This document shows, piece by piece, positions 1-64,000 of a stretch of 64,000 bases of DNA. The position numbers were made by a program, and so were the translations under genes. Source of the DNA: Candidatus Poseidoniales archaeon (GTDB taxonomy: Archaea > Thermoplasmatota > Poseidoniia > Poseidoniales > Thalassarchaeaceae); assembly GCA_028283505.1 (NCBI GenBank), contig JAPOFX010000003.1, forward strand, positions 68,125 through 132,124, in the 5' to 3' direction. The notes below the pieces were generated by a model. That model did not search any database. It was not told the origin of the DNA and saw nothing but the letters and a program-made list of their open reading frames with translations. Numbering within the stretch: the stretch's first letter is position 1; every line of letters begins with the position of its first letter.

Positions 1-281
1 AGGGCGGCAAGGAACATCGTTGAGAAAACCCTACTGAAACCATCTGCCATCAAGACCCCTCCTACTTCCCTGGGTGATTCTGAGATCAGAACCAAAGATG
101 ATAAGAAAGCAAGCAAAAATGTAATGTTTGATATCCTATTTGGCATTCTAGGATCGTTGGTTAGGTCGAATCTGGAGCCCCCCAGTAATACTGGGACTCT
201 CACAGATGTAAGTGGAATCCTAAATTTCGCATCACCAAGATTAGGAATCAAAACTATGGCAATCAGGCCTGCGAGCATCAT
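1..281 (-). CDS. nuoN: NADH-quinone oxidoreductase subunit N, N-terminal fragment (gene continues beyond the window edge)
   Basis: Not in the ORF track because it is open at the window edge. My translation from the ATG at 281 gives MMLAGLIAIVLIPNLGDAKF...GVLMADGFSRVFSTMFLAA. It is hydrophobic and has the D-G-F-s-x-x-F element usual near NuoN N-termini. It lies directly downstream of nuoM in canonical A-to-N order. The start is uncertain because the frame stays open upstream. Confidence 0.55.
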   Translation of the reverse strand, partial: MMLAGLIAIVLIPNLGDAKFRIPLTSVRVPVLLGGSRFDLTNDPRMPNRISNITFLLAFLSSLVLISESPREVGGVLMADGFSRVFSTMFLAA

Positions 282-340
282 AGTCTCGGGCAACAGGGAT
301 GAGGCGGTGTCTGAGTCAAGAGGCAACTGACCTAGTGAAG

Positions 341-1933
341 TCAAGGTTTCACCCCCTCTGACTGCATAGCCTGGACGAGTGTTTCTAGAAGGAAGCCTGA
401 GCTCCATTCAGACATCATATCCCAGAAGATGAACGGGAGTATTCCAAATAGAATGGTCAATGCCCCTAGAATAATCATGCCAGCATTTTCATGCCATGTG
501 ATGTCTCTAGGTTCCTCTCCATGTAGTGTGTCGGGAAGTATTCCATGATGTGGGTCATTGGATTCGAAAATTGTCTTCTGCATGGACGTGAGGTAATAGA
601 CAGCCGTGATTATCAGAGTTAGTGTGGGAAGTAGCACCAACCACCCGAAGGACATCCAGAACGCAATTAGAATTGTCACCTCAGCGACGAAACCTGCCAG
701 TAGGGGAAGGCCAAGGCTCGCCATCCAGCCCAGCATCATATGAGCTGAAAGCCATGGACTGTGATGCGCTATTCCTCTCATTGAGCCAATCTCTAGTGTG
801 TGATAATGATGCTTGAAAGCCCCTGCTACGGCGAAGAGTAGCGGGCTGATTATCCCGTGTGCAAACATCATGAAGAGAGCACCCGCAATGCCCAATGGTT
901 GCATTGTAGCTATTCCAAGGAAAATAAGACCCATGTGTGATACAGAGGAATATGCCACCATTCTCTTGAGATTAGTTTGGCCCATGCAGACCCATGCGCC
1001 GTAAAACAAGCTTGCCATACCCAAGAAGATCAGGAGAGGGATGAAGACGACAGTCGATTCGGGGAAAGCTGCGACTGCAATCCTCAGGAAGCCGTATGCA
1101 CCCATCTTCAGCATCACCCCTGCTAGCAGCATCGAGCCAGCAGTCGGCGCTTGTACGTGGGCGTCGGGTAGCCATGTGTGGACTGGTACGCTCGGCATCT
1201 TAGTTGCAAAGCCGATTAGTAATAGTAGCCAAACTAGGTGCCTCAGTCCCTCACTGGGTATGAATTCTGTAGATGATATCATCACTGACATGTCAAAAGA
1301 GTGGCCTGTTACTGAGCCAGATGAGGCGACATCAGGAGTGTAGAGATACATCACTAGTATCCCAATCAGCATGATCACACTAGCAGTGAATGTGTAGATG
1401 AAGAACTTCATTGAGGCATATTTCCTATCCTCCCCGCCCCATATCATAATCAGGAAGAACATAGGGACCAAGGTTAGTTCCCAAAATGCGTAGAAGACGA
1501 ACATGTCTAGGGAAACGAAAACTCCAATCAGAGCTCCCTCCATCATCAATATTAGTGGGTGGAAGAGATGTCCTTTCTTAGCATCCCATTCCACCAGCAT
1601 TGAGATTGGGATTAGTAGGGTTGTGAGCCAAATCATCGGGAAGGAGAGGGCATCGGCACCAACTTTCCAGTGAACCCCTATTGAGGGAATGAGGGCGATC
1701 GAATCATTAGTTAGGTAGTATCCGGAATTGTAGTTCGACCAGTCCACATTTCCTATCTCTCCGAAGAAAATCATTGTTGTGATTGCCAACATTCCTAGTG
1801 ATACACCCATACTGATAGCCCTGGATGCCCTAGCGAGTCCCTCGGCTGAGGGCGATAATTTGGGAAGAATAAGTAGCGCTAAGCTGACTAATATCGGGAT
1901 AAGGGTGATGACGGTCAGAGGATCATTAATCAT
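341..1933 (-). CDS. nuoM: NADH-quinone oxidoreductase subunit M (antiporter-like)
   Basis: Polytopic membrane ORF with WLPDAHVQAPTAGSMLLAGVMLKMGAYGFLR. The ATG at 1933 (MINDPL...) forms an ATGA overlap with the nuoL stop at 1930. The ORF track offers an alternative start at 1948. Confidence 0.85.
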   Translation of the reverse strand: MINDPLTVITLIPILVSLALLILPKLSPSAEGLARASRAISMGVSLGMLAITTMIFFGEIGNVDWSNYNSGYYLTNDSIALIPSIGVHWKVGADALSFPMIWLTTLLIPISMLVEWDAKKGHLFHPLILMMEGALIGVFVSLDMFVFYAFWELTLVPMFFLIMIWGGEDRKYASMKFFIYTFTASVIMLIGILVMYLYTPDVASSGSVTGHSFDMSVMISSTEFIPSEGLRHLVWLLLLIGFATKMPSVPVHTWLPDAHVQAPTAGSMLLAGVMLKMGAYGFLRIAVAAFPESTVVFIPLLIFLGMASLFYGAWVCMGQTNLKRMVAYSSVSHMGLIFLGIATMQPLGIAGALFMMFAHGIISPLLFAVAGAFKHHYHTLEIGSMRGIAHHSPWLSAHMMLGWMASLGLPLLAGFVAEVTILIAFWMSFGWLVLLPTLTLIITAVYYLTSMQKTIFESNDPHHGILPDTLHGEEPRDITWHENAGMIILGALTILFGILPFIFWDMMSEWSSGFLLETLVQAMQSEGVKP

Positions 1934-4233
1934 GTGTTCATCCCCCATAAGAGCGCGATAATGCTTAGCATACCAACCGTGGCCATCAGAATGTAATCTC
2001 GAGCGCTTCCGGTTGTCAGTCTTCTGACTTGGACTGACCCTGACACTGATCTTCTCTCTATCTGTTTCACCAATCCGTCAATTACGTTTCTGTCAAACCA
2101 AGCAGTAAACTGGGAGAATGGGATTACTGTTCTAGCCAACACCCCTTCGTACAAGTCATCGAAATAGAGTCTGTTTTGTAGTGCCACCGAAAGCTCTGAT
2201 TCGGATAGTGAACTCACGTCTTGCTTGCCAAACTTGGATGAAGTCGAGACTAGCCAGGAAACGAATGGTGTTGATGACTCTCCATCAGAAAGTTTTCCAC
2301 CGTGAATCCTTGCAGCTAAAATAGGCCCAACTATGAAGGAGAGGAAGATTGTAACCCATCCAACTATCCTAAGGTTGATTTTCTCTGGCAGGAATGCATA
2401 CTCAAGCTTGTAGAGAATTGAGTCGAGTAGGGTAGACTTGTGGAGTTTGAGGTGTCCTGAGTAGTCATACGCAGATGATAGGTAGTCCGTAGCACCCAGT
2501 AATGCAAAGGCAAAACCACCGAAGGCAGTTATTACAGTTAACACCACGAGTGGCATTTTAATCCACGGAGTTTCTTCATGAACATGCTCGACTACTTCTG
2601 ATTTAGGCACTCCGGCAAATGTCATGAACCACATTCTCGACATGTAGAAACCTGTCATTCCCGCCGTAAGCAAAACCAGTATTGCTGGCCCGTACATAAG
2701 CGGCTCGTGCTCCAGGGCGGCTAGCCAAGTTTCGGCGATGATTCCTTCCTTGGACCAGAAACCTCCTATGAGTGGGATTCCGATAATAGACATAGAGCCA
2801 AACATCATTGCTGTGGCAGTCACTGGCATCTTGGAGGCGAGGCCTCCCATATTCCTCATATCTTGGGGATCAAAATCATGCCCATGACCATCCCCGTGAC
2901 CATGATGTAAGTGGTCGTGAGCGTGATGTACCTCATGAATTACTGAACCGCTAGCCATGAAGAGCATCCCTTTGGCCATGGCGTGATTGAAGAGGTGAAA
3001 CATTGAGGATCCAAATACAACTGCAGCTGCGTGGTGTTCGTCATTGTTGTAAAACCAGAGTGCTGACCCCAAGCCGGTGAAGATGTACGCGAGCTGGCTC
3101 ATTGTAGAGTAGGCGAGGACCTTCTTGATATCATTCTGCACGAAGGCGATTGCCGCAGCCATGAATGCAGTTATTCCTCCGACATATGCGACTATGAGTC
3201 CGAGGTCCTCTAATCCTGCTACTCCATGATGGCCCACATCAACGAAAGGTACCATTCTTGCTACAAGGTAAAGTCCAGCATTTACCATCGTCGCGGCATG
3301 AATTAACGCTGAAACTGGTGTAGGCCCTTCCATGGCATCTGGTAGCCAAACATGAAGAGGGAACTGGGCGGACTTCCCTACAGCACCAATGAACATCATT
3401 AGAAGTGCCCAGAAAAGTTTGTCAGAGTTGACTGACCCATTGAGTGATGGGTCGTGGAAAATGACTGAGAATTCTAATGATCCGTATATGTCGTAAAGGA
3501 TGAAGAGTCCTATCATTAGAAAAACGTCGCCAACCCTGGTCGTCAGAAATGCCTTTTTTGAGGCGTATGCTGCACTATCTTTCCAGTAGTAGAAACCTAT
3601 CAACAGATAAGAACAGAGTCCCATTACCTCCCAGAAGATGAATAGCCAAAGGAAGTTGTCCGCCAGAACCATTCCGAACATCCCAAGAGCGAACAGAACA
3701 AACTCACCGTAGAATCGATGATTTCTGTCTTCGTTGATTGGATCAGTATTCATGTAACCCAAGCTGAACCAACAAATCAGGAAACACAGGAATGTTGCTA
3801 CGAATAAAATCATCAATGTTATTGAGTCTATCCAGACACCCATTCCGAGTATTTTAGACCCGGAAGTCAAGGTGTAGTCGGATTGCAGAAGATCGAATGA
3901 TACCCATTCAAGCCATTGTGTAACACTTTGCTGCTCATCGAAGTTTGGGAGTGAGTCCACGTAGTCGTAAACAAGCCACAGAGCGGCTGATAGAGAAGCT
4001 CCCAGGGCTCCTAGAGCGAGAATACCTCCCTCCTTCATTTTACTCTTCCAGAATTCTTCTCCATTGTACACCTGTCCAACTATAAGAATCACTGGGAATG
4101 TCATAAATGGTACTGCGACTATCAAGATAGAGGCGTCATGCGATTCCCACCCCATTGCGTACAAAAAAGGTACCACGGCTAGGAATGGTATAATGTAAAC
4201 CAGAAGCCCAGATTCACTCTTATTGTCTCCCAT
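1930..4233 (-). CDS. nuoL: NADH-quinone oxidoreductase subunit L (antiporter-like, long C-terminal arm)
   Basis: 767 aa with WEVMGLCSYLLIGFYY, HVWLPDAMEGPTPVSALIHAATMV and DMRNMGGL. The long C-terminal extension is typical of subunit L. Confidence 0.9.
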   Translation of the reverse strand: MGDNKSESGLLVYIIPFLAVVPFLYAMGWESHDASILIVAVPFMTFPVILIVGQVYNGEEFWKSKMKEGGILALGALGASLSAALWLVYDYVDSLPNFDEQQSVTQWLEWVSFDLLQSDYTLTSGSKILGMGVWIDSITLMILFVATFLCFLICWFSLGYMNTDPINEDRNHRFYGEFVLFALGMFGMVLADNFLWLFIFWEVMGLCSYLLIGFYYWKDSAAYASKKAFLTTRVGDVFLMIGLFILYDIYGSLEFSVIFHDPSLNGSVNSDKLFWALLMMFIGAVGKSAQFPLHVWLPDAMEGPTPVSALIHAATMVNAGLYLVARMVPFVDVGHHGVAGLEDLGLIVAYVGGITAFMAAAIAFVQNDIKKVLAYSTMSQLAYIFTGLGSALWFYNNDEHHAAAVVFGSSMFHLFNHAMAKGMLFMASGSVIHEVHHAHDHLHHGHGDGHGHDFDPQDMRNMGGLASKMPVTATAMMFGSMSIIGIPLIGGFWSKEGIIAETWLAALEHEPLMYGPAILVLLTAGMTGFYMSRMWFMTFAGVPKSEVVEHVHEETPWIKMPLVVLTVITAFGGFAFALLGATDYLSSAYDYSGHLKLHKSTLLDSILYKLEYAFLPEKINLRIVGWVTIFLSFIVGPILAARIHGGKLSDGESSTPFVSWLVSTSSKFGKQDVSSLSESELSVALQNRLYFDDLYEGVLARTVIPFSQFTAWFDRNVIDGLVKQIERRSVSGSVQVRRLTTGSARDYILMATVGMLSIIALLWGMNT

Positions 4234-4242
4234 ATTATCACC

Positions 4243-4545
4243 TCAGTTCCTCAATGTGGTAGCATCATCCAGAGAAATTGTCTCTTGGGTGCTGTACAGG
4301 GAGAGGAAAATTGCCAGTCCAATTGCTACCTCGGCTGCTGCTATGGCGATTGCGATCGAGGTAAATACCCATCCATCTACGTCGCCATAATGCATCGTTC
4401 CAGCCACGAAATTTAGATTTGCAGCATTTAGCATGACTTCAATACACATCAGAACTACTATTGCATTGTTCCTTGTAAAAACTCCAATTAGTCCCACGCC
4501 GAACAATATCACCCCCAGACCTGCGATCCAGCTTGGATCGATCAT
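4243..4545 (-). CDS. nuoK: NADH-quinone oxidoreductase subunit K
   Basis: 100 aa with 3 TM helices and the motifs CIEVMLNAANLNFV and AAAEVAIGLAIF. Its start overlaps the upstream ORF's stop by 4 nt (ATGA). Confidence 0.85.
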   Translation of the reverse strand: MIDPSWIAGLGVILFGVGLIGVFTRNNAIVVLMCIEVMLNAANLNFVAGTMHYGDVDGWVFTSIAIAIAAAEVAIGLAIFLSLYSTQETISLDDATTLRN

Positions 4546-4823
4546 TGGTCATCTCCTCCCATGTCCCAGACCAGATTCACAAGTCTCTCGTCACGTACCA
4601 GGTAGGATGAGCCGATCATGGCCATTGAAAGAAGAGCTCCGAGAACGAGGGTTGCTAATGCCCACTCATTGAAGAGGGCGTCTGCAAGATCGTATGTGGA
4701 AGGTGGGTTTGAGTTTCCGCCCCATATTGGAGTTCCCCACATTGAGTGAGTCATAGTCTCCCTGAGGAGTACCAGAATGAAGCCTACAGTTCCCACTCTG
4801 GCCATTATTGAGAGGAATCTCAT
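4542..4823 (-). CDS. nuoJ: NADH-quinone oxidoreductase subunit J, C-terminal half (split nuoJ, part 2)
   Basis: 93 aa. ADALFNEWALATLVLGALLSMAMIGSSYL resembles the C-terminal TM region of NuoJ. There are ATGA overlaps at both ends (4820-4823 and 4542-4545). Confidence 0.65.
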   Translation of the reverse strand: MRFLSIMARVGTVGFILVLLRETMTHSMWGTPIWGGNSNPPSTYDLADALFNEWALATLVLGALLSMAMIGSSYLVRDERLVNLVWDMGGDDQ

Positions 4824-5089
4824 TCAATGTCCCCCTCTTGAATTTGCCTTCTGGTCAGCATTACTCCGAACTGGACCACTAGCATTACAGATCCGAGGTA
4901 TACTAAAATTTGCACTGCGGCCAACATTTCAGCACTGGCGAGAACGAATATCCCTGCAACACCAAAGAAGGTGAGCATGAGGAATAGTAGCGAGTGGGCC
5001 ACTCTTTTTCCGTACACACAGCCTATTGCTCCACCTACTGTGGCTATAGCAAGGATTAGGAAGACTATGGCTTCGAAGTCTACTGCCAT
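4820..5089 (-). CDS. nuoJ: NADH-quinone oxidoreductase subunit J, N-terminal half (split nuoJ, part 1)
   Basis: From the ATG at 5089: MAVDFEAIVFLILAIATVGGAIGCVYGKRVAHSLLFLMLTFFGVAGIFVLASAEMLAAVQILVYLGSVMLV, three TM helices typical of the NuoJ N-terminus. The 60 extra N-terminal residues of the 149-aa track ORF are basic, non-membrane and overlap nuoI, so I rejected them. Confidence 0.7.
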   Translation of the reverse strand: MAVDFEAIVFLILAIATVGGAIGCVYGKRVAHSLLFLMLTFFGVAGIFVLASAEMLAAVQILVYLGSVMLVVQFGVMLTRRQIQEGDIE

Positions 5090-5093
5090 GTAT

Positions 5094-6074
5094 TTATCCC
5101 TCTGCTGCGGCTTTGGCTGCCTTACGCGCAATCTTCGCCTTTTCTTTCTCAGCTCTCTTGGCCAGTTCCATGTCCACTCTTTCTTTGTGTGTCGATGGGA
5201 GAACTCTGGTTCTATCGGCATCCATCCACAGGTCTTGCCTTGAGAATCCAGACATTCCGTCATACTCATTTGTCATGAAGAATGACTCAAACGGGCACGA
5301 CTCCATGCACAATCCGCAGAACATGCACCTCCCAAGATCTATTCTACCGGAAACTATGTCCTTCTCAGCAGGTTTCAAATCCGAAGAGTCCAATGTTTCG
5401 ATTCCCGACCCATCCATCCATCTCACAGTGGCTTTTTCTCCGGTCAAATCGATTATTTCAGCAAAATCATATTCAGCTGGAGCTTCCTTGTGTGCGGTCA
5501 TCAGGTCAAAGTTATCAGCACCTGAGTCCTCCTTTGGCCTGGCTGCGAATCCTCCAGCCTCCAACTCGCTCCCATAACCATGCCATTCATCCCCTTCCTC
5601 AGTAGTGTCAAGGACATTTACCCTGACTTCTGAAGTCATATGGAGACAGTCATTTGGACAAGCCCTAACGCACGCTTTGCAGGCCGTACAAGTCTCCCAA
5701 ATTACTCCAATTCTTCCGTTGTAGTTACCAGGAACGAAAAGCCATGGTTCGAGGTCTTCTAGTCTCTCGTAAGGGTACATTACAGTAACAGGCCTTTCAA
5801 GGAAAGGCATAATTTGGCTGGTCTCTCTATCTGCAGCAAACTTCTGTCCAGCACTGGGATGCTCTTCACCTATCCTGTCCTTAGTGGTCTTGTCAATCAT
5901 TACGGCAGAGCGACCGTGGTACTCATTCCTAAGGAACCACAGTCTTCCGACGAATGGGAATGTTCTCAGTGCAGTTTTGAGGGTCATCCACATGGGCCTA
6001 AGAACAAGATTCCTGAAATTGGGTGTGGCCCTAGGATGTCCAGTATTGTATTCATCTGGGTAAGCCTCGCTCAT
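5094..6074 (-). CDS. nuoI: NADH-quinone oxidoreductase subunit I (2x[4Fe-4S] ferredoxin-type) with large insertion
   Basis: Two cluster motifs are present, CTACKACVRACP and CMFCGLCMESCP. It sits between nuoH and nuoJ. Confidence 0.85.
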   Translation of the reverse strand: MSEAYPDEYNTGHPRATPNFRNLVLRPMWMTLKTALRTFPFVGRLWFLRNEYHGRSAVMIDKTTKDRIGEEHPSAGQKFAADRETSQIMPFLERPVTVMYPYERLEDLEPWLFVPGNYNGRIGVIWETCTACKACVRACPNDCLHMTSEVRVNVLDTTEEGDEWHGYGSELEAGGFAARPKEDSGADNFDLMTAHKEAPAEYDFAEIIDLTGEKATVRWMDGSGIETLDSSDLKPAEKDIVSGRIDLGRCMFCGLCMESCPFESFFMTNEYDGMSGFSRQDLWMDADRTRVLPSTHKERVDMELAKRAEKEKAKIARKAAKAAAEG

Positions 6075-6082
6075 GCTACCAC

Positions 6083-7618
6083 CTAATCCCTGTGACTCCC
6101 TGGAGAGGCCTTGATAACTGCTTGAGTGCTATATGGCCTACTCTTGAGTCTAGCTGCCTCTTCATCCTCGTCAAATATGTACAGGAGGAAAATACCAAAG
6201 GATACTGTTGTAATTACTACTGGAATCCATAAGTTCCAGTTACCTCCGTCATACAGCTCTAATCTCAGATAAGTAGCTATTATCAGGTTTACTAGTGATA
6301 GTGGGAGTAGGTATCTCCATCCAAACTCTAGAATCTGATCTGTTCTGACCCTGTGGAGAGAGGCCCTGATCCAGACAAAGACAGCAAACAAGGACCATGC
6401 CTTGAGTAAGACCCAGACCAGACCAGGAATACCTGCGAACAGGGTTGTGAATGCCCCGCCTAGAACAGGAAGGTCAGAGAGTGTGTGTTGGAAAGGTGCC
6501 TCCCAACCTCCCAAGAAGAATAGTGCGAAGAGTATGCATGCCGCGTACGATCTCATGTATTCGGCAGAGAACATCAGACCCCACCTGATTCCTCCGTACT
6601 CGGTCCACCACCCCTCGACTAGCTCGGCTTCTGCCTCAGGCATGTCGAAAGGAATCCTCTCTACCTCAGCAATCATGGTGATGAGGAATAAAGCAGCACC
6701 TAGTGGCATCATGAAGAAATTCCATACGTTCCCCTCATCTTCACCCATTTGGAAATCAACTATCTCTATGATGTTCAACGAGCCACTTAGAACTGCGACA
6801 CCGAGAACTGTGATCAGCAGCGGAATCTCATAAGCGGTTAACTGTGCAGCTGACCTCATTCCTCCTATCAGAGTGTACTTGTTGTTCGAAGCCCATCCAG
6901 CAAAGAATACCCCCAGGGGAGCGACTCCGAAGATTGCCATCATGAACAGAAGGGAAAGATCTGGGTTGGCGGCGTATATGTGAGGTCCAAATGGGACAAA
7001 TGCGAACACCATTACTGTAGTGGAGACGATAATTACAGGAGCTACCTCGAAGACGACTCTGTCCGCGTCTTTTGGAACTAAGTGTTCCTTGGTTGCGAAT
7101 TTGAAGAAATCGGCAAATGCTTGGAAGAATCCCGGGAGTAGAAACCAATACCCGTGATAGCTTCTGTTGTTGACCCTGGCAACAGTTTCCAGCTCGTGAT
7201 CATTGCCCCATATCGAGTTAAGTGTGTTAACGACCCAACCTATCGGTGTTCCGATTCCAAATGGTAGCTGATCCCACCACTCTCCTGCTGTAACGCCACT
7301 TTCTCCTACCCATAGGCTTCTCAATGTAGTGGTGGCACCCAATCTGTCCATTAGTCTCCCTATGAATTTCCTCTCAATGTAGGGTATTGCTAGCATTGTA
7401 AGCATTAGGGTGGTGAATACTACCGTGCACATTATTGTGGCATGGAAGAAAGATTCCAGAGCAGGCTGTATGGATGAAAAGAATGATTGGGGATTGATAG
7501 AACCTAACGGTCCGAGTCCGTACTCAGAATCTGGAAGGACATCATGGGTCTGATCCATAGACCACCCGACGAGAGATTGAAGCCAACCATTCAAATCTAG
7601 CCAGTCACTACTTGCCAT
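6083..7618 (-). CDS. nuoH: NADH-quinone oxidoreductase subunit H (ND1 homologue), unusually long
   Basis: Motifs: IERKFIGRLMDR, FADFFKFATKE, GGMRSAAQLTAYEIPL, EAEAELVEGWWTEYGG. At 511 aa it is much longer than the roughly 330-350 aa that is typical. Confidence 0.85.
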   Translation of the reverse strand: MASSDWLDLNGWLQSLVGWSMDQTHDVLPDSEYGLGPLGSINPQSFFSSIQPALESFFHATIMCTVVFTTLMLTMLAIPYIERKFIGRLMDRLGATTTLRSLWVGESGVTAGEWWDQLPFGIGTPIGWVVNTLNSIWGNDHELETVARVNNRSYHGYWFLLPGFFQAFADFFKFATKEHLVPKDADRVVFEVAPVIIVSTTVMVFAFVPFGPHIYAANPDLSLLFMMAIFGVAPLGVFFAGWASNNKYTLIGGMRSAAQLTAYEIPLLITVLGVAVLSGSLNIIEIVDFQMGEDEGNVWNFFMMPLGAALFLITMIAEVERIPFDMPEAEAELVEGWWTEYGGIRWGLMFSAEYMRSYAACILFALFFLGGWEAPFQHTLSDLPVLGGAFTTLFAGIPGLVWVLLKAWSLFAVFVWIRASLHRVRTDQILEFGWRYLLPLSLVNLIIATYLRLELYDGGNWNLWIPVVITTVSFGIFLLYIFDEDEEAARLKSRPYSTQAVIKASPGSHRD

Positions 7619-7622
7619 TTAC

Positions 7623-8759
7623 TCACCTGTCCGTCTCTCCTATGCATGGGTCGAAAGAACCCATTATCGCAGGAATGTCAGCCACTTTGTAGCCAATCAT
7701 ACACTTGGATGCGTAGGGAATCGTGATGAACATGGGAGACCTTATCGAGACCCTATATGGATTCTTTCCTCTGGCTTCCCCTCCGCCCGCAATGTAAAAC
7801 ATTGACTCCCCCCGACTGTCCTCGAAGTGATGATAGCCACTTGTCCCCTCTGGTGCTCTGCTGGGTGCCTTTGCCAATAGCTTAGGATCGCCAGGCTCGT
7901 GATATGTGTCGGACCCACCCGGCATTTTATCCAAAGCCTGCAGGGTTAGCAAAGCGCTTATCCTCATCTCCTCGACTCGAACTCTATATCTGTCATAGCA
8001 ATCAGCGCCCTTGATTGATGATCTCTCCACAGGTGGCTCCCAATCCAATTCACTGTAGACAGAGTACGGGTGAGCCCATCTAACATCGTAGTTGACACCC
8101 GCAGCCCTGAGGTTGGGTCCAGAAACACCATGATTTACCATCTCTTCAGCCTTGGCATATCCCACACCCTGGGTCCTCACGAGGAAAACCGTACTTTCAT
8201 CAAAAAGTGCCTCGTACTCTTGGATTCTTTGCAAGAATAACTCAAGTTTGGATCGAGCTCTCTGAGCGAAACCATGGGGGAGATCCCTCTTGACTCCGCC
8301 TATCCTGGGAAAGTTGTAATGCATTCTGGAACCTCCTAGTTCCTGTAGGAGATCCATCATCATCTCCCTCTCCCTGAGACACCAGACCATGACAGAGAGA
8401 TTCCCTGTATCTGGACCGTAGGCACCCATCCACATCAGGTGAGAGGCTATTCTCTGCAATTCCACGGCAATCAGCCTGATGTATTCTGCCCTTTCGGGTA
8501 CCTCGACGCCCAACAAGTCCTCTGCAGCGTAGATGTAGGAATGGGACCAAGTGTTGGCACTTGCGTAGCATAGTCTGTCACAATAGGTAGTTATTTGAGT
8601 AAAATCTCTTGACTCACATATCTTCTCAACGCCCCTGTGGATGTATCCAAGGTCAGGGACTGTGTCAACGACAGTCTCACCATCCACCTTAATTTTCAGT
8701 GTCCATAGTCCATGTGTCATTGGGTGCTGGGGACCCATTGAAATCCACATCTCTGCCAT
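7623..8759 (-). CDS. nuoD: NADH-quinone oxidoreductase subunit D (49-kDa)
   Basis: N-terminal GPQHPMTHGLWTLKIKVDGETVV...LGYIHRGVEKICE. C-terminal SFDPCIGETDR. Confidence 0.95.
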   Translation of the reverse strand: MAEMWISMGPQHPMTHGLWTLKIKVDGETVVDTVPDLGYIHRGVEKICESRDFTQITTYCDRLCYASANTWSHSYIYAAEDLLGVEVPERAEYIRLIAVELQRIASHLMWMGAYGPDTGNLSVMVWCLREREMMMDLLQELGGSRMHYNFPRIGGVKRDLPHGFAQRARSKLELFLQRIQEYEALFDESTVFLVRTQGVGYAKAEEMVNHGVSGPNLRAAGVNYDVRWAHPYSVYSELDWEPPVERSSIKGADCYDRYRVRVEEMRISALLTLQALDKMPGGSDTYHEPGDPKLLAKAPSRAPEGTSGYHHFEDSRGESMFYIAGGGEARGKNPYRVSIRSPMFITIPYASKCMIGYKVADIPAIMGSFDPCIGETDR

Positions 8760-8767
8760 TTTATCAC

Positions 8768-9427
8768 CTACTTTACCTTGCCAACGTCATCTGGCTTTCT
8801 AGAGAAACCCTGTGCATCATCATACATTTCCTCAAATCCGTGATACCTGAGATTGTGATGCTTCTGCAGAGGATGATATCCAGTTGGGGTCTCATGAGGC
8901 TGTAAGACTCGTCTCATCCCCTCATGACCTTCGAAGTCGATGCCCACCAAGTCCCATGTTTCCTTTTCGTTCCAATCTGCACCTACCCATAAATCTTGGA
9001 TGCTTGGGACGGATGGAGTCCTAGTGTCTGGTATTGCAATACTTACCTCTATCTCTAGGGGAACCATTTTGCCTTTCACTGAGGTAGGATCGGTAATTAT
9101 CGGTTGTTGAACTCCATCGATTTCAGGGGGATTCTTCACTCCTGTTCGGAGAAAGTGGTACACTACTTCCCACTTCTTCTCTGAAGGCCCTTCGGGCCAG
9201 TGAATCCCAGTTATCATGGAGCAATAATCTACTTGGTGGGTGCTATGTAGCTTCTCGGCTAGACCTCTCCAGTTTTCTGGGTTGCATTTCACTGAAATGG
9301 TCCATCTTGGACTGGTTCCGCTGGACCTTTCCACTACCTCTGCCTCAGAGCCCTTTATCCTGCTGATCGCAGAGGCCGTCTTTTCCGCTGCTTCCTTCTG
9401 CATGGAGGAGGGGACTACTCGAGACAT
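8768..9427 (-). CDS. nuoC: NADH-quinone oxidoreductase subunit C (30-kDa)
   Basis: Motifs: WEVVYHFLR, ADWNEKETWDLVGIDFEGHEGMRRVL. It sits between nuoB and nuoD. Confidence 0.85.
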   Translation of the reverse strand: MSRVVPSSMQKEAAEKTASAISRIKGSEAEVVERSSGTSPRWTISVKCNPENWRGLAEKLHSTHQVDYCSMITGIHWPEGPSEKKWEVVYHFLRTGVKNPPEIDGVQQPIITDPTSVKGKMVPLEIEVSIAIPDTRTPSVPSIQDLWVGADWNEKETWDLVGIDFEGHEGMRRVLQPHETPTGYHPLQKHHNLRYHGFEEMYDDAQGFSRKPDDVGKVK

Positions 9428-9431
9428 TGTA

Positions 9432-10028
9432 TCATAGGTCTCCTGTAATTAACGGCCTTTGAGTGGCTGGACGATCACTGCTGGGTTTGGCTCCTATCCT
9501 GATGATTTTCTGGCGAAGTTTGTCGAATCCATCTATTAGTGCTTCGGGCCTTGGGGGGCATCCAGGAATGTAGACATCAACTGGAATTACCGTATCGACA
9601 CCTTCCAGGATATTGTATGACTGGAAGTATGGTCCACCAGATATTGCGCACTCGCCCATAGCGATGCACCACTTTGGCTCTGGCATCTGCTCCCAGAGCC
9701 TCACTATTGGATCTGCAAATTTCTTGCTTATTGGGCCATTTACCAAGAGAACATCACACTGTCTGGGGCTCGATCTGAAAAATACTCCAAATCTCTCTGC
9801 GTCAAAACGACTCGCCCCGGCAGCGGCCATCTCTAGAGCGCAGCATTTGATACCCAAATGAAGTGGGAATAGAGATTTTCTTTGGCCCCAATTGAAAACC
9901 CTGCCAGCTAGAACTCCGATTATGTCCTTGATTCTACTTGCCTTCAGAGCTTCATCTGTGATATCGCCAACTGTATCTACAAGCATTCTGCTATTGAAAA
10001 CTGCATAGTTCTGATCCTCATCCGCCAT
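9432..10028 (-). CDS. nuoB: NADH-quinone oxidoreductase subunit B (20-kDa, N2 cluster)
   Basis: Motifs: GIKCCALEM, CIAMGECAISGGPY, YIPGCPPRPEAL. I prefer the ATG at 10028 (MADEDQ...) because GAGGTGA lies about 6 nt upstream and it follows the nuoA stop at 10039. The track start at 10082 would overlap nuoA. Confidence 0.9.
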   Translation of the reverse strand: MADEDQNYAVFNSRMLVDTVGDITDEALKASRIKDIIGVLAGRVFNWGQRKSLFPLHLGIKCCALEMAAAGASRFDAERFGVFFRSSPRQCDVLLVNGPISKKFADPIVRLWEQMPEPKWCIAMGECAISGGPYFQSYNILEGVDTVIPVDVYIPGCPPRPEALIDGFDKLRQKIIRIGAKPSSDRPATQRPLITGDL

Positions 10029-10038
10029 AGAACTCACC

Positions 10039-10488
10039 TCAGATGTAGATTCTGCCTCTCTTTCGGAAGACATGCCACACACCGGCTCCCATTAGTACAA
10101 TGAAAACAGTCAGTGTACCCAAGGAACTGTAGATTGATATAGCTCCGTCTTGAATTACTAGGATGCCACCGAATGCTAGGAACATGAATGCGATATCGAA
10201 CACAAGGAATATGATTGCGTACCAGTAGTATTGGAAGTGGAAATTAATATGAGCGTCTCCAACTGGATCAGCACCGCACTCGTATGTGGATTCTCTCCTT
10301 GTGTACAGGGATTGATCTGACTCATAACCGGGAAGCAACCAGGAGCTCAGTTTATTGGGGTCATTTCCAGTTTTCCTAGGCCTCAAGAAGCCCGATCCAA
10401 CGAAGCTCAGAACAGGGAAACCTATGCCAACGAGGGCCATAACAGCCACTGCGAGATAGGCCTCTGGAACTGTGGACAAGACTAACAC
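10039..10488 (-). CDS. nuoA: NADH-quinone oxidoreductase subunit A
   Basis: 149 aa with 3 TM helices and the STYECGADPVG motif (the YECG element of NuoA). First gene of the operon, with a GTG start at 10488. Confidence 0.75.
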   Translation of the reverse strand: MLVLSTVPEAYLAVAVMALVGIGFPVLSFVGSGFLRPRKTGNDPNKLSSWLLPGYESDQSLYTRRESTYECGADPVGDAHINFHFQYYWYAIIFLVFDIAFMFLAFGGILVIQDGAISIYSSLGTLTVFIVLMGAGVWHVFRKRGRIYI

Positions 10489-10492
10489 CCGC

Positions 10493-10509
10493 CGGTCCCG
10501 TAGGGACCG
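10493..10509 (-). promoter_or_regulatory. Perfect 7-bp stem / 3-nt loop hairpin (CGGTCCC-GTA-GGGACCG) 5 nt upstream of the nuoA start
   Basis: Read directly from the sequence. It lies in the 81-bp spacer between the 896-aa surface-protein gene and nuoA. It could be a terminator or processing site for the upstream gene, or a 5'-UTR element of nuo. Confidence 0.3.
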
Positions 10510-10569
10510 TTGACATGTGCCACCTGAAATTGGGCAATAAGCCTATCCGGTGAAGACTCACCAATCCAC

Positions 10570-13260
10570 CTAAGACTCATCCTGTTCAAGAGCTCGGACT
10601 ATCCTCTTGTTTTCTGACCTGGAACGCATGAAAAGGACGATTACGAGTAGCGCGCCAAATCCGGTTAGCCCATACACTAGTATGTCCTGCATCTCTTGTG
10701 AGAGATCTAGGAATGAATCAGATTTGACCGAATTCACTGTGAGCTCTATTGGCTGACCTGCTACGGGGATTCCCTCTGGCTGAGCTATAACAGTGAATCT
10801 GTAAGAGTCGTCATCCAGTAGTTGGGATGGTGGCGTTGCCCTTACCTGGATCTCTCTGGTCTCTCCTGGGGGAAGCTTGAATTCATCCTCGATAATGTCT
10901 ATTGTCCATCCCCTTAGAGACTCTCCAGATATTATCTCAATGTCCTCAACCACATTGCCGTTGTTTGTCACGAACAATGAGAAAATGGCCTTTTCTGGGT
11001 AATCGACTGTTTGCTCGCTATCACCTTCTAGGGCGAATATGATATCATGTATGGTCATCACTTGAATCATTAAATCCACCGAGGTGGTCTCGGCTGCATT
11101 TCTCTCTGAGGCTGCTGAAACCTTGATTATCCCTGATACTCCATTGGAAACTCCCTCCATGACTTCCATCCGCACCTCTACTAGTATCCTACCATCTTTT
11201 GGAATCTGAATGGAGTTGTCGATCTCGACTCCTTCTACCAAGATACTTCTGGAAACCGATGACTCAAGTCCTGTGATAGTAATCACAGCAGTGTCTCCTG
11301 CGGGGTAGTCTCCGGTATTATCAATCCAGAAGTAGGTTGATAGCCTTCCGCCAGGAGGAAGTATGACTTCCATCTGACTGGGGTCCTCACCTGGTGACTG
11401 GGGTGAGACAGCCATTCCGTAGTTGTAGTTGGAAACAACTACTGTCACAGTGTGTTCAGAGGATTCGCTGGTGCCGAAGATTGCTACTCTGGCGAGGACG
11501 CGTGCCGAGTCTGCATCTTCCTCACCTTCCACTAGGACGTCTAGATATATCTGAGTTGATTGCCCTGGATCTAAGGCTAATTGTGTGATAGAATTACCAT
11601 CAGAGTCGGAAAATGATGATTGCCACATTGGGCTTCCACATCCAGTTTGATCCCCGGGGTCACAAGCTTGGAGTCTGAATGTGTCTCTGATATTGCCCTC
11701 GTTAGTGATCAGGAGGGGGAATTTGACGATCTGATTAGACCTCCCCGTCTGTTGGTCGGAGACCATGGTTGTTGAGACTTCATGCCTGGGAGCAACTGAT
11801 ACTGTTAGATCCTTGGAGTCGTATGGAGTTGATCCTCCTCCTCTTCCGATGGTGAATGAGATAACGGCATCTGATTCGGCACTGGCGTCTTCAGGAACGA
11901 ATACGTCTACCCCTACTGTCTCCTTATTATTGGACGACTGAGAGCTACCTAATGTTACTGATGACTTTGAAAATGAAACCTGCCAACCAGGAGGTACTCC
12001 TGATGTCCCAAGAGCCATGGTTTCCTGACCATTTCCTTGATTTGTGATCTGGATTGAAAGGGTTCCTGAGGTGCCGGGCTCTACATTTGAAAGAGTCGAC
12101 TTGCTTAGTGCCATAGATGCGCCAAATTCCTGTCCGACAGTCACGGTGAGTATCTTCTCACAGCCAATCTCAGAGCCGGCTCTTCCCTGTATTCCTATGG
12201 CGACTTGGGTTCCAGCTTCGAGAGAGTCATCGGGAGTTACATCGAACGTGAAAGTATGGGCATCATCGGAGGACCCTGGCTCTGTTAGCAGTTTACTCCG
12301 AGGGCTGTCAAACTCTATCCAGCCTGAAATATCTTCACCGTCTACAGACTGGGCATTTGCTGTGACGGTCCACTCTGTGTTTCCGATGTTCTCAACTTCG
12401 ATGGAGTTTGATGCCTGTTCTCCCGGGTCAAGATTGTGCGAGCTGTACTGTAGAGAAGCATCGCATTCTTTTATTTCAGGTACATTGAGGCTGAGGGTCA
12501 GGTTATCTTCAGCTTGGTCGGCGGCATTCGGATCGTTGGTGACGGTTGCCTTGAGAATGAAACAATGTGAGCCTGCGTCAGTCTCTGCGCCGTTCGGCAT
12601 ATCAATGGTGACAGTTACTTCTTGTTGATCTTCTGGCTCAAGCTGTAGGACTGACGGATCAACGGTTGCTGATAATTCATCAGATTCGCAGTCACTATCA
12701 GATGTCATCTCAAGTTGTACATTCGCCTGTTGTTCCCCATTGTTTTCAACGTCGACGTCCCAAGTGACTTCATTATCCTCTCCGTCGTAGTTCTTGGTCG
12801 TTGATTCGTCTGTTGAAAGGCTGACCGAGTAAAGACCACCTCCATCACCTGCAGTAGTGACGACGGTTACATCCGCATTTGAAGGGGTTCCTGGGGCTCC
12901 ACCAGATACTTGGCCCTGGGCGTTTACAGTTGTCTCGCATTCACCGCTGGCCTGCTCAGTCACGGTGACAGTCAATGTTACCTGCTCAGAAGACTGGGAA
13001 CCTACTTGGACAAAGGTCGTCTCTAAGGTTGAGGTGAATCCGTTACAATCATTCCCTTGTTGTGTGCTCAAGGACACAGCGGCGTCGTCATCCCCTGTAT
13101 TTCTTACCAATATGTTGTATTCTGCAGCCTCATCTGGAGAGGCCTCTGCAGATGAGGGATTAGCTGAGAGGGAAATATCCACATCTGCAGAAACAACGGT
13201 TGCAGACATGCTAAGGAGCATAATCACGATTAGTACCGTCAGGGGACTCTTGCTTTCCAT
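10570..13260 (-). CDS. Secreted, C-terminally TM-anchored surface protein with about 7 CARDB/NEW3-like Ig repeats (S-layer/adhesin-like)
   Basis: Signal peptide: MESKSPLTVLIVIMLLSMSATVVSADV. Recurring strand motifs about every 110-120 aa: VRNTGDDD, VENNGEQQ, VENIGNTE, ITNQGNGQ, ITNEGNIR, IDNTGDYP, VTNNGNVV. C-terminal TM helix ILVYGLTGFGALLVIVLF followed by a basic tail. Very acidic overall. Confidence 0.7.
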   Translation of the reverse strand: MESKSPLTVLIVIMLLSMSATVVSADVDISLSANPSSAEASPDEAAEYNILVRNTGDDDAAVSLSTQQGNDCNGFTSTLETTFVQVGSQSSEQVTLTVTVTEQASGECETTVNAQGQVSGGAPGTPSNADVTVVTTAGDGGGLYSVSLSTDESTTKNYDGEDNEVTWDVDVENNGEQQANVQLEMTSDSDCESDELSATVDPSVLQLEPEDQQEVTVTIDMPNGAETDAGSHCFILKATVTNDPNAADQAEDNLTLSLNVPEIKECDASLQYSSHNLDPGEQASNSIEVENIGNTEWTVTANAQSVDGEDISGWIEFDSPRSKLLTEPGSSDDAHTFTFDVTPDDSLEAGTQVAIGIQGRAGSEIGCEKILTVTVGQEFGASMALSKSTLSNVEPGTSGTLSIQITNQGNGQETMALGTSGVPPGWQVSFSKSSVTLGSSQSSNNKETVGVDVFVPEDASAESDAVISFTIGRGGGSTPYDSKDLTVSVAPRHEVSTTMVSDQQTGRSNQIVKFPLLITNEGNIRDTFRLQACDPGDQTGCGSPMWQSSFSDSDGNSITQLALDPGQSTQIYLDVLVEGEEDADSARVLARVAIFGTSESSEHTVTVVVSNYNYGMAVSPQSPGEDPSQMEVILPPGGRLSTYFWIDNTGDYPAGDTAVITITGLESSVSRSILVEGVEIDNSIQIPKDGRILVEVRMEVMEGVSNGVSGIIKVSAASERNAAETTSVDLMIQVMTIHDIIFALEGDSEQTVDYPEKAIFSLFVTNNGNVVEDIEIISGESLRGWTIDIIEDEFKLPPGETREIQVRATPPSQLLDDDSYRFTVIAQPEGIPVAGQPIELTVNSVKSDSFLDLSQEMQDILVYGLTGFGALLVIVLFMRSRSENKRIVRALEQDES

Positions 13261-13324
13261 TGCTTTTCGGATACTGCCGACCCTCTAAGGCCTTCGCACC
13301 CATTGCTCACTCTGGGAGCAGTTA

Positions 13325-16300
13325 TCAAGCCTCAACTAGTTCTTCAACAAGGGCATCGCAATGGAGGCATCTGCCCATGGATACAATGTCGCACCCAGAG
13401 ACTTGGTTGGCCTTGTGATATCTCGCCCCACAAACTGAGCATGCCCATGCATCGCCCACAATGACATCGGTACTACAGATCCAACAGGGAACTCCACTAC
13501 TGGTTGATTCACCGGTTTCCACAGCCTCGCTCTTTCTGGTGGTTGATCTGCTCTTGATTATGCTCGATGGGCTTCCATTAGCCTTCACGTAAACAAACGT
13601 GCCCAATCCAGATAGGACAGCAATAATCAAAGTACCGAGGATTAAGGGGAGGTATGATCCCAAGTCTGAGTCACTTCCGAGTGACGGCATTACATCCACC
13701 TGGATTTCAAATGTAGATCCCTCTACATTTTGGGCGTTGATTAGATTTAGGGAAATCGTGGCATCTTGCGCTCCGGGTGTGAATTCCAGAATCATTCCCC
13801 TTGATTCTCCAGGTGCGAGTACGACTCTTACTCCATCGGTTGTCCTAGCACCCCATGATTCAGGGGCATCCACGTCAAGAGTATGCGAGACATCCGAGTT
13901 TCCAGTATTAGTAATATCGATTCTGTATGTTGATTTGTAGCCCTCATGGGCAATTGGCTCCGAATTAAGCGTCCATGATAATTTCGGAGAATCTTCAACC
14001 AAGAGAGACTTTGTGTCTCTAATTTCAATACCATCACCTTCCATTATTAGTGAGATTGTTGGTTCAGTTCCAGCGGGTTCATCATCTGGAATGACTACGA
14101 GACATTCTACGATATCTGATTCGCCTGGTGCTAGAGATGAGGGGGATGTGCATCCATATGACCAATCTTGGGCTGGAAGTTCCATCGTTGTTGTGGGCCT
14201 CCATACTCCGGCTCCTTCATTCCATACCGTCCAGTGCAAATCAAACCCAGGGTCTCCAACGGGATGTTCTCCCACTCCCAGGATTTCGTCTGAGGAAGAT
14301 CCATCTGGGAGGTATATTTGATGGAAGGAAAGCCCTGGAGAGGCTGCCGATAGGACCTCTACTGTAGTATTCCAGTCAATTTTGAAACCATCTGGAGTTG
14401 CCATACGAACTTGAATCAGACCACCAGTAGCTAGTCCATTTCCTTGTAGTATCATTGCCCAATTTACAGATTGTCCCGCTGGGACCGTCAGAGGATCGAT
14501 TTCAACAACGTTCCAACCACCGGGAGATGCCATGAGGTATGGAGTAAGATCCCAGTCCCTATTTCCTGAATTCTGAATTGAAAACTCAATCTCCAAGATC
14601 GCGTCTGGGGCGATTTCTGAAATTACTCCTCCTGGTTGTGGGGACAGGGAGAATTCGTCAACTGGTCCAACTATCAAGAATATATCTTGAGTCCAGGAAA
14701 TGGAGCTTACTCTGGAATGTACAATTATGGCCGCTTCGAATGTGGTACCTTCTGGTATCATTGCCCCTGGCGGGTTTATGGTGATGTCTATTGTCCTGCT
14801 TGACTGCTTTTGCAGAGTCCCTGTGGACCCATGAGACGAGCCTTCGAATGCACCTATTGAGTCAAGCCCTAAATGCCATCCAGCGGGAGACACCAATTCT
14901 ACGTCATAGGACTGGGCGCCGTTTCCCTCGTTCAGAATAGTGATCTGAGTGTTTGTGGCATCAAAGGGGCTGACGAGTATCTGCTCGTTCAGTAACTGGA
15001 TGTTCGCCTCAGCAAGTACAGGGACCTCGAAGTAGAGTAATGTCTCCGACAGGATATCATTCTCAACGTCGTAGCCGGAGAGTGTCATCGAGTAGATACC
15101 CGGCGGAGGGGGTGCAGGGTGTACCATTGTCATCCCAACGGACACTTCTTCAGTGGGCATCAGATTGAACGTGTTTGAGGTGAATGATTGGAACCATCCG
15201 AACTGTGTTCCATCCTGCACTCTGGTCGGCTCAGATACCGAGATAGTGGCGTTGGTCTCAAATATGGCTGTGTTGGTAAGGGTTAGTTCCCAAGTTGAAG
15301 TTGTAGTAGACGCATCTACCAGAGTCACAGTGTCCTCAACGGCGGAAACCTTTACTCCTGGAGCGCTTACAGTGACTATCTCTCCGAAGTAATTATTTGA
15401 TTCCGACATCTCATCGAATTGATTGTTTGGATCTATGAAGAATTCGAATGACGTATCTCCCTCGGAATCAGGGGTCCATGACCAAACTAAATCATCCGTC
15501 TCCCCGGGGGAGAGTGAAATTAATTGCTCGGCTAGGAAAGCTGAGTTAACTCTGGCCATCACTGGAAAGTCGATTGCGGAGCCGGCTCCGAGATTCTTCA
15601 CCGAGACCGTTACCTGAACCTCCTCACCCACTTGAGGAATGGGTGTGGAAAGATTCATTGAATCTGGAACGAACGTCGGATCCGGGCTTAGATCGTTGAC
15701 ATTGTGCCCCCTTACGGCAATTGAGAATGGTTGCCATGTGCGAGAACCGCCGTGTTGCGAGTCCTTTACTCTGATTGTCCATATTCCCTGGGCGGTACTG
15801 TCCAATGCGACAACCTCTACGTTATTGACAGAATCCTTGCTACCTCCCTGAGTAGATCTGCCATTAGTGAACACATTACCCTTGTAGGTGGCCCCATCTG
15901 GAGAGATTACCTCTAAGTCCAGATCGTTCCTCAATTGAATGGTAGAGCTGGAGGAACCTGGATAATCGGACCAGGTTAGCACTGCCTTGAACTCATTGCC
16001 GGGCGAATTTACATCAAAGGTGTACTCAATTACCTCCCCACTCTTGATTCTCGATCGGTCATCAACGAAGATTCCTACCTCCCCCTCCGGTATGAGAGAC
16101 TGAACCAAATCTATCCTTCCCCATCCTTCATCGTCGTTTGGGATATCTCTGGCCCCCATATCCTTGGCTCCAAGGATCAGGAGAGCCTTTACCAATGATC
16201 CCTGAGGAGCCTGCCTCCCAATCACTTCGGTTAGGTACTCTCTGACTAGGGCCGAAGAACCCGCTGCGGCTGGTGTGGCCATCGACGTTCCGCTGTATTC

Positions 16301-17803
16301 CATATACCAAGTATTAGACCACGATCCTCCTGCAGAGCTAGCTTCCTGTGCTTTGCACGACCGTACGTAGTCCCCGGGGGCCACTAGATCCGGTTTTATT
16401 CGGCCATCATCAGTGGGGCCCCTACTGCTCCAGTAGTACATTTCGTCGGGTGCGCCACTGTACCTGTTCTTGTGACCACCAACAGTGATTACATTCTTCG
16501 CAGTCCCCGGAGAAGATACTCCATCGTCCCTTTCGTTTCCGGCCGCGAATAGTACAGTCATACCGTCATAAGACCAATACTGATCCCAAGTTGATGTTCT
16601 ATCGTCGGCATCTTCTGACTGTGTAGAGTAGTCCCCAAAACCACTTTGAGATCCCCAACTATTGGTATGGATTCTGGCTCCTGCATTGTATGCAGAATTT
16701 AGCATGGAATTAATCCCATAACTGTAGAGAGCTCCTGAATCATCATCCTCCATTGCCTGAAAGTACAATTCGGCCTCCGGGGCGACCCCTTGATAACCAC
16801 CATTGCTCCTAAATCCTGATCCAAGAACAGTACACGCAACATGCGTCCCGTGACCATCACTTGGATCCGCGGTTGATGAGTCCCCAGGGGTCACGGAGGT
16901 TACGCCTGCCAGCCTTCCGGTGAAGTCTCCGTGGTCTTGATCGAGTCCAGAGTCGCCCACTGCGACAATCTGGCCACTACCATTTAGGCCGGTTATGAAT
17001 GCATTCTCTATCGTGTTGATTCCCATGTTTATTCTTGCTTGGTCATTGTGCAGAATAAGGACTGGAAGAGGCGAGATATACGATACAGAAGGATGTGACA
17101 CTATGCGTGAGATATTAGCGAAGTCTGCCGATCCCCAAATTACTCCTGGTTCCGGGGACCAGGGCTCTGTGAGATAGCCCATTACGGCTTCAATGGAGTC
17201 CTGAAGTCCCAATCCTGGATTTTTGAGGCGAGACATGTCATCGCCCTTCCATCCGATTACCTCGATCATCAATTCTTGGGATTGGGTGGGGAATCTTAGT
17301 GATGGATGAATTAAGAGTCCGCTGGGAACCTCATGAACAGAGGTAATTGACTCCAGTGACTCCAGTTCCGTGAGGGCTTTCTCGGTTCCTTGTACTAAGA
17401 ACCCAGAGGGGGGAATCATAGAACGGATGGATATGCCCCCCAACTGTAGTACATCCATTCTCGAGTCCCAGAGTCCTGTATTTCCATCAATCAGTGCGAC
17501 TGCCAGATCTACTCTTGGGATTGAGAATGACTCATCCATGAATTCACTTGGAATCAAACCATTTTGTGTGTACGTTCCTATTGTGGAATGTGCGACTACC
17601 TGCCGAATTTCTTCTGATCCCTGTGAGATGGATGGAGCTCCTAAATCCCTGATACTTCGCGGATCAGGGGAAATTTCAACCCTCTCGTAATTGATCCCTA
17701 ATCCCGAAAGTATCGACTCTTCGGAGGACTTATTTTCACCAGTAACAGGGAGATATGACAAGAGGAGCACGGCTAGCACCACAACTACGGCACGCTTTGT
17801 CAT
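13325..17803 (-). CDS. Membrane-anchored subtilisin-like serine protease (S8) with multiple Ig-like repeat domains and a cytoplasmic Cys-rich zinc-ribbon tail
   Basis: Signal peptide: MTKRAVVVVLAVLLLSYLPVTG. S8 triad motifs: VAVGDSGLD (Asp), HGTHVACTVLG (His), SGTSMATPAAAG (Ser). Repeat motifs: VKNLGAGS, ILNEGNGA, IQNSGNRD, VWNEGAGV, ITNTGNSD. TM helix: LPLILGTLIIAVLSGLGTFVYV. Tail: CWIC-x11-CSVC-x12-C-x7-CLHC. Confidence 0.85.
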   Translation of the reverse strand: MTKRAVVVVLAVLLLSYLPVTGENKSSEESILSGLGINYERVEISPDPRSIRDLGAPSISQGSEEIRQVVAHSTIGTYTQNGLIPSEFMDESFSIPRVDLAVALIDGNTGLWDSRMDVLQLGGISIRSMIPPSGFLVQGTEKALTELESLESITSVHEVPSGLLIHPSLRFPTQSQELMIEVIGWKGDDMSRLKNPGLGLQDSIEAVMGYLTEPWSPEPGVIWGSADFANISRIVSHPSVSYISPLPVLILHNDQARINMGINTIENAFITGLNGSGQIVAVGDSGLDQDHGDFTGRLAGVTSVTPGDSSTADPSDGHGTHVACTVLGSGFRSNGGYQGVAPEAELYFQAMEDDDSGALYSYGINSMLNSAYNAGARIHTNSWGSQSGFGDYSTQSEDADDRTSTWDQYWSYDGMTVLFAAGNERDDGVSSPGTAKNVITVGGHKNRYSGAPDEMYYWSSRGPTDDGRIKPDLVAPGDYVRSCKAQEASSAGGSWSNTWYMEYSGTSMATPAAAGSSALVREYLTEVIGRQAPQGSLVKALLILGAKDMGARDIPNDDEGWGRIDLVQSLIPEGEVGIFVDDRSRIKSGEVIEYTFDVNSPGNEFKAVLTWSDYPGSSSSTIQLRNDLDLEVISPDGATYKGNVFTNGRSTQGGSKDSVNNVEVVALDSTAQGIWTIRVKDSQHGGSRTWQPFSIAVRGHNVNDLSPDPTFVPDSMNLSTPIPQVGEEVQVTVSVKNLGAGSAIDFPVMARVNSAFLAEQLISLSPGETDDLVWSWTPDSEGDTSFEFFIDPNNQFDEMSESNNYFGEIVTVSAPGVKVSAVEDTVTLVDASTTTSTWELTLTNTAIFETNATISVSEPTRVQDGTQFGWFQSFTSNTFNLMPTEEVSVGMTMVHPAPPPPGIYSMTLSGYDVENDILSETLLYFEVPVLAEANIQLLNEQILVSPFDATNTQITILNEGNGAQSYDVELVSPAGWHLGLDSIGAFEGSSHGSTGTLQKQSSRTIDITINPPGAMIPEGTTFEAAIIVHSRVSSISWTQDIFLIVGPVDEFSLSPQPGGVISEIAPDAILEIEFSIQNSGNRDWDLTPYLMASPGGWNVVEIDPLTVPAGQSVNWAMILQGNGLATGGLIQVRMATPDGFKIDWNTTVEVLSAASPGLSFHQIYLPDGSSSDEILGVGEHPVGDPGFDLHWTVWNEGAGVWRPTTTMELPAQDWSYGCTSPSSLAPGESDIVECLVVIPDDEPAGTEPTISLIMEGDGIEIRDTKSLLVEDSPKLSWTLNSEPIAHEGYKSTYRIDITNTGNSDVSHTLDVDAPESWGARTTDGVRVVLAPGESRGMILEFTPGAQDATISLNLINAQNVEGSTFEIQVDVMPSLGSDSDLGSYLPLILGTLIIAVLSGLGTFVYVKANGSPSSIIKSRSTTRKSEAVETGESTSSGVPCWICSTDVIVGDAWACSVCGARYHKANQVSGCDIVSMGRCLHCDALVEELVEA

Positions 17804-17857
17804 CAGAAGTCCCCGTGACAGGAGTATTTTGAGCGTATGGGTCTCCTGAACAATTTG

Positions 17858-18418
17858 CTAGAGAATCTTTAATGGGGCCCTTAGAGTAAAGAGTTCTAGA
17901 GTCCAGGTTCCCACTTCCATAGTAGTCTTCTCGTAAACAGGTCCTCTGTAGTTATCATAGCTGAAGATTATTTCTATCGTGTAGTTCTCCCAAACCGACT
18001 CTCCGTTGACTATCATTTCAAGCTCATCTCCGGCAACAGACTTGTGAGCTGAGATCAAATCTGACTCGAAATGTATTCTTTGTATCTCAGCATCATCATC
18101 ATCCATGAAGACTATATCCAAGGAGACTGATTCTATAGCTCTGCTTCCCTGATTGTTTATCTCTGCCAGAACGATGTGACTCGAGCCGCTCTGCTTGTAG
18201 ATTACGTCTACTGAAACCCTGTCATACGGAACAAGCCAGACCAATGCCAAAACAGAGGCTGAGAGTACCAAGAGTGCAGATATAGACGCAAATACGACCC
18301 TGAATGGGGATATTTGACTGATTTTTTCCTCTATGATTTCCAAGGCTTCATGTGCGGTTTTTTCCTCGGGGGTCTCCTCGGGCTCTTTAGATAGCCTGAT
18401 TCTTTCCAAGAGACCCAT
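17858..18418 (-). CDS. Small type-II membrane protein with a single Ig-like (CARDB-type) ectodomain
   Basis: 186 aa with an acidic N-terminus and the TM helix FRVVFASISALLVLSASVLALVWLV. A beta-rich domain follows, carrying the AEINNQGSRAIESVSLDI motif. Its start overlaps the stop of the 1464-aa gene by 1 nt (TGATG at 18418). Confidence 0.55.
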   Translation of the reverse strand: MGLLERIRLSKEPEETPEEKTAHEALEIIEEKISQISPFRVVFASISALLVLSASVLALVWLVPYDRVSVDVIYKQSGSSHIVLAEINNQGSRAIESVSLDIVFMDDDDAEIQRIHFESDLISAHKSVAGDELEMIVNGESVWENYTIEIIFSYDNYRGPVYEKTTMEVGTWTLELFTLRAPLKIL

Positions 18419-21400
18419 CAGCTACCCCCCAAGAGTGTGGCTATTAGCGTCATTAGGCCCGAAGATACCGGTTCGATTACCATGATGTGCTGAGTGTCAC
18501 CTTCGAAGCCAGGAATAATGTTCAGAATGGAAAGATCTGATGCCATTCCGTTAACACCTATCGTTGTTGCAGTAGGAATTCCCGATGTTGTCTGTGCATC
18601 TAGAAGAACTCCCCTAAGATCGAACTCTTGTCCAGCTACCTCAGCTGATGCCCTGGCTGAAATGATTATCTTGCCACCCTGGACATCTGAAAGCTCAATT
18701 ACGGGGTAGCCTGGAAGTGTCGACGAAATTCTTCCAAATTCATGAATATGGATAGTGGCACTCTTCAAGTCCTCTCCCAATGCCTCCATTTCCTCCATTG
18801 TGACTGGAGGAGTTGTAGGGATGTTACTAGACCGGATGTATATTTTGTCGACACCGTCTCCCCCCGATCTAATATTCAAACCAAATCCATCAGCAGGTTT
18901 GATTATCAAGCTATCAGTCATTCCTTCTGCTAACAATATGATGTCTCCCTTGGTATTAATTGATCTACCAAAGGCCTCAATGTACAGGGACATCCCCTCG
19001 CCAGACGCACGATAATCCAATGTGGGAATCCCCTGGAAGGCTAGACTCTCCCTTATGTCGAAATCTGTATCGGGCTCCGTGGTGAGATTAATCGAGCCGG
19101 GAACATCTGTGAGGAAAATTGTGGCTGGCCACCACTCAGAGTCCATCCATTGCATCTGTTGCATCATGATGGAACTAATTCCTACACCGTCATCTTTGAG
19201 GTACTGTTCTGGAACCGTCATGTCTATCGATACAGCGGTTCCAAGAGATGCAGTGATGTCCACAACCTCTGGAATTTCATCAATCATTATCTCGGTTCTG
19301 CTACCAGCGTCCCTATTGATCAGTAAGACATGGGCCCATTCCAAGGGGTTGGTCATGGAATATCTTGCTGAGGTGGATACCTCTGTTATCCCTGCAACGT
19401 TTTCAAACTCGAATGTGGAGTCAATCAGCATGCCCGTTGGGACGCCGACTTGTAGACCATTCAATGTCATTAGGAGGTCTTGACCGTTTATGCCCATAGC
19501 TTGAATCATAATCTCGCTATGTGCGGGGACCCATCCATCGAGTGCTAACATAACTCCCCAGTCTTGTGAGTCCCCTTCAACGGATCTAGAGACTGACATG
19601 TCAACCACCGGAGGCAGATCAGGAATCCAGGTTCTCAGATGGAACCCGTCTGAAATTCCAGATGGAGAAGCGACAAATGAAACCCCATGTACCCAAGGTG
19701 GCGTTTCCAGTGAGCCATCGCCGTGGCTGGCCTCAACGACAAGATCGAACGGTGCATTCGCCTCTAGCTGCATACCGAATGAGAAATTTTCATTTGATTC
19801 CCCAGAGCTTGAGCCTGTGGAAATATCGGTTGTAATCCCGGAAAGAACAGCATTTAAGGACCTTCCTAGATCAGAGAATCCTCCGAGGAAGAATGCGAGC
19901 CCTGAAAGGCCTTGTGTCGAATTGAGTTCAGGGATGTCCAAAGCTTGTCCTGAATCAGAGCTTGTTGGAACTTCTACAGATACCGATGATGGTAGTGGGT
20001 CAATTATCGCAACGGCTGTCAGGAGGTCCTCATCCATGGTTGGAGCGTGATCCACGCTGAAGCTCATGATCCTGTCACCTGAGGCAGACAATGACGCCTT
20101 TCCCCTGCCATCTGGGCCAAATGCTCCCTCGGAGACAGGAGGAATCCAGCTGACCTCGGAAATACCGGAGATTCTAGATGAGATGGCAGAGGTTCCATCA
20201 TTCGGGTCATGATGAAACATAAAGTGATCACCAGACATCGTTTCTGGGGCTTGTGAGTCTGTAATCTGAGCCTCTATTGTGCCGATAGATGTCCCTGTGC
20301 TCCAGCTTGAATATGATCCAAATAGAGCTGTGAACTCATCCGGGAAGTCGGTTATCTCGACGGCTTGCCTTTGTTCCAAATCCTTTCCAGTATAGATTAT
20401 TTTGTCGATTCCACCCGATGATGTGTAGACCGCTGTTTCGTCATCGACGTAAACCCTGATATCATCCGGAATATCCGAGACATACAGAGACTGGAATGAA
20501 GACTCTGAAATCGTTCTTGGATCATGATCCAAGTACGTAAAATTGAATGGCTCAGAAGAGGATGTATTTACTGATATTGTCAATTGGTCGAGAATATCAT
20601 CATCATCTACTGAAAGGGCTGACAGCCCACTGAATTCTATACTAGCGGCAACGGGGACCAAGGGGTCTACTAATGTTCCATCTCTGCTCAAAACCTGAGT
20701 CAGTGACCTGTCTTTCGCCAAGACCAGATGGTCGCCTTGGAGTATCGGATGAGGGCTTGACCCTATTTGCAAACCGATTTTCCCAATGGATAACTCGTTT
20801 CTGAGGACACCCCAGTTGTCGTGCATTATCAGATTGAATTCCCTGCCCTGCAAATCTCCGCTCGGACCTACGCTACCGGTGATTGCTTCCACGACGGTCG
20901 CGGGAATGCCGTTTAGTACTCCCCCAACTTCCAGGTAGAGATCGACTAAATCCATGATTAATGAGTCTAGAATACGAGAAACGAAATCTAGGTTATCGGA
21001 GTTATCCAAGCTTATGTCATCGTCATCCTCGCCACTCACATCGAAGGAACCGTATAGCACTAAAGCGGAGGGAATTGATTGTATGGAGATGCTAACTTTC
21101 CTGTGATCAGATGCTTCTCCTCCTCTCTCGAACCATGATTCATAGTCGATTGATTCCAGGGGCTGAGCTGACCTCAGCAATATCATACTTATTGGGGGGT
21201 ATGCAGGGTTTACTGGAAGAGTGGGATCATCCTCGTTGGGACTAGTATCCCTCGAGAAATTCTTGATTCCTAATATCAAACCCAGTCTGCCAGGCTTACC
21301 TCCAGGTAACTCTGGCTCGTCGGATGAGCCTAGCATTCTGAAGATCCTAGTTATCTCTCCTTGAGACATTGACCCCTCAGGCATTCCCCTGAGCCATCCG

Positions 21401-22812
21401 AGTGAATTTGTAGTGTTGCCATGTGCCCCCTCATTCTCATCTTGGGGGATTCCTGACCTATCTTCATGGAAATGAATATGCAAGTCAGATCTTCTATCAG
21501 CGAAATACTCCACGGTTGTAAGGCTCCTGTCTCCCTCAATTCCGCCTGCCGCTGGTATAGTGCTGTCCGTTCTGATGACCAATTCCAGATCCCCGGGAAT
21601 CATCTCCGAAACCCCGTTGGGCTTGACGTCGAGGTCGATGTACGCTAATTCCCACAATTCCCTGTCTCCATCCGAAGGGGGGGAGAATCTCCCGTAACCA
21701 AGACCCACCGATATCCCACAGTCAATCTCGCTTGGGGGGAGGAATAGAAGTTGCTCTGGGCTATACCTGTCCGGGCACGAGTCCATGTCGCTGGAGTCGA
21801 GGGATATCGAGTAGGGTGCAGAAATGCCGATCAGGGTTAGTCCCGAACCATCAAAGTTTGATCCGAATATGTTCACTATTGCCGCTAAAAGGTCCTGTAA
21901 CACAGCACTAGCATTGAAGAATACTCTCTCAATGCCGATATCCAGAGAAAAGTCCTGTGGCATTGTTGAGAATTTTGAGTCGACAACCCAAACATAACTC
22001 TCCCCGTCACCGAGTGCAAGTACTGAGTCTGGGCTGGAGTAGGCGAAAGGCTTGATTAGGGAAACCTGCAAGGAGTCCATTTCATTCCATACAGGATCTG
22101 TCTGACTTTCATCGAGCACGTCTACTTTGTATGATACCGATGGCTGTATCCACAATGTTCCAGTGTCAATATCTATGTTGCCCAGTCCAAAATTTCCTAG
22201 AGATATACTGAGGCCGACTTGGATATCATTATCTCCATCATTATCGATATCCACGGCGTGGCTCAGGGGGTCAGTTTGAGGATTTATCAGAGAGAGGAAG
22301 TTGGTAGTGAAAGTTACAACATTAGTGCCTGTAACGGTATTTCCTTCGAGGTCTATGTATTCCGTCAATATCACATAATCCGTTATGTTTACCAATGTCT
22401 GCCAGACATTGTCCACATTTACTGAGTCTTCCTCGCCGGTTATCAGTCTGTAAGGGAGGGGGTGTTCGGAGCCAGGAGAGAGAGTCTCGCTGAACGATGT
22501 GCCTTCCAAGGATTGGCCAATGGTGGATAACGGGTCCGATTGACCACTCAGAGAAATCCCGTCTCTGACACCCTGGATGGTCGGACCAGCAATCTGCCCG
22601 ACTGAGTTAGAGTCCAAAACTGCTTGACGCTCGCCCATCACATCAGAAAGCCTGTCTAGAATCTCGAAGTCCTGAGACTCTATCCTTGCCTCCGCCTCGG
22701 CTTGTTGGATTGGGTAGAAAAGTGGAATAAGCATCATAAGAACCAGGACTAATGCTCTGTTGCTTGAAACATTGGGGGCGCCATGTAGAACACGGACACC
22801 GCTCTTGTTCAT
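18418..22812 (-). CDS. Giant (1464 aa) acidic secreted protein with no domain I can recognise
   Basis: N-terminal signal/anchor NRALVLVLMMLIPLFYPIQQAEAEA. Strong D/E/S/T bias throughout. One DIDNDGDNDIQ calcium-loop-like element. The protein ends in a short hydrophobic stretch, SSGLMTLIATLLGGS, with no basic tail. Confidence 0.6.
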   Translation of the reverse strand: MNKSGVRVLHGAPNVSSNRALVLVLMMLIPLFYPIQQAEAEARIESQDFEILDRLSDVMGERQAVLDSNSVGQIAGPTIQGVRDGISLSGQSDPLSTIGQSLEGTSFSETLSPGSEHPLPYRLITGEEDSVNVDNVWQTLVNITDYVILTEYIDLEGNTVTGTNVVTFTTNFLSLINPQTDPLSHAVDIDNDGDNDIQVGLSISLGNFGLGNIDIDTGTLWIQPSVSYKVDVLDESQTDPVWNEMDSLQVSLIKPFAYSSPDSVLALGDGESYVWVVDSKFSTMPQDFSLDIGIERVFFNASAVLQDLLAAIVNIFGSNFDGSGLTLIGISAPYSISLDSSDMDSCPDRYSPEQLLFLPPSEIDCGISVGLGYGRFSPPSDGDRELWELAYIDLDVKPNGVSEMIPGDLELVIRTDSTIPAAGGIEGDRSLTTVEYFADRRSDLHIHFHEDRSGIPQDENEGAHGNTTNSLGWLRGMPEGSMSQGEITRIFRMLGSSDEPELPGGKPGRLGLILGIKNFSRDTSPNEDDPTLPVNPAYPPISMILLRSAQPLESIDYESWFERGGEASDHRKVSISIQSIPSALVLYGSFDVSGEDDDDISLDNSDNLDFVSRILDSLIMDLVDLYLEVGGVLNGIPATVVEAITGSVGPSGDLQGREFNLIMHDNWGVLRNELSIGKIGLQIGSSPHPILQGDHLVLAKDRSLTQVLSRDGTLVDPLVPVAASIEFSGLSALSVDDDDILDQLTISVNTSSSEPFNFTYLDHDPRTISESSFQSLYVSDIPDDIRVYVDDETAVYTSSGGIDKIIYTGKDLEQRQAVEITDFPDEFTALFGSYSSWSTGTSIGTIEAQITDSQAPETMSGDHFMFHHDPNDGTSAISSRISGISEVSWIPPVSEGAFGPDGRGKASLSASGDRIMSFSVDHAPTMDEDLLTAVAIIDPLPSSVSVEVPTSSDSGQALDIPELNSTQGLSGLAFFLGGFSDLGRSLNAVLSGITTDISTGSSSGESNENFSFGMQLEANAPFDLVVEASHGDGSLETPPWVHGVSFVASPSGISDGFHLRTWIPDLPPVVDMSVSRSVEGDSQDWGVMLALDGWVPAHSEIMIQAMGINGQDLLMTLNGLQVGVPTGMLIDSTFEFENVAGITEVSTSARYSMTNPLEWAHVLLINRDAGSRTEIMIDEIPEVVDITASLGTAVSIDMTVPEQYLKDDGVGISSIMMQQMQWMDSEWWPATIFLTDVPGSINLTTEPDTDFDIRESLAFQGIPTLDYRASGEGMSLYIEAFGRSINTKGDIILLAEGMTDSLIIKPADGFGLNIRSGGDGVDKIYIRSSNIPTTPPVTMEEMEALGEDLKSATIHIHEFGRISSTLPGYPVIELSDVQGGKIIISARASAEVAGQEFDLRGVLLDAQTTSGIPTATTIGVNGMASDLSILNIIPGFEGDTQHIMVIEPVSSGLMTLIATLLGGS

Positions 22813-22815
22813 GCA

Positions 22816-22834
22816 CGCACCTCTAAGAGGTGCG
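22816..22834 (-). promoter_or_regulatory. 8-bp stem / 3-nt loop hairpin sequestering the Shine-Dalgarno-like GAGGTG of the 1464-aa gene
   Basis: The minus strand reads CGCACCTC-TTA-GAGGTGCG-TGC-ATG. The 3' arm contains GAGGTG with its last base 5 nt before the ATG at 22812, and the 5' arm is its exact complement. Confidence 0.4.
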
Positions 22835-22895
22835 CTAAAGGCTATTGCCCTTCCTGATTAAGATAAATATCCTCATTGAGACCGTTTTGGAATCA

Positions 22896-25298
22896 TCATT
22901 CTATCTCTACGATCTCCATTGATCCGCAATGGGGGCAAGCTGTCTTGGCTCTGTCCAAACCCTTTGGCAAATCTACTTCGAACATCTTGTCGCACTCAGA
23001 ACAATTCTTCCTGACTGTTCTGTTTTCTTCTTGTTCTTGGGCCTCTTCCTGGACGTGATCTTGTAATTGATTAGATTGTTCTGGATTATGCCCTGCCTCG
23101 GCCCCTTCTCGTTTTTCCGATTCCTCTGTGAATGAGTATTCCACAACGCTTTCCAGAATCTGAGATGGGGGGTCTTCGTCTTCGAATGCACTGAGGAGAT
23201 CGGCGGCAAGGCTATCGGAGGGATCCGATTGAGAAGGCTGTGAAAGTAGTTCAGCAAATTCTTCCTCACTGATCTCCAGTGAGCTGGCCTCTGAATCTGG
23301 AGCGGAGGCCCCCGACATGCCACTTGCAATATCCCCGATAGCCATTGGTTGCGTGTTTGATAGAGTTCCGCCAGAGCCTCCCCACATGGCTTTCTGCTCC
23401 TCGGCTGAGGGCTCCCTGACAACAGTTTGGTCTTCCTCCGCTTCGGTTTCGGAGTCGGCGAGCAAAGCGGCCACTCTCCTATTTGAGGCGATTCTCAAAT
23501 ATGCCAAGAAAGAGAGTACAAAAAGTAGTGATAATGCCCCTAGGGCCATCAGAAGGTCGCTTAGTCCAATCCCATCTCCGCTCTCAGCGTCTGTGACTGT
23601 AACGAGTATTTCTACATCTGAAACCAGCCCCTCGTCGTTCTGGACCCTGCAGATTACCCGGTATACTCCCGACTCTGAGAATGTATGCTGTACCGTCGGT
23701 CCGACAGCGTCCTCGTCGTTGTCCACGGTTCCGTCGCCATCGGTATCTACCTGAGCATTGAAATCCCAAGAGTAGTACAGACTTTCCGACTCTTGATCTT
23801 CGAAAGGTACTCCCAGGGTAGTTGATTGTCCTTGGACAGACCTCAAGGTGCTGTCAAACACTCCAGGGATCGGGGGGGTCGAGTCAAACAGTTGGATGGA
23901 AGCGGTGTCTTCCGAAGACATCCCAGAGAGATCGGTTACTCTGAGAGTGATCATGTGAATTCCGGATTCGGCCTCTGAGGGGAATGTGTATGCGAACGTG
24001 CGTGCAGATTCAAAATCGGCTTCGAAGGTTGACTGGATCGCACCGTCCAGTATCCACTCGACCTTTGAAACACCCCAGTTATCACTGAAGGTCGAATCGA
24101 CGACTATGTTCTCGTTGAACGATCTTTCAAGAATTCCATCAACTAAAATTTCCACTTCAGGAGGCGACATGTCCTCAATCGTTATGTCTTCGTATACGCT
24201 AGTACTCCTTCCATCTATCCCTAGGACTGATAGTCTGATTGTCAGATTACTCGGCTCTGGCCAGCTGATGTTGAAGGCCTTCTCGGTACTATCTTCAAAT
24301 CCGTCCCCGTCAGTGTCCCATGAGTATCCTGATTCGGGAATTTGATCGGAGAGGTTGGGGGTTTCTGATGCATCAAGAGTGATTTCCGAGCCGACATCGA
24401 CGATTCCGGAGGAGGGTATTCCAGATACTTTTGGATCCATTATCGGAGTAAGTGATAGGACAACCGTGGATGCGATTGGAAGTGTTCCTGCACCTCCTCC
24501 CGACGGTCCAGGCTTATTGTCCACAACGAGGTAGAGTTCCTTTCCCTCCAAAGATTCTGGAACTGTCCAAACTAGGTTCCTGCTTGAGGTTACAAGAAGC
24601 AGATCGGTTCCTTGGACTCGGGCTGCTGCTGTTCCTCCCCCATTGTACATTTCCAACTGATCATCATCCATAAGAAAAACATCAGGGGCTCCCTGCATTG
24701 TGCTTACGTCTATCCTCACTTGGGTCCCTTTGTCCATCGAGAAGGGGCCGTAGAGGGTGGAGCTCTGGCCGGATTCCAATCGAACGATGGTGTCCACTAG
24801 AGTGAACGGTTCAGGTATCACAGTTGAGATGTCCAGAGTCACTGAAGCTGGATTTCCTCCTTGGTCACCTGACCCGGAATCTTGCGGATGCGCGAGGTTG
24901 TCTATCACCATATACCACCTTGTGGCGTCTCTATCAGATGGAACAGTCCAATGCCATTCCCCTGAACCATTGAATGCCTCGAAAACTGAGTCGCTTTCCC
25001 AGACAGAGTCGCTCCTGTATGACTGCTCGTTCTGATAAACGGTTATTGCGTTTGAAGAGAACAACAGTATGTCTATCTCAGAATCTGTGGAGATATCGAA
25101 GGATATTGTCTCGCCCTGCTGAAGCACTCCGAGATCTACCCTGACGCAGGACTGATCCTGAACATCCCAATTCGCCGGCATCATTTCCATATCTGCTCCA
25201 GCACATGTAACGACGCCCCTAGAGGAGTCAGCGTTTGCGAGAGGCGAGCAAGTGGCCATCAAGAGGGTGGCGACGGTCAGTATTGTGGTTGCACGCAC
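22896..25298 (-). CDS. Membrane-anchored surface protein with tandem N-terminal beta-sandwich repeats, PKD domains, a long acidic cytoplasmic tail and a C-terminal zinc ribbon
   Basis: GTG start and signal peptide MRATTILTVATLLMATCSPLANA. PKD-type motifs YSWDTDGDGFEDS and YYSWDFNAQVDTDGDGTVDNDEDAVGPTVQHTFSESGVYRVICRVQNDEGL. TM helix LLMALGALSLLFVLSFLAYL. The 199-aa D/E/S-rich tail ends in CSECDKMFEVDLPKGLDRAKTACPHCGS. Confidence 0.75.
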   Translation of the reverse strand: MRATTILTVATLLMATCSPLANADSSRGVVTCAGADMEMMPANWDVQDQSCVRVDLGVLQQGETISFDISTDSEIDILLFSSNAITVYQNEQSYRSDSVWESDSVFEAFNGSGEWHWTVPSDRDATRWYMVIDNLAHPQDSGSGDQGGNPASVTLDISTVIPEPFTLVDTIVRLESGQSSTLYGPFSMDKGTQVRIDVSTMQGAPDVFLMDDDQLEMYNGGGTAAARVQGTDLLLVTSSRNLVWTVPESLEGKELYLVVDNKPGPSGGGAGTLPIASTVVLSLTPIMDPKVSGIPSSGIVDVGSEITLDASETPNLSDQIPESGYSWDTDGDGFEDSTEKAFNISWPEPSNLTIRLSVLGIDGRSTSVYEDITIEDMSPPEVEILVDGILERSFNENIVVDSTFSDNWGVSKVEWILDGAIQSTFEADFESARTFAYTFPSEAESGIHMITLRVTDLSGMSSEDTASIQLFDSTPPIPGVFDSTLRSVQGQSTTLGVPFEDQESESLYYSWDFNAQVDTDGDGTVDNDEDAVGPTVQHTFSESGVYRVICRVQNDEGLVSDVEILVTVTDAESGDGIGLSDLLMALGALSLLFVLSFLAYLRIASNRRVAALLADSETEAEEDQTVVREPSAEEQKAMWGGSGGTLSNTQPMAIGDIASGMSGASAPDSEASSLEISEEEFAELLSQPSQSDPSDSLAADLLSAFEDEDPPSQILESVVEYSFTEESEKREGAEAGHNPEQSNQLQDHVQEEAQEQEENRTVRKNCSECDKMFEVDLPKGLDRAKTACPHCGSMEIVEIE

Positions 25299-25354
25299 GG
25301 ATTAGGGTTATCGTTCCCCTTTTGAATCATATTGACCATACGCTCATTCACGAG

Positions 25355-25609
25355 TCAAAGGTTCTTGGGAAGAGGCGTTGGCGGGAACCATCGCAGCAAA
25401 ACGACATCACCAACCGACCTGACCCACTTCCAGGGTATTGCAAGGTGAGTTCGTCCCTCTACCAAGTCTGCAGGAGGATCTGAGACAAATATGTGGGTAC
25501 ATGACCAGTCATCCGTGTTGACGAAGGAGTCGTATACAGTCCCGAGCAGCCTTCCACTAGGAAGAATGACTGGAAGGCCCCTGATCTCCGATGCGTGCAG
25601 GTCAGCCAT
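25355..25609 (-). CDS. PRC-barrel domain protein
   Basis: 84 aa. The pattern EIRGLPVILPSGRLLGTVYDSFVNTDDWSCTHIFVS...HLAIPWKWVRSVGDVVLL matches the PRC-barrel consensus layout. Confidence 0.55.
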   Translation of the reverse strand: MADLHASEIRGLPVILPSGRLLGTVYDSFVNTDDWSCTHIFVSDPPADLVEGRTHLAIPWKWVRSVGDVVLLRWFPPTPLPKNL

Positions 25610-25656
25610 TGATCAGTGGGATAGCTCACATGGCATCAATATGACGGAGGCCAGTC

Positions 25657-26244
25657 TTACTTTCCACGGTTCTTGTTGGCCTTGAGGCTCGGGCGGAGCT
25701 TCTCAGCGCCCTTGCCCTTGTTCAATAGTCCTCGCCCTCTCTTTCCGGAGCTGGTCTTTCCTCTGAATGCACGTCCCGAATGGCTGTTTCCTTCCGATAC
25801 CCATGAGAGCTCATTGTCCGAGACAATGGCCGGGTGGGACGGATCAAGGAGTATTACCTCGTAGAACTTGTTCTTACCATCCTCACCAACCCAGTAAGAG
25901 TTCAGGACCTCAAGATTTGGATATCTTCTGCTGACCCTCTCTTCGGCTATCCTCTGAACCGACTTGGCCATAGTGATTTTCTTTATTCCAGACTTTGATG
26001 GCTTCCTCTTCATGTGGATCTTACCTTTCCTGAGTCCGCCACGCCTGACTCTAGTCCTGACCAACACCACTCCCTGCTTAGCCTTGTATCCAAGTCTTCG
26101 GGCGGCATCGATCCTCGTCGGCCTCTGGATTCGCTGGAAAACGGGATCCTTCCTCCAAGAGGCCATCCTGTCGCGCCTGTGGAGCATTGGCATGCCTTCC
26201 TTGGGCTTCTTCCACGTTTCTCGAACGTACTTTGCGATGCCCAT
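25657..26244 (-). CDS. rpl15e: 50S ribosomal protein L15e (eL15)
   Basis: Motifs: MGIAKYVRETWKKPKEG...RIQRPTRIDAARRLGYKAKQGVVLVRTRVRRGG...SYWVGEDGKNKFYEVILLDPSHPAI. GGAGGT lies 7 nt upstream of the ATG. Confidence 0.95.
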   Translation of the reverse strand: MGIAKYVRETWKKPKEGMPMLHRRDRMASWRKDPVFQRIQRPTRIDAARRLGYKAKQGVVLVRTRVRRGGLRKGKIHMKRKPSKSGIKKITMAKSVQRIAEERVSRRYPNLEVLNSYWVGEDGKNKFYEVILLDPSHPAIVSDNELSWVSEGNSHSGRAFRGKTSSGKRGRGLLNKGKGAEKLRPSLKANKNRGK

Positions 26245-26412
26245 TTGATAACCTCCAGCAGCCGGCCGAGCAAAGTCCCCTTTATGAGCCTGCCCACATG
26301 ATCATAATATCAAAGTGGGTAGGAAATAGTAACACATACCCTCCAATTATGTCCTACTTCCTTGTGCAAGAGCGCTTACTTTCTAACCTGAACAGAGCGT
26401 CAATGGGATTAG

Positions 26413-26516
26413 TGGTCCGCGCTCCCGGACTTGAACCGGGGACCCCCTGATGGCTGCCTACAACCATGTGTTTCCAGTCTACAGTCAGGTGCTCTAGCCA
26501 ACTGAGCTAAGCGCGG
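26413..26516 (-). tRNA. tRNA-Tyr (GUA) with a 27-nt intron at the canonical 37/38 position and encoded CCA
   Basis: Manual fold of the minus strand. Acceptor CCGCGCT/AGCGCGG, with the C1-G72 pair typical of archaeal tRNA-Tyr. D arm GCTC-AGTTGGCTA-GAGC. Anticodon stem CCTGA/TCAGG and loop CTGTAG|intron|A. T arm CCCGG-TTCAAGT-CCGGG. Discriminator A followed by CCA. The mature length is 77 nt. Confidence 0.85.
26452..26478 (-). other. tRNA-Tyr intron (27 nt) with a bulge-helix-bulge splice motif
   Basis: Intron sequence: ACTGGAAACACATGGTTGTAGGCAGCC. Nucleotides 32-35 (CUGU) pair with intron GCAG as the 4-bp central helix. The flanking 3-nt bulges are AG|A and CC|A, and both splice sites fall after the second bulge nucleotide. 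Confidence 0.7.
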
Positions 26517-26733
26517 CGCGTGCACTCCTAGAGCTTTTGCCTTATGTCGCTTTCCGGAGAACGGCCAAGCCCGTAGGCCTGATAAACCGGCACTTCGGAC
26601 CTCGTCCGGCCCCTCAAACTTAAGAATGCGAAGAATTGGAACTCACGTCCGTAAGGCAGCAATGCCGGGGATGCACGGGGGATATTTGGTGAGAGGAGTC
26701 ATTGATTCTCAAGCTACCCCTGGCTCCAGTAGG

Positions 26734-27801
26734 ATGAAGACCGCGCTTACAGATATTGAGCTGGAGTCGTTTGGTACTCCGGACCCAAGGATTCTGGTTT
26801 GTGGCTGTGGGGGCTCGGGCAACAACACCATGAATCGCATCACACACATTGGGGTCGAGGGGGCGATTACCGTCGCCATAAACACCGACAAGCAGGACCT
26901 CGACCTGACTAGGGCAATGCAGAAGCTGCTTGTTGGGAGGCACATCACCAGGGGACTCGGTGCAGGGGGGGACCCGGTGATGGGAAGACGCTGCGCCGAG
27001 GCTGGCAGAGACGTTATTGGCAAGATAGTCCATGGGGCTGACCTTGTGTTCGTCACTGCCGGTCTCGGTGGCGGCACCGGCACTGGAATCGCACCAATAG
27101 TCGCAGAGGAGGCGAAGAGAGCAGGCGCTCTCGTCGTGGCGGTTGTGACTACGCCATTCACGGTAGAGAGGCGACAGAGGATGCAACGGGCTCTGGAGGG
27201 GCTCGACCTACTGAGGAGCACAGCCGATGCTGTACTGGTGCTTGACAACAACAGGCTCCTGCACTTCGTACCCAACCTTCCTCTCGATGAGGCGTTCAGT
27301 ATCATGGACCAGCTAATAGCTGAGATCGTCAAGGGAGTAGTGGAGACGATAACCCTCCCGAGCTTGATAAACCTAGACTTCGCTGATGTGAGGAGCATAA
27401 TGAAGAACGGGGGCGTGACTATGATGCTTTACGGAGAGAGCGACCAAGGCCCAGAGGAGGTCGTCCACGAGTCACTCAACCACCCTCTACTGGACATAGA
27501 GATAGAAGGGGCCACAGGTGCCCTGATACACGTCACAGGGGGGCCGTACATGACGATGGAGCAGGCGACACAGGTATGCGATCTAATGACCTCAAGGCTG
27601 TCTCCTGAGGCGAATGTGATATTCGGTGCTAGGCAGGACCCTGCCTTCGGAGACACCATCAAGGTGATGTCGATAATTACCGGTGTCGCCAACAAGCGCC
27701 TCGATGAGGAGATGATGAGCGCGGATATGCTCGGGGAAGCGCTCAATATCGCCAGAAAAGGCAGAAAACCGCATGACAGCGGATTCCAAAGATTCGACTG
27801 A
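26734..27801 (+). CDS. ftsZ: Cell division GTPase FtsZ
   Basis: Motifs: ILVCGCGGSGNNTMNRI; the tubulin signature AGLGGGTGTGIAPIVA; VVTTPFTVERRQR. An alternative upstream start at 26626 would add 36 basic, poorly FtsZ-like residues. Confidence 0.9.
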   Translation: MKTALTDIELESFGTPDPRILVCGCGGSGNNTMNRITHIGVEGAITVAINTDKQDLDLTRAMQKLLVGRHITRGLGAGGDPVMGRRCAEAGRDVIGKIVHGADLVFVTAGLGGGTGTGIAPIVAEEAKRAGALVVAVVTTPFTVERRQRMQRALEGLDLLRSTADAVLVLDNNRLLHFVPNLPLDEAFSIMDQLIAEIVKGVVETITLPSLINLDFADVRSIMKNGGVTMMLYGESDQGPEEVVHESLNHPLLDIEIEGATGALIHVTGGPYMTMEQATQVCDLMTSRLSPEANVIFGARQDPAFGDTIKVMSIITGVANKRLDEEMMSADMLGEALNIARKGRKPHDSGFQRFD

Positions 27802-27836
27802 TTCCCAACTCAGACAGGGGTAAGTCTCAAACCGGT

Positions 27837-27853
27837 TGAGTTATGAGAACTCA
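27837..27853 (+). promoter_or_regulatory. Hairpin TGAGTT-ATGAG-AACTCA 2 nt upstream of the PGF-CTERM protein start, with a competing upstream AACTCA copy at 27807-27812
   Basis: Read directly. The hexamer and its complement occur three times within 47 nt, as AACTCA...TGAGTT...AACTCA. This allows two mutually exclusive stems. Confidence 0.25.
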
Positions 27854-27855
27854 CT

Positions 27856-28677
27856 ATGCGACCCGCGAAGATGGCCATGGCTCTAGCTCTCACCGTGTTG
27901 ATGGGTCTATCTACGATAGGAGCTCCAGTGGCTGCGCAGGAAGTAGTGGCTGACCCCCGTCAACCATCTCCAGATAATCCCCACATGCATGTTTTTGGTT
28001 CAGACGATTTAGCGAATTGTTTCATGCACTTTGATAGTAACGACACTAGTGGCTCGGCTGCTGATGGGTATGGCGAGAAGGTATGGAATGGACAAAATGC
28101 CAGAATTGAAGTTGACTATACCTGCAGGATGGAGTCTTTCAAGCAAGACATGTACAACAGCGAGAATGGTAGCATATCAGTTCACTTAGAGTTCGAGATA
28201 GAAAGTCAATCAGAATGTCAAGATACCGACGCTCAATGCAAAAACCTCACGCTAACCTTCTACAAGGGTGGTTTTGAGGTAGCTCAGGAGGTTTTCATGG
28301 CGATTTCTACCAATGGAGATACCTTCTCAGTTGATTGGAATATTCAGATAGATGAGAATATGACTAGGTTCAACAAGAGCGAGGAGCCTCAGATTCAGAT
28401 TGAATTCAATTACCCCGGATATAGTGATATCATCTGTGGACTTCTCAATTCTTGTGGCGGATCATTCAGGATGTACTACCACACACCTGACAACCCTGCG
28501 GCAGAGATTGAGTTCCCAGTAGTCAATCAGACCATGCCCGATGGCGCTGATGAGGATGACACTGGTGGCCTGATCGGCGGGGTCACTGATTCTGTACCAG
28601 GATTCGGCATGATAGCGGGGATAGGCTCTCTCGCGATGGCGGCTGTTGCAAACAGCAGAAGATCCAAGGAAGACTAG
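27856..28677 (+). CDS. Secreted glycoprotein with PGF-CTERM archaeosortase (ArtA) sorting signal
   Basis: Signal peptide MRPAKMAMALALTVLMGLSTIGAPVAAQE. C-terminus VPGFGMIAGIGSLAMAAVANSRRSKED, which is PGF + hydrophobic helix + basic tail. Six N-x-S/T sequons (NDT, NGS, NLT, NMT, NKS, NQT) and several Cys. Confidence 0.75.
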   Translation: MRPAKMAMALALTVLMGLSTIGAPVAAQEVVADPRQPSPDNPHMHVFGSDDLANCFMHFDSNDTSGSAADGYGEKVWNGQNARIEVDYTCRMESFKQDMYNSENGSISVHLEFEIESQSECQDTDAQCKNLTLTFYKGGFEVAQEVFMAISTNGDTFSVDWNIQIDENMTRFNKSEEPQIQIEFNYPGYSDIICGLLNSCGGSFRMYYHTPDNPAAEIEFPVVNQTMPDGADEDDTGGLIGGVTDSVPGFGMIAGIGSLAMAAVANSRRSKED

Positions 28678-29930
28678 AGGTCCTTGAATTCGATATCGTT
28701 CTCTTCCCCCGTCTGAAGGTCCTTGATTCTGACTTTTCCTGAGTCCCACTCCGCGGGCATGACCATGACGAGCCTCTCAGCACCAGTCCTCTCAGCGTGC
28801 TTGAATACCCACTTCATCTTCTTGGGCTCCAGGACAAGGTCAACCCTCCTTCCCGCTCCCCTAAGCTTTGATGATACCTCCATTGCCGCGCCCCTCAAGG
28901 ACTCGTCCATCGAGAAAACCACATCCGATACCCTGCTGGAGATGTCCGGAAGCAGTCCCTTCTCAGAGAGCAGTTCCATGATCACCATGTCCCCGAACCC
29001 GAATCCGGTTGCTGGAAGATCCCTTCCCCCGAGGGTGCCGATTAGCCTGTCATACCTACCCCCTCCGCAGATCGCCCTGAGCTCCCCCCCTCTGTCATGA
29101 GCCTCGAAGACGGGGCCGGTGTAGTATGCCAGACCCCTGACTACCGAGGCGTCGAATGTTGTCCACTCTGATATCCCATAGGACTCGAGAAGCTGAAACA
29201 GTCTCTCCAGCTCGGAAACGGCCATGCTGTCTGGGGAGAGCATGTCCCTCAATCCCGGGAGTTCTGTCACACTGAGCACTGATTGTATGGTAGTGATGGA
29301 GCTGTCACTGATCCCCAGGTCCGAGAGCTGGGCTGACACGGTCTCCTCTGGAAGCTTGTCCATCTTGTCCACTATCACGCAAGCCTTGGTAAAGGAGTCC
29401 CCCTCTATACCTAGTGACCCCAGTACCTCCTCCAGTACCTTTCTGCTGCTTATCCTGACAACTACGTCGTCATGAGTGAGGCCCACGCTTGTGAACATGT
29501 GCACCATTACCGAAAGGAGCTCCGCGTCTGCTTCGATTCCCTCCATTCCCCATATGTCGACATTCCACTGGTAGTGCTCCCTTCCTCTCCCTCTTTGGGT
29601 CCTCTCGTACCTCCAGCACTGCGGGATTGAGTACCACTTGATGGGTAGTGGCAGAGCACCTGACCTAGCCATGACCATTCTAGCTAGGGAGGGGGTCATC
29701 TCTGGCCTGAGAGATATCTTCCTGCCTCCTTTGTCCTCGAAATTGTACAATTGCTGGGTTATCTCTTCTCCCTGCTTCCTCGTGTACAGCTCCTCGTGCT
29801 CTATGATTGGGGAATCGTACTCCTCGAACCCATGTGATAGAGAGGATGAGTGGAATTTCTGGAACAACCAGTTCCGCAGTCGCATTTCCTCTGGATAGAA
29901 GTCCCGAGTTCCGCGCACGCCCTGTGCCAT
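28674..29930 (-). CDS. hisS: Histidine--tRNA ligase
   Basis: Motifs: GTRDFYPEEMRLRNWLF, LRPEMTPSLARMV, WRYERTQRGRGREHYQWNVDIWG (class II motif 2), CGGGRYDRLI (motif 3). Confidence 0.95.
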   Translation of the reverse strand: MAQGVRGTRDFYPEEMRLRNWLFQKFHSSSLSHGFEEYDSPIIEHEELYTRKQGEEITQQLYNFEDKGGRKISLRPEMTPSLARMVMARSGALPLPIKWYSIPQCWRYERTQRGRGREHYQWNVDIWGMEGIEADAELLSVMVHMFTSVGLTHDDVVVRISSRKVLEEVLGSLGIEGDSFTKACVIVDKMDKLPEETVSAQLSDLGISDSSITTIQSVLSVTELPGLRDMLSPDSMAVSELERLFQLLESYGISEWTTFDASVVRGLAYYTGPVFEAHDRGGELRAICGGGRYDRLIGTLGGRDLPATGFGFGDMVIMELLSEKGLLPDISSRVSDVVFSMDESLRGAAMEVSSKLRGAGRRVDLVLEPKKMKWVFKHAERTGAERLVMVMPAEWDSGKVRIKDLQTGEENDIEFKDL

Positions 29931-29982
29931 GGCGTCGCCACGAACTTGACCACTTCAAGACCTATGGCTCTAGGGAGTCGCA

Positions 29983-30102
29983 TCATTCCTTTACTGAGGG
30001 GTTTAGCCTCCTCCAGAGCCAGTAACCAACAGCGATGATTGCCACCGCCCACCCTGGGGCGATGATTAGTATTGCCACAGCAGCGACGATTTGCTCCAGC
30101 AT
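29983..30102 (-). CDS. Unannotated 39-aa single-TM ORF directly downstream of the NSS symporter (candidate MetS-like small subunit)
   Basis: My translation is MLEQIVAAVAILIIAPGWAVAIIAVGYWLWRRLNPSVKE*. It falls below the 60-aa track threshold. It starts 24 nt after the transporter stop on the same strand. I saw no clear SD sequence. Confidence 0.45.
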   Translation of the reverse strand: MLEQIVAAVAILIIAPGWAVAIIAVGYWLWRRLNPSVKE

Positions 30103-30126
30103 GATTGTAAATTTTTGCACTCTGCT

Positions 30127-31959
30127 TCAAGGGTTACGGGTGTATGTGCCAATAATCTCAGCTTCGATCGTCGAAAGTGTGTGCGTCTTGGTCTCTCCAT
30201 AGTCATCAGTGAAGGAAGATGGCAGTTCATCGCCAAGCTGGATTATGAACTCATCCTCTCCCCCTGGAAGCGTGTCGATGGGCGCTTCGGCCCCCTCAGG
30301 CACATTCCTGTAAAGCGGTCGTGGCTCTAGCTCGAAGTCGCCAGAGAGAATGTAGAGTGGCCACGGGCCTGCTTCAGAGCTGGTTGGTATCATGCGATTG
30401 ACAAGGACGTACCTGTTCATCCCAATGAACAAGGACGCAGTGACCCCCCAAAACAGGAGGATGATCGATATACCATTGGGGTTCGATGGGTTCCAAGGGT
30501 CGTCTACGTTGACAAGCAGATCGATGAAGTAAGAGCCCATGAGAACGGAGAACATTATCGGGAAACCGAGGTACATGATGTAGTCCCACCACTTACCTAT
30601 CCACCAATCGTTATCACCGGTGTTTATGAAGTCATCACGAAATGAGGAGACTCCATTGTCCAGGTAATCCCTGAAGCTGAATCCCTCGACCCCATTCTCA
30701 GACTGCCAATGTCTGTACCTGCTCCAGCCATACTTCCAGATGCTGTAGGCGATAAACAGGCCACTGAACATAAGCCCGTAGCCCCAGATATGGTCTTGGA
30801 CCTCCAGGAACTGGGGGAATGCGACGCCTGTGGCCGTATCCATCTTGATCCAAAGTGCGGCACTCGGGAGGCCGAAGAGGAAGATGGCCACGCTCGTGAA
30901 GCCCACGGCCTGTGACCTGTCGACTCCGTGATCGACGAAGTTTCTGACACAGAGCTCGACTGTAGAGATCATCGATGTCAAGGCGGCAAATGAAAGCGCT
31001 AGGAAGAAGACGGTTACCATCACCACCTGTACTACGGGCCCTCCGGGAGCCTGTGCGAATACTTCGGGCAGAACTAGGAAGGTAATGGCGGAGCTTCCAG
31101 CACCCACGGCACTGAGGGGATCGTCGACAACTGCGAAAACTGCCATCATTACTGTCAGGCCTGCGATGATGCTGATGCTGTTGTTTGCCAGACACATGGT
31201 TGCGGCGTTCAGGGTGGTATCCTCGTCCTTCCTCATGTAGACGGAGTATGTGATTGCCATTCCCATTCCAGCCGAGCAGGACCAGGCTGATTGGGAAAGC
31301 CCGCTAATCCATGTCTCTGGTTCCATCAGATACTCAGGCTGGATGCTGAACATGTAGACAAATCCGTCCAATGTTCCATCATTTAGGTCCATAACGAACG
31401 CGAGGAAGAGAGCGGAGAAGAGAAGGATGAACAAAGAGACCATGAGAATGACGTTTACCTTCTCTATGGCCTTGGCCCCCCTCCATATCGCTGCCATAGT
31501 TATTGCCACAGCAATGGCCTGGAACATTATCACATCAGTTGGTGATTGCAGGAATGAGTTCCAAACCTCGGTGGTGTCTACCTCGCTTCCTAGGCCCCCT
31601 CTGACTGCAGTCTGGAAGTAATTTAGGCACCATCCGGTCACTACGGCGTAGTAGAACCCTATGGCCGTAGATATCCAAGCGGTCCATAGGCCCATCCAGG
31701 CGAAGTTCTTTCCGGCGAATATTCGAAAGGTTCCGACAGTTCCAGTTCTGCTCCTCTTCCCAAGAGCGAACTCCGCGATAATGAGAGGAACTGACCAAAC
31801 GAAGAGAAATATTAGCCAGGGAACCAAGAATGAGCCACCTCCGTTCGCACCTACCATTCTGGGGAACCTCCAGATGTTACCTGTTCCGATAGCTGCCCCA
31901 ATAGTCGCAAAGATAAGCCCCAGACGACCACTAAATTCGTCTGATCCTCCTTCAGCCAT
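30127..31959 (-). CDS. Sodium:neurotransmitter symporter family (NSS/SNF, LeuT-like) amino-acid transporter with a C-terminal soluble extension
   Basis: Motif: GTGNIWRFPRMVGANGGGSFLVPWLIFLFVWSVPLIIAEFALGK, with about 11-12 TM helices. The start shares 1 nt with the carboxypeptidase stop (TGATG at 31957-31961). Confidence 0.9.
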   Translation of the reverse strand: MAEGGSDEFSGRLGLIFATIGAAIGTGNIWRFPRMVGANGGGSFLVPWLIFLFVWSVPLIIAEFALGKRSRTGTVGTFRIFAGKNFAWMGLWTAWISTAIGFYYAVVTGWCLNYFQTAVRGGLGSEVDTTEVWNSFLQSPTDVIMFQAIAVAITMAAIWRGAKAIEKVNVILMVSLFILLFSALFLAFVMDLNDGTLDGFVYMFSIQPEYLMEPETWISGLSQSAWSCSAGMGMAITYSVYMRKDEDTTLNAATMCLANNSISIIAGLTVMMAVFAVVDDPLSAVGAGSSAITFLVLPEVFAQAPGGPVVQVVMVTVFFLALSFAALTSMISTVELCVRNFVDHGVDRSQAVGFTSVAIFLFGLPSAALWIKMDTATGVAFPQFLEVQDHIWGYGLMFSGLFIAYSIWKYGWSRYRHWQSENGVEGFSFRDYLDNGVSSFRDDFINTGDNDWWIGKWWDYIMYLGFPIMFSVLMGSYFIDLLVNVDDPWNPSNPNGISIILLFWGVTASLFIGMNRYVLVNRMIPTSSEAGPWPLYILSGDFELEPRPLYRNVPEGAEAPIDTLPGGEDEFIIQLGDELPSSFTDDYGETKTHTLSTIEAEIIGTYTRNP

Positions 31960-34133
31960 CAGGAGTCCTCCAGATCGTAATCATCTGGTAGCCCGATTAC
32001 GCCGCCTTCATCGTCGAACATCGCTCGGAGAGTCAGGCCAAGTCCGCCCCACACGAAGCTGGCAATAACTACGAACATCATCAGCGAGAGGACGCTAGAG
32101 CCGAAAGAGGCCCTGTACGGTATTGCTAGCTCGTAGTAGTTCCCTCCCTCCAGCGTGGGGTAGGTGAACGGGAATGCCCCGTTAGTAGTACCCAGCATCG
32201 CCTTGTACTGTATCTTGCCAACGGAGGTGTCAGGGAGGGGAATTTGGGAGTGTAGGACCGTTCCATTGGAGCCATCCAACAAGACGCACTGTGTGTCTTG
32301 CCCCTCAGGGGGTACGGAGAAGGCAGACATCTTCCAAGGAACATCGATCCACTCTGTGGGGCCGAAGTCATTTTGTTGTCTGTTGGGCTGTACCAGTCTC
32401 CACATCAGATGAGTCATGTTGATGTCTGTGGAGTAAGGGAAGGATTCGTCGAGACAGAGAGAGATCGGTATATCCCCGTTACCAACTTCGACCTTCGATG
32501 GTTCTTGTAGCCACTGGCTGACTGTGGTGTTCTCGATTCCAACTATGGCTCGGTATCTGGGATCATCGGCCATCTCTACCATGTAGAACGGTACTCCGAG
32601 ATTTCTAACCGCTATGTGAGCTATATCATCGGGATGCTGGTGGAAGGCAGTTCCAATCTCCATGGTGTAGCAGTACGAGTTGTGTACACCGTAGTGCCAG
32701 TCACAGAAGTCACCAGTTGTGGGATAGAGATCAGAAGACTGCATGGGGGCATAGTCCGTCATCTCTCCCATCTTGACACCGTGATAGACTAGAAATTCGT
32801 CATCAGGGGTGTAACATCCTGTGCAATGCCCCCAAGGCCACAGAACAAGCTCTGAGAATGAGTGCCAGCTGAGTGTAGCCTTGAAGTCTGAGAATCCGTC
32901 TTTGTCATCATCGTTCATCTCAGTCATGTCCTGAATCAGCTTCGTCTCTGGCTCGCTGTTGCCTCCCAACCAGTCTTCGTCAATCAGACCATCGCCATCA
33001 TCATCATTACCATCTACGTGGTCTTCATTAAGACGATTATCACCATCTTGATCGACTGTATCTACGGGTCCGTTGTAGACATCATTGTTGGCTCCGGCAT
33101 CTCCAGCGTAGCACATGCCTGGGAAGAGGGGTCCTGTTGCACCTAACGGAGCGCCCCACTCATACTGGAAATTACGATTCAAATCCACGCCATCACAACT
33201 CGGATCTGGTTCCTCATCAACATCTGGTATCGGAGTGACTCCCGTGACAGTGTTGTCTCTCAAGTTCTTCCTCCATCCAGAAGTCGGGCAATTCTCCCAG
33301 GCCGTGGGACCGCAATAGACCTCTCTATCGTACCTGTTACCATCAACGTTTAGCATTGGGATTAGGTACATCTCCCTGGTATTGACCATATCGGTGATGA
33401 ACTGCTCTGAGAAGTCCTCGTCTACTCCCAGGTCGCCGGGCCCACAGGGGTTCCCATCCCCGTTACTGTCCTGAAAGGATGAGTTCAGAGAAAGGCAATC
33501 ACCGTCGTTATCGATCCCGTCCCAGCCATCCTCGTCTATCAGGCCGTCACCGTCGTTATCGACTCCAGCCATCCCATAGTAGTGGGCGATTGTCTCTAGG
33601 AAAAGCATGGGGACTTCATAGGACATCCACTCCCTGGCGTGAAAATTCCCTGCTAGCATGATATCTGGCCTATCGTCGTAGTTTCCGCAATCCCCCACGA
33701 AGGCATTACACTCACCACCGTGTACGTCCGCGGTAATTTTCATCCATGGGCTGTCGTGGTTGTAGTGCCATCCTTGGTAGGTTCCGCGATTTGTCTCCTC
33801 GCCACGAGCATTCAATCCACCGTTCATTCCGTCATGAAATGTCATAATCTCGGAGTTCTGATCTGCTAGATTCTGCATCCTCTGCTTCATCGTGAAGTAA
33901 TCATGATACTCTCTGAACTGAACCCTGCTGTCGCCCCCCCAAGGGAAAATCTGGAATGTGTACTCGTCAGACCAGATATCTTGTGGGGCTAGCCCCTCCT
34001 CGGACTCTTGAGCGGCAACTGGGGCAATTACGGATGCGGGGGCAAGGACTGAGAGTAGCAGAGGAAGGAGCATGGCTAGCACTGTTGTGCCCTGGCTTTT
34101 TGCCGGCCCGGATGACAGTCTGCGAGTTGTCAT
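31959..34133 (-). CDS. Membrane-anchored M14 zinc carboxypeptidase with calcium-binding (thrombospondin type-3-like) Asp-rich inserts
   Basis: Signal peptide present. M14 motifs: NFHAREWMSYE (HxxE), GVDLNRNFQYEW, LSWHSFSELVLWPWG, YCYTMEIG. Asp-rich repeats: DNDGDGLIDEDGWDGIDNDGDC and DGNDDDGDGLIDED. C-terminal TM helix: VLSLMMFVVIASFVWGGLGLTL. Confidence 0.85.
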   Translation of the reverse strand: MTTRRLSSGPAKSQGTTVLAMLLPLLLSVLAPASVIAPVAAQESEEGLAPQDIWSDEYTFQIFPWGGDSRVQFREYHDYFTMKQRMQNLADQNSEIMTFHDGMNGGLNARGEETNRGTYQGWHYNHDSPWMKITADVHGGECNAFVGDCGNYDDRPDIMLAGNFHAREWMSYEVPMLFLETIAHYYGMAGVDNDGDGLIDEDGWDGIDNDGDCLSLNSSFQDSNGDGNPCGPGDLGVDEDFSEQFITDMVNTREMYLIPMLNVDGNRYDREVYCGPTAWENCPTSGWRKNLRDNTVTGVTPIPDVDEEPDPSCDGVDLNRNFQYEWGAPLGATGPLFPGMCYAGDAGANNDVYNGPVDTVDQDGDNRLNEDHVDGNDDDGDGLIDEDWLGGNSEPETKLIQDMTEMNDDDKDGFSDFKATLSWHSFSELVLWPWGHCTGCYTPDDEFLVYHGVKMGEMTDYAPMQSSDLYPTTGDFCDWHYGVHNSYCYTMEIGTAFHQHPDDIAHIAVRNLGVPFYMVEMADDPRYRAIVGIENTTVSQWLQEPSKVEVGNGDIPISLCLDESFPYSTDINMTHLMWRLVQPNRQQNDFGPTEWIDVPWKMSAFSVPPEGQDTQCVLLDGSNGTVLHSQIPLPDTSVGKIQYKAMLGTTNGAFPFTYPTLEGGNYYELAIPYRASFGSSVLSLMMFVVIASFVWGGLGLTLRAMFDDEGGVIGLPDDYDLEDS

Positions 34134-34176
34134 GTAATAACTCGGAAAGGAGGATACGTATTGAATCCCTCGTTAA

Positions 34177-34193
34177 TCGGTCCTAAGGACCGA
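34177..34193. promoter_or_regulatory. 17-bp palindrome TCGGTCC-TAA-GGACCGA in the divergent M14 / mscS spacer
   Basis: Read directly. It lies 12 nt upstream of the mscS GTG at 34205. It shares the CGGTCC...GGACCG core with the hairpin at 10493-10509. Confidence 0.3.
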
Positions 34194-34204
34194 GCTGGGT
34201 TTAT

Positions 34205-35308
34205 GTGTGGATGCCTACCGCCCAAACCATGGAACAGCTAGACGAGTTCATGGCAGGAGAGTCAATTTTGGCTGGTTTCTCCGGTGGAACCTTGGTGGTC
34301 ATGTTGGGAGTCTTGACTCTGAGCGCTGCTGCGGGTTTCTCTTCCAGAAGGATTCTTTTCCCGAGATTGATGAATCTTATTTCAAAGACCGATAGGATCG
34401 ATGGCAGGTCTCTTTTGGCACCAGCCTCGCTTGGTTGGATGATCGGATTCCTGGTGTTCACCCTGTCAATCGATTGGTTGACTTCTAATTCTGAACCGAT
34501 ATGGGATTCAGGAATGGTGGAGAGGTTGAACTCCTACTCCTATGCTGGCTTCGTTCTTCTTATGCTGGTAGCCGCATACAGGCTGGTTGACTACCTTGAT
34601 GCCTTTATTGTCGTAGAAGGAGAAAATCTAGCCGCGAGGAGGTCTCTGGCTAGTGTTGCAGAGTCAGTTGGAAGGGTTGCTGTAGTGGTTTGTGGAGTAT
34701 TCATAATGGCAGGCCTTGCAGGGGTAAATCTCAGTGGCCTGATTGCGGGTCTTGGGATAACTGGTCTCGCGCTGGCATTGGCGGCTAAGGATACCGTCGC
34801 AAACATATTTGGCGCGATCAGTATATTGATTGACCAGCCATTCAATGTGGGCGACTGGATTATTGTTGATGGCGTGGAGGGCGAGGTGGTGACAATCGCA
34901 CTAAGAACTACGCTGATTAGAACAAGTGCTGACACACTTGTCACAGTTCCAAATTCCAATATCACTAACTCATCAGTTGAGAACTTCAGTCAGAGAAGGT
35001 TCAGGAGGATCAGGCCAATATTCGAGTTTGAAGCTAATAGTGATCAGCAGGATATCAGGAGTTTCTGCAGCTCATTGTTGGAGCAGGTAACATCTGACCC
35101 CAGATCGACCAAGAAGGACGATTCCTGGGTTAGGATAAGCTCTGTTGGCCCTTCAAAGATAATCGTCCAGACTAATTTCTACTGTGACTCTTCGGCCAAA
35201 TCGGAGAGGGAGATGAAGGAAGATGTGGCTTTGATGGCCAAATCCAGGGCCGCGGAGTTCAAACTGAAATTCCACGAGCCAAGATTCAGGGAAAGCCACG
35301 CTGTTTGA
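34205..35308 (+). CDS. mscS: Small-conductance mechanosensitive channel (MscS family)
   Basis: TM helices followed by LAAKDTVANIFGAISILIDQPFNVGDWIIVDGVEGEVVTIALRTTLIRTSADTLVTVPNSNI. The start is uncertain, either the GTG at 34205 or the ATG at 34229. Confidence 0.85.
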   Translation: MWMPTAQTMEQLDEFMAGESILAGFSGGTLVVMLGVLTLSAAAGFSSRRILFPRLMNLISKTDRIDGRSLLAPASLGWMIGFLVFTLSIDWLTSNSEPIWDSGMVERLNSYSYAGFVLLMLVAAYRLVDYLDAFIVVEGENLAARRSLASVAESVGRVAVVVCGVFIMAGLAGVNLSGLIAGLGITGLALALAAKDTVANIFGAISILIDQPFNVGDWIIVDGVEGEVVTIALRTTLIRTSADTLVTVPNSNITNSSVENFSQRRFRRIRPIFEFEANSDQQDIRSFCSSLLEQVTSDPRSTKKDDSWVRISSVGPSKIIVQTNFYCDSSAKSEREMKEDVALMAKSRAAEFKLKFHEPRFRESHAV

Positions 35309-35318
35309 GGTATACAGA

Positions 35319-35921
35319 ATGGGAAGGCTGATTCTAATTAGGCACGGACAATCTGTTTGGAATGCAGAGAATAGATTCACGGGCTGGACAGATGTTGAGC
35401 TCTCAGAGAAAGGAGTGGGAGAGGCCGAAAAGGCAGGGGATCTCCTTTCAGAGATTAGGTTCGGTGTGGTACATACGAGCGGGCTCATCAGAGCCCAGAG
35501 AACGGCTGAGATAATTATGTCCAGAAATACTGTCTCAGGGAAAGTACCTGTGATGAGGGACGAGCGACTCAATGAGAGACACTATGGAGATCTGCAGGGG
35601 CTGAACAAGGCAGAGACTGCAGAGAGACATGGGGCAGAACAAGTACACATCTGGAGGCGCTCATTCGATGTTCCACCCCCTGGAGGGGAGAGTCTGAAGA
35701 TGAATGCCGAGAGGACCATCCCCTACTTCGAAGAAAAGATAGTACCTGATCTCAAGGAGGGGAAGAATGTGCTGGTTTCCGCACATGGGAACTCTCTGAG
35801 ATCTATAGTGATGCATATTGAGTCAATCAGCCCCGAGGAAATCGTGTCGTTGGAAATCGCTACCGGAACGCCAATTTTCTACCAATATGACATGGAGTCA
35901 GGGGAGTTGACCAAGGAGTAG
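35319..35921 (+). CDS. gpmA: 2,3-bisphosphoglycerate-dependent phosphoglycerate mutase / histidine phosphatase family
   Basis: Motifs: LILIRHGQSVWNAENRFTGWTDVELSEKG; ERHYGDLQGLNK; SAHGNSLR. Confidence 0.85.
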   Translation: MGRLILIRHGQSVWNAENRFTGWTDVELSEKGVGEAEKAGDLLSEIRFGVVHTSGLIRAQRTAEIIMSRNTVSGKVPVMRDERLNERHYGDLQGLNKAETAERHGAEQVHIWRRSFDVPPPGGESLKMNAERTIPYFEEKIVPDLKEGKNVLVSAHGNSLRSIVMHIESISPEEIVSLEIATGTPIFYQYDMESGELTKE

Positions 35922-35931
35922 CTTCCAAACT

Positions 35932-36432
35932 TCATGAGAACCATGGATGCTTCCCGAAGTGATTCCTCGGGATTCTCTTCTTGTTCTTGATTTGCCATTT
36001 AAATCCCCTGGTGACTGAGAAAAGATACTTCCTCAATTTGGGTCTGATGTAAAATAAATACACCAGAGACGCAGTAATCCTATTCCATTCAGAGAGGAGG
36101 TGAGGATGGACTCTTATCCTGAGTATCGAGCTTTCTTCGTTAATCTCCGAGATTGACCATTCAACGAATGACTTTCTTCCACCATCTCTTCCAATCATCA
36201 GGGAATAACCCTCACCCTCATCCCATGTCTTGAACTCTCTGACCAGTACAAACCCATTGAGATACTCCAAGGTGTCCACTGATTCCCTTCCGGGCCAGTT
36301 CTGAACCGTGTTCTTTAGGCAGAACGGATGAGAGTCGTTTAGGTTGCCCGGTGAGCTAATTGCGCTCCAGACCACTGACTTGGGGGCGTCTATGACAACC
36401 GAGTTCTCAGCGTAAAACGGCCAGCCTCTCAC
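35932..36432 (-). CDS. SRPBCC (START/Bet v1-like) ligand-binding domain protein
   Basis: 166 aa. The N-terminal IDAPKSVVWSAISSPGNLNDSHPF pattern and the size are typical of SRPBCC / polyketide-cyclase-like proteins. The call rests on weak motifs only. Confidence 0.45.
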   Translation of the reverse strand: MRGWPFYAENSVVIDAPKSVVWSAISSPGNLNDSHPFCLKNTVQNWPGRESVDTLEYLNGFVLVREFKTWDEGEGYSLMIGRDGGRKSFVEWSISEINEESSILRIRVHPHLLSEWNRITASLVYLFYIRPKLRKYLFSVTRGFKWQIKNKKRIPRNHFGKHPWFS

Positions 36433-36473
36433 GCTCCTGAGAATTAGCTGGGAGATTTAGATTTGTGTGTGTG

Positions 36474-36504
36474 TCCGGACGGCCGGTGTTACCGACCGTC
36501 CGGA
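36474..36504 (-). terminator. 9-bp perfect stem hairpin (TCCGGACGG-N13-CCGTCCGGA) 41 nt downstream of the proteorhodopsin stop
   Basis: Read directly. It lies in the 112-bp spacer between proteorhodopsin and the SRPBCC gene. There is no adjacent U-tract on the transcribed strand, so a terminator role is not certain. Confidence 0.35.
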
Positions 36505-36544
36505 TTACGTTTTACATTGGTTTCTACAATTATCGTTTTACCGA

Positions 36545-37345
36545 CTATTCCATCTTTGCAGCGTACCAGATCATCATACCGAACGCGCCCTTGTTGACCA
36601 AGTCAGCGATGTTGTACAGTATGTTCATGTCGTCTGTTCCCATGCCATCGATGGTTCCAGCACCCATAAGGTAGCCGATTGGGTAGATTGCCCAGCCGAC
36701 AGTTACGATCAATCTCATAGAGTTGAATGCGTACTGAACGCTTGGGCTACCGGTCTCTGAAGCCTCCTTGACATCTCCGGACCATAGCTCGTATAGGATG
36801 TATCCCCATCCAGCCATTCCGATGACCCACCAGATTTCTGCTGACAGATCGATGGTGCTGTCCATAGCTCCGGACTCACCGAAGAATCCAGCCACCAGCA
36901 TGACGATGGATGCAGCCATGAGGTTCCTGAACATGACGAAAGTTCCTACGCCGATGGCGGCTAGGATTAGGTAGAACTCTACTACCTGCAGAGGGACTGT
37001 TATGAGCCAGTCAATGTATCTGTAGACCAGAGGAGATCCGTCTCCCATTGCCCATACTTCTCTCATGTATGTGTAGTGGTACCATGCGACACCAGTGACC
37101 AAAGCGGCCACTGTCATGGAAGTCTTCCACTTGTCTGGTACGTTCTGCCTCTCGATGAGGAAGAAGACTGTGAAAGCAAGCATCATTGCTGTTGCGATCC
37201 AGAAGCTTATCCCGACCCAGTCATCATTTGCGAGTGCAGTTGTTTCGGCGCTGACGGTCTGTGTACCGACCAGTAGCATAGCCAATAACGCACTCAGCGT
37301 TACTTTCGTTCTTGTAGCATTTGAGTAGGGCTTGATTAATCCCAT
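36545..37345 (-). CDS. Proteorhodopsin, light-driven proton pump (DTE motif, Gln at spectral-tuning site 105)
   Basis: Aligns by eye along its whole length with green proteorhodopsin: SFWIATAMMLAFTVFFLIE, YRYIDWLITVPLQVVEFYLILAA (D97, T101, Q105, E108 in GPR numbering), GWAIYPIGY, and YNIADLVNKGAFG (Schiff-base Lys). Start at the ATG at 37345 (MGLIKPYS..., signal-like). Confidence 0.95.
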   Translation of the reverse strand: MGLIKPYSNATRTKVTLSALLAMLLVGTQTVSAETTALANDDWVGISFWIATAMMLAFTVFFLIERQNVPDKWKTSMTVAALVTGVAWYHYTYMREVWAMGDGSPLVYRYIDWLITVPLQVVEFYLILAAIGVGTFVMFRNLMAASIVMLVAGFFGESGAMDSTIDLSAEIWWVIGMAGWGYILYELWSGDVKEASETGSPSVQYAFNSMRLIVTVGWAIYPIGYLMGAGTIDGMGTDDMNILYNIADLVNKGAFGMMIWYAAKME

Positions 37346-37367
37346 GAGGCACTGGGGTCGGTTTTTG

Positions 37368-37375
37368 TTATATAA
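37368..37375 (-). promoter_or_regulatory. Candidate archaeal TATA box (TTATATAA) for proteorhodopsin
   Basis: It lies 23-30 nt upstream of the ATG at 37345, inside the 70-bp spacer. This spacing fits a leaderless or very short-leader transcript. Confidence 0.35.
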
Positions 37376-37415
37376 GAAGGTGGTATGATACATGCGAAAT
37401 TTGGCAAAAAATGCA

Positions 37416-38681
37416 TTATACGTCCATAAATGGTCTCTCAGGTGGAGGAGACATTCTCTTGTACGTTGTGAACGATAAATACCCAACGACGAAGCATATT
37501 GCAGAGGTCATAAACTCCAGGACACTTGGGGGAAACTGATTGATGAAAGAAGACGCTCCGAAAAAGAATGCCATGAATGAGAGTGCCGCAAAGGTTCTGT
37601 TATTGAACATCTTTTTTTGGTACATCTTGACATACATTAGCATCTTAACGGCTGGCTGCGGTGCGCCTGACTGATTGGCGGATGCCTCCAAGACATCCAT
37701 CAGACACTGTTCGTATTCCCATATGGCTAATCCTCCTCGGTGAGAGTAGAACGCCCTGTCAGATGCCCATTCCTCCGGAGCCGTCTTTCTCCAGCCTTCA
37801 ATGAGGTAGCTTCGAAGTTCACTCAGCCCGAATACGCTCCCCACCCTGTGGTGGATTCTGGACAAGTCGTGAACTAATGAGGCTAGGTCCCTAATGGCAG
37901 GCTTTTCAGAGTCGTGCGGAACCAGTGCGTCCGAGAGTCTTGGGGGCCCTATGCGAATTGATTTACCATTGAAATCTGAAAATCTCACATCCAACAGGGT
38001 GACTGTACAGGGTTGCTCCTTTGTGTATGGAGCCCTCCAAATGAAATGCGCCCTAAGTAATCCCTCAATCTTCTCATTTCTGGAGTTCCACCTCTTTTGG
38101 TCGGGTGGTAAATCCCTGATATTGGACATAGACATATGGAACCTTCCAAGGGCCTCGCCGGATTCCTCCAGCAGAATCCTGCAGGATTCCAAGTTGTCTC
38201 CAGCAAGGGCTTTCTCCAATTTTGATTCGACACTCTCCCATTCCTCAACTTTCCTCCTCAGGATTACCACGTCCCTTCCATTCCAGAAGAAGCCCCCAGT
38301 TGGTGCGTCAGAGTTCTCCGGGGCATTTCTTGATCTAGTCCTCAGCAGGCCATCAGAGCCCCATGGAAGGAACTCTGCAATCCATTCTAATTCCGCACTA
38401 ATCTGTAATACTAGACCCCTACTGGTCCATTCCGAAGAAATATTTGAGATAGTAGCTGGATCAGGTACTTCTCCCCATTGGTCGAGATCAGCTACAAGGT
38501 CTTCCCAGTCGCTGGGATTTGTGATTATATCAGGCTCGATAAAATCCGCGCTCATGCCAGTGAGGCCTCCCATTCCTACAACTCTTATCGGGGTAAATCC
38601 TGATGGGGTATCGAAGTCCGAGCTGACCTGTCTCAAGGCTTGAGGCCTCCATGTGGGGTTAAGGTCAGACATCGCGATCAT
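37416..38681 (-). CDS. Hypothetical protein with a soluble N-terminal domain and two C-terminal TM helices
   Basis: 421 aa from the ATG at 38681 (MIAMSDLNPTWRP...). The track start at 38897 would overlap the divergent HAD gene. The C-terminus has FAALSFMAFFFGASSFI and FMTSAICFVVGYLSFTTY. There is only a weak, unverified resemblance to the APH/choline-kinase fold (LGRFH..., AIRDLASLVHDL). Confidence 0.5.
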   Translation of the reverse strand: MIAMSDLNPTWRPQALRQVSSDFDTPSGFTPIRVVGMGGLTGMSADFIEPDIITNPSDWEDLVADLDQWGEVPDPATISNISSEWTSRGLVLQISAELEWIAEFLPWGSDGLLRTRSRNAPENSDAPTGGFFWNGRDVVILRRKVEEWESVESKLEKALAGDNLESCRILLEESGEALGRFHMSMSNIRDLPPDQKRWNSRNEKIEGLLRAHFIWRAPYTKEQPCTVTLLDVRFSDFNGKSIRIGPPRLSDALVPHDSEKPAIRDLASLVHDLSRIHHRVGSVFGLSELRSYLIEGWRKTAPEEWASDRAFYSHRGGLAIWEYEQCLMDVLEASANQSGAPQPAVKMLMYVKMYQKKMFNNRTFAALSFMAFFFGASSFINQFPPSVLEFMTSAICFVVGYLSFTTYKRMSPPPERPFMDV

Positions 38682-38754
38682 ACGCAGGAGAGGGTTTGAG
38701 TATACATACAATAGGTATACGAAGGCTTGATTCGGAGTGCGTCGACCGGTAATC

Positions 38755-39300
38755 ATGGAGACGGCCTCTTCTGACCTGCCACTCGCGGTGGATATGGACG
38801 GAACTCTGATACTCTCGGACATGTCCGTATTGAGTGTCAGAAGGGTGCTTACAAGAAGACCCTGGCTCATCCCATCATTCGTGATTAAGGAGATCACGGG
38901 AAGAAGGGCGGAGTGGAAAAGGGACTTAGGGCGACTACTGAAATTCGAGCCCTCGGAGCTCGCTTATCATGAGTCATTCCTTGAATGGTTGACAGGTGAG
39001 CATGCCAGGGGAAGGACATTAATTCTCGCTACTGCTTCTGATAGAATTGTTGCTGAGCGAGTTGCTGCTCATGTGGGCATGTTCTCTGATGTGATGGCTT
39101 CTGACAATGACTACAATCTAAGGGACACCAAGAAAGCAGAGGCTTTGGTCGCCAGATTCGGTGAGTCCGGCTTTGGTTATGCAGGGAATAGTCACCATGA
39201 TGTCTCGGTTTGGAAAAGATGTTCCCAGGTCATTGTCGTGAATCCTGATTCAGGCGTCCTGGACAGATTAGGGGATTCAGTTGACATTGTATTTGAGTAG
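38755..39300 (+). CDS. HAD-superfamily hydrolase (subfamily IB-like)
   Basis: Motif I is LAVDMDGTLILSD, motif II is ILATASD, and motifs III/IV are K...GYAGNSHHD. Start taken at the ATG at 38755. Confidence 0.6.
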   Translation: METASSDLPLAVDMDGTLILSDMSVLSVRRVLTRRPWLIPSFVIKEITGRRAEWKRDLGRLLKFEPSELAYHESFLEWLTGEHARGRTLILATASDRIVAERVAAHVGMFSDVMASDNDYNLRDTKKAEALVARFGESGFGYAGNSHHDVSVWKRCSQVIVVNPDSGVLDRLGDSVDIVFE

Positions 39301-39346
39301 GAGTCAAGAGCGACGTACTTTAGCCCGAGTATCTCTTGGCTGAGGT

Positions 39347-40228
39347 ATGCGCAGCCGGCGGAGTGTGCTCGGAAAGAGCTTGGATTCGTTAGCAAAATGG
39401 CTGCTTAAGTTCAGATTGATATCCATCCCAGCAAGAAAAATTGCCAATTCTAGTTTTGCTTGGAGTGTGGTTTCCAGGTCAGACAGAATCAGGACAAACA
39501 GGCTCAGGGACAGAATTTTGTTAAGTGAGCTGCCGAAACATGTATCCATTATAATGGATGGAAATAGAAGGTTCGCATGGAGCAAAAGCTCCACAGTTGG
39601 CTTAGGTCACTCAGAAGGAAAAAAGAAGCTGAAGGAGGTTATGGACTGGGTTTTGGATCTTGGAATCCCATATTTCACTGTTTATGCACTGTCCACCGAA
39701 AATATTTCTGAGAGGGGGGATGACGAGTTAGATGTTCTCTACGACTTGTATGTATCAGGTTTAAATGAAATTTCTGAGGATAAGAGGATTCACGACAGAG
39801 GAGTAAGAGTTCAGGTCGTCGGAAGGCTAGACATGCTCCCAAGTAAAGTCAGGGATGCTGTCTCCCACGCTGAAGAGGTTACATCAGATTACTCTGACTT
39901 TACATTCACGGTGTGTCTCGCTTACGGTGGGAGAGAGGAAATCGTTGATGCAGTGAAATCTGTAGCTGTCGATCACGCCTCTGGCAACCTAGAAGTTGGT
40001 TCCATTGATTCCTCGGAGATAACTAACAGAATGTATGCTTCAGAATTGCCTGATCCGGATTTGGTAATAAGAACCAGTGGGGAAGAAAGGATTTCTAATT
40101 TCTTGCTGTGGCAGATTGCTTATTCTGAATTGCACTTCAGCGATGTTTTCTGGCCTTCTTTCTCAAAATCGGATTTGTATGAAGCAATAGAATCTTATCA
40201 GAAAAGAAGGAGGAGATATGGTGGGTGA
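39347..40228 (+). CDS. uppS: cis-Prenyltransferase (undecaprenyl/dolichyl diphosphate synthase family)
   Basis: Motifs: PKHVSIIMDGNRRFAW; FTVYALSTEN; IRTSGEERISNFLLWQIAYSELHFSDVFWPSF. The N-terminus is longer than usual, so the start is uncertain. Confidence 0.9.
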   Translation: MRSRRSVLGKSLDSLAKWLLKFRLISIPARKIANSSFAWSVVSRSDRIRTNRLRDRILLSELPKHVSIIMDGNRRFAWSKSSTVGLGHSEGKKKLKEVMDWVLDLGIPYFTVYALSTENISERGDDELDVLYDLYVSGLNEISEDKRIHDRGVRVQVVGRLDMLPSKVRDAVSHAEEVTSDYSDFTFTVCLAYGGREEIVDAVKSVAVDHASGNLEVGSIDSSEITNRMYASELPDPDLVIRTSGEERISNFLLWQIAYSELHFSDVFWPSFSKSDLYEAIESYQKRRRRYGG

Positions 40229-40664
40229 TGCATGTTATCATTGTGGCAGGGATAGCTATCGAAGTCCATCCGTGGTAGTTGATGCTGTGGCGACGAGAAA
40301 CACAGAAAGGGGGAAAGAAGTACTTCTAATTAGGAGGGGTCACGAGCCTTGTAAAGATAAGTTGGCATTCCCAGGGGGATTTGTCGAGTATGGGGAAGAC
40401 CCCGAAGATGCAGTGAAAAGAGAGCTATTTGAGGAGACGGGGGTTATTGGAGCTAATCCTATCTCAATTGCGGTCCACGGAGAGCCAACAAGAGATCCTA
40501 GAAAGCACGTCATAGCCCTGTTTTACAGAGTTGAGGTCGACCCTGACTCAGTTCCAACTGCTGGAGATGACGCCTCAGAGGCATACTGGATCCCCATTGA
40601 CCAGGTTACCGAAGAAGAGATTGCTGGAGATCACATACTCATCATTAATATGCTCAGAGAATAG
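40218..40664 (+). CDS. NUDIX hydrolase
   Basis: Nudix box GGFVEYGEDPEDAVKRELFEETGV. There is also an N-terminal CYHCG element. Confidence 0.85.
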   Translation: MVGDACYHCGRDSYRSPSVVVDAVATRNTERGKEVLLIRRGHEPCKDKLAFPGGFVEYGEDPEDAVKRELFEETGVIGANPISIAVHGEPTRDPRKHVIALFYRVEVDPDSVPTAGDDASEAYWIPIDQVTEEEIAGDHILIINMLRE

Positions 40665-40693
40665 TCTATGACTCTCCACGATTTCGGAAGTAC

Positions 40694-41071
40694 ATGGATA
40701 GGAAGCTGAGAATAGACGCAGGGGGAGAGACCTTCGCTCCTTACAGTCCGGGAATTAGCGTAAGAGACCACATTTGGCTGTCTGGGCAAGTTGATGTAAC
40801 GAACAGTGACATAGAGTCACAGACAAGAGGCACTCTGGCGAAGATAGATGCTTTACTCGAGGCGGCAAACAGCTCCAAGCATGATCTCGTAAAAGTCACC
40901 ATTCTGATGTCAGACATTGGATTCTATTCAAGGATAAACGAGATTTATGGTGAGTGGCTGGGGGATTCAATTCCACCCTCGAGGGCAGCTTATGCAGTGA
41001 GTGACCTACCAGTCGGGGCACTGATAGAGATAGTCTGCGAGGCTTTCCGCGGAAGTGGCGCGAATGACTAA
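40694..41071 (+). CDS. RidA/YjgF/TdcF family reactive-intermediate deaminase
   Basis: 125 aa with YSPGISVRDHIWLSGQV and PSRAAYAVSDLPVGALIEIVCEA. Confidence 0.8.
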   Translation: MDRKLRIDAGGETFAPYSPGISVRDHIWLSGQVDVTNSDIESQTRGTLAKIDALLEAANSSKHDLVKVTILMSDIGFYSRINEIYGEWLGDSIPPSRAAYAVSDLPVGALIEIVCEAFRGSGAND

Positions 41072-42320
41072 TCGGGCCCTCCAAGAAAATCGATCTCTTT
41101 TCACACCTGTATTGCTAGTTGGATGTATAATAGTACTGGTAGGTTTCGCAATCAGAGCTTCGTTCGGAGTTTTCCAAATTCCAATTCAAGAAGAGTTTGG
41201 CTGGCCTAGGTCAGAGTTCAGTTTGGCGATCGCGATTCAGAATCTGGCATGGGGTTTCGGCTCTCCTTTCTTCGGAGCATTCGCCGAGAAAATAGGAGAT
41301 AGGAAGGCGATAATATTGGGAGCGTTACTTTACTCTCTTGGACTTGTACTGACTGCAGGTGCGAGCAGTGCATTCGCAATACAGTTCTATGAGATCCTTG
41401 TTGGCTTTGGGGTGGCTGGAACTGGATTTGGTGTTATACTAGCTGTGGTGGGAAGGGCAAGTTCTCAGGAAAATAGAGCAATGAGTCTGGCGATTGCTAC
41501 CGCCTCAGGGTCCGCGGGTCAGATAGTGGGGCCAATAGTTGCAGTATTCCTGCTCGAATCCATGAAGTGGCAGTCAGTATTCATGATATTCGCTGTCTCA
41601 ATATTGTTGGTTCTCCTGCTACTTCCCTTCATGAGAGCCCCTGAGAGAGCTTCCAAGGACGAGATAGAAGAAAGTCTAAGTGAGATTCTTTCAATAGCAC
41701 TAAAGGATCCTTCATACATGATGATCTTCGTAGGCTTCTTTTCTTGTGGATACCAACTTGCCTTCATCACAGCTCACTTCCCGGCACTGATCACCGAGAT
41801 GAGTGCACCAATCGATCCCGCTGGATGGTGTGGTGATTTGGGGATAGAGACGACAGCGGCCTTGGGGGGATTTGCGATTTCAGTAATCGGAGCTGCGAAC
41901 ATAGTGGGTACATTAGCGGCGGGATGGGCAGGTAAGAGATACGGAAAGAAATGGCTCTTGTCTGGGATTTATGCAGGGAGATCGATTGCTGCTGCATGGT
42001 TCATATTAACGCCGATTACGGCTAATTCTGTCCTTATATTCTCCTTTTCCATGGGCTTTCTATGGTTAGCCACGGTTCCTTTGACTAGTGGGCTTGTGGC
42101 CCATATCTACGGAGTTAGATACATGGCAACACTGTATGGGATTGTGTTCTTCTCACATCAAATGGGAAGTTTTGTAGGGGTCTATCTTGGAGGGGTTTTA
42201 TACGATACTTATGGAAGTTATACAACTGTATGGTGGATAGGAATAGCAGTAGGAGTTTTCTCATCTTTAGTGCATCTTCCGGTAAGGGAGGAGCCTCTAA
42301 ACAGGTCTAGTACCATCTAG
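41055..42320 (+). CDS. Major facilitator superfamily transporter
   Basis: About 12 TM helices arranged 6+6 around a central loop (RAPERASKDEIEESL). Confidence 0.75.
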   Translation: MARMTNRALQENRSLFTPVLLVGCIIVLVGFAIRASFGVFQIPIQEEFGWPRSEFSLAIAIQNLAWGFGSPFFGAFAEKIGDRKAIILGALLYSLGLVLTAGASSAFAIQFYEILVGFGVAGTGFGVILAVVGRASSQENRAMSLAIATASGSAGQIVGPIVAVFLLESMKWQSVFMIFAVSILLVLLLLPFMRAPERASKDEIEESLSEILSIALKDPSYMMIFVGFFSCGYQLAFITAHFPALITEMSAPIDPAGWCGDLGIETTAALGGFAISVIGAANIVGTLAAGWAGKRYGKKWLLSGIYAGRSIAAAWFILTPITANSVLIFSFSMGFLWLATVPLTSGLVAHIYGVRYMATLYGIVFFSHQMGSFVGVYLGGVLYDTYGSYTTVWWIGIAVGVFSSLVHLPVREEPLNRSSTI

Positions 42321-42336
42321 AATTGGCAATGCTTAG

Positions 42337-43749
42337 GTGTATAACCGCGGGGCCGAGTATGTGAGTGTGTTCAAGGCGTACGACATCAGGGGCATATATG
42401 GGGATGAGTTAACCCCTGATTTTGCCAATAGACTAGGCAGGGCGATAGTTTCTCATTTTGATGCAGATTGTATTGCTGTCGGGAGGGACATACGCGAGTC
42501 CGGACCGGAACTGCATGAGTCATTCTTGAATGGGATAGTCAATTCAGGATGTGATGTAATGGATTTGGGAACCACCACCACTGGTGTTCTATATAGAGCA
42601 TCAATGGATCTTGATGTGGATGTCTCGGTAATGATTACCGCAAGTCACAATCCTCCTGAGTATAACGGCTTCAAGATATGCAAAGGTACTCTTCCGGTGG
42701 CTGGTGATGAAATCCAGGATCTACGGAGAACCATGGAATCTGGGAATTTCAGGATGGGAAAGGGAAGTATTGTTCCTATGGGCAAGTTCCAAGATTCATA
42801 TCTAGACGTGATAGTATCTAATGCTGGAAAACCCAAGAGGCGAATCAAGGTTGCTCTGGACTGTGGGAACGCGGTTCCAGGCCCTCTGGCTGTAGAGGCT
42901 CTGGAAAGAATTGGAGCGGAAGTCATCCCTGTCCACTGTACTTGGGACAGTTCATTCCCTCATCACCCTCCTGATCCCACCAGGAAGGAGAATATGGCGG
43001 ACTTGTCTGTGGCAGTAATAGAAAATGGTTGCGAGTTTGGCATAGGAATGGACGGAGATGGAGATAGGATTGGCGTTGTTGACGAAAAGGGGCTTTTCAT
43101 CCAACCTGACAGACTAATGTCGATTTTTGTCAAGGACCTGTTGTCACACGTAGATCTGGATTCCGAAGATGAGGCTAGAAGGGTCTTCTACGATGTCAAA
43201 TGTAGCATGGCACTAGAAGAGTGTATTGAGAAGTCAGGAGGAATACCCGTGATGGTTAGGACCGGCCACTCTTTCATGAAAAAGAAACTCAGAGATAATC
43301 CAATGTCCCCTATGGCAGGAGAAATGTCAGGACATTTCTTCCTTAATGACAGGTGGCCAGGATTTGATGACTCAATTTACAACGCTTCAAGACTCTTGGA
43401 GATCGTAGGTAGGGATCCATCGCCTAGCAAGGGAGGAGTGAAATTTTCCGAAAGATTCCATGATTTACCGAATTATCATTCGACGGATGAAGTGAAAATA
43501 CCTCTAATTGGCTCCAGAGATGATTTGATGAGGGGAATTGTGGATTCATTTTCAGATATGAGATATTCAGACGTGGATGGGATTAGGGTTCGTTACGAGG
43601 ATGGGTGGTATCTCTGCCGACCAAGCAACACAGAGCCGATACTGGTTATGAGGGCCGAGGGCCGGAGCCGGGAAGCTCTGGAGGCGATACTCACTGATGT
43701 AGAGTCAAGAATTGGGTCTATTTTGGATTTGGGTAAGCTAATGGGATAA
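42337..43749 (+). CDS. Phosphomannomutase/phosphoglucomutase (alpha-D-phosphohexomutase family)
   Basis: Motifs: FKAYDIRG; the active-site loop MITASHNPPEYNGFKI; the metal loop GIGMDGDGDRIGVVD; GEMSGHFF. The start is a GTG in the 42337-42367 range. Confidence 0.9.
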   Translation: MYNRGAEYVSVFKAYDIRGIYGDELTPDFANRLGRAIVSHFDADCIAVGRDIRESGPELHESFLNGIVNSGCDVMDLGTTTTGVLYRASMDLDVDVSVMITASHNPPEYNGFKICKGTLPVAGDEIQDLRRTMESGNFRMGKGSIVPMGKFQDSYLDVIVSNAGKPKRRIKVALDCGNAVPGPLAVEALERIGAEVIPVHCTWDSSFPHHPPDPTRKENMADLSVAVIENGCEFGIGMDGDGDRIGVVDEKGLFIQPDRLMSIFVKDLLSHVDLDSEDEARRVFYDVKCSMALEECIEKSGGIPVMVRTGHSFMKKKLRDNPMSPMAGEMSGHFFLNDRWPGFDDSIYNASRLLEIVGRDPSPSKGGVKFSERFHDLPNYHSTDEVKIPLIGSRDDLMRGIVDSFSDMRYSDVDGIRVRYEDGWYLCRPSNTEPILVMRAEGRSREALEAILTDVESRIGSILDLGKLMG

Positions 43750-43806
43750 ATGATTAGACTAGGAAACCGATTCTCTTATTCACATCTGTCATCTGGATGT
43801 GCCAAA

Positions 43807-43883
43807 GCCACTGTAGCTTAGCCTGGTAGAGCATCTGATTCGTAATCAGAAGGCCGGGAGTTCAAATCTCCCCAGTGGCTCCA
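43807..43883 (+). tRNA. tRNA-Thr (CGU), CCA encoded
   Basis: Manual fold. Acceptor GCCACTG/CAGTGGC. D arm GCTT-AGCCTGGTA-GAGC. Anticodon arm TCTGA-TTCGTAA-TCAGA. T arm GGGAG-TTCAAAT-CTCCC. Then T and CCA. Confidence 0.9.
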
Positions 43884-43886
43884 ATG

Positions 43887-45188
43887 TTATACCTTGCTAA
43901 TTCCAAGTGAACGAAGAAGTGGCCTGAACTTGTTTTCAGAGGTTTCGAGGGACTCGAAAACGGGCATTTTACCACCAGAAAGCATCGTAAGTACAGATCC
44001 CCCTCCAGTACTGTTGTGACTAACCTGATCTGCCTTCCCCCTCTGATTGAAGAGGGCGCTTGTGTGTCCCCCTCCTACGATTGTTACTCCAGTTGCTTCC
44101 GTGAACATATTCATTATCTCAACTGTGCCGTAGGCGAATTCTGACTTCTCGAAGTAGGATGCTGGGCCATTCCAAAGTAGGCAATTTGCCTCCATTATGA
44201 GGGGTCTCAACCTCATCATGGTGTCTATGCCTATGTCATAGATAGGGAAATTGGTTGGTAGATCATCAAGCCCTATGGTCTTCCTTGTCCCATCCTCTTC
44301 TACAGCTAAATCAGAGGGAAGGAAAAGGAGAGACTGATATTCGGATACTAGTTTTTCGGAGTCTAGCCAGGTTTCCTCAAAAGCTTCGCCTAGGGATCTT
44401 CTGATGAAGTCCCTATTTCCTTCTCCTATGTCATGGCCCAGTGCCCATAGCATTAGATTTCCGACCACGCCAACCATCGCAATTCTGTCAACCGAGCCAT
44501 TCTGAATCAAGTTTCTTGCTACTCTTAGTGAATCATCGCACTTGATTCCTCCTAGAATCGCTACATATGGCCTAGGAGGGTCGTATACCGCGGTCCTAAG
44601 AGCATTAATTTCCCTTTTCATCAACCTTCCAGCTATACAGGGAATCTCATTGGTGAACCCAGTTAGTGATGGAGAGCTTCTGTGGGCTGTGGCGAAGGCA
44701 TCTGTGACGTATGCGTCTGCAACTGATGATAGTTCTCTTACGAACTCAGATTTGGCGAGTTCATGCTGGCTTGCCTTTTTCATTGTGTTCTCTTCGTCCA
44801 GCATTCTGACATTATTCAGGAATAGAATATCTCCGTCTTCCATGGATTTTATGGCCTGGATTGCTGACTCTCCGCAGACATCGGGGACGAAGTCTACTTT
44901 CCGGCCTGTTAATCTAGATAGTAATTTGGAGTGTGGTTCCGTTGATGTGAAATCTAATTTTCCAGGTCTTGACTGATGAGAGATAATCACAACCTTAGAC
45001 GAAGACAGGTCATCCAGAGTCGGCAGGAATTCAGTGAATCTACGATCATCCAGAAATTCCATGTTCTCGGGATTCATAGGGGAGTTAACATCCACCCTGA
45101 GCAGTACAATCTTGCCGTCTAGAGAGACATCATCAAGCGACAGAACTCCTGTCACATAGGGCCCCAGAGCACTCTCACCTATGGCCAT
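43887..45188 (-). CDS. pgk: Phosphoglycerate kinase (archaeal type)
   Basis: Motifs: KIVLLRVDVNSP; VIISHQSRPG; DAFATAHRSSPS; VGGGHTSA. Confidence 0.9.
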   Translation of the reverse strand: MAIGESALGPYVTGVLSLDDVSLDGKIVLLRVDVNSPMNPENMEFLDDRRFTEFLPTLDDLSSSKVVIISHQSRPGKLDFTSTEPHSKLLSRLTGRKVDFVPDVCGESAIQAIKSMEDGDILFLNNVRMLDEENTMKKASQHELAKSEFVRELSSVADAYVTDAFATAHRSSPSLTGFTNEIPCIAGRLMKREINALRTAVYDPPRPYVAILGGIKCDDSLRVARNLIQNGSVDRIAMVGVVGNLMLWALGHDIGEGNRDFIRRSLGEAFEETWLDSEKLVSEYQSLLFLPSDLAVEEDGTRKTIGLDDLPTNFPIYDIGIDTMMRLRPLIMEANCLLWNGPASYFEKSEFAYGTVEIMNMFTEATGVTIVGGGHTSALFNQRGKADQVSHNSTGGGSVLTMLSGGKMPVFESLETSENKFRPLLRSLGISKV

Positions 45189-45202
45189 TGGGGTTCCACT
45201 TC

Positions 45203-46504
45203 ATGTTCATCATCCCAAATACCTTTGATGAGGAAGCCCGGAAGAGGCACGTGGAGTGGGACGTTGGTTTGATATCCGGCCCGGACGGCCAAGATTGGAG
45301 AGTTCCTGTCTCTGAGTTATCAAATCGCCAAGATAGGCTCTCAAAAGCTCTCGCTGAAAATGGGATCAAGAGTGCTATGATAGACGATCCAGTAGAACTG
45401 TACTGGCTAACTGGAGGTAGGCAGAATGGGATTTTCTTGATTGGAGCGGATGGTTCTGATATTGAAAATACTCATTGGGTCAGGAGGTCACTTGATAGGG
45501 CCAAGTATGAAGCTGGAGGGAGTGCCTCTCCTCATCAAGTATCAAAACAGCCCAGAATGAGTGAGCTAGAGGATTCTTTGAGACGATGCGGCATTACAGA
45601 AAAACCTGCGATGCTGCTAGGGAAGGTTCCAATGGAAAGATGGTCATTCATTAGTAACAAGATATCCTTGATGGAGGGAGGAATTAATGACTGTACGCAA
45701 ATACTGTATTCCCTAAGAGAGGAGAAATCGAAGTGGGAGATCGAGATGTTGAAGGAGAGTGGGGACATTAACAAGGGAATGTTCCAGGCTGTTGAGGAAT
45801 ACGGGGGGCTTGGGAAAACCGAGCTTGAGATTGCATCTGTCGCAGACAGTATTAGTCGGGATTTAGGTTTTGGAGGCAGGATTAGGATGAGAAAATGGCC
45901 CATGGACTGCGATAGAGTTGTCATAGCCTCTGGACCGTCGGGTTCTGTCCCTTCATATTTTGACTCTGCCATTGGCGGGCTTGGTTCTAGCCCTATCTCA
46001 TCTCTCGGAGCCGGTTTCAGAAAAGTTAGGGAGAATGAGCCAGTGCTGGTAGATATCGTCCATCTTCACAGGGGGTATGTATCTGATTGTACTAGAATTT
46101 TCAGTGCTGGGAAGATTAGTGAGCTTTGGCATTCCAGATTAGATGACATGGTGGAGGTACGGAAAGCAGTGGTTTCCTCACTAGGGAAGGGGGATAATTG
46201 CTCTAGGGCATGGGAAATTGGTTACTCTCTTGCCAATGAAATGGGTCACTCTGAGAATCTAATGGGGATGGGGGCGGATCAGTCTAGCTTCCTAGGGCAT
46301 TCAGTTGGACTAGAGCTCGATGAGACTCCTGTTGTAGCTAGGGGCTTCGATAGGCCATTGCCCAAAGGTGGAACGATGGCTGTCGAGCCCAAGGTTATCC
46401 ATCCTGAAGGATCGATTGGTAACGAGGATACATGGTTCAGATCTTCTGAAGGAATGGAGTGCCTAACTGCGGGTGATTCCTTTCCAGTTTACACGGAGTG
46501 GTGA
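45203..46504 (+). CDS. M24 family metallopeptidase (Xaa-Pro aminopeptidase/creatinase-like)
   Basis: Creatinase-like N-terminal domain (VELYWLTGG). C-terminal pita-bread motifs VLVDIVHLHRGYVSDCTRIF, LGHSVGLELDETP and MAVEPK. The ATG at 45203 is only 14 bp from the divergent pgk start. Confidence 0.75.
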   Translation: MFIIPNTFDEEARKRHVEWDVGLISGPDGQDWRVPVSELSNRQDRLSKALAENGIKSAMIDDPVELYWLTGGRQNGIFLIGADGSDIENTHWVRRSLDRAKYEAGGSASPHQVSKQPRMSELEDSLRRCGITEKPAMLLGKVPMERWSFISNKISLMEGGINDCTQILYSLREEKSKWEIEMLKESGDINKGMFQAVEEYGGLGKTELEIASVADSISRDLGFGGRIRMRKWPMDCDRVVIASGPSGSVPSYFDSAIGGLGSSPISSLGAGFRKVRENEPVLVDIVHLHRGYVSDCTRIFSAGKISELWHSRLDDMVEVRKAVVSSLGKGDNCSRAWEIGYSLANEMGHSENLMGMGADQSSFLGHSVGLELDETPVVARGFDRPLPKGGTMAVEPKVIHPEGSIGNEDTWFRSSEGMECLTAGDSFPVYTEW

Positions 46505-46505
46505 C

Positions 46506-46799
46506 ATGACAAAGGCACGTGAAGTCGCACAGAGGAGGGTTGCCAGAGTACTCCGGGGGAGAAAGGAACCCCACGGAAAAGAGTTGACAGATGAGTCGAT
46601 TCTGAGAGGTGTCGACGTAGATGCTTCAGGGATCGTACAACTATGGATTCAGCCTACACACCCACACTGTCCTTGCTGTATAGATGACCTGATTTCTCTG
46701 AGGGAGTTAATTAGCGGTCAGAGTGGTGTTCTCGCCTGTCACATAGAGGTTGTTGGCATTCCTCATTCTGATAGGTGGACAGCTGCGGTAAATGAATGA
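46506..46799 (+). CDS. Small DUF59/MIP18-like (metal-sulfur cluster assembly factor-like) protein
   Basis: 97 aa from the ATG at 46506. IVQLWIQPTHPHCPCCIDDLISLRELI...VLACHIEVVGIP...RW resembles the DUF59 layout. This is a pattern-level call only. Confidence 0.35.
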   Translation: MTKAREVAQRRVARVLRGRKEPHGKELTDESILRGVDVDASGIVQLWIQPTHPHCPCCIDDLISLRELISGQSGVLACHIEVVGIPHSDRWTAAVNE

Positions 46800-46810
46800 G
46801 GGCCTTGGGT

Positions 46811-46954
46811 TCAGTTTCTCTTCCTGCTCTTTCTGTCCTCGACCTCCTGTAGCTTTGACTTAAGCTTCCATGAGATCCACCAGACGGCGATTGATATTGC
46901 TACCACATCGAAGATCAAGAAGGCCAGAAACCTAGTATCGGTGAAATCAGCCAT
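46811..46954 (-). CDS. Unannotated 47-aa single-TM ORF downstream of ferredoxin
   Basis: My translation is MADFTDTRFLAFLIFDVVAISIAVWWISWKLKSKLQEVEDRKSRKRN*. GGTGA lies 5 nt upstream of the ATG, and the ORF starts 8 nt after the ferredoxin stop. It is below the track threshold. Confidence 0.4.
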   Translation of the reverse strand: MADFTDTRFLAFLIFDVVAISIAVWWISWKLKSKLQEVEDRKSRKRN

Positions 46955-46962
46955 TCTTTCAC

Positions 46963-47262
46963 CTAAATTGGAGGAGTGATGTCAATTTCACACGAGGTAA
47001 TCGGACATAGGCAACAGGAAAGTATTCCTCCCTCTTTCATCAAGTACTCATCAAGACCAGGGGGTATCTCATCTGGAATGGGGACGGTTCCAGTGATCAG
47101 CCTTACGATACAGGTCCCACATGTCCCTGAGGTACAATTTCTTGGGATTTCTACGCCTGCATCCTCAGCTAAATCCAAAATAGTACGATTTTCAATAATT
47201 GTTGATTTGCCGATCTCAGATTTCCCTCTGAAAAACCTAATTGAGAGTGCTTCGTTGGTCAT
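46963..47262 (-). CDS. Plant-type [2Fe-2S] ferredoxin
   Basis: CTSGTCGTC (C-x4-C-x2-C) plus a distal LSCC Cys. Start at the ATG at 47262 (MTNEALSIRFF); the track start at 47292 overlaps the upstream gene. Confidence 0.8.
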   Translation of the reverse strand: MTNEALSIRFFRGKSEIGKSTIIENRTILDLAEDAGVEIPRNCTSGTCGTCIVRLITGTVPIPDEIPPGLDEYLMKEGGILSCCLCPITSCEIDITPPI

Positions 47263-47270
47263 GCGATTCC

Positions 47271-48359
47271 TCAGAAGTCGCCTCTGGACCACCTGCCAGT
47301 CTGCTTATTGAAACGCAAGCCAGCTTTCTTCATCCACTTGTTAAATTTAGTTGCACCTGCCCCTGTAGCGATTATGAAATCTTCACGGTCCTCTTGTGCC
47401 TGGATGTATCCCTTGGCCGCCAGGGTTTGGTCAATCCAATCATCTATATCCATCAATCCACCTGATAGTTTACTTGATTCCACCGCTGCCTCGAGCTCTT
47501 CTGCCGAAGCTCCTGTTGACTCTAAGTCCCGCATCATTAGCTCTACAACTGAAGATTTATCCACTTTCTTAGGAGGCTTAACAACTGGTAGTCTGGGCTT
47601 GATCCTAGGGTTAATAGAGATTCTAGAACCATTTGAAAGCTGATGTTCCACTGATTCTGCCATGGGGGATCTGAATTCTTCTTCACACTCCCAACAGATG
47701 AAGACGTAGTCTGACATATCATCCGTTAGATTACCGCCCCTGGGATCCATCTCCTCTCCACAGCTGGGGCATGCATACATGCATAACACAGGTGCTACTT
47801 TTCTCCTGAAGTCAACTATATCCTGAGGGGTACCAACAAGCTCTAACATTTCGTGATCCCTTGCAGCCTCGAGGCCCCTTGTCTCTAGTTGATCCCTTAT
47901 CTTAGAGCGTTGTTCATCCTTTGATTCGTCATCGAATGTATTTTCAAGCTTCACAATTAGCTCGATCGTTTTTCCGAGTCGGTTCATGACAAGCTTCTTG
48001 TTCCTAAAGGCCTCGACCCTGGCAATCCTCAGTTGCTCTTTCTTCTCGAGTAATTCAGCCAGCAGATCCTTTTGCTCACGCTTGAATCTCTGCTCCTCAA
48101 TCTTGTCCACTCTCTCTTTTCCATCCTTGGAAAGAACATCTGCGAGGAATCTCTGTTTACTGGATGTTCTAGGACCAGACTTTACGGCTTCGATTACTGA
48201 AGTGGCTATATCTTTCTTCAACCCATAATTGTTCATCAGGGTGTCTTCATCCATTTTCTTTAGATCTCCGACCTTGATGCCACCATCAGATAGGATTTGG
48301 GCTGTATTCTCATCTATTCCTCTCCTCAAGAGAGCCAAATAAGTGTCCTTCTTTGCCAT
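47271..48359 (-). CDS. Hypothetical protein: N-terminal helix-hairpin-helix-like region, K/E-rich coiled coil, central zinc ribbon
   Basis: 362 aa. It contains GIDENTAQILSDGGIKVGDLKKMDEDTLM, a charged heptad-like segment (KIEEQRFKREQKDLLAELLEKKEQLRIARVEAFR), and CPSCGEEMDP...FICWECEEEF. I cannot assign a family. Confidence 0.5.
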   Translation of the reverse strand: MAKKDTYLALLRRGIDENTAQILSDGGIKVGDLKKMDEDTLMNNYGLKKDIATSVIEAVKSGPRTSSKQRFLADVLSKDGKERVDKIEEQRFKREQKDLLAELLEKKEQLRIARVEAFRNKKLVMNRLGKTIELIVKLENTFDDESKDEQRSKIRDQLETRGLEAARDHEMLELVGTPQDIVDFRRKVAPVLCMYACPSCGEEMDPRGGNLTDDMSDYVFICWECEEEFRSPMAESVEHQLSNGSRISINPRIKPRLPVVKPPKKVDKSSVVELMMRDLESTGASAEELEAAVESSKLSGGLMDIDDWIDQTLAAKGYIQAQEDREDFIIATGAGATKFNKWMKKAGLRFNKQTGRWSRGDF

Positions 48360-48445
48360 TGTTTTGACCTCGAATGCCTACGGGACTGGTAACAGGCCGT
48401 GCCTAGCCGAGAGGGGGGGGAGATATCAAGGCGATGACTAGAGTA

Positions 48446-49333
48446 TCAATTTTCTTGGTTCAATGAGCAGAAATAATCGCATAGAGAGGGCCATTCCTCA
48501 ATTAGCAAATCGTCTGGCCTTAATTCGAGCCAGCCATCCCTCATTCCTTCGATTGGATTACTAGAAACTTGCACAATTGCTTCCTCCCAACTAGACTTGT
48601 GCCAACCCTTAATCCTGCTTATCCTCTTAGGTGGTTTCGAAAGTAAGGTACGCATCTTTCTTCTCCTGTACGCAAAACAGTGTTTTGTAATCATTTTGAA
48701 TAGTCTCCTGTCAGTTACCCTTGGTTCTCCACTTCTAGGCTCCAGCATAATCAGTCTTGAATTTACTCTGGGAGGAGGAGTAAATGCTCCAGGGTGGACC
48801 TTCGAACCTGTGTGGATATCGAAGTCCATCCAAAGTGATAGTCCCAATGGCCCGATACTCCGTGGTCCACCATTCATTGACATTCTCTCCGAGAATTCTT
48901 CTTGGACTAAAAGGACCACTGCCTCGAATGGATTTTTCTGATGATGAGTCTGAATCCTATCTAGAATAGGGCTGGATATGCCATAAGGAATATTTGAAAT
49001 TACGTGTGTTATGTCTTCTGGCCATTCGGCCAGTAGTGCATCAACATGAGAAACAGAAAGTCTTTGTTCCAGTCCAGTGAATACCCTTCCAAGGTGTATT
49101 ACTGCCTGCTGATCAATCTCAAGGGCAGTTACCCTTGCACCTGTTTTGAGAAGTTCTAGAGTAAGTGAACCTGGTCCTGGGCCAATTTCAAGAACATGTG
49201 AGTCTTTAGTTACCTCTCTGTCTATGTCATTACACATTGAGACGGCTTCAAAAATAACTTTCTCATCAAGAATGAAGTGCTGACCCAGATTCCTATCTGG
49301 GCTTATCCTGTCCCTAAGTAAATCAACTAGCAT
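48446..49333 (-). CDS. ksgA: 16S rRNA (adenine1518/1519-N6)-dimethyltransferase KsgA/Dim1
   Basis: Motifs: LGQHFILDEKVI; the SAM motif VLEIGPGPGSLTLELL; VISNIPYGISSPIL. The ATG at 49333 follows the DUF655 stop at 49369. Confidence 0.9.
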   Translation of the reverse strand: MLVDLLRDRISPDRNLGQHFILDEKVIFEAVSMCNDIDREVTKDSHVLEIGPGPGSLTLELLKTGARVTALEIDQQAVIHLGRVFTGLEQRLSVSHVDALLAEWPEDITHVISNIPYGISSPILDRIQTHHQKNPFEAVVLLVQEEFSERMSMNGGPRSIGPLGLSLWMDFDIHTGSKVHPGAFTPPPRVNSRLIMLEPRSGEPRVTDRRLFKMITKHCFAYRRRKMRTLLSKPPKRISRIKGWHKSSWEEAIVQVSSNPIEGMRDGWLELRPDDLLIEEWPSLCDYFCSLNQEN

Positions 49334-49368
49334 CCTAGCATCCAGGTTTTCCAAGATTATGCCTCCTT

Positions 49369-49941
49369 CTAAATCCCAGAGCGGACTAGAAGGTCCAACA
49401 GACTTGGAGATTCTGAAGGATTCTGCATCTCTCCAACATATCTCTCTGCGAGGAGTTTGGCTGAATCTATGCCACAGGATTTGTCTATTTGACCAAACTC
49501 CGACCATCCTGAGCCTCCTCTTTCCTTTACCATTTGCATAGCTTTAGAGTTCCCTATTCCCGGAAGGAGTTGAAAGGCATGATATTTCAATGAGAGGTTA
49601 TTTGCCCTATTATAGAATCCTAAATGTCTGTCAGGATCTGAGTTAATCAAGTCTAGGACAGCATCGATGATTGATGACGAAGATTGGCCCGTCAAATCCT
49701 TGAATCTAATCTCAGACAGTGGTCCTATAGATCCGGAATTTGTTTCAACGTTTACACCGGGTGAGTTGATTTTGTCATCATCTATTCTAGCTCTAACTAG
49801 ATACATTGAGGGAGATGAAAGTCCCTGAAGCTCGAATCCTGATGGGTTCCTATCAAGGATATCCAGCACCAACACTGATACCTCACCGGAAAGAGCATCG
49901 TCATCGGGTAATCTGTTACCGATTGGTCCTTCGGCGGGCAT
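49369..49941 (-). CDS. DUF655 family putative RNA-binding protein (OB-like + HhH)
   Basis: FYNRANNLSLKYHAFQLLPGIGNSKAMQMVKERG matches the DUF655 HhH segment. It sits at the conserved archaeal position between rpoF and ksgA. Confidence 0.7.
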   Translation of the reverse strand: MPAEGPIGNRLPDDDALSGEVSVLVLDILDRNPSGFELQGLSSPSMYLVRARIDDDKINSPGVNVETNSGSIGPLSEIRFKDLTGQSSSSIIDAVLDLINSDPDRHLGFYNRANNLSLKYHAFQLLPGIGNSKAMQMVKERGGSGWSEFGQIDKSCGIDSAKLLAERYVGEMQNPSESPSLLDLLVRSGI

Positions 49942-50012
49942 ATCTCTCAGTTAGTGGAAGGGGTTCTCCCTCATCAATGGTCTAGTCGGTGGACAAAGTC
50001 TGAAAGTAACTT

Positions 50013-50366
50013 TCAGAGGACATTTTGTCTGACAATCTCGATGATTTCCTCGATCTCAGATGTATCCATAGGAACTCTCTTGCTTGCAATAATGACTCTG
50101 ACTCCAGAGACATCCATTGGAGCGAGTTCGGCTATTTTAGCACAGATATCGGGATTTTCAGCTAGCTTATCATTCTCCATAAGCTTGGAGAAAAGATTTG
50201 CGAAGACCTTCGGATCAGTCTTTATTCCGCCTCTGTTAGTGCTAGCAGCCCAAGTTGCGTGTTGTAATGCCATCATCTGCTCGTAGGACAGTTCTCCCCT
50301 TCTTTCGTTTGCTGCCTCAAGAAGATCCCTTACTGTTGAAAAATCTATGAATTCTCGGTTCGACAT
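50013..50366 (-). CDS. rpoF: DNA-directed RNA polymerase subunit Rpo4 (RpoF)
   Basis: 117 aa. By eye it is co-linear with M. jannaschii RpoF: TVRDLLEAANERR...YEQMMALQHATWA...IAELAPMDVSGVRVIIASKRVPMDTSEIEEIIEIV. Confidence 0.75.
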   Translation of the reverse strand: MSNREFIDFSTVRDLLEAANERRGELSYEQMMALQHATWAASTNRGGIKTDPKVFANLFSKLMENDKLAENPDICAKIAELAPMDVSGVRVIIASKRVPMDTSEIEEIIEIVRQNVL

Positions 50367-50376
50367 GAAATCACTC

Positions 50377-50667
50377 CTATGCTGGCCTCAGGTGCTCAGG
50401 TCTGGCCACGACTGTCTTTTGCATATTTCCTTGGACAACACTGACAACGAATGCCTTCCCTTGGGGCTTGACTATTGAGCCAGTCAATCCGTGGAATCTC
50501 CTGTGTGGCATTCCCTTTTGTTGTGATCCGTCAAGTACGATAGATACCTTATCACCCTCCTTGTAAGGGTGAAGAGTGCGGTTAATGAAGAGCCTTCCTT
50601 TCTCTGTCTTCTTCTTCTTGAGGATTGACCTCGTTCCCTGCCTAGTACCATGGGTTCTCGTTGCCAT
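50377..50667 (-). CDS. rpl21e: 50S ribosomal protein L21e (eL21)
   Basis: Motif: HGTRQGTRSILKKK...YKEGDKVSIVLDGSQQKGMPHRRFHGLTGSIV. GAGGTG lies upstream of the ATG. Confidence 0.9.
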   Translation of the reverse strand: MATRTHGTRQGTRSILKKKKTEKGRLFINRTLHPYKEGDKVSIVLDGSQQKGMPHRRFHGLTGSIVKPQGKAFVVSVVQGNMQKTVVARPEHLRPA

Positions 50668-50743
50668 TCTACCACCTCAGACCTAAGTCGTGGAAGCGCT
50701 CGACCAAAGGCGTATTATTAAGTGCGTCGGATTGTTATATGCA

Positions 50744-52171
50744 TCAATCAGCGTGTATTTCGTCCACATCTAGCCACAATACCACGCATTCTCTTTCAAT
50801 CACAGAGCTTACGGAGGGGGAAGTACGGCCCTCATCTGAATGAACCAGCTCTTTCACATAGGTTCCCGCTTCACACCTCAGAGAGAACTGAATCTCATCA
50901 TCTTCAACCAATATATTTGATATCGCAGTGACTCTTCTTTTCCTAGTCTTTGCTGCTCTTCTGTGAGAGACTCTCTTTGGGGTCTCCTGCTCAAGAGTGA
51001 TGCCAGAAAGGGCCGCTATCGATTTGACTGCTTCCTGCTCAGATATCGGATTATCGACCTTGAATCTGATGGTGTAGGATTTCTCAGACCTAGTCTCCTT
51101 CACCCTACTTACATCCTTCTTAGTACACCATTTGAGTGAGTTTACTCTCACCTTTTCCGGTTCATTTGAGTTTATTTCTTTCTCTATCTTAGATAATTCA
51201 AACTCCCTCAATCTTGGATTCTTTATTTCCAAGACGAATGGCCTTCCTGATCCGAGGCACCTAACATCTATGTCCTCCCTTCCCATTCCATGGAATGATG
51301 TGTCCGAGGCCCCTAGAATTTGCTTTACTGGATCACCAATTATGTCCTGAACGGACTCACTGTACTGAAGTCCAGTTCCCTCGCAGCTTTCACATCCATC
51401 CCCTCGGCCTCTGCAGGAGCGACACGGCCATCTGGTCTGGGGTATTCCTCTAACCAGCTTCTCATACCTCCCATAAATGAAAACCGGTCGAACATCAGTA
51501 TCCACTCTGAGTGTGAGGGTGTCAACTGTTACCATGATATCGGGGTAGTCCTTGACGAATGATATAGCAGGAGAGTTTAGTAACATCTCATTTTGAATAG
51601 CCATTGCGAATGATGACTTGAGTGGTCTCGATCCTTGTGAGCCATGTTTAGTTCTAATTGCGTCTTCACTCTGTAGGAGATCCTTGGGTAGGTGAATTCC
51701 GAGTTGCATAGTTTTGAATTCTATCCCATCTAATGACTCAGTTATTCTTTCAGCGATATTTCCGACATCATCAAATAAGTTCTCGCAGAGCGGACATATT
51801 TCGGATATCTCGGACTTTGAAAGCTCAGAATCTCTCGCATGAGCCTCGTTTCTCAATTCAGCGCCTCCTTCAAATCCTCGGGATTGGGTCCTCCTGCCAC
51901 TGATTCTATGAAGGCAATAATCACAGACTCCTATCTTGATGACATGAGCAATCCCCAAGGGGGCCGGACATGGGGGTGAATCCCAGTCTATGGAAGCTCC
52001 TTGGTTATAGAAATCGTCTCCATCGAACCACTCTTCTTCAGGAGCTTCATATTCCTCCTCAGTAGGTTCAGCCTCAGGAGACTCCACTACTCCATAACCT
52101 GCATTTGCATATAGATGCCATTCATCGTCTTCGATTTCCTTGGTATCTGGTTCCGAGGATTCATCTGACAT
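50744..52171 (-). CDS. pus10: tRNA pseudouridine(54/55) synthase Pus10
   Basis: N-terminal Zn-ribbon Cys pairs (CDYCLHR, CPLCEN). CRSCRGRGDGCESCEGTG. Catalytic region HGMGREDIDVRCLGSGRPFVLEI. It also carries an acidic N-terminal extension. Confidence 0.85.
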   Translation of the reverse strand: MSDESSEPDTKEIEDDEWHLYANAGYGVVESPEAEPTEEEYEAPEEEWFDGDDFYNQGASIDWDSPPCPAPLGIAHVIKIGVCDYCLHRISGRRTQSRGFEGGAELRNEAHARDSELSKSEISEICPLCENLFDDVGNIAERITESLDGIEFKTMQLGIHLPKDLLQSEDAIRTKHGSQGSRPLKSSFAMAIQNEMLLNSPAISFVKDYPDIMVTVDTLTLRVDTDVRPVFIYGRYEKLVRGIPQTRWPCRSCRGRGDGCESCEGTGLQYSESVQDIIGDPVKQILGASDTSFHGMGREDIDVRCLGSGRPFVLEIKNPRLREFELSKIEKEINSNEPEKVRVNSLKWCTKKDVSRVKETRSEKSYTIRFKVDNPISEQEAVKSIAALSGITLEQETPKRVSHRRAAKTRKRRVTAISNILVEDDEIQFSLRCEAGTYVKELVHSDEGRTSPSVSSVIERECVVLWLDVDEIHAD

Positions 52172-52254
52172 AAAATCACCAACAAGGTACAGGGGGAACC
52201 CGCATCCTAGTTATGCTTCTGACGGAAGATGGTTTTTTCACTTCTTCGTAAGAA

Positions 52255-52581
52255 TTACAGTTTCTTTCCTGAGGATTCTGATATCTTCCTAAGGTGTTCG
52301 AATGAGTGTATCCCACTCGAGCATCCAGTAGGCCACTCAAATCGCAGAGCATAGTTCCCAACTTGCTCGACCTTAGGCTTAACTAGCATCAATCTGGAGA
52401 TCTCTTCAAAGAATTCTATCTTCATTTGCTCATTGGTCTGCCTTGGCTTGCATTTTGCACACTGACAATTCTTCCTAACTTCGAGATATCCCAACTCGAA
52501 TTTCTCATTATCAGAAAATTCCAATATGCAATATGTATCTTCTCTATCAAGGGAAATCAATAGAGATTTTACATCCATCAT
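52255..52581 (-). CDS. DUF971 domain protein
   Basis: 108 aa. LEVRKNCQCAKCKPR...VGNYALRFEWPTGCSSGIHSFEHLR fits the DUF971 pattern, which is the N-terminal domain of the gamma-butyrobetaine hydroxylase family. ATGA overlap with the upstream gene. Confidence 0.6.
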   Translation of the reverse strand: MMDVKSLLISLDREDTYCILEFSDNEKFELGYLEVRKNCQCAKCKPRQTNEQMKIEFFEEISRLMLVKPKVEQVGNYALRFEWPTGCSSGIHSFEHLRKISESSGKKL

Positions 52582-53048
52582 TGTCCCTCTGCCTGCTGGG
52601 AAATGTTCTGAGAATTTAGTATTACATGCAACAGCAGGCCCACTGGCATAAGAACGACCCCGAAGAAGACTATTGTACGAGTCTTACTCAGACTTATTTT
52701 ATTCTCCAAAGCCTTCCTCCACATCCATCTCGTTGCCATTATATCTCCTGCAACGAAATGGGCCCAAGCCAGAACAGTACCCGATTCCGTTCCGAGAAGT
52801 TCGACCATTGTATCAAAGAAATCGAGTGGGTTACCGGCTATCAAGTCAATAATTCCCGTGGGATTGAGTAGTGTGGTTAGTATCCAGACGGCCAAAGGTC
52901 CAATGAAAATAGAGTTTCCATGTACCCAGTCTTTGGTCCTCTCCGATTCCGGCTCTAGGAGCATCAATAACCAGAATGGTCCAATCCAAACTGTGGGAAT
53001 TAGAAAGAGAATGATGTTGATTGTTTCCATAATGATTACCCAACTCAC
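52578..53048 (-). CDS. ABA4-like (DUF4281) four-TM membrane protein
   Basis: By eye it is co-linear with Arabidopsis ABA4. PFWLLMLLEP aligns with PFYTLMVVAP. LAWAHFVAGDIMATRWMW..ALENKIS...MPVG aligns with SAWIHLLVVDLFAARQVY..GLENQIE...CPVG. Confidence 0.6.
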   Translation of the reverse strand: MSWVIIMETINIILFLIPTVWIGPFWLLMLLEPESERTKDWVHGNSIFIGPLAVWILTTLLNPTGIIDLIAGNPLDFFDTMVELLGTESGTVLAWAHFVAGDIMATRWMWRKALENKISLSKTRTIVFFGVVLMPVGLLLHVILNSQNISQQAEGQ

Positions 53049-53062
53049 ATTTTCGTTTATTC

Positions 53063-54619
53063 TTAACTCACTTTGGCAATGCTTCTGGGCTTCCTGATAT
53101 CCTCAAACCACGTTTCAGCACCATTCCAATCTGGGACTATCCCCATATCTGCACAGATCAACTTAGCAGATATTCTACCACTTTCAAGAATAGTAGGAAG
53201 TCCGCTCCCTGGATGAGTCCCCCCTCCAACAAGGTAGAGGCTTTCAAGCTCCTCAAACTTGTTTTGTGGTCTTCTCCATAGCATCTGATCAAGGCCATGA
53301 GCAAGATTGAACACCGCTCCTTTGTAGATATCTCGAGATGCCCAATCATCTGGTGTGACTATTGTCTGGGACACAATGTGATCTTTTATTCCCTCAAAAC
53401 CAAGATTCTCCATTTGGGCAAGTATCACATCCATATATTCGTCCTTTATTTCTTCCCAATCTATTCCTTCATGTGAGCTACTGGCAGGAACTAGGACGTA
53501 GATTGTGGAGTGGCCCTCGGGGGCCATTGTCGGGTCTGTGACACACGCGTTTTGGACGTAAATCGATGGGTCGTCCCAAGTCACTTTGTTCTCCGTAACC
53601 TCTTTCAGATTTTTCTGATAATCCTTTGCGGCGTAAATTTGGTGATGAGGCGTGTCATACAATTTATCCAAACCGAGATAGAGCATGTAGGTCGAGCATG
53701 AATAGGATTTCTCATCTAGCTTCTTGTTGGACCACTTCTTGCGCAACTTATCGGGAATTAGTCCCTTCATTCCAGTAGCAAAATCTACGTTCATGACGAA
53801 TTTATCTGCTGTGTAAGTACCATTTTCAGTGATGGCTCCAACTACTTTCTTACCTTCGAAAACGAAATCATTCACTGGTTCGTTTAACCTGATATCAACT
53901 CCTAGATCTCTGGCTATTTCGCCCATCTTTTGGGTTATGCTTCCAAGTCCCCCCTCAGCATGGAACACACCGTGCTCGTACTCCAGATAAGCCAGGATAG
54001 TGAAGAGACTAGGTGCTTGGAACGGGCTCATTCCAAGATATTTTGTCTGGAATGACATAGCGAGCTGCATTCTCTCATCGGAGAACACCTTAGAGAGGTC
54101 GGATGATACGCTCCTCCAGGGTCTGAGGACCTTAGCTACTCTCATTGCTCTTCGACTCAACAAGTCAGTGGGCCCTCTCCAAGGGGAATTTAAGCAATTT
54201 TTAGAAAGGTCTAGTTTCGTCCTGTTGTCCTCAATATACTTCCTGAACCCCTTCGCATTATCCTCTCCACAGAGTACTCTAATCTGAGAGACCATATGTT
54301 CAAGATCTGTGCTGGCGTCTATACTTCCACCTGCACCGAAAACAAGCCTGTAGTTGGGATCTAGTTCTATCAGACCAAGTTCCTCTCTTGCATCAAGTCC
54401 GAGAGCCTCAAAAATCTCCTCGGCAATTTCTGGATAATGAAAGAATGTTGGACCGTTGTCATACTTGAAGCCGTCTTTCTCGAACACTCTGGTTCTCCCT
54501 CCAACACCATCAGACTTCTCCAGAATGGTGACATTCACCCCTGCTTTGGCCAAAAGCATTGAGCACGCTAATCCGCCTGGTCCTGCACCTACTACAACTA
54601 CGTCACTGTGTTTCGTCAT
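53063..54619 (-). CDS. Phytoene desaturase family FAD-dependent oxidoreductase (CrtI/CrtD-like)
   Basis: N-terminal dinucleotide fold VVVVGAGPGGLACSMLLAKAGVNVTILEKSDGVGGR. FKYDNGPT. C-terminal LYLVGGGTHPGSGLPTILESG. The ATG at 54619 has GGTGA upstream; the track start is a GTG at 54628. Confidence 0.8.
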   Translation of the reverse strand: MTKHSDVVVVGAGPGGLACSMLLAKAGVNVTILEKSDGVGGRTRVFEKDGFKYDNGPTFFHYPEIAEEIFEALGLDAREELGLIELDPNYRLVFGAGGSIDASTDLEHMVSQIRVLCGEDNAKGFRKYIEDNRTKLDLSKNCLNSPWRGPTDLLSRRAMRVAKVLRPWRSVSSDLSKVFSDERMQLAMSFQTKYLGMSPFQAPSLFTILAYLEYEHGVFHAEGGLGSITQKMGEIARDLGVDIRLNEPVNDFVFEGKKVVGAITENGTYTADKFVMNVDFATGMKGLIPDKLRKKWSNKKLDEKSYSCSTYMLYLGLDKLYDTPHHQIYAAKDYQKNLKEVTENKVTWDDPSIYVQNACVTDPTMAPEGHSTIYVLVPASSSHEGIDWEEIKDEYMDVILAQMENLGFEGIKDHIVSQTIVTPDDWASRDIYKGAVFNLAHGLDQMLWRRPQNKFEELESLYLVGGGTHPGSGLPTILESGRISAKLICADMGIVPDWNGAETWFEDIRKPRSIAKVS

Positions 54620-54624
54620 TTTAC

Positions 54625-55845
54625 TCACCCTAGATTTAAACCCGATTTGAACTCATTCAATGATCCTGTCATCTCGGAGATTAATTTAACTTCTGGGTAG
54701 GTCCTTATGACCAGACCATCCATGTACATCAATGATCGGATTATCGGGAACCCCTCCTCACCATAATCTGCACCAGCGTTTTCAACTGCAGACCTTACAG
54801 TTTTCATCATTACCTCGGTTAGGCTTTGCTGGCCGACGCTGAGGTTTTCGAAGTCTCTGTAAATCTCATGCATATCTTTTTTGAACTCCTCGACTTTTAC
54901 AGATCTTGGTCTTCTTTCTGCAAGTGAAATCAGAGATTCGAAAGCTAGGTCTTTGTCATTTGAAGAGAGGTGATAGAAGAAGTTGAAAAGAGAATTGCTA
55001 ACCTTTCTTGGAGCCTCGCAAATTGCCCCATTATCGATGAAAACAAAATTTCCTTGTTTGTCGAGGATGCAATTACCTGGGTGTAAATCACCGTGGAAGG
55101 TACCGACTCCGAACATAAAAGCCCCATGGATTCGAAATAATTCAAGCAAGTCCTCCCAAGCTAAGTTAGATTTGATTATTCCCTGTTCAAGCGTCTGACC
55201 ATCAATAAGCTCGGATACCAAAACGTGTCTGTTTGAGAGTTCTGGATAGTATTTGGGAAATCTTAGTCTTTTCATTGGGAAGTCCCCAGATAGCTCCTCC
55301 TTGATGGCGTTTAGCTTTGAAGCTCCAATAATTTCATTCCTCAAGTCAAGCTCCCTAAGAGTGTAGTCTTGGACGTGCTCCAAGAGCGCGATTGGGTTAC
55401 CCACTCTTCTAAGTTTAGGAGATAAAATCATGGCTAATTTTAGCCATCGAGTCATCCTCTTGACGTCCCTTTTGAATTTTCTCTCGTGATCCTCTTTGAT
55501 TACTTTGACGACCACTTTCTCACCGGTTTTTAGCTTGGCTTTGTGTACCTGTCCTACCGATGCAGCTGCTAGAGGTTCTACATCGAACCATGAGATATTT
55601 TCGTGATATGAGTCCGGAGCTTTCTCCTTTAGAATTTTGAATACGTTCTCAGTTGGAATTGTTGAGGCGCTGCTATACAAAGTCTGGAGTTGCTTGCACT
55701 TCTCTAGGCTGATTATGTCAGGTCTGAGAGCGAAAATCTGTGCTAGCTTCACGGCAAGAAGTCCTTGCTTCTGTATCCAGTCCAGATTTGCAGGAGACTT
55801 TCTAGTCACCTGCCTCATGAAAAGGGCGAACTTAAGCAAACGCAC
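54625..55845 (-). CDS. ABC1/UbiB/ADCK atypical protein kinase family
   Basis: Motifs: LAAASVGQVHKAKLKTGEKVVVKVI; FHGDLHPGNCIL; VFIDNGA. Confidence 0.85.
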   Translation of the reverse strand: MRLLKFALFMRQVTRKSPANLDWIQKQGLLAVKLAQIFALRPDIISLEKCKQLQTLYSSASTIPTENVFKILKEKAPDSYHENISWFDVEPLAAASVGQVHKAKLKTGEKVVVKVIKEDHERKFKRDVKRMTRWLKLAMILSPKLRRVGNPIALLEHVQDYTLRELDLRNEIIGASKLNAIKEELSGDFPMKRLRFPKYYPELSNRHVLVSELIDGQTLEQGIIKSNLAWEDLLELFRIHGAFMFGVGTFHGDLHPGNCILDKQGNFVFIDNGAICEAPRKVSNSLFNFFYHLSSNDKDLAFESLISLAERRPRSVKVEEFKKDMHEIYRDFENLSVGQQSLTEVMMKTVRSAVENAGADYGEEGFPIIRSLMYMDGLVIRTYPEVKLISEMTGSLNEFKSGLNLG

Positions 55846-55884
55846 AATATATCGGCATGGCGGTGATGATATAATGTGATGTAT

Positions 55885-57252
55885 CTATTCTAGAAGCTGG
55901 CTGTTGAAATTTATATCGTACCTGACGGTATTCTTTCTGTCTTCTAGGATATTTCTGGTTACTACCACTCCTGACTCCTCTGGGTATCTTGACAGCAGGG
56001 CCCCCTCAATTATTCCGTCATCGAGAGAATGCATCGGTAGAACTCCGGGCTTGTCGCTGGGATGTTCGACTAGGATGTGGAATTCTGGATCGATGTCGTA
56101 GCTTAGCTGTCCAAGCCCTGCAAACTCCCACCAGTCCATCATCTCGCTAAGATACTCGATGTTACCTTCTATGTTTCTCAATGAGAATGATAATTCTTCT
56201 CCCACTCTATTACCTACCTGTCTCAGAAGCGATTCAATATCTATTCCGAAAGCAGACAGGGCCTCGATACCTCCTGATTCAAGGTTCCTTCGAGCATCAC
56301 TGATTTCTAGTCCCGAAGCAAGGAAGGCGTCCGGGTTGAACGGGGTATCTTCTTCCGGAATGTCGTCTGTTATCTGGAGTACTTCTCTGATTTTCTCGAG
56401 GAATGAGCCACTATCTATCGTGAGCTTGAGCGGATCAACTATCTTTTCCTCGGTGAATCTCTTGGATGCAGTTTCGTAGGGCACGGCCTCTTCCCATATG
56501 GTATCGAGGAGGTTTCTTTGAGACTCGGCGAATGACTCTGACTCGACCATTAAGGCAGCGTCATTCTTGCCCCTGCCGACAGGGTTTGATTCCATGTTCA
56601 GGTATTGGATAACCTCAAAGTCGTCAACAAGTGCTCCTTGGGCATCCAGATCATCAGAGTGTCGGACCTCAATTGAGTCATGGAGATCTTGGTAGAACCT
56701 TATTGTCCTTCTCTCAAGTTGTGAGAGTACTCTGACACTGACGCCTCGATCTGCGGCATCATTCACAGCCTGCAATGCGCTACTTCTACACAGGTGAAGT
56801 ATTCCGAATTTTCCGAGTGTTAGGACAATATCTCTTTTTGCTCCTTCGGATATCTTCTCAATTCTCTTCATTATGTGCACTCTTTCTTTTAGTACGGCGA
56901 ACTTGGGTTCATCATCGAGCGGTTTACTCTCGATGACCGAGGAATATTTGGCCCCAGTCTGCATGTCTTCAAGGCCTTGCTCTATTCGATTGAGTTGTTC
57001 CTTTCTAATTTCAATTAGATGTGTCACTGCCTGATCAAGAGGTGGGCTTGAGAATCTCATGGGCCTATCGGCAGTTGTTGTAACTAATCCTATTCTTTGC
57101 AGCCTTTCAAGGGAATTATAGGCATCTAATCTTGTAGTGTCTAACTCCTTTGCCAGCTCACTGGCTTTGATGTTTGGCTTACGCGACAATACGGTCAACG
57201 CGTTAATCTCCCTCTCTGAGAGTCCAGCATCTGTTAGTATCTGATTCCACAT
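55885..57252 (-). CDS. TrmB-family transcriptional regulator (wHTH + large C-terminal domain)
   Basis: N-terminal LSEREINALTVLSRKPNIKASELAKELDTTRLDAYNSLERLQRIGLV. The start overlaps the bcp stop (TGATG at 57250-57254). Confidence 0.7.
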   Translation of the reverse strand: MWNQILTDAGLSEREINALTVLSRKPNIKASELAKELDTTRLDAYNSLERLQRIGLVTTTADRPMRFSSPPLDQAVTHLIEIRKEQLNRIEQGLEDMQTGAKYSSVIESKPLDDEPKFAVLKERVHIMKRIEKISEGAKRDIVLTLGKFGILHLCRSSALQAVNDAADRGVSVRVLSQLERRTIRFYQDLHDSIEVRHSDDLDAQGALVDDFEVIQYLNMESNPVGRGKNDAALMVESESFAESQRNLLDTIWEEAVPYETASKRFTEEKIVDPLKLTIDSGSFLEKIREVLQITDDIPEEDTPFNPDAFLASGLEISDARRNLESGGIEALSAFGIDIESLLRQVGNRVGEELSFSLRNIEGNIEYLSEMMDWWEFAGLGQLSYDIDPEFHILVEHPSDKPGVLPMHSLDDGIIEGALLSRYPEESGVVVTRNILEDRKNTVRYDINFNSQLLE

Positions 57253-57758
57253 CAGGAAAATCTTCCTCCGTCGGTAATTTTGCTGAGTGCGTCGAGAATC
57301 TTTGCTACGTGCCTCCTAGGCCTGAAGAGCCAGTCATAGACGTGGTGAATTGTGTTATCAGGCCCAATAACGAATGACGACTTGGCGGGGAATGTCCCAA
57401 GATGAACTGGAACATTGTACATTTCAGCGACGCTTCTGTCAGGGTCAGACAGGAGTGTGAAAGGGAGGTCAAGTTCACTCTTGAATTCCCTGTGTTGTTT
57501 TACCGAGTCTTCACTGATCCCTATAATTTCTACAGGAGGCTCAAGTGATCTGAACAGGTCGTACTGCTGTTTGAATGTTAGGCAACCCCTCTTGCATGTA
57601 GGAGATCCTGCTTTCGCATAAAAAAAGAGTACTTTCCAGGATCCTTCTAATTCATTGAACTTGAAATCATCCCCCTCACTTGTCTTCAGATTGAAGTCTG
57701 GTGCTTTCTCCCCAATCATTGATGACATGATTATCCCCTTTGGTGCGCTGGAGCTCAT
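57252..57758 (-). CDS. bcp: Peroxiredoxin (Bcp/PrxQ-like, AhpC/TSA family)
   Basis: Motif: GEKAPDFNLKTSEGDDFKFNELEGSWKVLFFYAKAGSPTCKRGC. The start is either 57758 (TAATG overlap with ribA) or 57728. Confidence 0.75.
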   Translation of the reverse strand: MSSSAPKGIIMSSMIGEKAPDFNLKTSEGDDFKFNELEGSWKVLFFYAKAGSPTCKRGCLTFKQQYDLFRSLEPPVEIIGISEDSVKQHREFKSELDLPFTLLSDPDRSVAEMYNVPVHLGTFPAKSSFVIGPDNTIHHVYDWLFRPRRHVAKILDALSKITDGGRFS

Positions 57759-58372
57759 TATATGTCAAGTATGTGGCCCATTCTTTTTCCCTTGGTAGAG
57801 AGATAATTGATATTCTCTACCGAAACACCAGATATATGCTCGACCCTGCGATCGACTTCAATTCCGTTGTCACGAAGTCCCTTTATCTTCATCGGATTGT
57901 TTGTCATAAGGCGAACTTTGCGGACTCCTGCATCAGCGAGCATTTTTGCCGCGATGGCGTAGTCTCGAGCATCAGCTGGGAGCCCTAGTGCTAGATTTGC
58001 GTCCAATGTGTCATAGCCGATATCTTGCAAAGCATACGCTTGTATCTTTGAATGGAGGCCGATTCCTCGTCCTTCTTGCCTTAGATAAACGATGGCCCCG
58101 CACCCAGCTTCCTGGATTTTTCTCATCGCAGTCTTTAACTGGGGGCCGCAATCGCATTTCATAGAGCCGAATGCGTCTCCAGTGAGGCATTCCGAGTGGA
58201 TCCTCACTAGGGGAGATTTGGCGCCCGATAAGTCGCCCGTGTACAGGAGCGAGTGCTCCTTCCCAGCCTCGTCCAGAGTGACACTCACTCTGAAGTTTCC
58301 ATACTCTGTGGGCAGGTATGCGTCAGCTTCAATTTCTATTGGTTCAGCATCTGATTTGACTTGGATAGTCAT
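57758..58372 (-). CDS. ribA: GTP cyclohydrolase II (bacterial-type RibA)
   Basis: Motifs: LVRIHSECLTGDAFGSMKCDCGPQL; GAIVYLRQEGRGIGL; KVRLMTNNPMK. Confidence 0.9.
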   Translation of the reverse strand: MTIQVKSDAEPIEIEADAYLPTEYGNFRVSVTLDEAGKEHSLLYTGDLSGAKSPLVRIHSECLTGDAFGSMKCDCGPQLKTAMRKIQEAGCGAIVYLRQEGRGIGLHSKIQAYALQDIGYDTLDANLALGLPADARDYAIAAKMLADAGVRKVRLMTNNPMKIKGLRDNGIEVDRRVEHISGVSVENINYLSTKGKRMGHILDI

Positions 58373-58478
58373 GATTGCGGGTCATTGCCCGAGGTTATGA
58401 ATGAGTGTTTGATATCGAGTAGGCGTGCAAACACCGCCTTATATGCGCATCCTGAGAGAAAAGGGCGTGTTGGACGTG

Positions 58479-60023
58479 ATGGGAGGACAAGTTACCTTTG
58501 GTTCCCCTAGGGTTCGGAAGATAAACGACAAACAAATCCGGCCCTCCGGTGAGTTCGTTCTTTACTGGATGACTTCTACAAGAAGATACCATTACAATGC
58601 TGCACTAGAAAGGGCTATTGATCTCAGCATCAGCCTAAACAAACCACTGCTGGTAATCGAGTGTATTTCAGTCAGACACGAATGGTCAAGTGAGAGGGTC
58701 CTCTCGTTTGTGGCGCAGGGGATGGTGGACAATTTGTCCATATTCGAGGACCAGGGAATCACTTACATCCCATGGATCGAGACTCATATCGACTCAGGGG
58801 ATGGGATGCTAAGGAAGCTATCCTCAAAGGCCTGCTCGATAATCATCGATGATTACCCGACATATCTCCCCCGATGGGTGATGGACAGAGCTAGTCTGTC
58901 AAGCGAGGTTTCCATGGAAGCTGTAGATTCTAACGGAATACTTCCCATGAATTACGCAGACAAAGCACATAAGACAGCCTATTCATTTAGAAAACATGTT
59001 CAGAGGAGCCTGCACAGTGCTCTGTCCACATTTCCAAGCGAGAACCCGATGGACGGGATAAAGTCTGACCTTTCGATGAAGAAATCAGAGGTATCGAAAC
59101 TTGTCAAAGATCTTGAGCTTGAGTTTACGCCCCTTGAATGGATCTGGAGAGTCGCTGAGGGAGGCGATGTAGCCAAAAAGGCCATGGCTCCGCTGAATAT
59201 AGATCATGAGGTATTTCCTGTCGAATCAGTCCGAGGAGGGCATTATGAAGCCGTAAGCAGGCTCGGCAATTTCATTGAGAAAAGACTAGCGAATTACTCC
59301 GAAGGTAGAAACGATCCAGATAACCCGGCCGTCAGTGGTCTTTCTCCATGGTTACACTTCGGACATATTTCCTCATTCAGGATAGTTAAATCAGTTATGG
59401 AAAAAGAACAATGGACATATGATTCGGTCTGCATTGAAGACACAGGTAAGGGTCACAGATCCGGTTGGTGGGGACTCTCGGAATCAGCAGAATCTTTCAT
59501 GGACCAGATCATCACATGGAGGGAGCTAGGATTCAACTTTGCCAACTTCAGAAGTGACCACAATACACTGGACTCTATACCCTCATGGGCTATGAAAACT
59601 CTAGACGAGCATAGAAACGACCAACGGGTGACTTACACCTTCGAGGAAATAGAGGGGGCCAAAACAGGTGATGAGGTTTGGAACTCGGCCCAGAGGCAAC
59701 TTCTGAGAACAGGACACATGCATAACTACCTCAGAATGTTGTGGGGGAAGAGAATACTAGAGTGGTCCCCGGACCCAGAAACTGCTGCTGATTGGATGAT
59801 TAGAATCAATGACAGATGGGCTCTGGATGGAAGAGACCCCAACTCCTACACCGGAATATTTTGGGTACTTGGAAGGCATGACAGAGCATGGGGGCCAGAG
59901 AGACCAATCTTTGGGAAGGTTAGGTACATGTCCTCAGCGAATACCAAGAAGAAGCTCAAACTAGACCGTTACATCTCAAGATGGGCGGAAGACGCGCCAA
60001 TCCCCAAGAGCCCACCATGGTGA
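58479..60023 (+). CDS. phr: Class II CPD deoxyribodipyrimidine photolyase
   Basis: Motifs: FVLYWMTSTRR; GLSPWLHFGHIS; GHMHNYLRMLWGKRILEW; DPNSYTGIFW. The ORF is open from 58425. I prefer the ATG at 58479 by comparison with N-termini of known class II enzymes and because of a CTTATATG element about 35 nt upstream. Confidence 0.85.
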   Translation: MGGQVTFGSPRVRKINDKQIRPSGEFVLYWMTSTRRYHYNAALERAIDLSISLNKPLLVIECISVRHEWSSERVLSFVAQGMVDNLSIFEDQGITYIPWIETHIDSGDGMLRKLSSKACSIIIDDYPTYLPRWVMDRASLSSEVSMEAVDSNGILPMNYADKAHKTAYSFRKHVQRSLHSALSTFPSENPMDGIKSDLSMKKSEVSKLVKDLELEFTPLEWIWRVAEGGDVAKKAMAPLNIDHEVFPVESVRGGHYEAVSRLGNFIEKRLANYSEGRNDPDNPAVSGLSPWLHFGHISSFRIVKSVMEKEQWTYDSVCIEDTGKGHRSGWWGLSESAESFMDQIITWRELGFNFANFRSDHNTLDSIPSWAMKTLDEHRNDQRVTYTFEEIEGAKTGDEVWNSAQRQLLRTGHMHNYLRMLWGKRILEWSPDPETAADWMIRINDRWALDGRDPNSYTGIFWVLGRHDRAWGPERPIFGKVRYMSSANTKKKLKLDRYISRWAEDAPIPKSPPW

Positions 60024-60027
60024 TTAG

Positions 60028-61425
60028 ATGTACACATACACTCATGAGACTGTTGTGGACGCGGATATCGACACAACCTTTCAGTGGTTTGAGCATGAAG
60101 GCTCTTTCAGGAGGCTCATGCCTCCATGGGAGGTAGCGGAAGAAGTTCGTGCGGATGATTCATTGGGAGTCGGATCGCAGAGGGTTTTCAGATTCCCAGC
60201 ACCGGGTGCACCATTCCTGAAGATGACTTGGGTAGCCGAGCATACCGCGTATGACCCACCCAACCATTTTGCTGACACCATGATCAAAGGGCCATTTTGG
60301 TCATGGAACCACGACCACAATCTATCAGAAGTGGAAGGAACCACCACTGTGAGGGATGAGGTGACCTATCAAGTTCCATTTGGACCCCTTGGGAACCTTG
60401 TGGACAGAATACTCAGGGGTTCTCTAGTCAAGGGAAGAATCTCAAGGATGTTCAAGGCCAGAGAGCTTAGGCTACAGAGAGATCTAAACGAACATTCAAA
60501 ATTCTCCCATCTTGGAAGAAAGAGAATCCTAGTTGCGGGTTCTTCCGGGCTTATTGGGACTCAACTTGTAGCATTCCTAGATACGGGTGGCCACGACGTT
60601 TGGAGACTTGTGAGAAGAGAGGCAAATGAAAACTCCAAAGAGCTTAGTTGGTATCCGGACAAAGGTATTTTGAATCCTAAGGACATTGAGGGGTTTGACG
60701 TCATCATCCATCTGGGAGGAGCTGGTATTGGGGATAAGAGATGGAACAAGAAGAGGAAGAATCTCATTATCAACTCAAGAAAAGACTCTACTATTCTTCT
60801 ATCAGACACCATGAGCGAGCTAGAGAAAAAGCCTGAGGCATTCATCGTGGCCAGTGCTATCGGATATTATGGAAATCGTGATGACGAGGAGCTGACTGAG
60901 GATAGCCCGCCAGGGAATGGATTCCTCACTGAGACGGTTATTCAGTGGGAGTCGTATGCAGATTCAGCGAGAGATGCTGGAATAAGAGTCGTCAATACAC
61001 GAAACGGAATCGTTCTCTCAGCCGCTGGAGGAGCCTTGGGAAGGATGCTTCTTCCGTGGAAAATGGGAGGAGGAGGGCCTTTGGCTGGCGGAAAACAGTG
61101 GATGTCTTGGATCTCTCTGGATGATGAAATATATGCGATTCACCACTTGATCATGAACACTGATTGTGAAGGTGCTTTCAACCTAACTGCTCCCGAACCG
61201 GTAAGGCAGAAGACATTCTCAAAGATTCTAGGAAGGGTTTTGAGAAGGCCTGCCATTGCACCCATTCCAGGATTCACAATGAGGATATTATTTGGTGAGC
61301 TTGCCGGACCTCTTCTGATTGAGGGGCAGAAAGTTCTGCCAAAAAGAATTCAAGAGTCCGGATATGAATTCTTACACAAAGACCTTGAGTCAGCCCTCAG
61401 AGATTCCCTCGGAATTTGGAGGTAA
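60028..61425 (+). CDS. SRPBCC domain fused to a YfcH/SDR39U1-type (TIGR01777-like) NAD-binding epimerase-family protein
   Basis: The N-terminal roughly 150 aa are SRPBCC-like (DADIDTTFQWFEHEGSFRRLMPPWE). A Rossmann motif, ILVAGSSGLIGTQLVAFL, follows, and then a DUF1731-like C-terminus (KVLPKRIQESGYEFLHKDLESAL). Confidence 0.75.
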   Translation: MYTYTHETVVDADIDTTFQWFEHEGSFRRLMPPWEVAEEVRADDSLGVGSQRVFRFPAPGAPFLKMTWVAEHTAYDPPNHFADTMIKGPFWSWNHDHNLSEVEGTTTVRDEVTYQVPFGPLGNLVDRILRGSLVKGRISRMFKARELRLQRDLNEHSKFSHLGRKRILVAGSSGLIGTQLVAFLDTGGHDVWRLVRREANENSKELSWYPDKGILNPKDIEGFDVIIHLGGAGIGDKRWNKKRKNLIINSRKDSTILLSDTMSELEKKPEAFIVASAIGYYGNRDDEELTEDSPPGNGFLTETVIQWESYADSARDAGIRVVNTRNGIVLSAAGGALGRMLLPWKMGGGGPLAGGKQWMSWISLDDEIYAIHHLIMNTDCEGAFNLTAPEPVRQKTFSKILGRVLRRPAIAPIPGFTMRILFGELAGPLLIEGQKVLPKRIQESGYEFLHKDLESALRDSLGIWR

Positions 61426-61429
61426 GGCA

Positions 61430-61801
61430 GTGGGAGACGCCAAAAAGGCAATCAGAAATATTTCAGAAGCTGGCAGGAAGAACAGGCTTTATGGTGGTAT
61501 TGGATTAATCTTTCTTGGTCTCGGTTTTACTGTGATTGCCCCTCCAAGTAGTAGTCCTCTCATTTTCTTTCTATCATCGGGGATTTTCACATCTGGGTGT
61601 TTGGTTTTGCTTGAGTCTACCACACAAGTATGTGTATATCACGGCTTTCTAGGCACCCATGAGTCTTCATCTGGAGGTAAAAGGCATGAGAATGAGGATA
61701 TTGCGAGGGCCTGCAGAACAAGGAGCTGGGGGATAATATTCCAATCAATGATTGGAGGGGTTTTGATCACTCTAGTTCTGGCCTATTTCTCAACTAGTTG
61801 A
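61430..61801 (+). CDS. Hypothetical small membrane protein (about 3 TM helices)
   Basis: The GTG at 61430 has GGAGGT 6 nt upstream and lies just after the previous stop. TM segments are LYGGIGLIFLGLGFTVIA, LIFFLSSGIFTSGCLVLL and WGIIFQSMIGGVLITLVLAYF. The track start at 61319 overlaps the preceding gene. Confidence 0.4.
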   Translation: MGDAKKAIRNISEAGRKNRLYGGIGLIFLGLGFTVIAPPSSSPLIFFLSSGIFTSGCLVLLESTTQVCVYHGFLGTHESSSGGKRHENEDIARACRTRSWGIIFQSMIGGVLITLVLAYFSTS

Positions 61802-64000
61802 CTCTACAGGGATTTCATCACTCGGAATTCTATGAAGTAATCCAATCAGAGCGGGTGCCACAATCATACTTGCTATCAGGGAAAGAATGATCATAATGGC
61901 ACAGAAAAGTCCAAAGGTGGAAAAGAATCCCATTTTTGACTGGTTAATTACCATGAATCCAGCGAAATCAGATAGGGCAGAGCCGAAGAGAGCCAATCCT
62001 GAAGCACCCCCAACAACTGCTACGGACTCTAATTGGGATTTGCCTTCTTGGATTTCTTCTCTATATCTCTCGATTAGGTGTATAACGTAGTCCACGCCCA
62101 CTCCTAAGGAGATCGCAGCGATGGAGACCGTGACCATGTTCAGCCCATAGCCGAATAAATCGACTAAAGCATAGAGCCATACTATCATAATGAAAATTGG
62201 GGCGGTCGTTATTCCCGCATACACGAAAGGAGTGGTGCCGAAGATCAAAGATAACAAAAGAGCGAGAACTGCGAAGGGAATTACATAACTCTGGTCGACA
62301 AGTGTGATTGATATTACGGAAAAGACGACTACATTCAGGAATATTGGCAAACTGTTTTTACGAATCTCGGAGATATTCTTTTTCAGTCTCTCCTTTGTAG
62401 TACCATTGTCTCTGAATCCCCACCAAAGAGTAACAAAACAAAGTAAAATCCCAAGGAGTATGGTATCTTGTAAATCGTCTTGCATCGAGTCTGCGGCCAC
62501 AAATCTCACTACTGGCTCTCCTGTTGGGATTGCCCATGAGATTGGGTACTGCTCATTGGAAAGAGCGTTTTGTAGTGATCCTCTTTCCCTCAAGGGATTT
62601 GCAGAGAGATTCTGGAGGGGCAACATGTCTTGCTCCAGTTGTGCCAGAGCTGGTTCTACTAGAGCAAACTGTTCGGGACTGGATATTCCAAATCTTAAAG
62701 TCGCTCTAGGATAGACAGGGGATTTGCCTTCTTGGGTCAGCCATGGTTTCTGGTAATCCAGTTTTCCCTGCACCTGAAGGAACTCTCCCACTATACTAGG
62801 TGAAAGTGCTGGATATCCGCCACTGGCAGGGACTCCTCTGGTCATCATGAACCCGTATAGAAACTTCAGGGATCTACTGTCATTAGTCGAGGGTATGAAA
62901 ATGAATTCAAAATCTCTGTTAGGGATCACTACTGTTTCACATCCAATCCCACCATCTCTTAATCCAAAATCCCAACCAGCCTGCTCGAATGGAGTCTGAT
63001 TCCATGCCATTGCCGCTCTCAGATACCAAAGCATTTGGTCGACGGCAAGAAGCTCAACTTCTCCATCTGGAGATCTAGTGAGTTGATCAGGATCTTCCGG
63101 ACTATGAGAATTCATGTTATTTCTTAGCTCTTCGATACTTTCCAGAACCCTAGGATTTGTCATGTTCCCTTCGACAAGTATGTAGGCAGGCTCGCCCTCA
63201 TCACTAAACCTCTGATTAATCAGACCCACACCCACCGCCAAATCAGACTCCTCCTCAACAAAGTCCTCTACCTGGAAATCCCCCTCTAGTGATGTCATGA
63301 GTGGAACTGCATAAACCGTGACTAGGAGAACAGTGATTATCACTAAGGGAAACGCTTTGAATGACTTCGTTGTGATAGACGACAACCATGCCTTGGGAAC
63401 CATATGGATTTTATCTGGGTCTTCTTCAATGAGTCTCCCCTTGGAATCTAGCCACTCGTCTACATCCATTCTTGTCAAAGGGACCCAGAGTCCAGTCAAG
63501 AAAAACGCACACATTACCCCGATTCCAGCTTCTATTCCAAATGATCTCAATGCGGCGATACTAGAGGTGAGGTTTGCTGAGAAGGCGACAATTGTAGTAA
63601 CTGAGGTAAGCATAACAGCAAGTCCAACTTTACTTATTGAGGTCCTGCACGACTCCTCTATTGTTCTCCCTCCCCTTCTTTCCTCCTTGTATCTATGGAG
63701 GGAGTGTAAACTGTCATCAATCTCTAGAGCCAAAATTAGTATGGGTAGCAGATTGGAAAATTGGGAACGGAAAATAAATTCAAAACCTGTTCTCTGTCCA
63801 AAAATCATTGCCCAACCAATTAGCCCATACATCCAGATAAGTGAGACTACTAGGCTAGTGGAAACTATGGCTACATCAGATATCCTTCGAAGATTAATCC
63901 AAAGAAGGAAGACAACAATTACCGACATTGCTACCAGCAGATAAGCGCTGGAAAGAAGCTCTCTGTTGATTTCCACATTGATCCCTTCTGCGAACATCAA
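61790..64000 (-). CDS. RND-superfamily (MMPL/SSD-type) exporter, N-terminally truncated by the window edge
   Basis: Two TM bundles flank a soluble loop of about 330 aa. The bundles carry the paired motifs LALEIDDSLHSLHRYKEER and SLGVGVDYVIHLIERYREE. The ORF is open to position 64000. Confidence 0.8.
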   Translation of the reverse strand: MMFAEGINVEINRELLSSAYLLVAMSVIVVFLLWINLRRISDVAIVSTSLVVSLIWMYGLIGWAMIFGQRTGFEFIFRSQFSNLLPILILALEIDDSLHSLHRYKEERRGGRTIEESCRTSISKVGLAVMLTSVTTIVAFSANLTSSIAALRSFGIEAGIGVMCAFFLTGLWVPLTRMDVDEWLDSKGRLIEEDPDKIHMVPKAWLSSITTKSFKAFPLVIITVLLVTVYAVPLMTSLEGDFQVEDFVEEESDLAVGVGLINQRFSDEGEPAYILVEGNMTNPRVLESIEELRNNMNSHSPEDPDQLTRSPDGEVELLAVDQMLWYLRAAMAWNQTPFEQAGWDFGLRDGGIGCETVVIPNRDFEFIFIPSTNDSRSLKFLYGFMMTRGVPASGGYPALSPSIVGEFLQVQGKLDYQKPWLTQEGKSPVYPRATLRFGISSPEQFALVEPALAQLEQDMLPLQNLSANPLRERGSLQNALSNEQYPISWAIPTGEPVVRFVAADSMQDDLQDTILLGILLCFVTLWWGFRDNGTTKERLKKNISEIRKNSLPIFLNVVVFSVISITLVDQSYVIPFAVLALLLSLIFGTTPFVYAGITTAPIFIMIVWLYALVDLFGYGLNMVTVSIAAISLGVGVDYVIHLIERYREEIQEGKSQLESVAVVGGASGLALFGSALSDFAGFMVINQSKMGFFSTFGLFCAIMIILSLIASMIVAPALIGLLHRIPSDEIPVESTS

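Follow-up and report, generated by a model that had tools for sequence, protein, structure and literature searches.

The Five-Gene Block

The window analyzed here is a 64-kb stretch of DNA whose source is a Poseidoniales (Marine Group II, MGII) archaeon. The Poseidoniales are abundant marine archaea that have never been cultured. Five adjoining genes of the window encode products of 800, 1464, 186, 1492, and 896 aa, in that order from 5′ to 3′. They lie on the minus strand, as do all features described below, and positions are those of the window. The block spans 14,729 bp, i.e., 23% of the window. The spacers are 83, 54, and 64 bp, and the 1464/186 pair has one base in common (TGATG). An earlier note on this DNA had listed these five ORFs with the same sizes, coordinates, spacers, and overlap, all of which the sequence confirms. 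The block is flanked by rpl15e and a PRC-barrel gene on one side and by nuoA on the other.

By Kyte-Doolittle hydropathy, each of the five proteins has a hydrophobic segment near its N-terminus, in agreement with the signal peptide or N-terminal anchor ascribed to each in the note; signal-peptide cleavage was judged solely from AxA-like sites. C-terminal transmembrane segments are predicted at residues 582–600 of the 800-aa protein, 1388–1406 of the 1492-aa protein, and 860–878 of the 896-aa protein. The 1464-aa protein, the giant, has a hydrophobic C-terminal stretch, and in the 186-aa protein residues 41–59 are an N-in anchor. By this predicted topology, all five products are membrane-anchored ectoproteins. 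Lys and Arg make up about 4.5–8% of the five proteins (4.5–5% in four of them) versus 10–12% (up to 14%) in the majority of the window's cytoplasmic proteins; the secreted M14 peptidase of the window has the same low content. N-glycosylation sequons are not enriched in the block proteins, and the 896-aa protein has one versus about eight expected. In its sequon count the block is unlike many archaeal envelope glycoproteins.

The 800-aa PKD/Ig Protein

The gene of this predicted type-I membrane protein extends from 22,896 to 25,298 and has a GTG start. From N to C, the signal peptide of the product is followed by a conserved N-terminal region that matches no Pfam family, Ig/PKD domains (the PKD domain at residues 487–561), and the transmembrane segment; then come a cytoplasmic tail that is acidic and about 190 aa long and, at the end, a CxxC...CxxC zinc ribbon motif. 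The PKD motifs, previously called canonical, are well founded, as Pfam scores are 45.2 bits for PKD_4 (cut-off 27) and 38.6 for PKD (cut-off 23.5). The predicted cytoplasmic Cys4 motif (CSECDKMF...CPHC) lies at 22,926–23,003. All 64 orthologues have its residues Cys766, 769, 788, and 791, and the motif recurs in deep relatives; the tail scores 23.0 bits with Zn_ribbon_8 (FmdB type), under the cut-off of 34.4. The 800-aa protein is the most variable member of the block, at 34–52% identity and a dN/dS of 0.118.

The Giant Protein and Its Partner

The gene of the 1464-aa giant, predicted to be secreted from its signal peptide and hydrophobic C-terminus, extends from 18,418 to 22,812. The giant falls below every Pfam and NCBIfam cut-off, and searches of PDB sequences, including one with the giant-family profile, gave no match. 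The earlier note had called it an orphan, a label that must be dropped: there are hundreds of full-length homologues (240 of them of 1455–1466 aa), and the protein is an orphan only in lacking a curated family. Matches are confined to 168 clusters among 1.84 billion representatives. Thus, by sequence, the giant founds a conserved, Thermoplasmata-specific family that reaches outside the Poseidoniales and has no curated model.

The AlphaFold2 model of the giant is of moderate confidence (pTM 0.67–0.70, pLDDT 64–71) and shows β-strand almost throughout; on this model the giant is an all-β protein. Foldseek searches with both halves of the model returned no match in the PDB or BFVD; against the PDB, nothing was found at E ≤ 0.001, and the best TM-score was about 0.1.

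The giant ends in a conserved hydrophobic C-terminus (HIMVIEPVSSGLMTLIATLLGGS). The conserved element, at 18,421–18,492, reads H-x-h-h-[PVA]-[EAD]-P-h-S/T-S/T, followed by about 10 hydrophobic residues and the stop codon, and is retained from MGIIb through relatives at just 21–25% identity. The terminus takes the form ..VPEP/VIEP-SSG-hydrophobic-GGS and is devoid of basic residues. Archaeosortase and exosortase substrates are marked by a C-terminal signature motif, a transmembrane helix, and a basic cluster. The giant was considered as such a substrate (PGF-CTERM, PEP-CTERM, and relatives) and rejected, as there is no basic cluster, PGF-CTERM is absent, and no C-terminal sorting-signal model of NCBIfam matches at E ≤ 10.

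The 186-aa partner is encoded at 17,858–18,418, its ATG overlapping the stop codon of the giant gene. This predicted single-pass protein has a cytoplasmic N-terminus, the transmembrane segment, and a β-rich ectodomain (about 125 aa) that contains a single [VI]xNxG motif. It lies below all Pfam and NCBIfam cut-offs; the single sub-threshold match is NCBIfam FxLYD (E = 0.002, 18 bits vs. 23). Across 59 loci, the giant and partner genes are separated by a median of 0 nt (−4 to 19). The partner gene lacks a promoter-like box; instead, a Shine-Dalgarno-like GGGGGG/GGAGGTGA is found 5–12 nt before its start. This arrangement suggests that giant and partner are translated together. The pair is also kept in distant Thermoplasmata: a homologue of the partner adjoins the giant in two of the four distant relatives examined (L082, HMM E = 2e-12, and L084). 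In more distant Thermoplasmata, the S8, seven-Ig, and PKD genes do not accompany the giant, whether or not its partner is present.

The S8 Protease

The gene of the 1492-aa protease, predicted to be membrane-anchored, extends from 13,325 to 17,803. From N to C, the signal peptide and an N-terminal region that matches no family (about 250 aa) precede a KP-43-type catalytic domain with its β-barrel (residues 271–681); next come a CARDB domain (715–806), four or five more Ig-like repeats, the transmembrane segment, and a Cys/His-rich cytoplasmic tail. The Peptidase_S8 domain (PF00082; residues 275–562, positions 16,118–16,981) scores 161.4 bits against a cut-off of 21.8 and covers profile positions 1–288 of 288. 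CARDB (60.4 bits, cut-off 22.7) and NPCBM_assoc (28.5, cut-off 24.4) also exceed their cut-offs, and the Pfam family P_proprotein is found at residues 621–686. The S8 triad, described earlier as canonical, is indeed so: D284, H321, and S507, along with the oxyanion N423, are invariant in 71 orthologues.

Residues 271–681 align to residues 17–418 of the 434 of KP-43 (1wmd_A; E = 9.6e-73) and equally well to SubHal (5fax; E = 1e-72). That is, the catalytic domain and the β-barrel domain after it align end to end with those enzymes, the D-H-S triad and oxyanion Asn being conserved. By its sequence, the protease is thus a catalytically intact S8 subtilase of the KP-43 subfamily. KP-43 enzymes are secreted in soluble form and have about 430 aa, whereas the protease here adds the CARDB domain, the Ig-like repeats, the transmembrane segment, and the Cys/His module, along with the N-terminal region. 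In cell-envelope proteinases of the PrtP and C5a-peptidase type, a long C-terminal extension holds the enzyme at the surface, as is predicted here, although the predicted anchor of the present protease is a transmembrane helix rather than an LPXTG or type IX secretion (T9SS) signal.

About 70% of MGIIb loci have the cytoplasmic Cys/His-rich module (CWICS..CSVCGARYH..C..CLHC; here at 13,358–13,486), as do L081 and L086. In about 28% of MGIIb loci, a Trp-rich module (EYPGWLWDP..EEWVPDP) takes its place. The module matches no zinc-ribbon model, and only its Cys/His pattern is conserved. The two zinc-ribbon-tailed members proposed in the note are candidates: the tail residues are invariant in the PKD protein and frequent in the protease, and no ribbon model reaches its cut-off in either.

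The Seven-Ig Protein and the Shared Repeat

The 896-aa protein is encoded at 10,570–13,260 and is a predicted stalk protein, as judged from Pfam Ig-like families, NF041740, and hydropathy. Behind the signal peptide, residues 26–844 form seven tandem Ig-like repeats, each about 115 aa long; the transmembrane segment and a short basic tail follow. Eight Cys residues are conserved in at least 99% of orthologues. NPCBM_assoc scores 27.0 bits (cut-off 24.4), and NF041740 (choice-of-anchor T) reaches 93.5 bits, above its curated cut-off of 70. The NCBI annotation pipeline would accordingly name the protein as a choice-of-anchor T member; NF041740 is a naming model without a tested function and spans only the first 223 residues, i.e., the signal peptide and the first two of seven repeats.

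The [VI]xNxG motif occurs seven times in the 896-aa protein, with a period of about 117 aa, versus 0.5 expected from composition, and five times in the protease versus 0.9. These copies and the single one of the 186-aa protein include every string quoted in the note. A repeat HMM shows that the 896-aa protein and the protease have one repeat type in common (E = 6e-12). It does not match the 186-aa protein (E = 0.2), so that of the three proteins for which a common repeat had been claimed, two have statistical support for it. Profiles of CARDB/NEW3 Ig-like domains, to which the note assigned the motif, exceed their cut-offs in the protease (CARDB and NPCBM_assoc) and the 896-aa protein (NPCBM_assoc); the 186-aa protein reaches no cut-off.

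Promoter-like Boxes and Probable Transcription Units

Four of the five genes have their own conserved A/T box ending 21–24 nt before the start codon, the exception being the 186-aa gene. This is the geometry of the archaeal promoter for leaderless mRNA. The candidate boxes are as follows. That of the 800-aa gene, TTCAAAAG (25,319–25,326), ends 21 nt before the GTG; among 62 orthologous loci, 46 have the box end between −23 and −21. That of the giant gene, GCCTTTAG (22,835–22,842), ends 23 nt before the ATG. The protease box, CTCAAAAT (17,826–17,833), also ends 23 nt before the ATG; 56 of 71 loci have a box ending between −26 and −23, and a G-rich motif is conserved at −12 to −7. The box of the 896-aa gene, CCTTAGAG (13,283–13,290), ends 23 nt before the ATG as well, and 59 of 66 loci have the consensus CTTAGAR with its end at −23. 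Positions −39 to −18 of that gene are 80–99% conserved among loci with a giant at most 57% identical.

Between the giant gene's box and its ATG is a perfect 9-bp palindrome, GCGCACCTC-TTA-GAGGTGCGT (22,815–22,835), found once in the window, with arms conserved in sequence across MGIIb. Its RNA fold has a predicted energy of −16.4 kcal/mol (z = −2.7). The palindrome may serve as an operator for a repressor, or as a hairpin sequestering a Shine-Dalgarno sequence.

The box geometry also precedes unrelated first genes of the window; operon-internal genes have Shine-Dalgarno motifs instead. The block thus appears to hold four separate promoter-like elements. Since each gene but the 186-aa gene has its own conserved box in this lineage, the block probably comprises four transcription units rather than one operon. 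The features of a single operon, i.e., no internal promoters and coupling by Shine-Dalgarno motif or overlap, are found together only in the 1464/186 pair, while in one relative, L088, the genes abut. The four conserved boxes thus speak against the single co-expressed operon that had been envisaged.

Conservation across Relatives

The block is collinear in all 62 related species-level loci that hold the five genes, and in all 53 loci that span all eight markers. No related locus was found to miss a block gene despite having room for one. The whole block is also present in three loci (L081, L086, and L088) in which the giant is just 33–41% identical. The check set out in the note, a search for the five-gene order across relatives, has thus been carried out and gives a fixed order. 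In these three loci, the giant, partner, S8, and seven-Ig genes are contiguous; in L081, unrelated genes sit between the PKD gene and the giant. L088 shows operon-like packing, with spacers of −4, 8, 8, and 5 nt. A further locus, L087, keeps four of the five genes, the protease region being split into short ORFs.

Orthologue lengths are near-constant: 1456–1503 aa for the protease, 881–900 for the 896-aa protein, 184–193 for the 186-aa protein, and about 1455–1467 for the giant. Versus the closest relative, dN/dS is 0.05–0.12 across the block. The five genes are under strong purifying selection. The order of the housekeeping neighbors, FtsZ, L15e, the PRC-barrel gene, and nuoA-D, is kept equally in the same loci; therefore, gene order alone is no proof of a functional unit. 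The same order across the Poseidoniales does suggest that the block genes are probably core cell-envelope parts and not optional adhesins. The adhesion role suggested earlier finds no support here; constant length, constant repeat number, and low dN/dS are the opposite of what variable adhesins display.

Interpretation

The reading we lean towards, with somewhat better than even confidence, is that the block is a vertically inherited, constitutive core cell-envelope module of the order Poseidoniales with a tethered protease. In this proposal, the five proteins would be exported, each anchored to the cytoplasmic membrane through one hydrophobic segment. Stalks of Ig domains, about six in the protease, would raise the ectodomains, including the protease head, a few tens of nm above the membrane, where they would form a permanent protein coat. 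At the cell surface, the tethered protease may cleave protein, dissolved or in particles, so that peptides would be freed beside the cell's transporters. The predicted zinc-binding cytoplasmic tails of two members may couple the coat to a cytoplasmic partner. Physical association of the five proteins, like the direction of peptide supply, is inferred from sequence. S8 subtilases are reported to dominate the extracellular peptidases of MGII and to be highly transcribed (PMC5069720, PMC9723583, PMC6864105).

A sharper version of this explanation is that the block encodes an S-layer, in which the 896-aa protein and/or the giant with its small anchor form the lattice and the protease is an integral, stalk-mounted component. 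The S-layer of the Sulfolobales is a two-component SlaA/SlaB structure, and that of Haloferax volcanii is formed by an Ig-domain glycoprotein, csg. The coupled genes of the giant and its small membrane-anchored partner recall slaA/slaB, where a protein of about 1,400 aa is likewise encoded beside a small membrane-anchored one. The 896-aa protein, with signal peptide, seven Ig-like domains, and C-terminal anchor, would resemble csg, which has six Ig domains; both proteins, of about 830–900 aa, consist of Ig-like domains alone and have a C-terminal anchor. Moreover, the block genes are universal, apparently single at the locus, and constant in length, and their products are strongly acidic with few basic residues.

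Against an S-layer, no S-layer family of Pfam or NCBIfam matches. The profiles of the giant, 896-aa, and 186-aa proteins and a single-sequence search with the 800-aa protein match no solved S-layer protein among PDB sequences, and neither half of the giant model finds anything in the Foldseek PDB set, which we presume to contain SlaA and csg. Nor was similarity of sequence or fold to SlaA/SlaB or csg detected for the block proteins; PGF-CTERM is absent here, and sequons are depleted in the 896-aa protein. In addition, the dominant MGII mRNAs in a Red Sea metatranscriptome are reported to encode disordered, collagen-like surface proteins and are not those of the block genes (PMC5069720). We regard the S-layer as possible but doubtful. 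A shade more doubtful is its fullest form, in which the block would be the surface layer of Marine Group II, with a lattice or canopy of the giant family plus partner and/or the seven-Ig protein, the subtilase on a length-matched stalk, and the giant's C-terminus as a new anchoring or sorting signal.

Another archaeal precedent is the surface layer of Staphylothermus marinus, i.e., tetrabrachion with the STABLE protease, a subtilisin-family enzyme fixed in a stalked structure. There too, a heterotrophic archaeon combines a subtilisin-family protease with very large envelope proteins. No sequence relation to the giant was found with the family profile against the PDB. Tetrabrachion is a coiled-coil stalk, whereas the giant is modeled as all-β and the protease here has its own predicted membrane anchor.

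The five could also be independent surface-protein genes that remain neighbors by inheritance in a slowly rearranging part of the chromosome, with a common cell-surface location as their sole link. The equally ordered housekeeping genes, the separate promoter-like elements, the occurrence of the giant without the S8, seven-Ig, and PKD genes in more distant Thermoplasmata, and the L081 insertion are all in keeping with this. We nevertheless consider it unlikely: the giant, partner, S8, and seven-Ig genes stay contiguous at 33–41% identity in L081, L086, and L088 (in L087, the protease region is fragmented); the tight L088 spacers are hard to explain without co-expression; the protease and seven-Ig protein have a repeat type in common; and two members have the same unusual predicted zinc-binding cytoplasmic tail.

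The remaining proposal, one co-transcribed operon for adhesion and extracellular proteolysis in particle attachment and digestion, can point to the single strand, the short spacers and overlapping pair, the frequency of PKD and Ig-like domains in adhesins, the lack of obvious oligo-T terminators in the window's spacers (so that read-through is possible), and the packing in L088, but is improbable given the four conserved boxes at a fixed 21–24 nt from the start codons, the same geometry at unrelated first genes with Shine-Dalgarno motifs inside operons, the invariant repeat number and length under strongly purifying selection, and the failure to find in the block any domain of known ligand-binding specificity. 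No evidence was found for the particle-associated lifestyle that went with it in the earlier note, and North Sea MGII oligotypes are prevalent in the 0.2–3 µm free-living size fraction (PMC6864105).

Significance

The four promoter-like elements and five proteins of the block are defined targets for metatranscriptomic and metaproteomic look-ups, and the proteins are imaging targets (antibody antigens, probes) and constructs for heterologous expression. The conserved, exchangeable cytoplasmic tails hint at a link between envelope and cytoplasm. MGII are considered to feed on proteins and peptides, with S8 subtilases as the extracellular peptidases that they transcribe most (PMC5069720, PMC9723583). 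The locus gives the MGII S8 protease a concrete setting, i.e., a predicted membrane tether on an Ig-domain stalk, with fixed neighbors that include a stalk protein sharing its repeat and a large protein family reaching other Thermoplasmata.

The Five-Gene Block and Its Neighbourhood

The block comprises five minus-strand genes, which we name by product length. These are the 800-aa gene, encoding a PKD protein (22896–25298, GTG start); the 1464-aa gene, encoding the giant (18418–22812); the 186-aa gene, encoding its partner (17858–18418); the 1492-aa gene, encoding a protease (13325–17803); and the 896-aa gene, encoding a seven-Ig protein (10570–13260). The spacers are 83, 54, and 64 bp, and the 1464-aa and 186-aa genes have one base in common (TGATG). 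The five minus-strand ORFs, their coordinates, the spacers, and the overlap are all exactly as described in an earlier note, made from the sequence alone.

On its upstream side, the block is flanked by a PRC-barrel gene (84 aa), rpl15e, a tRNA gene that probably contains an intron, and the divergent ftsZ. The nuo operon (nuoA, B, C, D, H, I ... L, M) starts 81 bp downstream of the block, on the same strand. The PRC-barrel gene (25355–25609, minus strand), between rpl15e and the block, was found in 66 of 80 related loci, with a mean column identity of 0.77. The tRNA gene (26416–26516, minus strand, 101 nt) was missed by ARAGORN and has an Rfam match of 56 bits; its ~30 additional bases are probably an archaeal tRNA intron. 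A bacteriorhodopsin-family gene of the proteorhodopsin type (36545–37486, minus strand) is consistent with a photoheterotrophic Poseidoniales genome. The nearest public relative is MAG UBA130, placed by NCBI in Candidatus Poseidoniales, the giant of which has 96% protein identity.

Conservation of the Block

The earlier note called the 1464-aa protein an orphan, which is wrong as regards homologues: a word-indexed search found 240. Among the 120 matches listed, nearly all are full-length, at 1427–1466 aa, and identity extends down to 52–53%. When one genome was scanned per species, relatives turned up in no fewer than 147 species. This count is a lower bound for one clade, as the scan used two peptide patterns present only in giants of the type found in MGIIb, the Poseidoniales subclade holding most of the loci compared, and deeper relatives lack both patterns.

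The 80 loci fetched for comparison (L-numbers) are all from Poseidoniales, with labels mostly Thalassarchaeaceae or MGIIb. When the window proteins were compared with them by tblastn, the order was everywhere ftsZ (opposite strand), rpl15e, PRC-barrel gene, 800, 1464, 186, 1492, 896, and nuoA-D. All 53 loci with the eight markers are collinear, as are all 75 with giant, partner, and protease. A search for the five-gene order across Poseidoniales genomes had been proposed in the earlier note; the order is kept in 62 of the 62 loci with all five block genes. Tblastn revealed no related locus in which a block gene is missing where room for it exists.

When 1.84 billion representative proteins were searched exhaustively by HMMER with the giant, only 168 clusters matched, and the full-length relatives at 33–41% identity bear Poseidoniales names. 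Three loci with such giants, L081, L086, and L088, have the same five-gene block adjoining nuoA; L087 retains the block except for the protease region, which is fragmented. In L081, four unrelated genes split the PKD gene from the giant, and giant, partner, protease, and seven-Ig genes are contiguous. All five genes of L088 abut or overlap their neighbours in the block; the gaps are −4, 8, 8, and 5 nt. The contig of L081 (ctg495766, 3.0 Mb, 68% GC) is unusual in size and GC content for Poseidoniales-like genomes. An additional gene of the metallo-beta-lactamase fold sits between the PRC-barrel and PKD genes in L081 (3481–4605), L086 (5981–7102), and L087 (2900–4027). It is absent from the window; six further loci (L023, L025, L064, L065, L072, and L073) have ~1 kb extra at this position.

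Giant relatives at 21–25% identity are 1250–1840 aa long, and one, protein P0184, is named "Thermoplasmata archaeon". Protease, seven-Ig, and PKD genes are absent alongside them. A partner homologue directly follows the distant giant in two of the four cases examined, L082 (HMM E = 2e-12) and L084, where it aligns too. Since the distant relatives hold the giant, with its partner in these two cases, and not the other block genes, giant and partner are the older core, and the five-gene arrangement is a Poseidoniales feature.

Orthologue lengths are narrowly distributed for the protease (1456–1503 aa), the seven-Ig protein (881–900), the partner (184–193), and the giant (~1455–1467); that of the 800-aa protein is more variable. 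Relative to the closest relative, dN/dS is 0.118 for the 800-aa gene, 0.056 for the giant, 0.053 for the partner, 0.074 for the protease, and 0.055 for the 896-aa gene; L15e and nuoA have values of 0.02. The block genes are functional and constrained.

The Block Proteins

The 1492-aa protein is an S8 subtilase, with an end-to-end alignment of residues 271–681 to the structures of KP-43 and SubHal (E = 1e-72). The catalytic triad (D284, H321, S507) and N423 show no variation among 71 orthologues; the earlier note had recognized an S8 triad. Beyond the core are a CARDB domain, four or five more Ig-like repeats, a transmembrane helix (residues 1388–1406), and a Cys/His-rich tail. The tail exists in two main forms. 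A Cys/His module, CWICS..CSxCGARYH..C..CxHC, is found in ~70% of MGIIb loci and also in L081 and L086, and a Trp-rich module, EYPGWLWDP..EEWVPDP, in ~28% of MGIIb loci; the tails of L069 and L088 are short or unrelated. That the cytoplasmic tails are conserved yet swappable suggests a cytoplasmic partner that reads them.

Seven tandem ~115-aa repeats (residues 26–844) make up most of the 896-aa protein, which ends in a transmembrane helix with a short basic tail behind it and scores above the NCBI cut-off for the "choice-of-anchor T" family. The motif [VI]xNxG occurs seven times in this protein (0.5 expected) and five times in the protease (0.9 expected). An HMM of the 896-aa repeats matches the protease stalk with E = 6e-12 and gave no match to the 186-aa, 800-aa, or 1464-aa proteins. 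Of the three members to which the earlier note assigned the repeat type, the 896-aa protein and the protease have statistical support for sharing it, and the 186-aa protein does not.

The 800-aa protein has a signal-peptide-like N-terminus, a conserved N-terminal region without a Pfam family, Ig and PKD domains, and a transmembrane segment (residues 582–600). A ~190-aa acidic tail follows, ending in a CxxC...CxxC motif whose four cysteines are invariant in 64 orthologues and retained in deep relatives. In the 186-aa protein, a single transmembrane helix separates the cytoplasmic N-terminus from a ~125-aa ectodomain rich in beta structure. Relaxed Pfam scans found no credible match for this ectodomain or for the N-terminal parts of the 800-aa protein and the protease.

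All five block proteins are acidic. Lys+Arg makes up 4.5–5% of four of them and 8.1% of the 186-aa protein; for most of the window's cytoplasmic proteins the figure is 10–12% (up to 14%). At 4.8%, a 724-aa M14 zinc carboxypeptidase encoded elsewhere in the window is as low as the block proteins. Its gene shares one base with the start of the gene for an SNF-family sodium symporter (30127–34133, minus strand), and the two are a possible digest-and-import pair.

Pfam, NCBIfam, and PDB sequence searches with the giant gave no match. AlphaFold2 models of two overlapping halves (pTM 0.67 and 0.70; pLDDT 71 and 64) predict nearly all long antiparallel beta strands. Foldseek found nothing in the PDB at E ≤ 0.001 for either half; the C-terminal half had two BFVD matches at that threshold, with TM-scores of just 0.07–0.11. 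The highest TM-score across PDB and BFVD was ~0.23. Homology to the large beta-sheet proteins that Foldseek returned (outer-membrane barrels, ApoB, and tail fibres) was rejected, the matches being non-significant with TM-scores of ~0.1. The giant starts with a signal peptide and finishes with a hydrophobic stretch. Throughout the family, the 21–25% relatives included, the C-terminus reads H-x-h-h-[PVA]-[EAD]-P-h-S/T-S/T, with about ten hydrophobic residues between this motif and the stop. This element has a PEP-like core without a basic tail, and no NCBIfam sorting-signal model matches it.

Promoter-like Boxes and Proposed Transcription Units

Upstream regions of 50–70 loci were aligned on the start codon. 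Upstream of each of the 800, 1464, 1492, and 896 genes, a conserved box containing A/T lies at a constant distance. For the 896-aa gene, CTTAGAR ends at −23 in 59 of 66 loci, and the segment from −39 to −18 is 80–99% conserved among loci with a giant at most 57% identical to that of the window. For the 800-aa gene, TTCAAAAG ends at −23 to −21 in 46 of 62 loci, and a CTCAAAAT-type box precedes the protease gene, ending at −26 to −23 in 56 of 71. The giant has a CCCTTTAG-type box that ends at −23 in 30 of 64 loci and at −25 to −28 in 10 of 64. The same type of box, at the same distance, precedes unrelated first-in-unit genes of the window, among them those for the M14 peptidase, HisRS, and a prenyltransferase. 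The 186-aa gene and genes inside the nuo operon have GGTGA-type Shine-Dalgarno motifs instead. In archaeal transcription, a TATA box whose end lies ~23 nt ahead of the start codon is consistent with a leaderless mRNA. Window-wide, an A/T box ends ~22–23 nt before the start codon of first-in-unit genes (e.g., upstream of 34133, 27856, 29930, 39347, and 58372), and operon-internal genes have GGTGA-type Shine-Dalgarno motifs. This pattern suggests that mRNAs of this genome are, as a rule, leaderless.

In our reading, the block would form four transcription units: 800; 1464 with 186; 1492; and 896. Conserved G-rich motifs 7–12 nt upstream of the protease ATG, and GAGGTG before the giant ATG, could be Shine-Dalgarno sites on read-through transcripts. 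No oligo-T terminators were found in the block spacers. A scan for bacterial-type promoters and terminators, uninformative for an archaeon, gave fewer matches than shuffled sequence.

A perfect 9-bp palindrome (22815–22835) lies between the box and the ATG of the giant. Its sequence is conserved without covariation, no second copy exists in the window, and as RNA its predicted fold is −16.4 kcal/mol. It may act as a repressor operator or, as a hairpin, sequester a Shine-Dalgarno sequence. In many MGIIb loci (L010, L019, L031, L050, L065), a conserved hairpin, CGCGACCC-TAA-GGGTCGCG, lies directly 3′ of the protease stop codon, before the 896-aa box, and a similar one, ATGGGTTC...GAACCCAT, follows the 186-aa gene. 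Both are weak or absent in the window itself; they could be terminators or RNA-stability elements. The spacer before nuoA (10489–10569, minus strand) has a conserved GGATAGGCTTATTGCC box ~55 nt upstream of the start and, after it, a conserved hairpin, GGTCCC-TAC-GGGACC, immediately upstream of the start. With box and hairpin, the nuo operon may have a structured leader.

A Probable Cell-Envelope Module

The best-supported reading is a constitutive module of the cell envelope that includes a membrane-tethered protease; in its favour are the core status of the genes, their constant architecture, their surface topology, and a shared repeat type. Gene order alone is no proof of function, as the housekeeping flanks are equally syntenic. 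Stronger arguments are that the giant, partner, protease, and seven-Ig genes remain contiguous at 33–41% identity, that the L088 block is compacted like an operon, that repeats are shared, and that two members have putative zinc-binding tails.

An S-layer role for the seven-Ig protein, the giant pair, or both has appeal in view of the archaeal surface-layer proteins csg, SlaA/SlaB, and tetrabrachion with its STABLE protease. A sequence or fold link was sought and none was found. N-glycosylation sequons, looked for as a mark of S-layer glycoproteins, are not enriched in the block proteins, and the 896-aa protein is depleted in them; we consider this role unlikely.

The envelope module was proposed in the earlier note as a single co-expressed unit combining adhesion and proteolysis. 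Its conserved gene order and surface topology hold. Adhesion is not supported, as constant lengths and dN/dS of 0.053–0.118 indicate constrained genes, unlike fast-changing adhesins; nor do the four conserved promoter-like boxes favour a single operon in this lineage. The envelope-module reading also fits the published role of S8 subtilases, the chief transcribed extracellular peptidases of MGII, i.e., Poseidoniales (PMC5069720; PMC9723583; PMC6864105).

The protease and the Ig-domain proteins are additional members of already known kinds; giant and partner are an uncharacterised family. No description of the cluster was found in the MGII genomics, transcriptomics, and virus literature searched. 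As a conserved unit, the five-gene locus appears to be undescribed. The mechanism is a proposal; through this locus, the envelope and the protein-feeding apparatus of an archaeal order that is very abundant and uncultured can be put to concrete tests.

Follow-up and report, generated by a model that had tools for sequence, protein, structure and literature searches.

On balance, we lean towards reading the S8 subtilase encoded in the analyzed DNA, a 64,000-nucleotide stretch from a Candidatus Poseidoniales archaeon (hereafter, the window), as a type-I membrane-anchored protease whose cytoplasmic tail carries a two-zinc, RING-related finger that serves as an E2-independent docking or clustering module. 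The S8 domain, the P-domain, and the Ig-like stalk would be located outside the cell, a single helix would cross the membrane, and a flexible linker of ~30 residues would lead to a 56-residue two-zinc finger in the cytoplasm. There, the finger would most likely work without an E2 as a protein–protein module, docking or clustering the protease from inside, for example via a cytoplasmic scaffold or by RING-type dimerization. The Poseidoniales (Marine Group II) rank among the most numerous archaea in surface seawater; no member has been cultured, and protein degradation is their presumed way of life. To our knowledge, almost nothing is known about the construction of their envelope. A strictly conserved, folded cytoplasmic domain implies a link between the machinery outside and some component of the cell interior, and the finger offers a concrete bait for finding that partner.

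The protease gene occupies positions 13325..17803 on the minus strand of the window, including the stop codon at 13325–13327, and encodes a protein of 1492 aa according to the ORF list and translation; all features of the protein given below are on the same strand. The sequence starts with a signal-peptide-like N-terminus (residues 1–22, MTKRAVVVVLAVLLLSYLPVTG; 17738..17803), and a hydrophobic h-region was found at the N-terminus of 65 of 66 orthologues. The Peptidase_S8 catalytic domain comprises residues 275–562 (16118..16981; Pfam E 3.8e-47, 161 bits). Its score of 161.4 bits exceeds the PF00082 cut-off (21.8), and the protein clearly belongs to this family. The triad motifs VGDSGLD, DGHGTHVA, and SGTSMATP are intact in the translation, and the domain looks catalytically active. 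It is followed by a P-domain of the proprotein-convertase type (residues 621–686; 15746..15943; PF01483, 24.2 bits, cut-off 21) and a stalk of CARDB and Ig-like repeats (residues 715–1384; 13652..15661; Pfam CARDB E 2.1e-16), in which Pfam assigned CARDB to residues 715–806 and NPCBM_assoc/Ig to residues 1287–1345 (E 1.8e-6). Behind the single transmembrane (TM) helix (residues 1385–1406, LPLILGTLIIAVLSGLGTFVYV; 13586..13651; hydropathy 2.17 over 19 aa) comes a linker, first basic and then acidic (residues 1407–1436; 13496..13585), which is probably disordered (pLDDT 49–60). The invariant ligands, the profiles, and a structural model assign the remaining residues, 1437–1492 (13328..13495), to a C4HC3 finger resembling a divergent Prok-RING_1/RING-like treble clef. 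Translation, Pfam, and hydropathy are in full agreement with a preliminary description of this gene, which had listed a signal peptide, an S8 domain, Ig-like repeats, a single TM helix, and a Cys-rich tail. The tail was, however, found to measure 86 aa instead of the 87 aa given there.

Eleven full-length orthologues of 1492–1528 aa and about 80 species loci were available for comparison. Among 66 orthologues, the S8 domain is the best conserved region, with an identity of 0.86 to the window protein. The finger (0.69) equals the P-domain in conservation, whereas the TM helix (0.42) and the linker (0.22, the minimum of all regions) drift. The protease is part of a five-gene block of surface proteins whose members remain adjacent across the Poseidoniales; the genes for a 1464-aa protein, a 186-aa protein, the protease, and an 896-aa protein are followed by nuoA and nuoB (complex I) in 67–79 of 80 loci. 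As the block stays together across the order, the protease is probably a core envelope enzyme of the Poseidoniales.

The orientation in the membrane was assessed by hydropathy and charge heuristics, by which a type-I protein has a signal peptide at its N-terminus, one and only one TM helix after it, and a net positive C-terminal flank. By these heuristics, the protease is a single-pass protein with the N-terminus outside and the C-terminus inside. Averaged over 66 orthologues, the 15-residue stretch ahead of the TM helix contains 0.59 K+R and 2.89 D+E, and that behind it 2.58 K+R and 1.89 D+E. The positive-inside charge bias had the expected sign in 65 of these 66 proteins. Together with the signal peptide and the single TM helix, this bias predicts a cytoplasmic tail, as had been proposed.

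The Cys pattern of the tail, CWIC-x11-CSVC-x12-C-x7-CLHC, had been located precisely: C1440 to C1482 correspond to nt 13358–13486. Cysteine makes up 8.1% of the tail (7/86) versus 0.29% of the ectodomain (4/1359). The count of seven Cys residues was right, but an invariant His, H1463 in the motif GARYH, had been overlooked. Thus, the finger has eight ligands (C1440, C1443, C1455, C1458, H1463, C1471, C1479, and C1482), spaced C-x2-C-x11-C-x2-C-x4-H-x7-C-x7-C-x2-C. In tail numbering, C34, C37, C49, C52, H57, C65, C73, and C76 do not vary among 19 or among 41 diverse sequences, and 79 of 80 species loci preserve the pattern; the remaining locus carries ambiguous bases. Such a Cys pattern is far beyond chance, and the finger is predicted to bind two zinc ions via the C4HC3 ligands. 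The His within CLHC is variable (CTNC, CISC, and CRNC in orthologues). Besides the ligands, further residues hardly vary within the order, namely W, G, A, GAR-Y, Q, and a C-terminal L-x-E-A. The finger is present in 171 of 201 Poseidoniales genomes and in 57 of the 61 high-quality ones, in both large families, and wherever it occurs in these genomes it terminates an open frame of ~1500 aa. In a representative library of 1.8 billion proteins, the tail found 18 matches. Because nearly all of these are fragments of the same protease, short 'TM + tail' proteins of the library, considered as a possible separate family, are most likely truncated gene calls.

The tail had previously been labelled a zinc ribbon, an assignment that we revise. 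A zinc ribbon holds one zinc ion with four ligands per module, provided by two CxxC knuckles on two beta-hairpins, and the eight-ligand protease finger is built differently. Searched alone against Pfam, the tail gave a mixture of sub-threshold matches to C1_1, DZR (15.1 bits), Zn_ribbon_3 (13.4 bits), and Prok-RING_1 (PF14446; 14.6 bits, E 0.033, gathering cut-off 29.1). Prok-RING_1 was the commonest Pfam match, obtained for 18 of 19 tails and always sub-threshold (best orthologue E 1.3e-4); DZR scored about equally, again sub-threshold, in 17 of the 19 (best E 8.9e-5). None of the Poseidoniales genomes searched matched Prok-RING_1 at E <= 1e-5. The tail profile A2, in turn, matched the C-terminus of a 1587-aa protein from another Thermoplasmatota genome (E 2.8e-5 per genome), which is a bona fide Prok-RING_1 protein (57.9 bits, cut-off 29.1). 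When the A2 profile was compared by hhalign with four Prok-RING_1 domains, all eight ligands were aligned (97.7%, E 1.9e-12), in a set that is not fully independent because the targets had been picked from the profile's own matches. Prok-RING_1 domains space their eight ligands as C-x2-C ... C-x(1-2)-C-x4-H-x2-C ... C-x2-C. The tails invariably show this C4HC3 order and the first five spacings, but their His-to-Cys spacing is x7 and not x2, and the alignment shows a 5-residue insert between the His and the sixth ligand. As judged from these profile comparisons, the finger is related to prokaryotic RING finger family 1 but has diverged.

Structural modeling pointed in the same direction. The AF2 model of the finger (pLDDT 92.2, pTM 0.78) retrieved, as top Foldseek matches, the RING domains of BMI1, RING1B, Rad18, and Bre1, a U-box, and an SP-RING (TM 0.55–0.58), with a probability of about 0.9 and a non-significant E of about 0.1; rubredoxin-like folds were also listed. 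RING/U-box domains, not ribbons, ranked on top for both finger models, with none at E <= 0.001, and we regard these matches as supportive. RING and U-box domains are characterized by a beta-beta-alpha topology and a cross-brace pairing of ligands 1, 2, 5, and 6 and of ligands 3, 4, 7, and 8, a pairing that the finger may share. In searches of PDB sequences, the best E value of the tail profile was 0.017, and the matches comprised RING-H2 domains, C1 domains, and L37Ae ribbons; transmembrane ZNRF3 was among the weak ones (E 0.03, insignificant). Two further ideas were discarded. The weak C1_1 similarity, which could have hinted at C1- or FYVE-like lipid binding, also occurs in bona fide Prok-RING_1 domains and hence reflects only the shared treble-clef core. 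A free C-terminal PDZ-type ligand is not available, as both models place the final residues in a beta-strand of the domain.

A survey of other Thermoplasmatota revealed surface proteins consisting of a signal peptide, a cohesin, PKD, Big_9, or CARDB ectodomain, a TM helix, and a C-terminal Prok-RING_1 domain. In these proteins the domain takes the same place as the Poseidoniales finger: it forms the extreme C-terminus, is preceded by a TM helix and a basic linker, and follows an N-terminal part made up of a signal peptide and Ig, PKD, or CARDB modules. It also shares the C4HC3 order and a CG-x-x-[YF]-H core. The Poseidoniales protein differs by its S8 protease ectodomain, its longer linker, and its H-x7-C in place of the canonical H-x2-C, with a Pfam score below the cut-off. 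Outside Burroughs, Iyer and Aravind 2011, the key paper on prokaryotic RING fingers, literature searches yielded no description of the architecture for Marine Group II or under 'Prok-RING'.

RING-type E3 enzymes depend on a cognate E2 of the UBC fold in the same organism. The UBC-type E2 family UQ_con scored over the cut-off in 72 of 251 Thermoplasmatota genomes, which served as a positive control, and was found in 13 of the 18 Thermoplasmatota genomes with Prok-RING_1 (Fisher p 9e-5). Because of this co-occurrence, the canonical TM-anchored Prok-RING_1 of other Thermoplasmatota may act as a membrane-bound E3. In contrast, the E2 that accompanies most members was not detectable in the Poseidoniales: UQ_con was found in none of the 61 genomes searched (49 of high quality), nor in the genome of the window, and Prok-E2_B in none of the 61. 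The search covered these two families, so that a very divergent E2 could have escaped. Since the Poseidoniales appear to be devoid of ubiquitin-type machinery, the finger probably docks the protease to an internal partner. A RING-family finger is under strong selection in a lineage without detectable E2, whereas sister lineages keep both finger and E2. The case bears on the use of RING domains before and outside ubiquitin signaling and on how the eukaryotic ectodomain-TM-RING layout arose.

The first gene of the cluster (22896..25298, minus strand; ORF list and Pfam) had been said to encode an analogous tail, which proved correct. In its product, an 800-aa surface protein, a signal peptide and a PKD domain are followed by a TM helix around residues 582–600 (about nt 23499–23555, minus strand), an acidic linker of roughly 165 aa, and a putative C4 zinc ribbon predicted to be cytoplasmic, CSEC-x18-CPHC (residues 766–791; nt 22926–23003, minus strand). 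Alone, this tail matched Zn_ribbon_8 with 28.9 bits (E 1.2e-6), below the cut-off of 34.4. Since the protease finger is RING-like and has eight ligands, the two tails are, by their ligand patterns, analogous and not homologous. All of the 61 Poseidoniales genomes encode the PKD protein, at a distance of about 10 kb to the S8 gene, and the alignments extend to residues ~795–800. Its ribbon is conserved order-wide and resembles the tail of an S8 paralogue on contig C11 (FEV...RAK..CP.CG).

Comparison of the tails showed that they are exchanged. In genus g8, which retains the PKD ribbon, the finger of the syntenic protease orthologue is replaced by ...YPGWLWDxxxxEWVPDPD, and the same Trp-rich YPGWLWD motif terminates another giant surface protein of the window's genome. 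The finger is replaced in genus g13 as well. One S8 paralogue in the window's genome has a C4 ribbon at its end and a second one GLPEGWTMEQW; the Trp-rich motifs matched no Pfam family. Acidic tails likewise end some of its giant surface proteins, and several giant type-I proteins have tails of 3–18 residues, for example the neighboring 896-aa protein. We conclude that the RING-like finger belongs to a set of interchangeable tail modules that also includes C4 ribbons and two Trp-rich motifs. As a short Trp-rich motif can take its place, the finger might fulfil no more than a generic function. Tentatively, and with clearly less confidence than for docking of the protease itself, we propose that the giant envelope proteins of the Poseidoniales (three S8 proteases, PKD proteins, and Ig-repeat proteins) are, as a whole set, tied to the cytoplasm through such interchangeable modules on flexible tethers, which together would make up an address code read by one internal scaffold or a few. 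The finger would then be the E3 domain of an ancestral ubiquitin-like system of the Thermoplasmatota, kept after loss of the E2 and now a pure docking or dimerizing device.

Tail swapping is also compatible with a passive role, in which a small, fast-folding or sticky module fixes the type-I topology and keeps the 1400-residue ectodomain in the membrane without any specific partner. Structurally unrelated modules (the finger, C4 ribbons, Trp-rich and acidic tails) end many giant surface proteins and substitute for each other on orthologues, as such a role would allow. The near-invariant non-ligand residues on the surface of the finger exceed, however, the needs of a folding plug; the giant type-I proteins with 3–18-residue tails do well without one, and a linker of 30–200 residues would be superfluous. 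We therefore consider a passive plug unlikely. A working membrane-anchored RING E3, which would recruit a Ubl conjugation enzyme and modify cytoplasmic or membrane proteins upon cues from the ectodomain, like PA-TM-RING proteins and ZNRF3/RNF43, appears slightly less likely still. The homology to Prok-RING_1, the association of TM-anchored Prok-RING_1 with UBC-type E2 in other Thermoplasmatota, the weak PDB matches to RING-H2 ligases including ZNRF3, and the retained first knuckle C-x-[ILV]-C would all fit an E3. Against it, UQ_con and Prok-E2_B were not found in the 61 Poseidoniales genomes, and the same UQ_con search was positive in 72 other genomes of the phylum. Moreover, the 5-residue insert lies just ahead of the central helix, the E2-contact element of RINGs, the last Cys is followed by Asp or Asn and not by a basic 'linchpin', and a zinc-free motif takes the place of the finger in genus g8.

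It is very improbable that the tail is a nucleic-acid-binding double zinc ribbon or a regulator freed as a signal by intramembrane proteolysis. The three CxxC knuckles and the sub-threshold DZR matches are in line with a double ribbon, but the invariant His and lone Cys give the C4HC3 order of RING and PHD fingers instead of four knuckles, and hhalign ties the tail to Prok-RING_1. The tail is also acidic to neutral (8 K+R vs 10 D+E) and not basic, we noticed no cleavage motif shared by the TM helix and linker regions, which are poorly conserved, and the conserved neighborhood contains no linked protease gene. Nothing speaks for release, and of the functions suggested in the preliminary description, namely docking, sorting, and a releasable signal, docking is our best guess. 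Finally, an artefact arising from a frameshift, from chimeric assembly, or from a wrongly called stop is practically not credible, because the same terminal domain closes an uninterrupted frame in independent assemblies of 171 genomes and the public sequences of the protease form clusters of hundreds of identical or near-identical entries.

The protease can be compared with three further known systems. The PA-TM-RING proteins (RNF13, RNF128/GRAIL) and ZNRF3/RNF43 are eukaryotic ectodomain-TM-RING ubiquitin ligases and proven E3s that use E2s. They share the domain order across the membrane: a signal peptide precedes a luminal or extracellular domain, and a single TM helix leads to a cytosolic RING-type two-zinc finger. 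Their ectodomains are, however, not active proteases, their sequence similarity to the Poseidoniales protease is insignificant (E 0.03), and they act with E2s, of which none was detected in the Poseidoniales within the two families searched. Furin and Kex2 are type-I convertases of the S8 plus P-domain type whose tail is dispensable for catalysis and carries short linear sorting motifs for the endomembrane system. Common to them and the Poseidoniales protease are a signal peptide, an S8 domain with a P-domain behind it (PF01483 above the cut-off), one TM helix, and a cytoplasmic tail thought to be positional. In the Poseidoniales, however, the tail would be a folded zinc domain and about 700 residues of CARDB/Ig repeats intervene; we do not claim orthology, and we know of no furin-type endomembrane system in these archaea.

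The third system is ZitP, a membrane protein of Caulobacter crescentus whose cytoplasmic zinc finger docks on the polar scaffold PopZ. As a small cytoplasmic zinc module that serves a single-pass protein purely as a docking device, it exemplifies by analogy the mechanism that we propose for the finger, and it would also suit the C4 ribbons at the ends of the PKD protein and the S8 paralogue. ZitP differs from the Poseidoniales finger in being bacterial, in having an N-terminal C4 ribbon, and in having an established partner. The vocabulary of the putative address code comprises the RING-like finger, the C4 ribbons, PGWLWD..EWVP, and PEGWTMEQW.

Translation of the minus-strand ORF 13325-17803 gave a protein of 1492 residues, which public records name "S8 family serine peptidase" or "hypothetical". 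Pfam placed a Peptidase_S8 domain at residues 275-562 (E 3.8e-47), a proprotein-convertase P-domain, over its cut-off, at 621-686, CARDB at 715-806 and an NPCBM_assoc/Ig domain at 1287-1345. As read from the sequence, the N-terminus resembles a signal peptide (MTKRAVVVVLAVLLLSYLPVTG), and the sole later hydrophobic helix spans residues 1385-1406 (LPLILGTLIIAVLSGLGTFVYV). The preliminary description had placed an 87-residue Cys-rich tail behind this single TM helix. The tail is present and comprises 86 residues, with the Cys pattern exactly as first described (residues 1440-1482, nt 13358-13486). Seven of the 11 Cys sit within the final 53 residues, and the Cys content is 8.1% in the tail versus 0.29% in the ectodomain. 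A literature search found no paper that describes this tail. Given the signal-peptide-like start and the single TM helix, the C-terminus is expected inside. The 15 residues N-terminal of the helix contain no K/R and three D/E, the following 15 contain three K/R and no D/E, and this bias carries the expected sign in 65 of 66 orthologues. The proposed cytoplasmic location is thus favoured, and a Cys-rich zinc module would be better suited to a reducing cytoplasm than to sea water.

A word-indexed search with the TM helix and tail only returned eleven full-length orthologues of 1492-1528 aa carrying the same tail, which aligned as GVPCWICS...G.A.ACS.CGARYHK..QV.GCDI.S.GRCLHCDA.V..LVE. A full HMMER scan of the tail alone against 1.8 billion representatives matched no more than 18 proteins, almost all of them pieces of this protease. 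Scanning one genome per prokaryotic species detected the tail in 84 species, whose record titles read Poseidoniales, Thalassarchaeum, Marine Group II or broader archaeal, except two. In these two, the protease gene lies on contigs PAHZ01000001.1 and PAJW01000011.1 of MAGs labelled Chloroflexota and Gammaproteobacteria, both most likely mis-binned. The C-x2-C...H...C-x2-C pattern is intact at 79 of 80 loci, so the Cys pattern is kept among orthologues, and the complete frames among these loci encode S8 proteins of ~1490-1610 aa. The domain profile matched 171 of 201 Poseidoniales genomes (57 of the 61 of high quality), spread over the two large families; with few exceptions there was a single match in a genome, at the end of a ~1500-aa open frame. 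Origin of the tail by frameshift or chimeric assembly is excluded by this conserved tail and the intact frames across genomes. Compared with the window protein, 66 full-length orthologues showed mean identities of 0.86 (S8 domain), 0.70 (P-domain), 0.69 (zinc domain), 0.57 (Ig stalk), 0.42 (TM helix) and 0.22 (linker). Conservation and distribution across the Poseidoniales loci indicate that the tail domain is under strong purifying selection.

The tail had initially been labelled a zinc ribbon. When diverse tails were aligned (sets of 19 and of 41), all seven Cys proved invariant, as did the GARYH His and columns of G, A and R; the His within CLHC, a conceivable ligand from the motif as first written, varies. 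The resulting eight ligands in C4HC3 order characterise binuclear treble-clef fingers (PHD, RING-variant) and are at odds with a ribbon. Every Pfam score on the tails was below threshold, the commonest families over the 19 tails being Prok-RING_1 (18/19, best E 1.3e-4), DZR (17/19) and C1_1 (15/19). AlphaFold2 gave a pLDDT of 88-95 across the domain on the tail alignment, and a pLDDT of 92.2 with a pTM of 0.78 for the domain alone. In Foldseek searches of the PDB, RING domains ranked first in both runs (BMI1, RING1B, Rad18, Bre1, U-box, SP-RING; TM 0.55-0.58, probability about 0.9, but E about 0.1), followed by rubredoxin (TM about 0.47). The deciding evidence lay beyond the Poseidoniales. The domain profile weakly matched C-terminal domains of other Thermoplasmatota, one of which, CTLCRGTILPGLDIVVCDNCGAVYHLPCAKRVGKCLKC, scored 57.9 bits against Prok-RING_1 (cut-off 29.1) and is an unambiguous member. 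Aligned with four such domains by hhalign (97.7% probability, E 1.9e-12), the Poseidoniales alignment had all eight ligands in register, with five residues (N-Q-V-S-G) inserted after the His, ahead of the sixth ligand. We conclude that the tail represents a diverged Prok-RING_1-type finger with putative cross-brace pairing. The ribbon label is replaced on the grounds of ligand order and homology, while the topology and the outside-inside coupling of the first interpretation stand. The tail is very probably a cytoplasmic, zinc-binding, RING-family finger.

Among 251 Thermoplasmatota genomes sampled, 18 carried bona fide Prok-RING_1; at E <= 1e-5, no sampled Poseidoniales genome had a match. Many of these fingers lie at the extreme C-terminus, 15-35 residues past a TM helix. 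The full-length layout is a signal peptide, cohesin, PKD, Big_9/cadherin-like and CARDB domains, a TM helix, a basic linker and the finger, which in two such proteins exceeded the Pfam cut-off in a whole-protein scan. Surface proteins in which a cytoplasmic RING-family finger follows a TM helix are thus a more widespread theme in the phylum, of which the Poseidoniales protease represents a derived form. A separate 1587-aa protein (L089:720-5483(+) in genome G312, with a relative in L090 of G250) is almost wholly coiled coil without an obvious TM helix, and its C-terminus combines a CARDB-like segment with a strong Prok-RING_1 finger; both are complete Thermoplasmatota genomes of 1.4-1.5 Mb in which an E2 was not detected.

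RING activity requires an E2. UQ_con exceeded its cut-off in 72 of the 251 Thermoplasmatota genomes, which served as positive control; the UBC-type E2 homologues, for example in L144-L147, have frames of ~160-230 aa. Thirteen of the 18 genomes with Prok-RING_1 contained UQ_con (Fisher p 9e-5, uncorrected for phylogeny), and canonical TM-anchored Prok-RING_1 fingers plausibly work with an E2. The profile search found no UQ_con in the window's own genome or in any of 61 Poseidoniales genomes, and Prok-E2_B was also absent from the Poseidoniales genomes searched. The Poseidoniales finger thus persists without a detected E2. Together with the five-residue insert, which adjoins the central helix, and an acidic residue following the last Cys, the lack of matches to these two E2 families makes it unlikely that the tail acts as an E3 ligase.

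The finger is missing from two genera of the same family. The syntenic S8 orthologue of the Poseidoniales genus g8 has the same neighbours and similar ectodomain Cys positions (324, 482, 1219 and 1236 versus 324, 483, 1218 and 1234 in the window protein), and ends ...NLERFSEYPGWLWDxxxxEWVPDPD in place of the finger. HPGWLWD....EWVP also terminates a surface protein (1409 aa) encoded in the window's genome. Outside the window, this genome encodes two giant S8 paralogues, both of which have a signal peptide and a single TM helix. The 1594-aa protein at C11:259084-263868(-) carries a C4 ribbon tail, ...CDGCNSIFEVEAGLTRAKCPVCG. It resembles the C-terminal ribbon of the PKD protein (22896-25298), ...CSECDKMFEVDLPKGLDRAKTACPHCG, which bears out the analogous tail noted earlier for that gene. 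The 1582-aa protein at C16:5262-10010(-) ends in GLPEGWTMEQWSAYG, whose motif GLPEGWTMEQWxxYG is common to two further surface proteins. Two unannotated Trp-rich cytoplasmic tail motifs recur on giant surface proteins, HPGWLWD-x4/5-EWVP and [GS]GLP[EP]GW[TS]MEQWxxYG, neither with a match in Pfam (own genome: C16:40466-44695(-), C1:21844-25308(-) and C16:159978-163169(-); further loci: L113:7803-12269(-) and L114:7118-11758(+)). One or two MJ0042-like ribbons end two more membrane proteins, and a simple screen returned 37 type-I-like proteins, about 20 with tails of at least 25 residues. Swappable modules on flexible tethers suggest a generic cytoplasmic role, such as docking or clustering, rather than one bound to proteolysis. 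An E2-independent docking or clustering module is the preferred, though still tentative, reading of the tail's function; the overall reading of a RING-family finger engaged in docking or clustering we hold with moderate confidence.

At 67-79 of 80 loci, the S8 gene is preceded by those of the 1464-aa and 186-aa proteins and followed by that of the 896-aa Ig protein, then nuoA and nuoB, in that order. The complex I operon lies downstream of the protease cluster, and the PKD/ribbon gene lies about 10 kb from the S8 gene in 61 of 61 genomes. No linked ubiquitin-like, protease-regulator or cytoskeletal gene was found in the conserved neighbourhood. FtsZ (26626-27801) is near, on the opposite strand, beyond ribosomal protein L15e and a tRNA; the neighbourhood gave no evidence of a functional link with the protease. 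The 896-aa Ig-repeat protein directly 3' of the protease (10570-13260(-)) is type-I anchored with an 18-residue tail, RSRSENKRIVRALEQDES, so long modular tails are not universal within the cluster. The 1464-aa acidic secreted protein (17858-22812(-)) has no Pfam match and a short hydrophobic C-terminal stretch, LMTLIATLLGGS, without a basic tail. The stop of its gene overlaps the start of the conserved 186-aa ORF (both at 18418), and the two genes adjoin the protease at 70-72 of 80 loci. The tRNA gene between L15e and ftsZ (26416-26516(-)) probably contains an intron, since its Rfam match of 101 nt exceeds the 71-position model.
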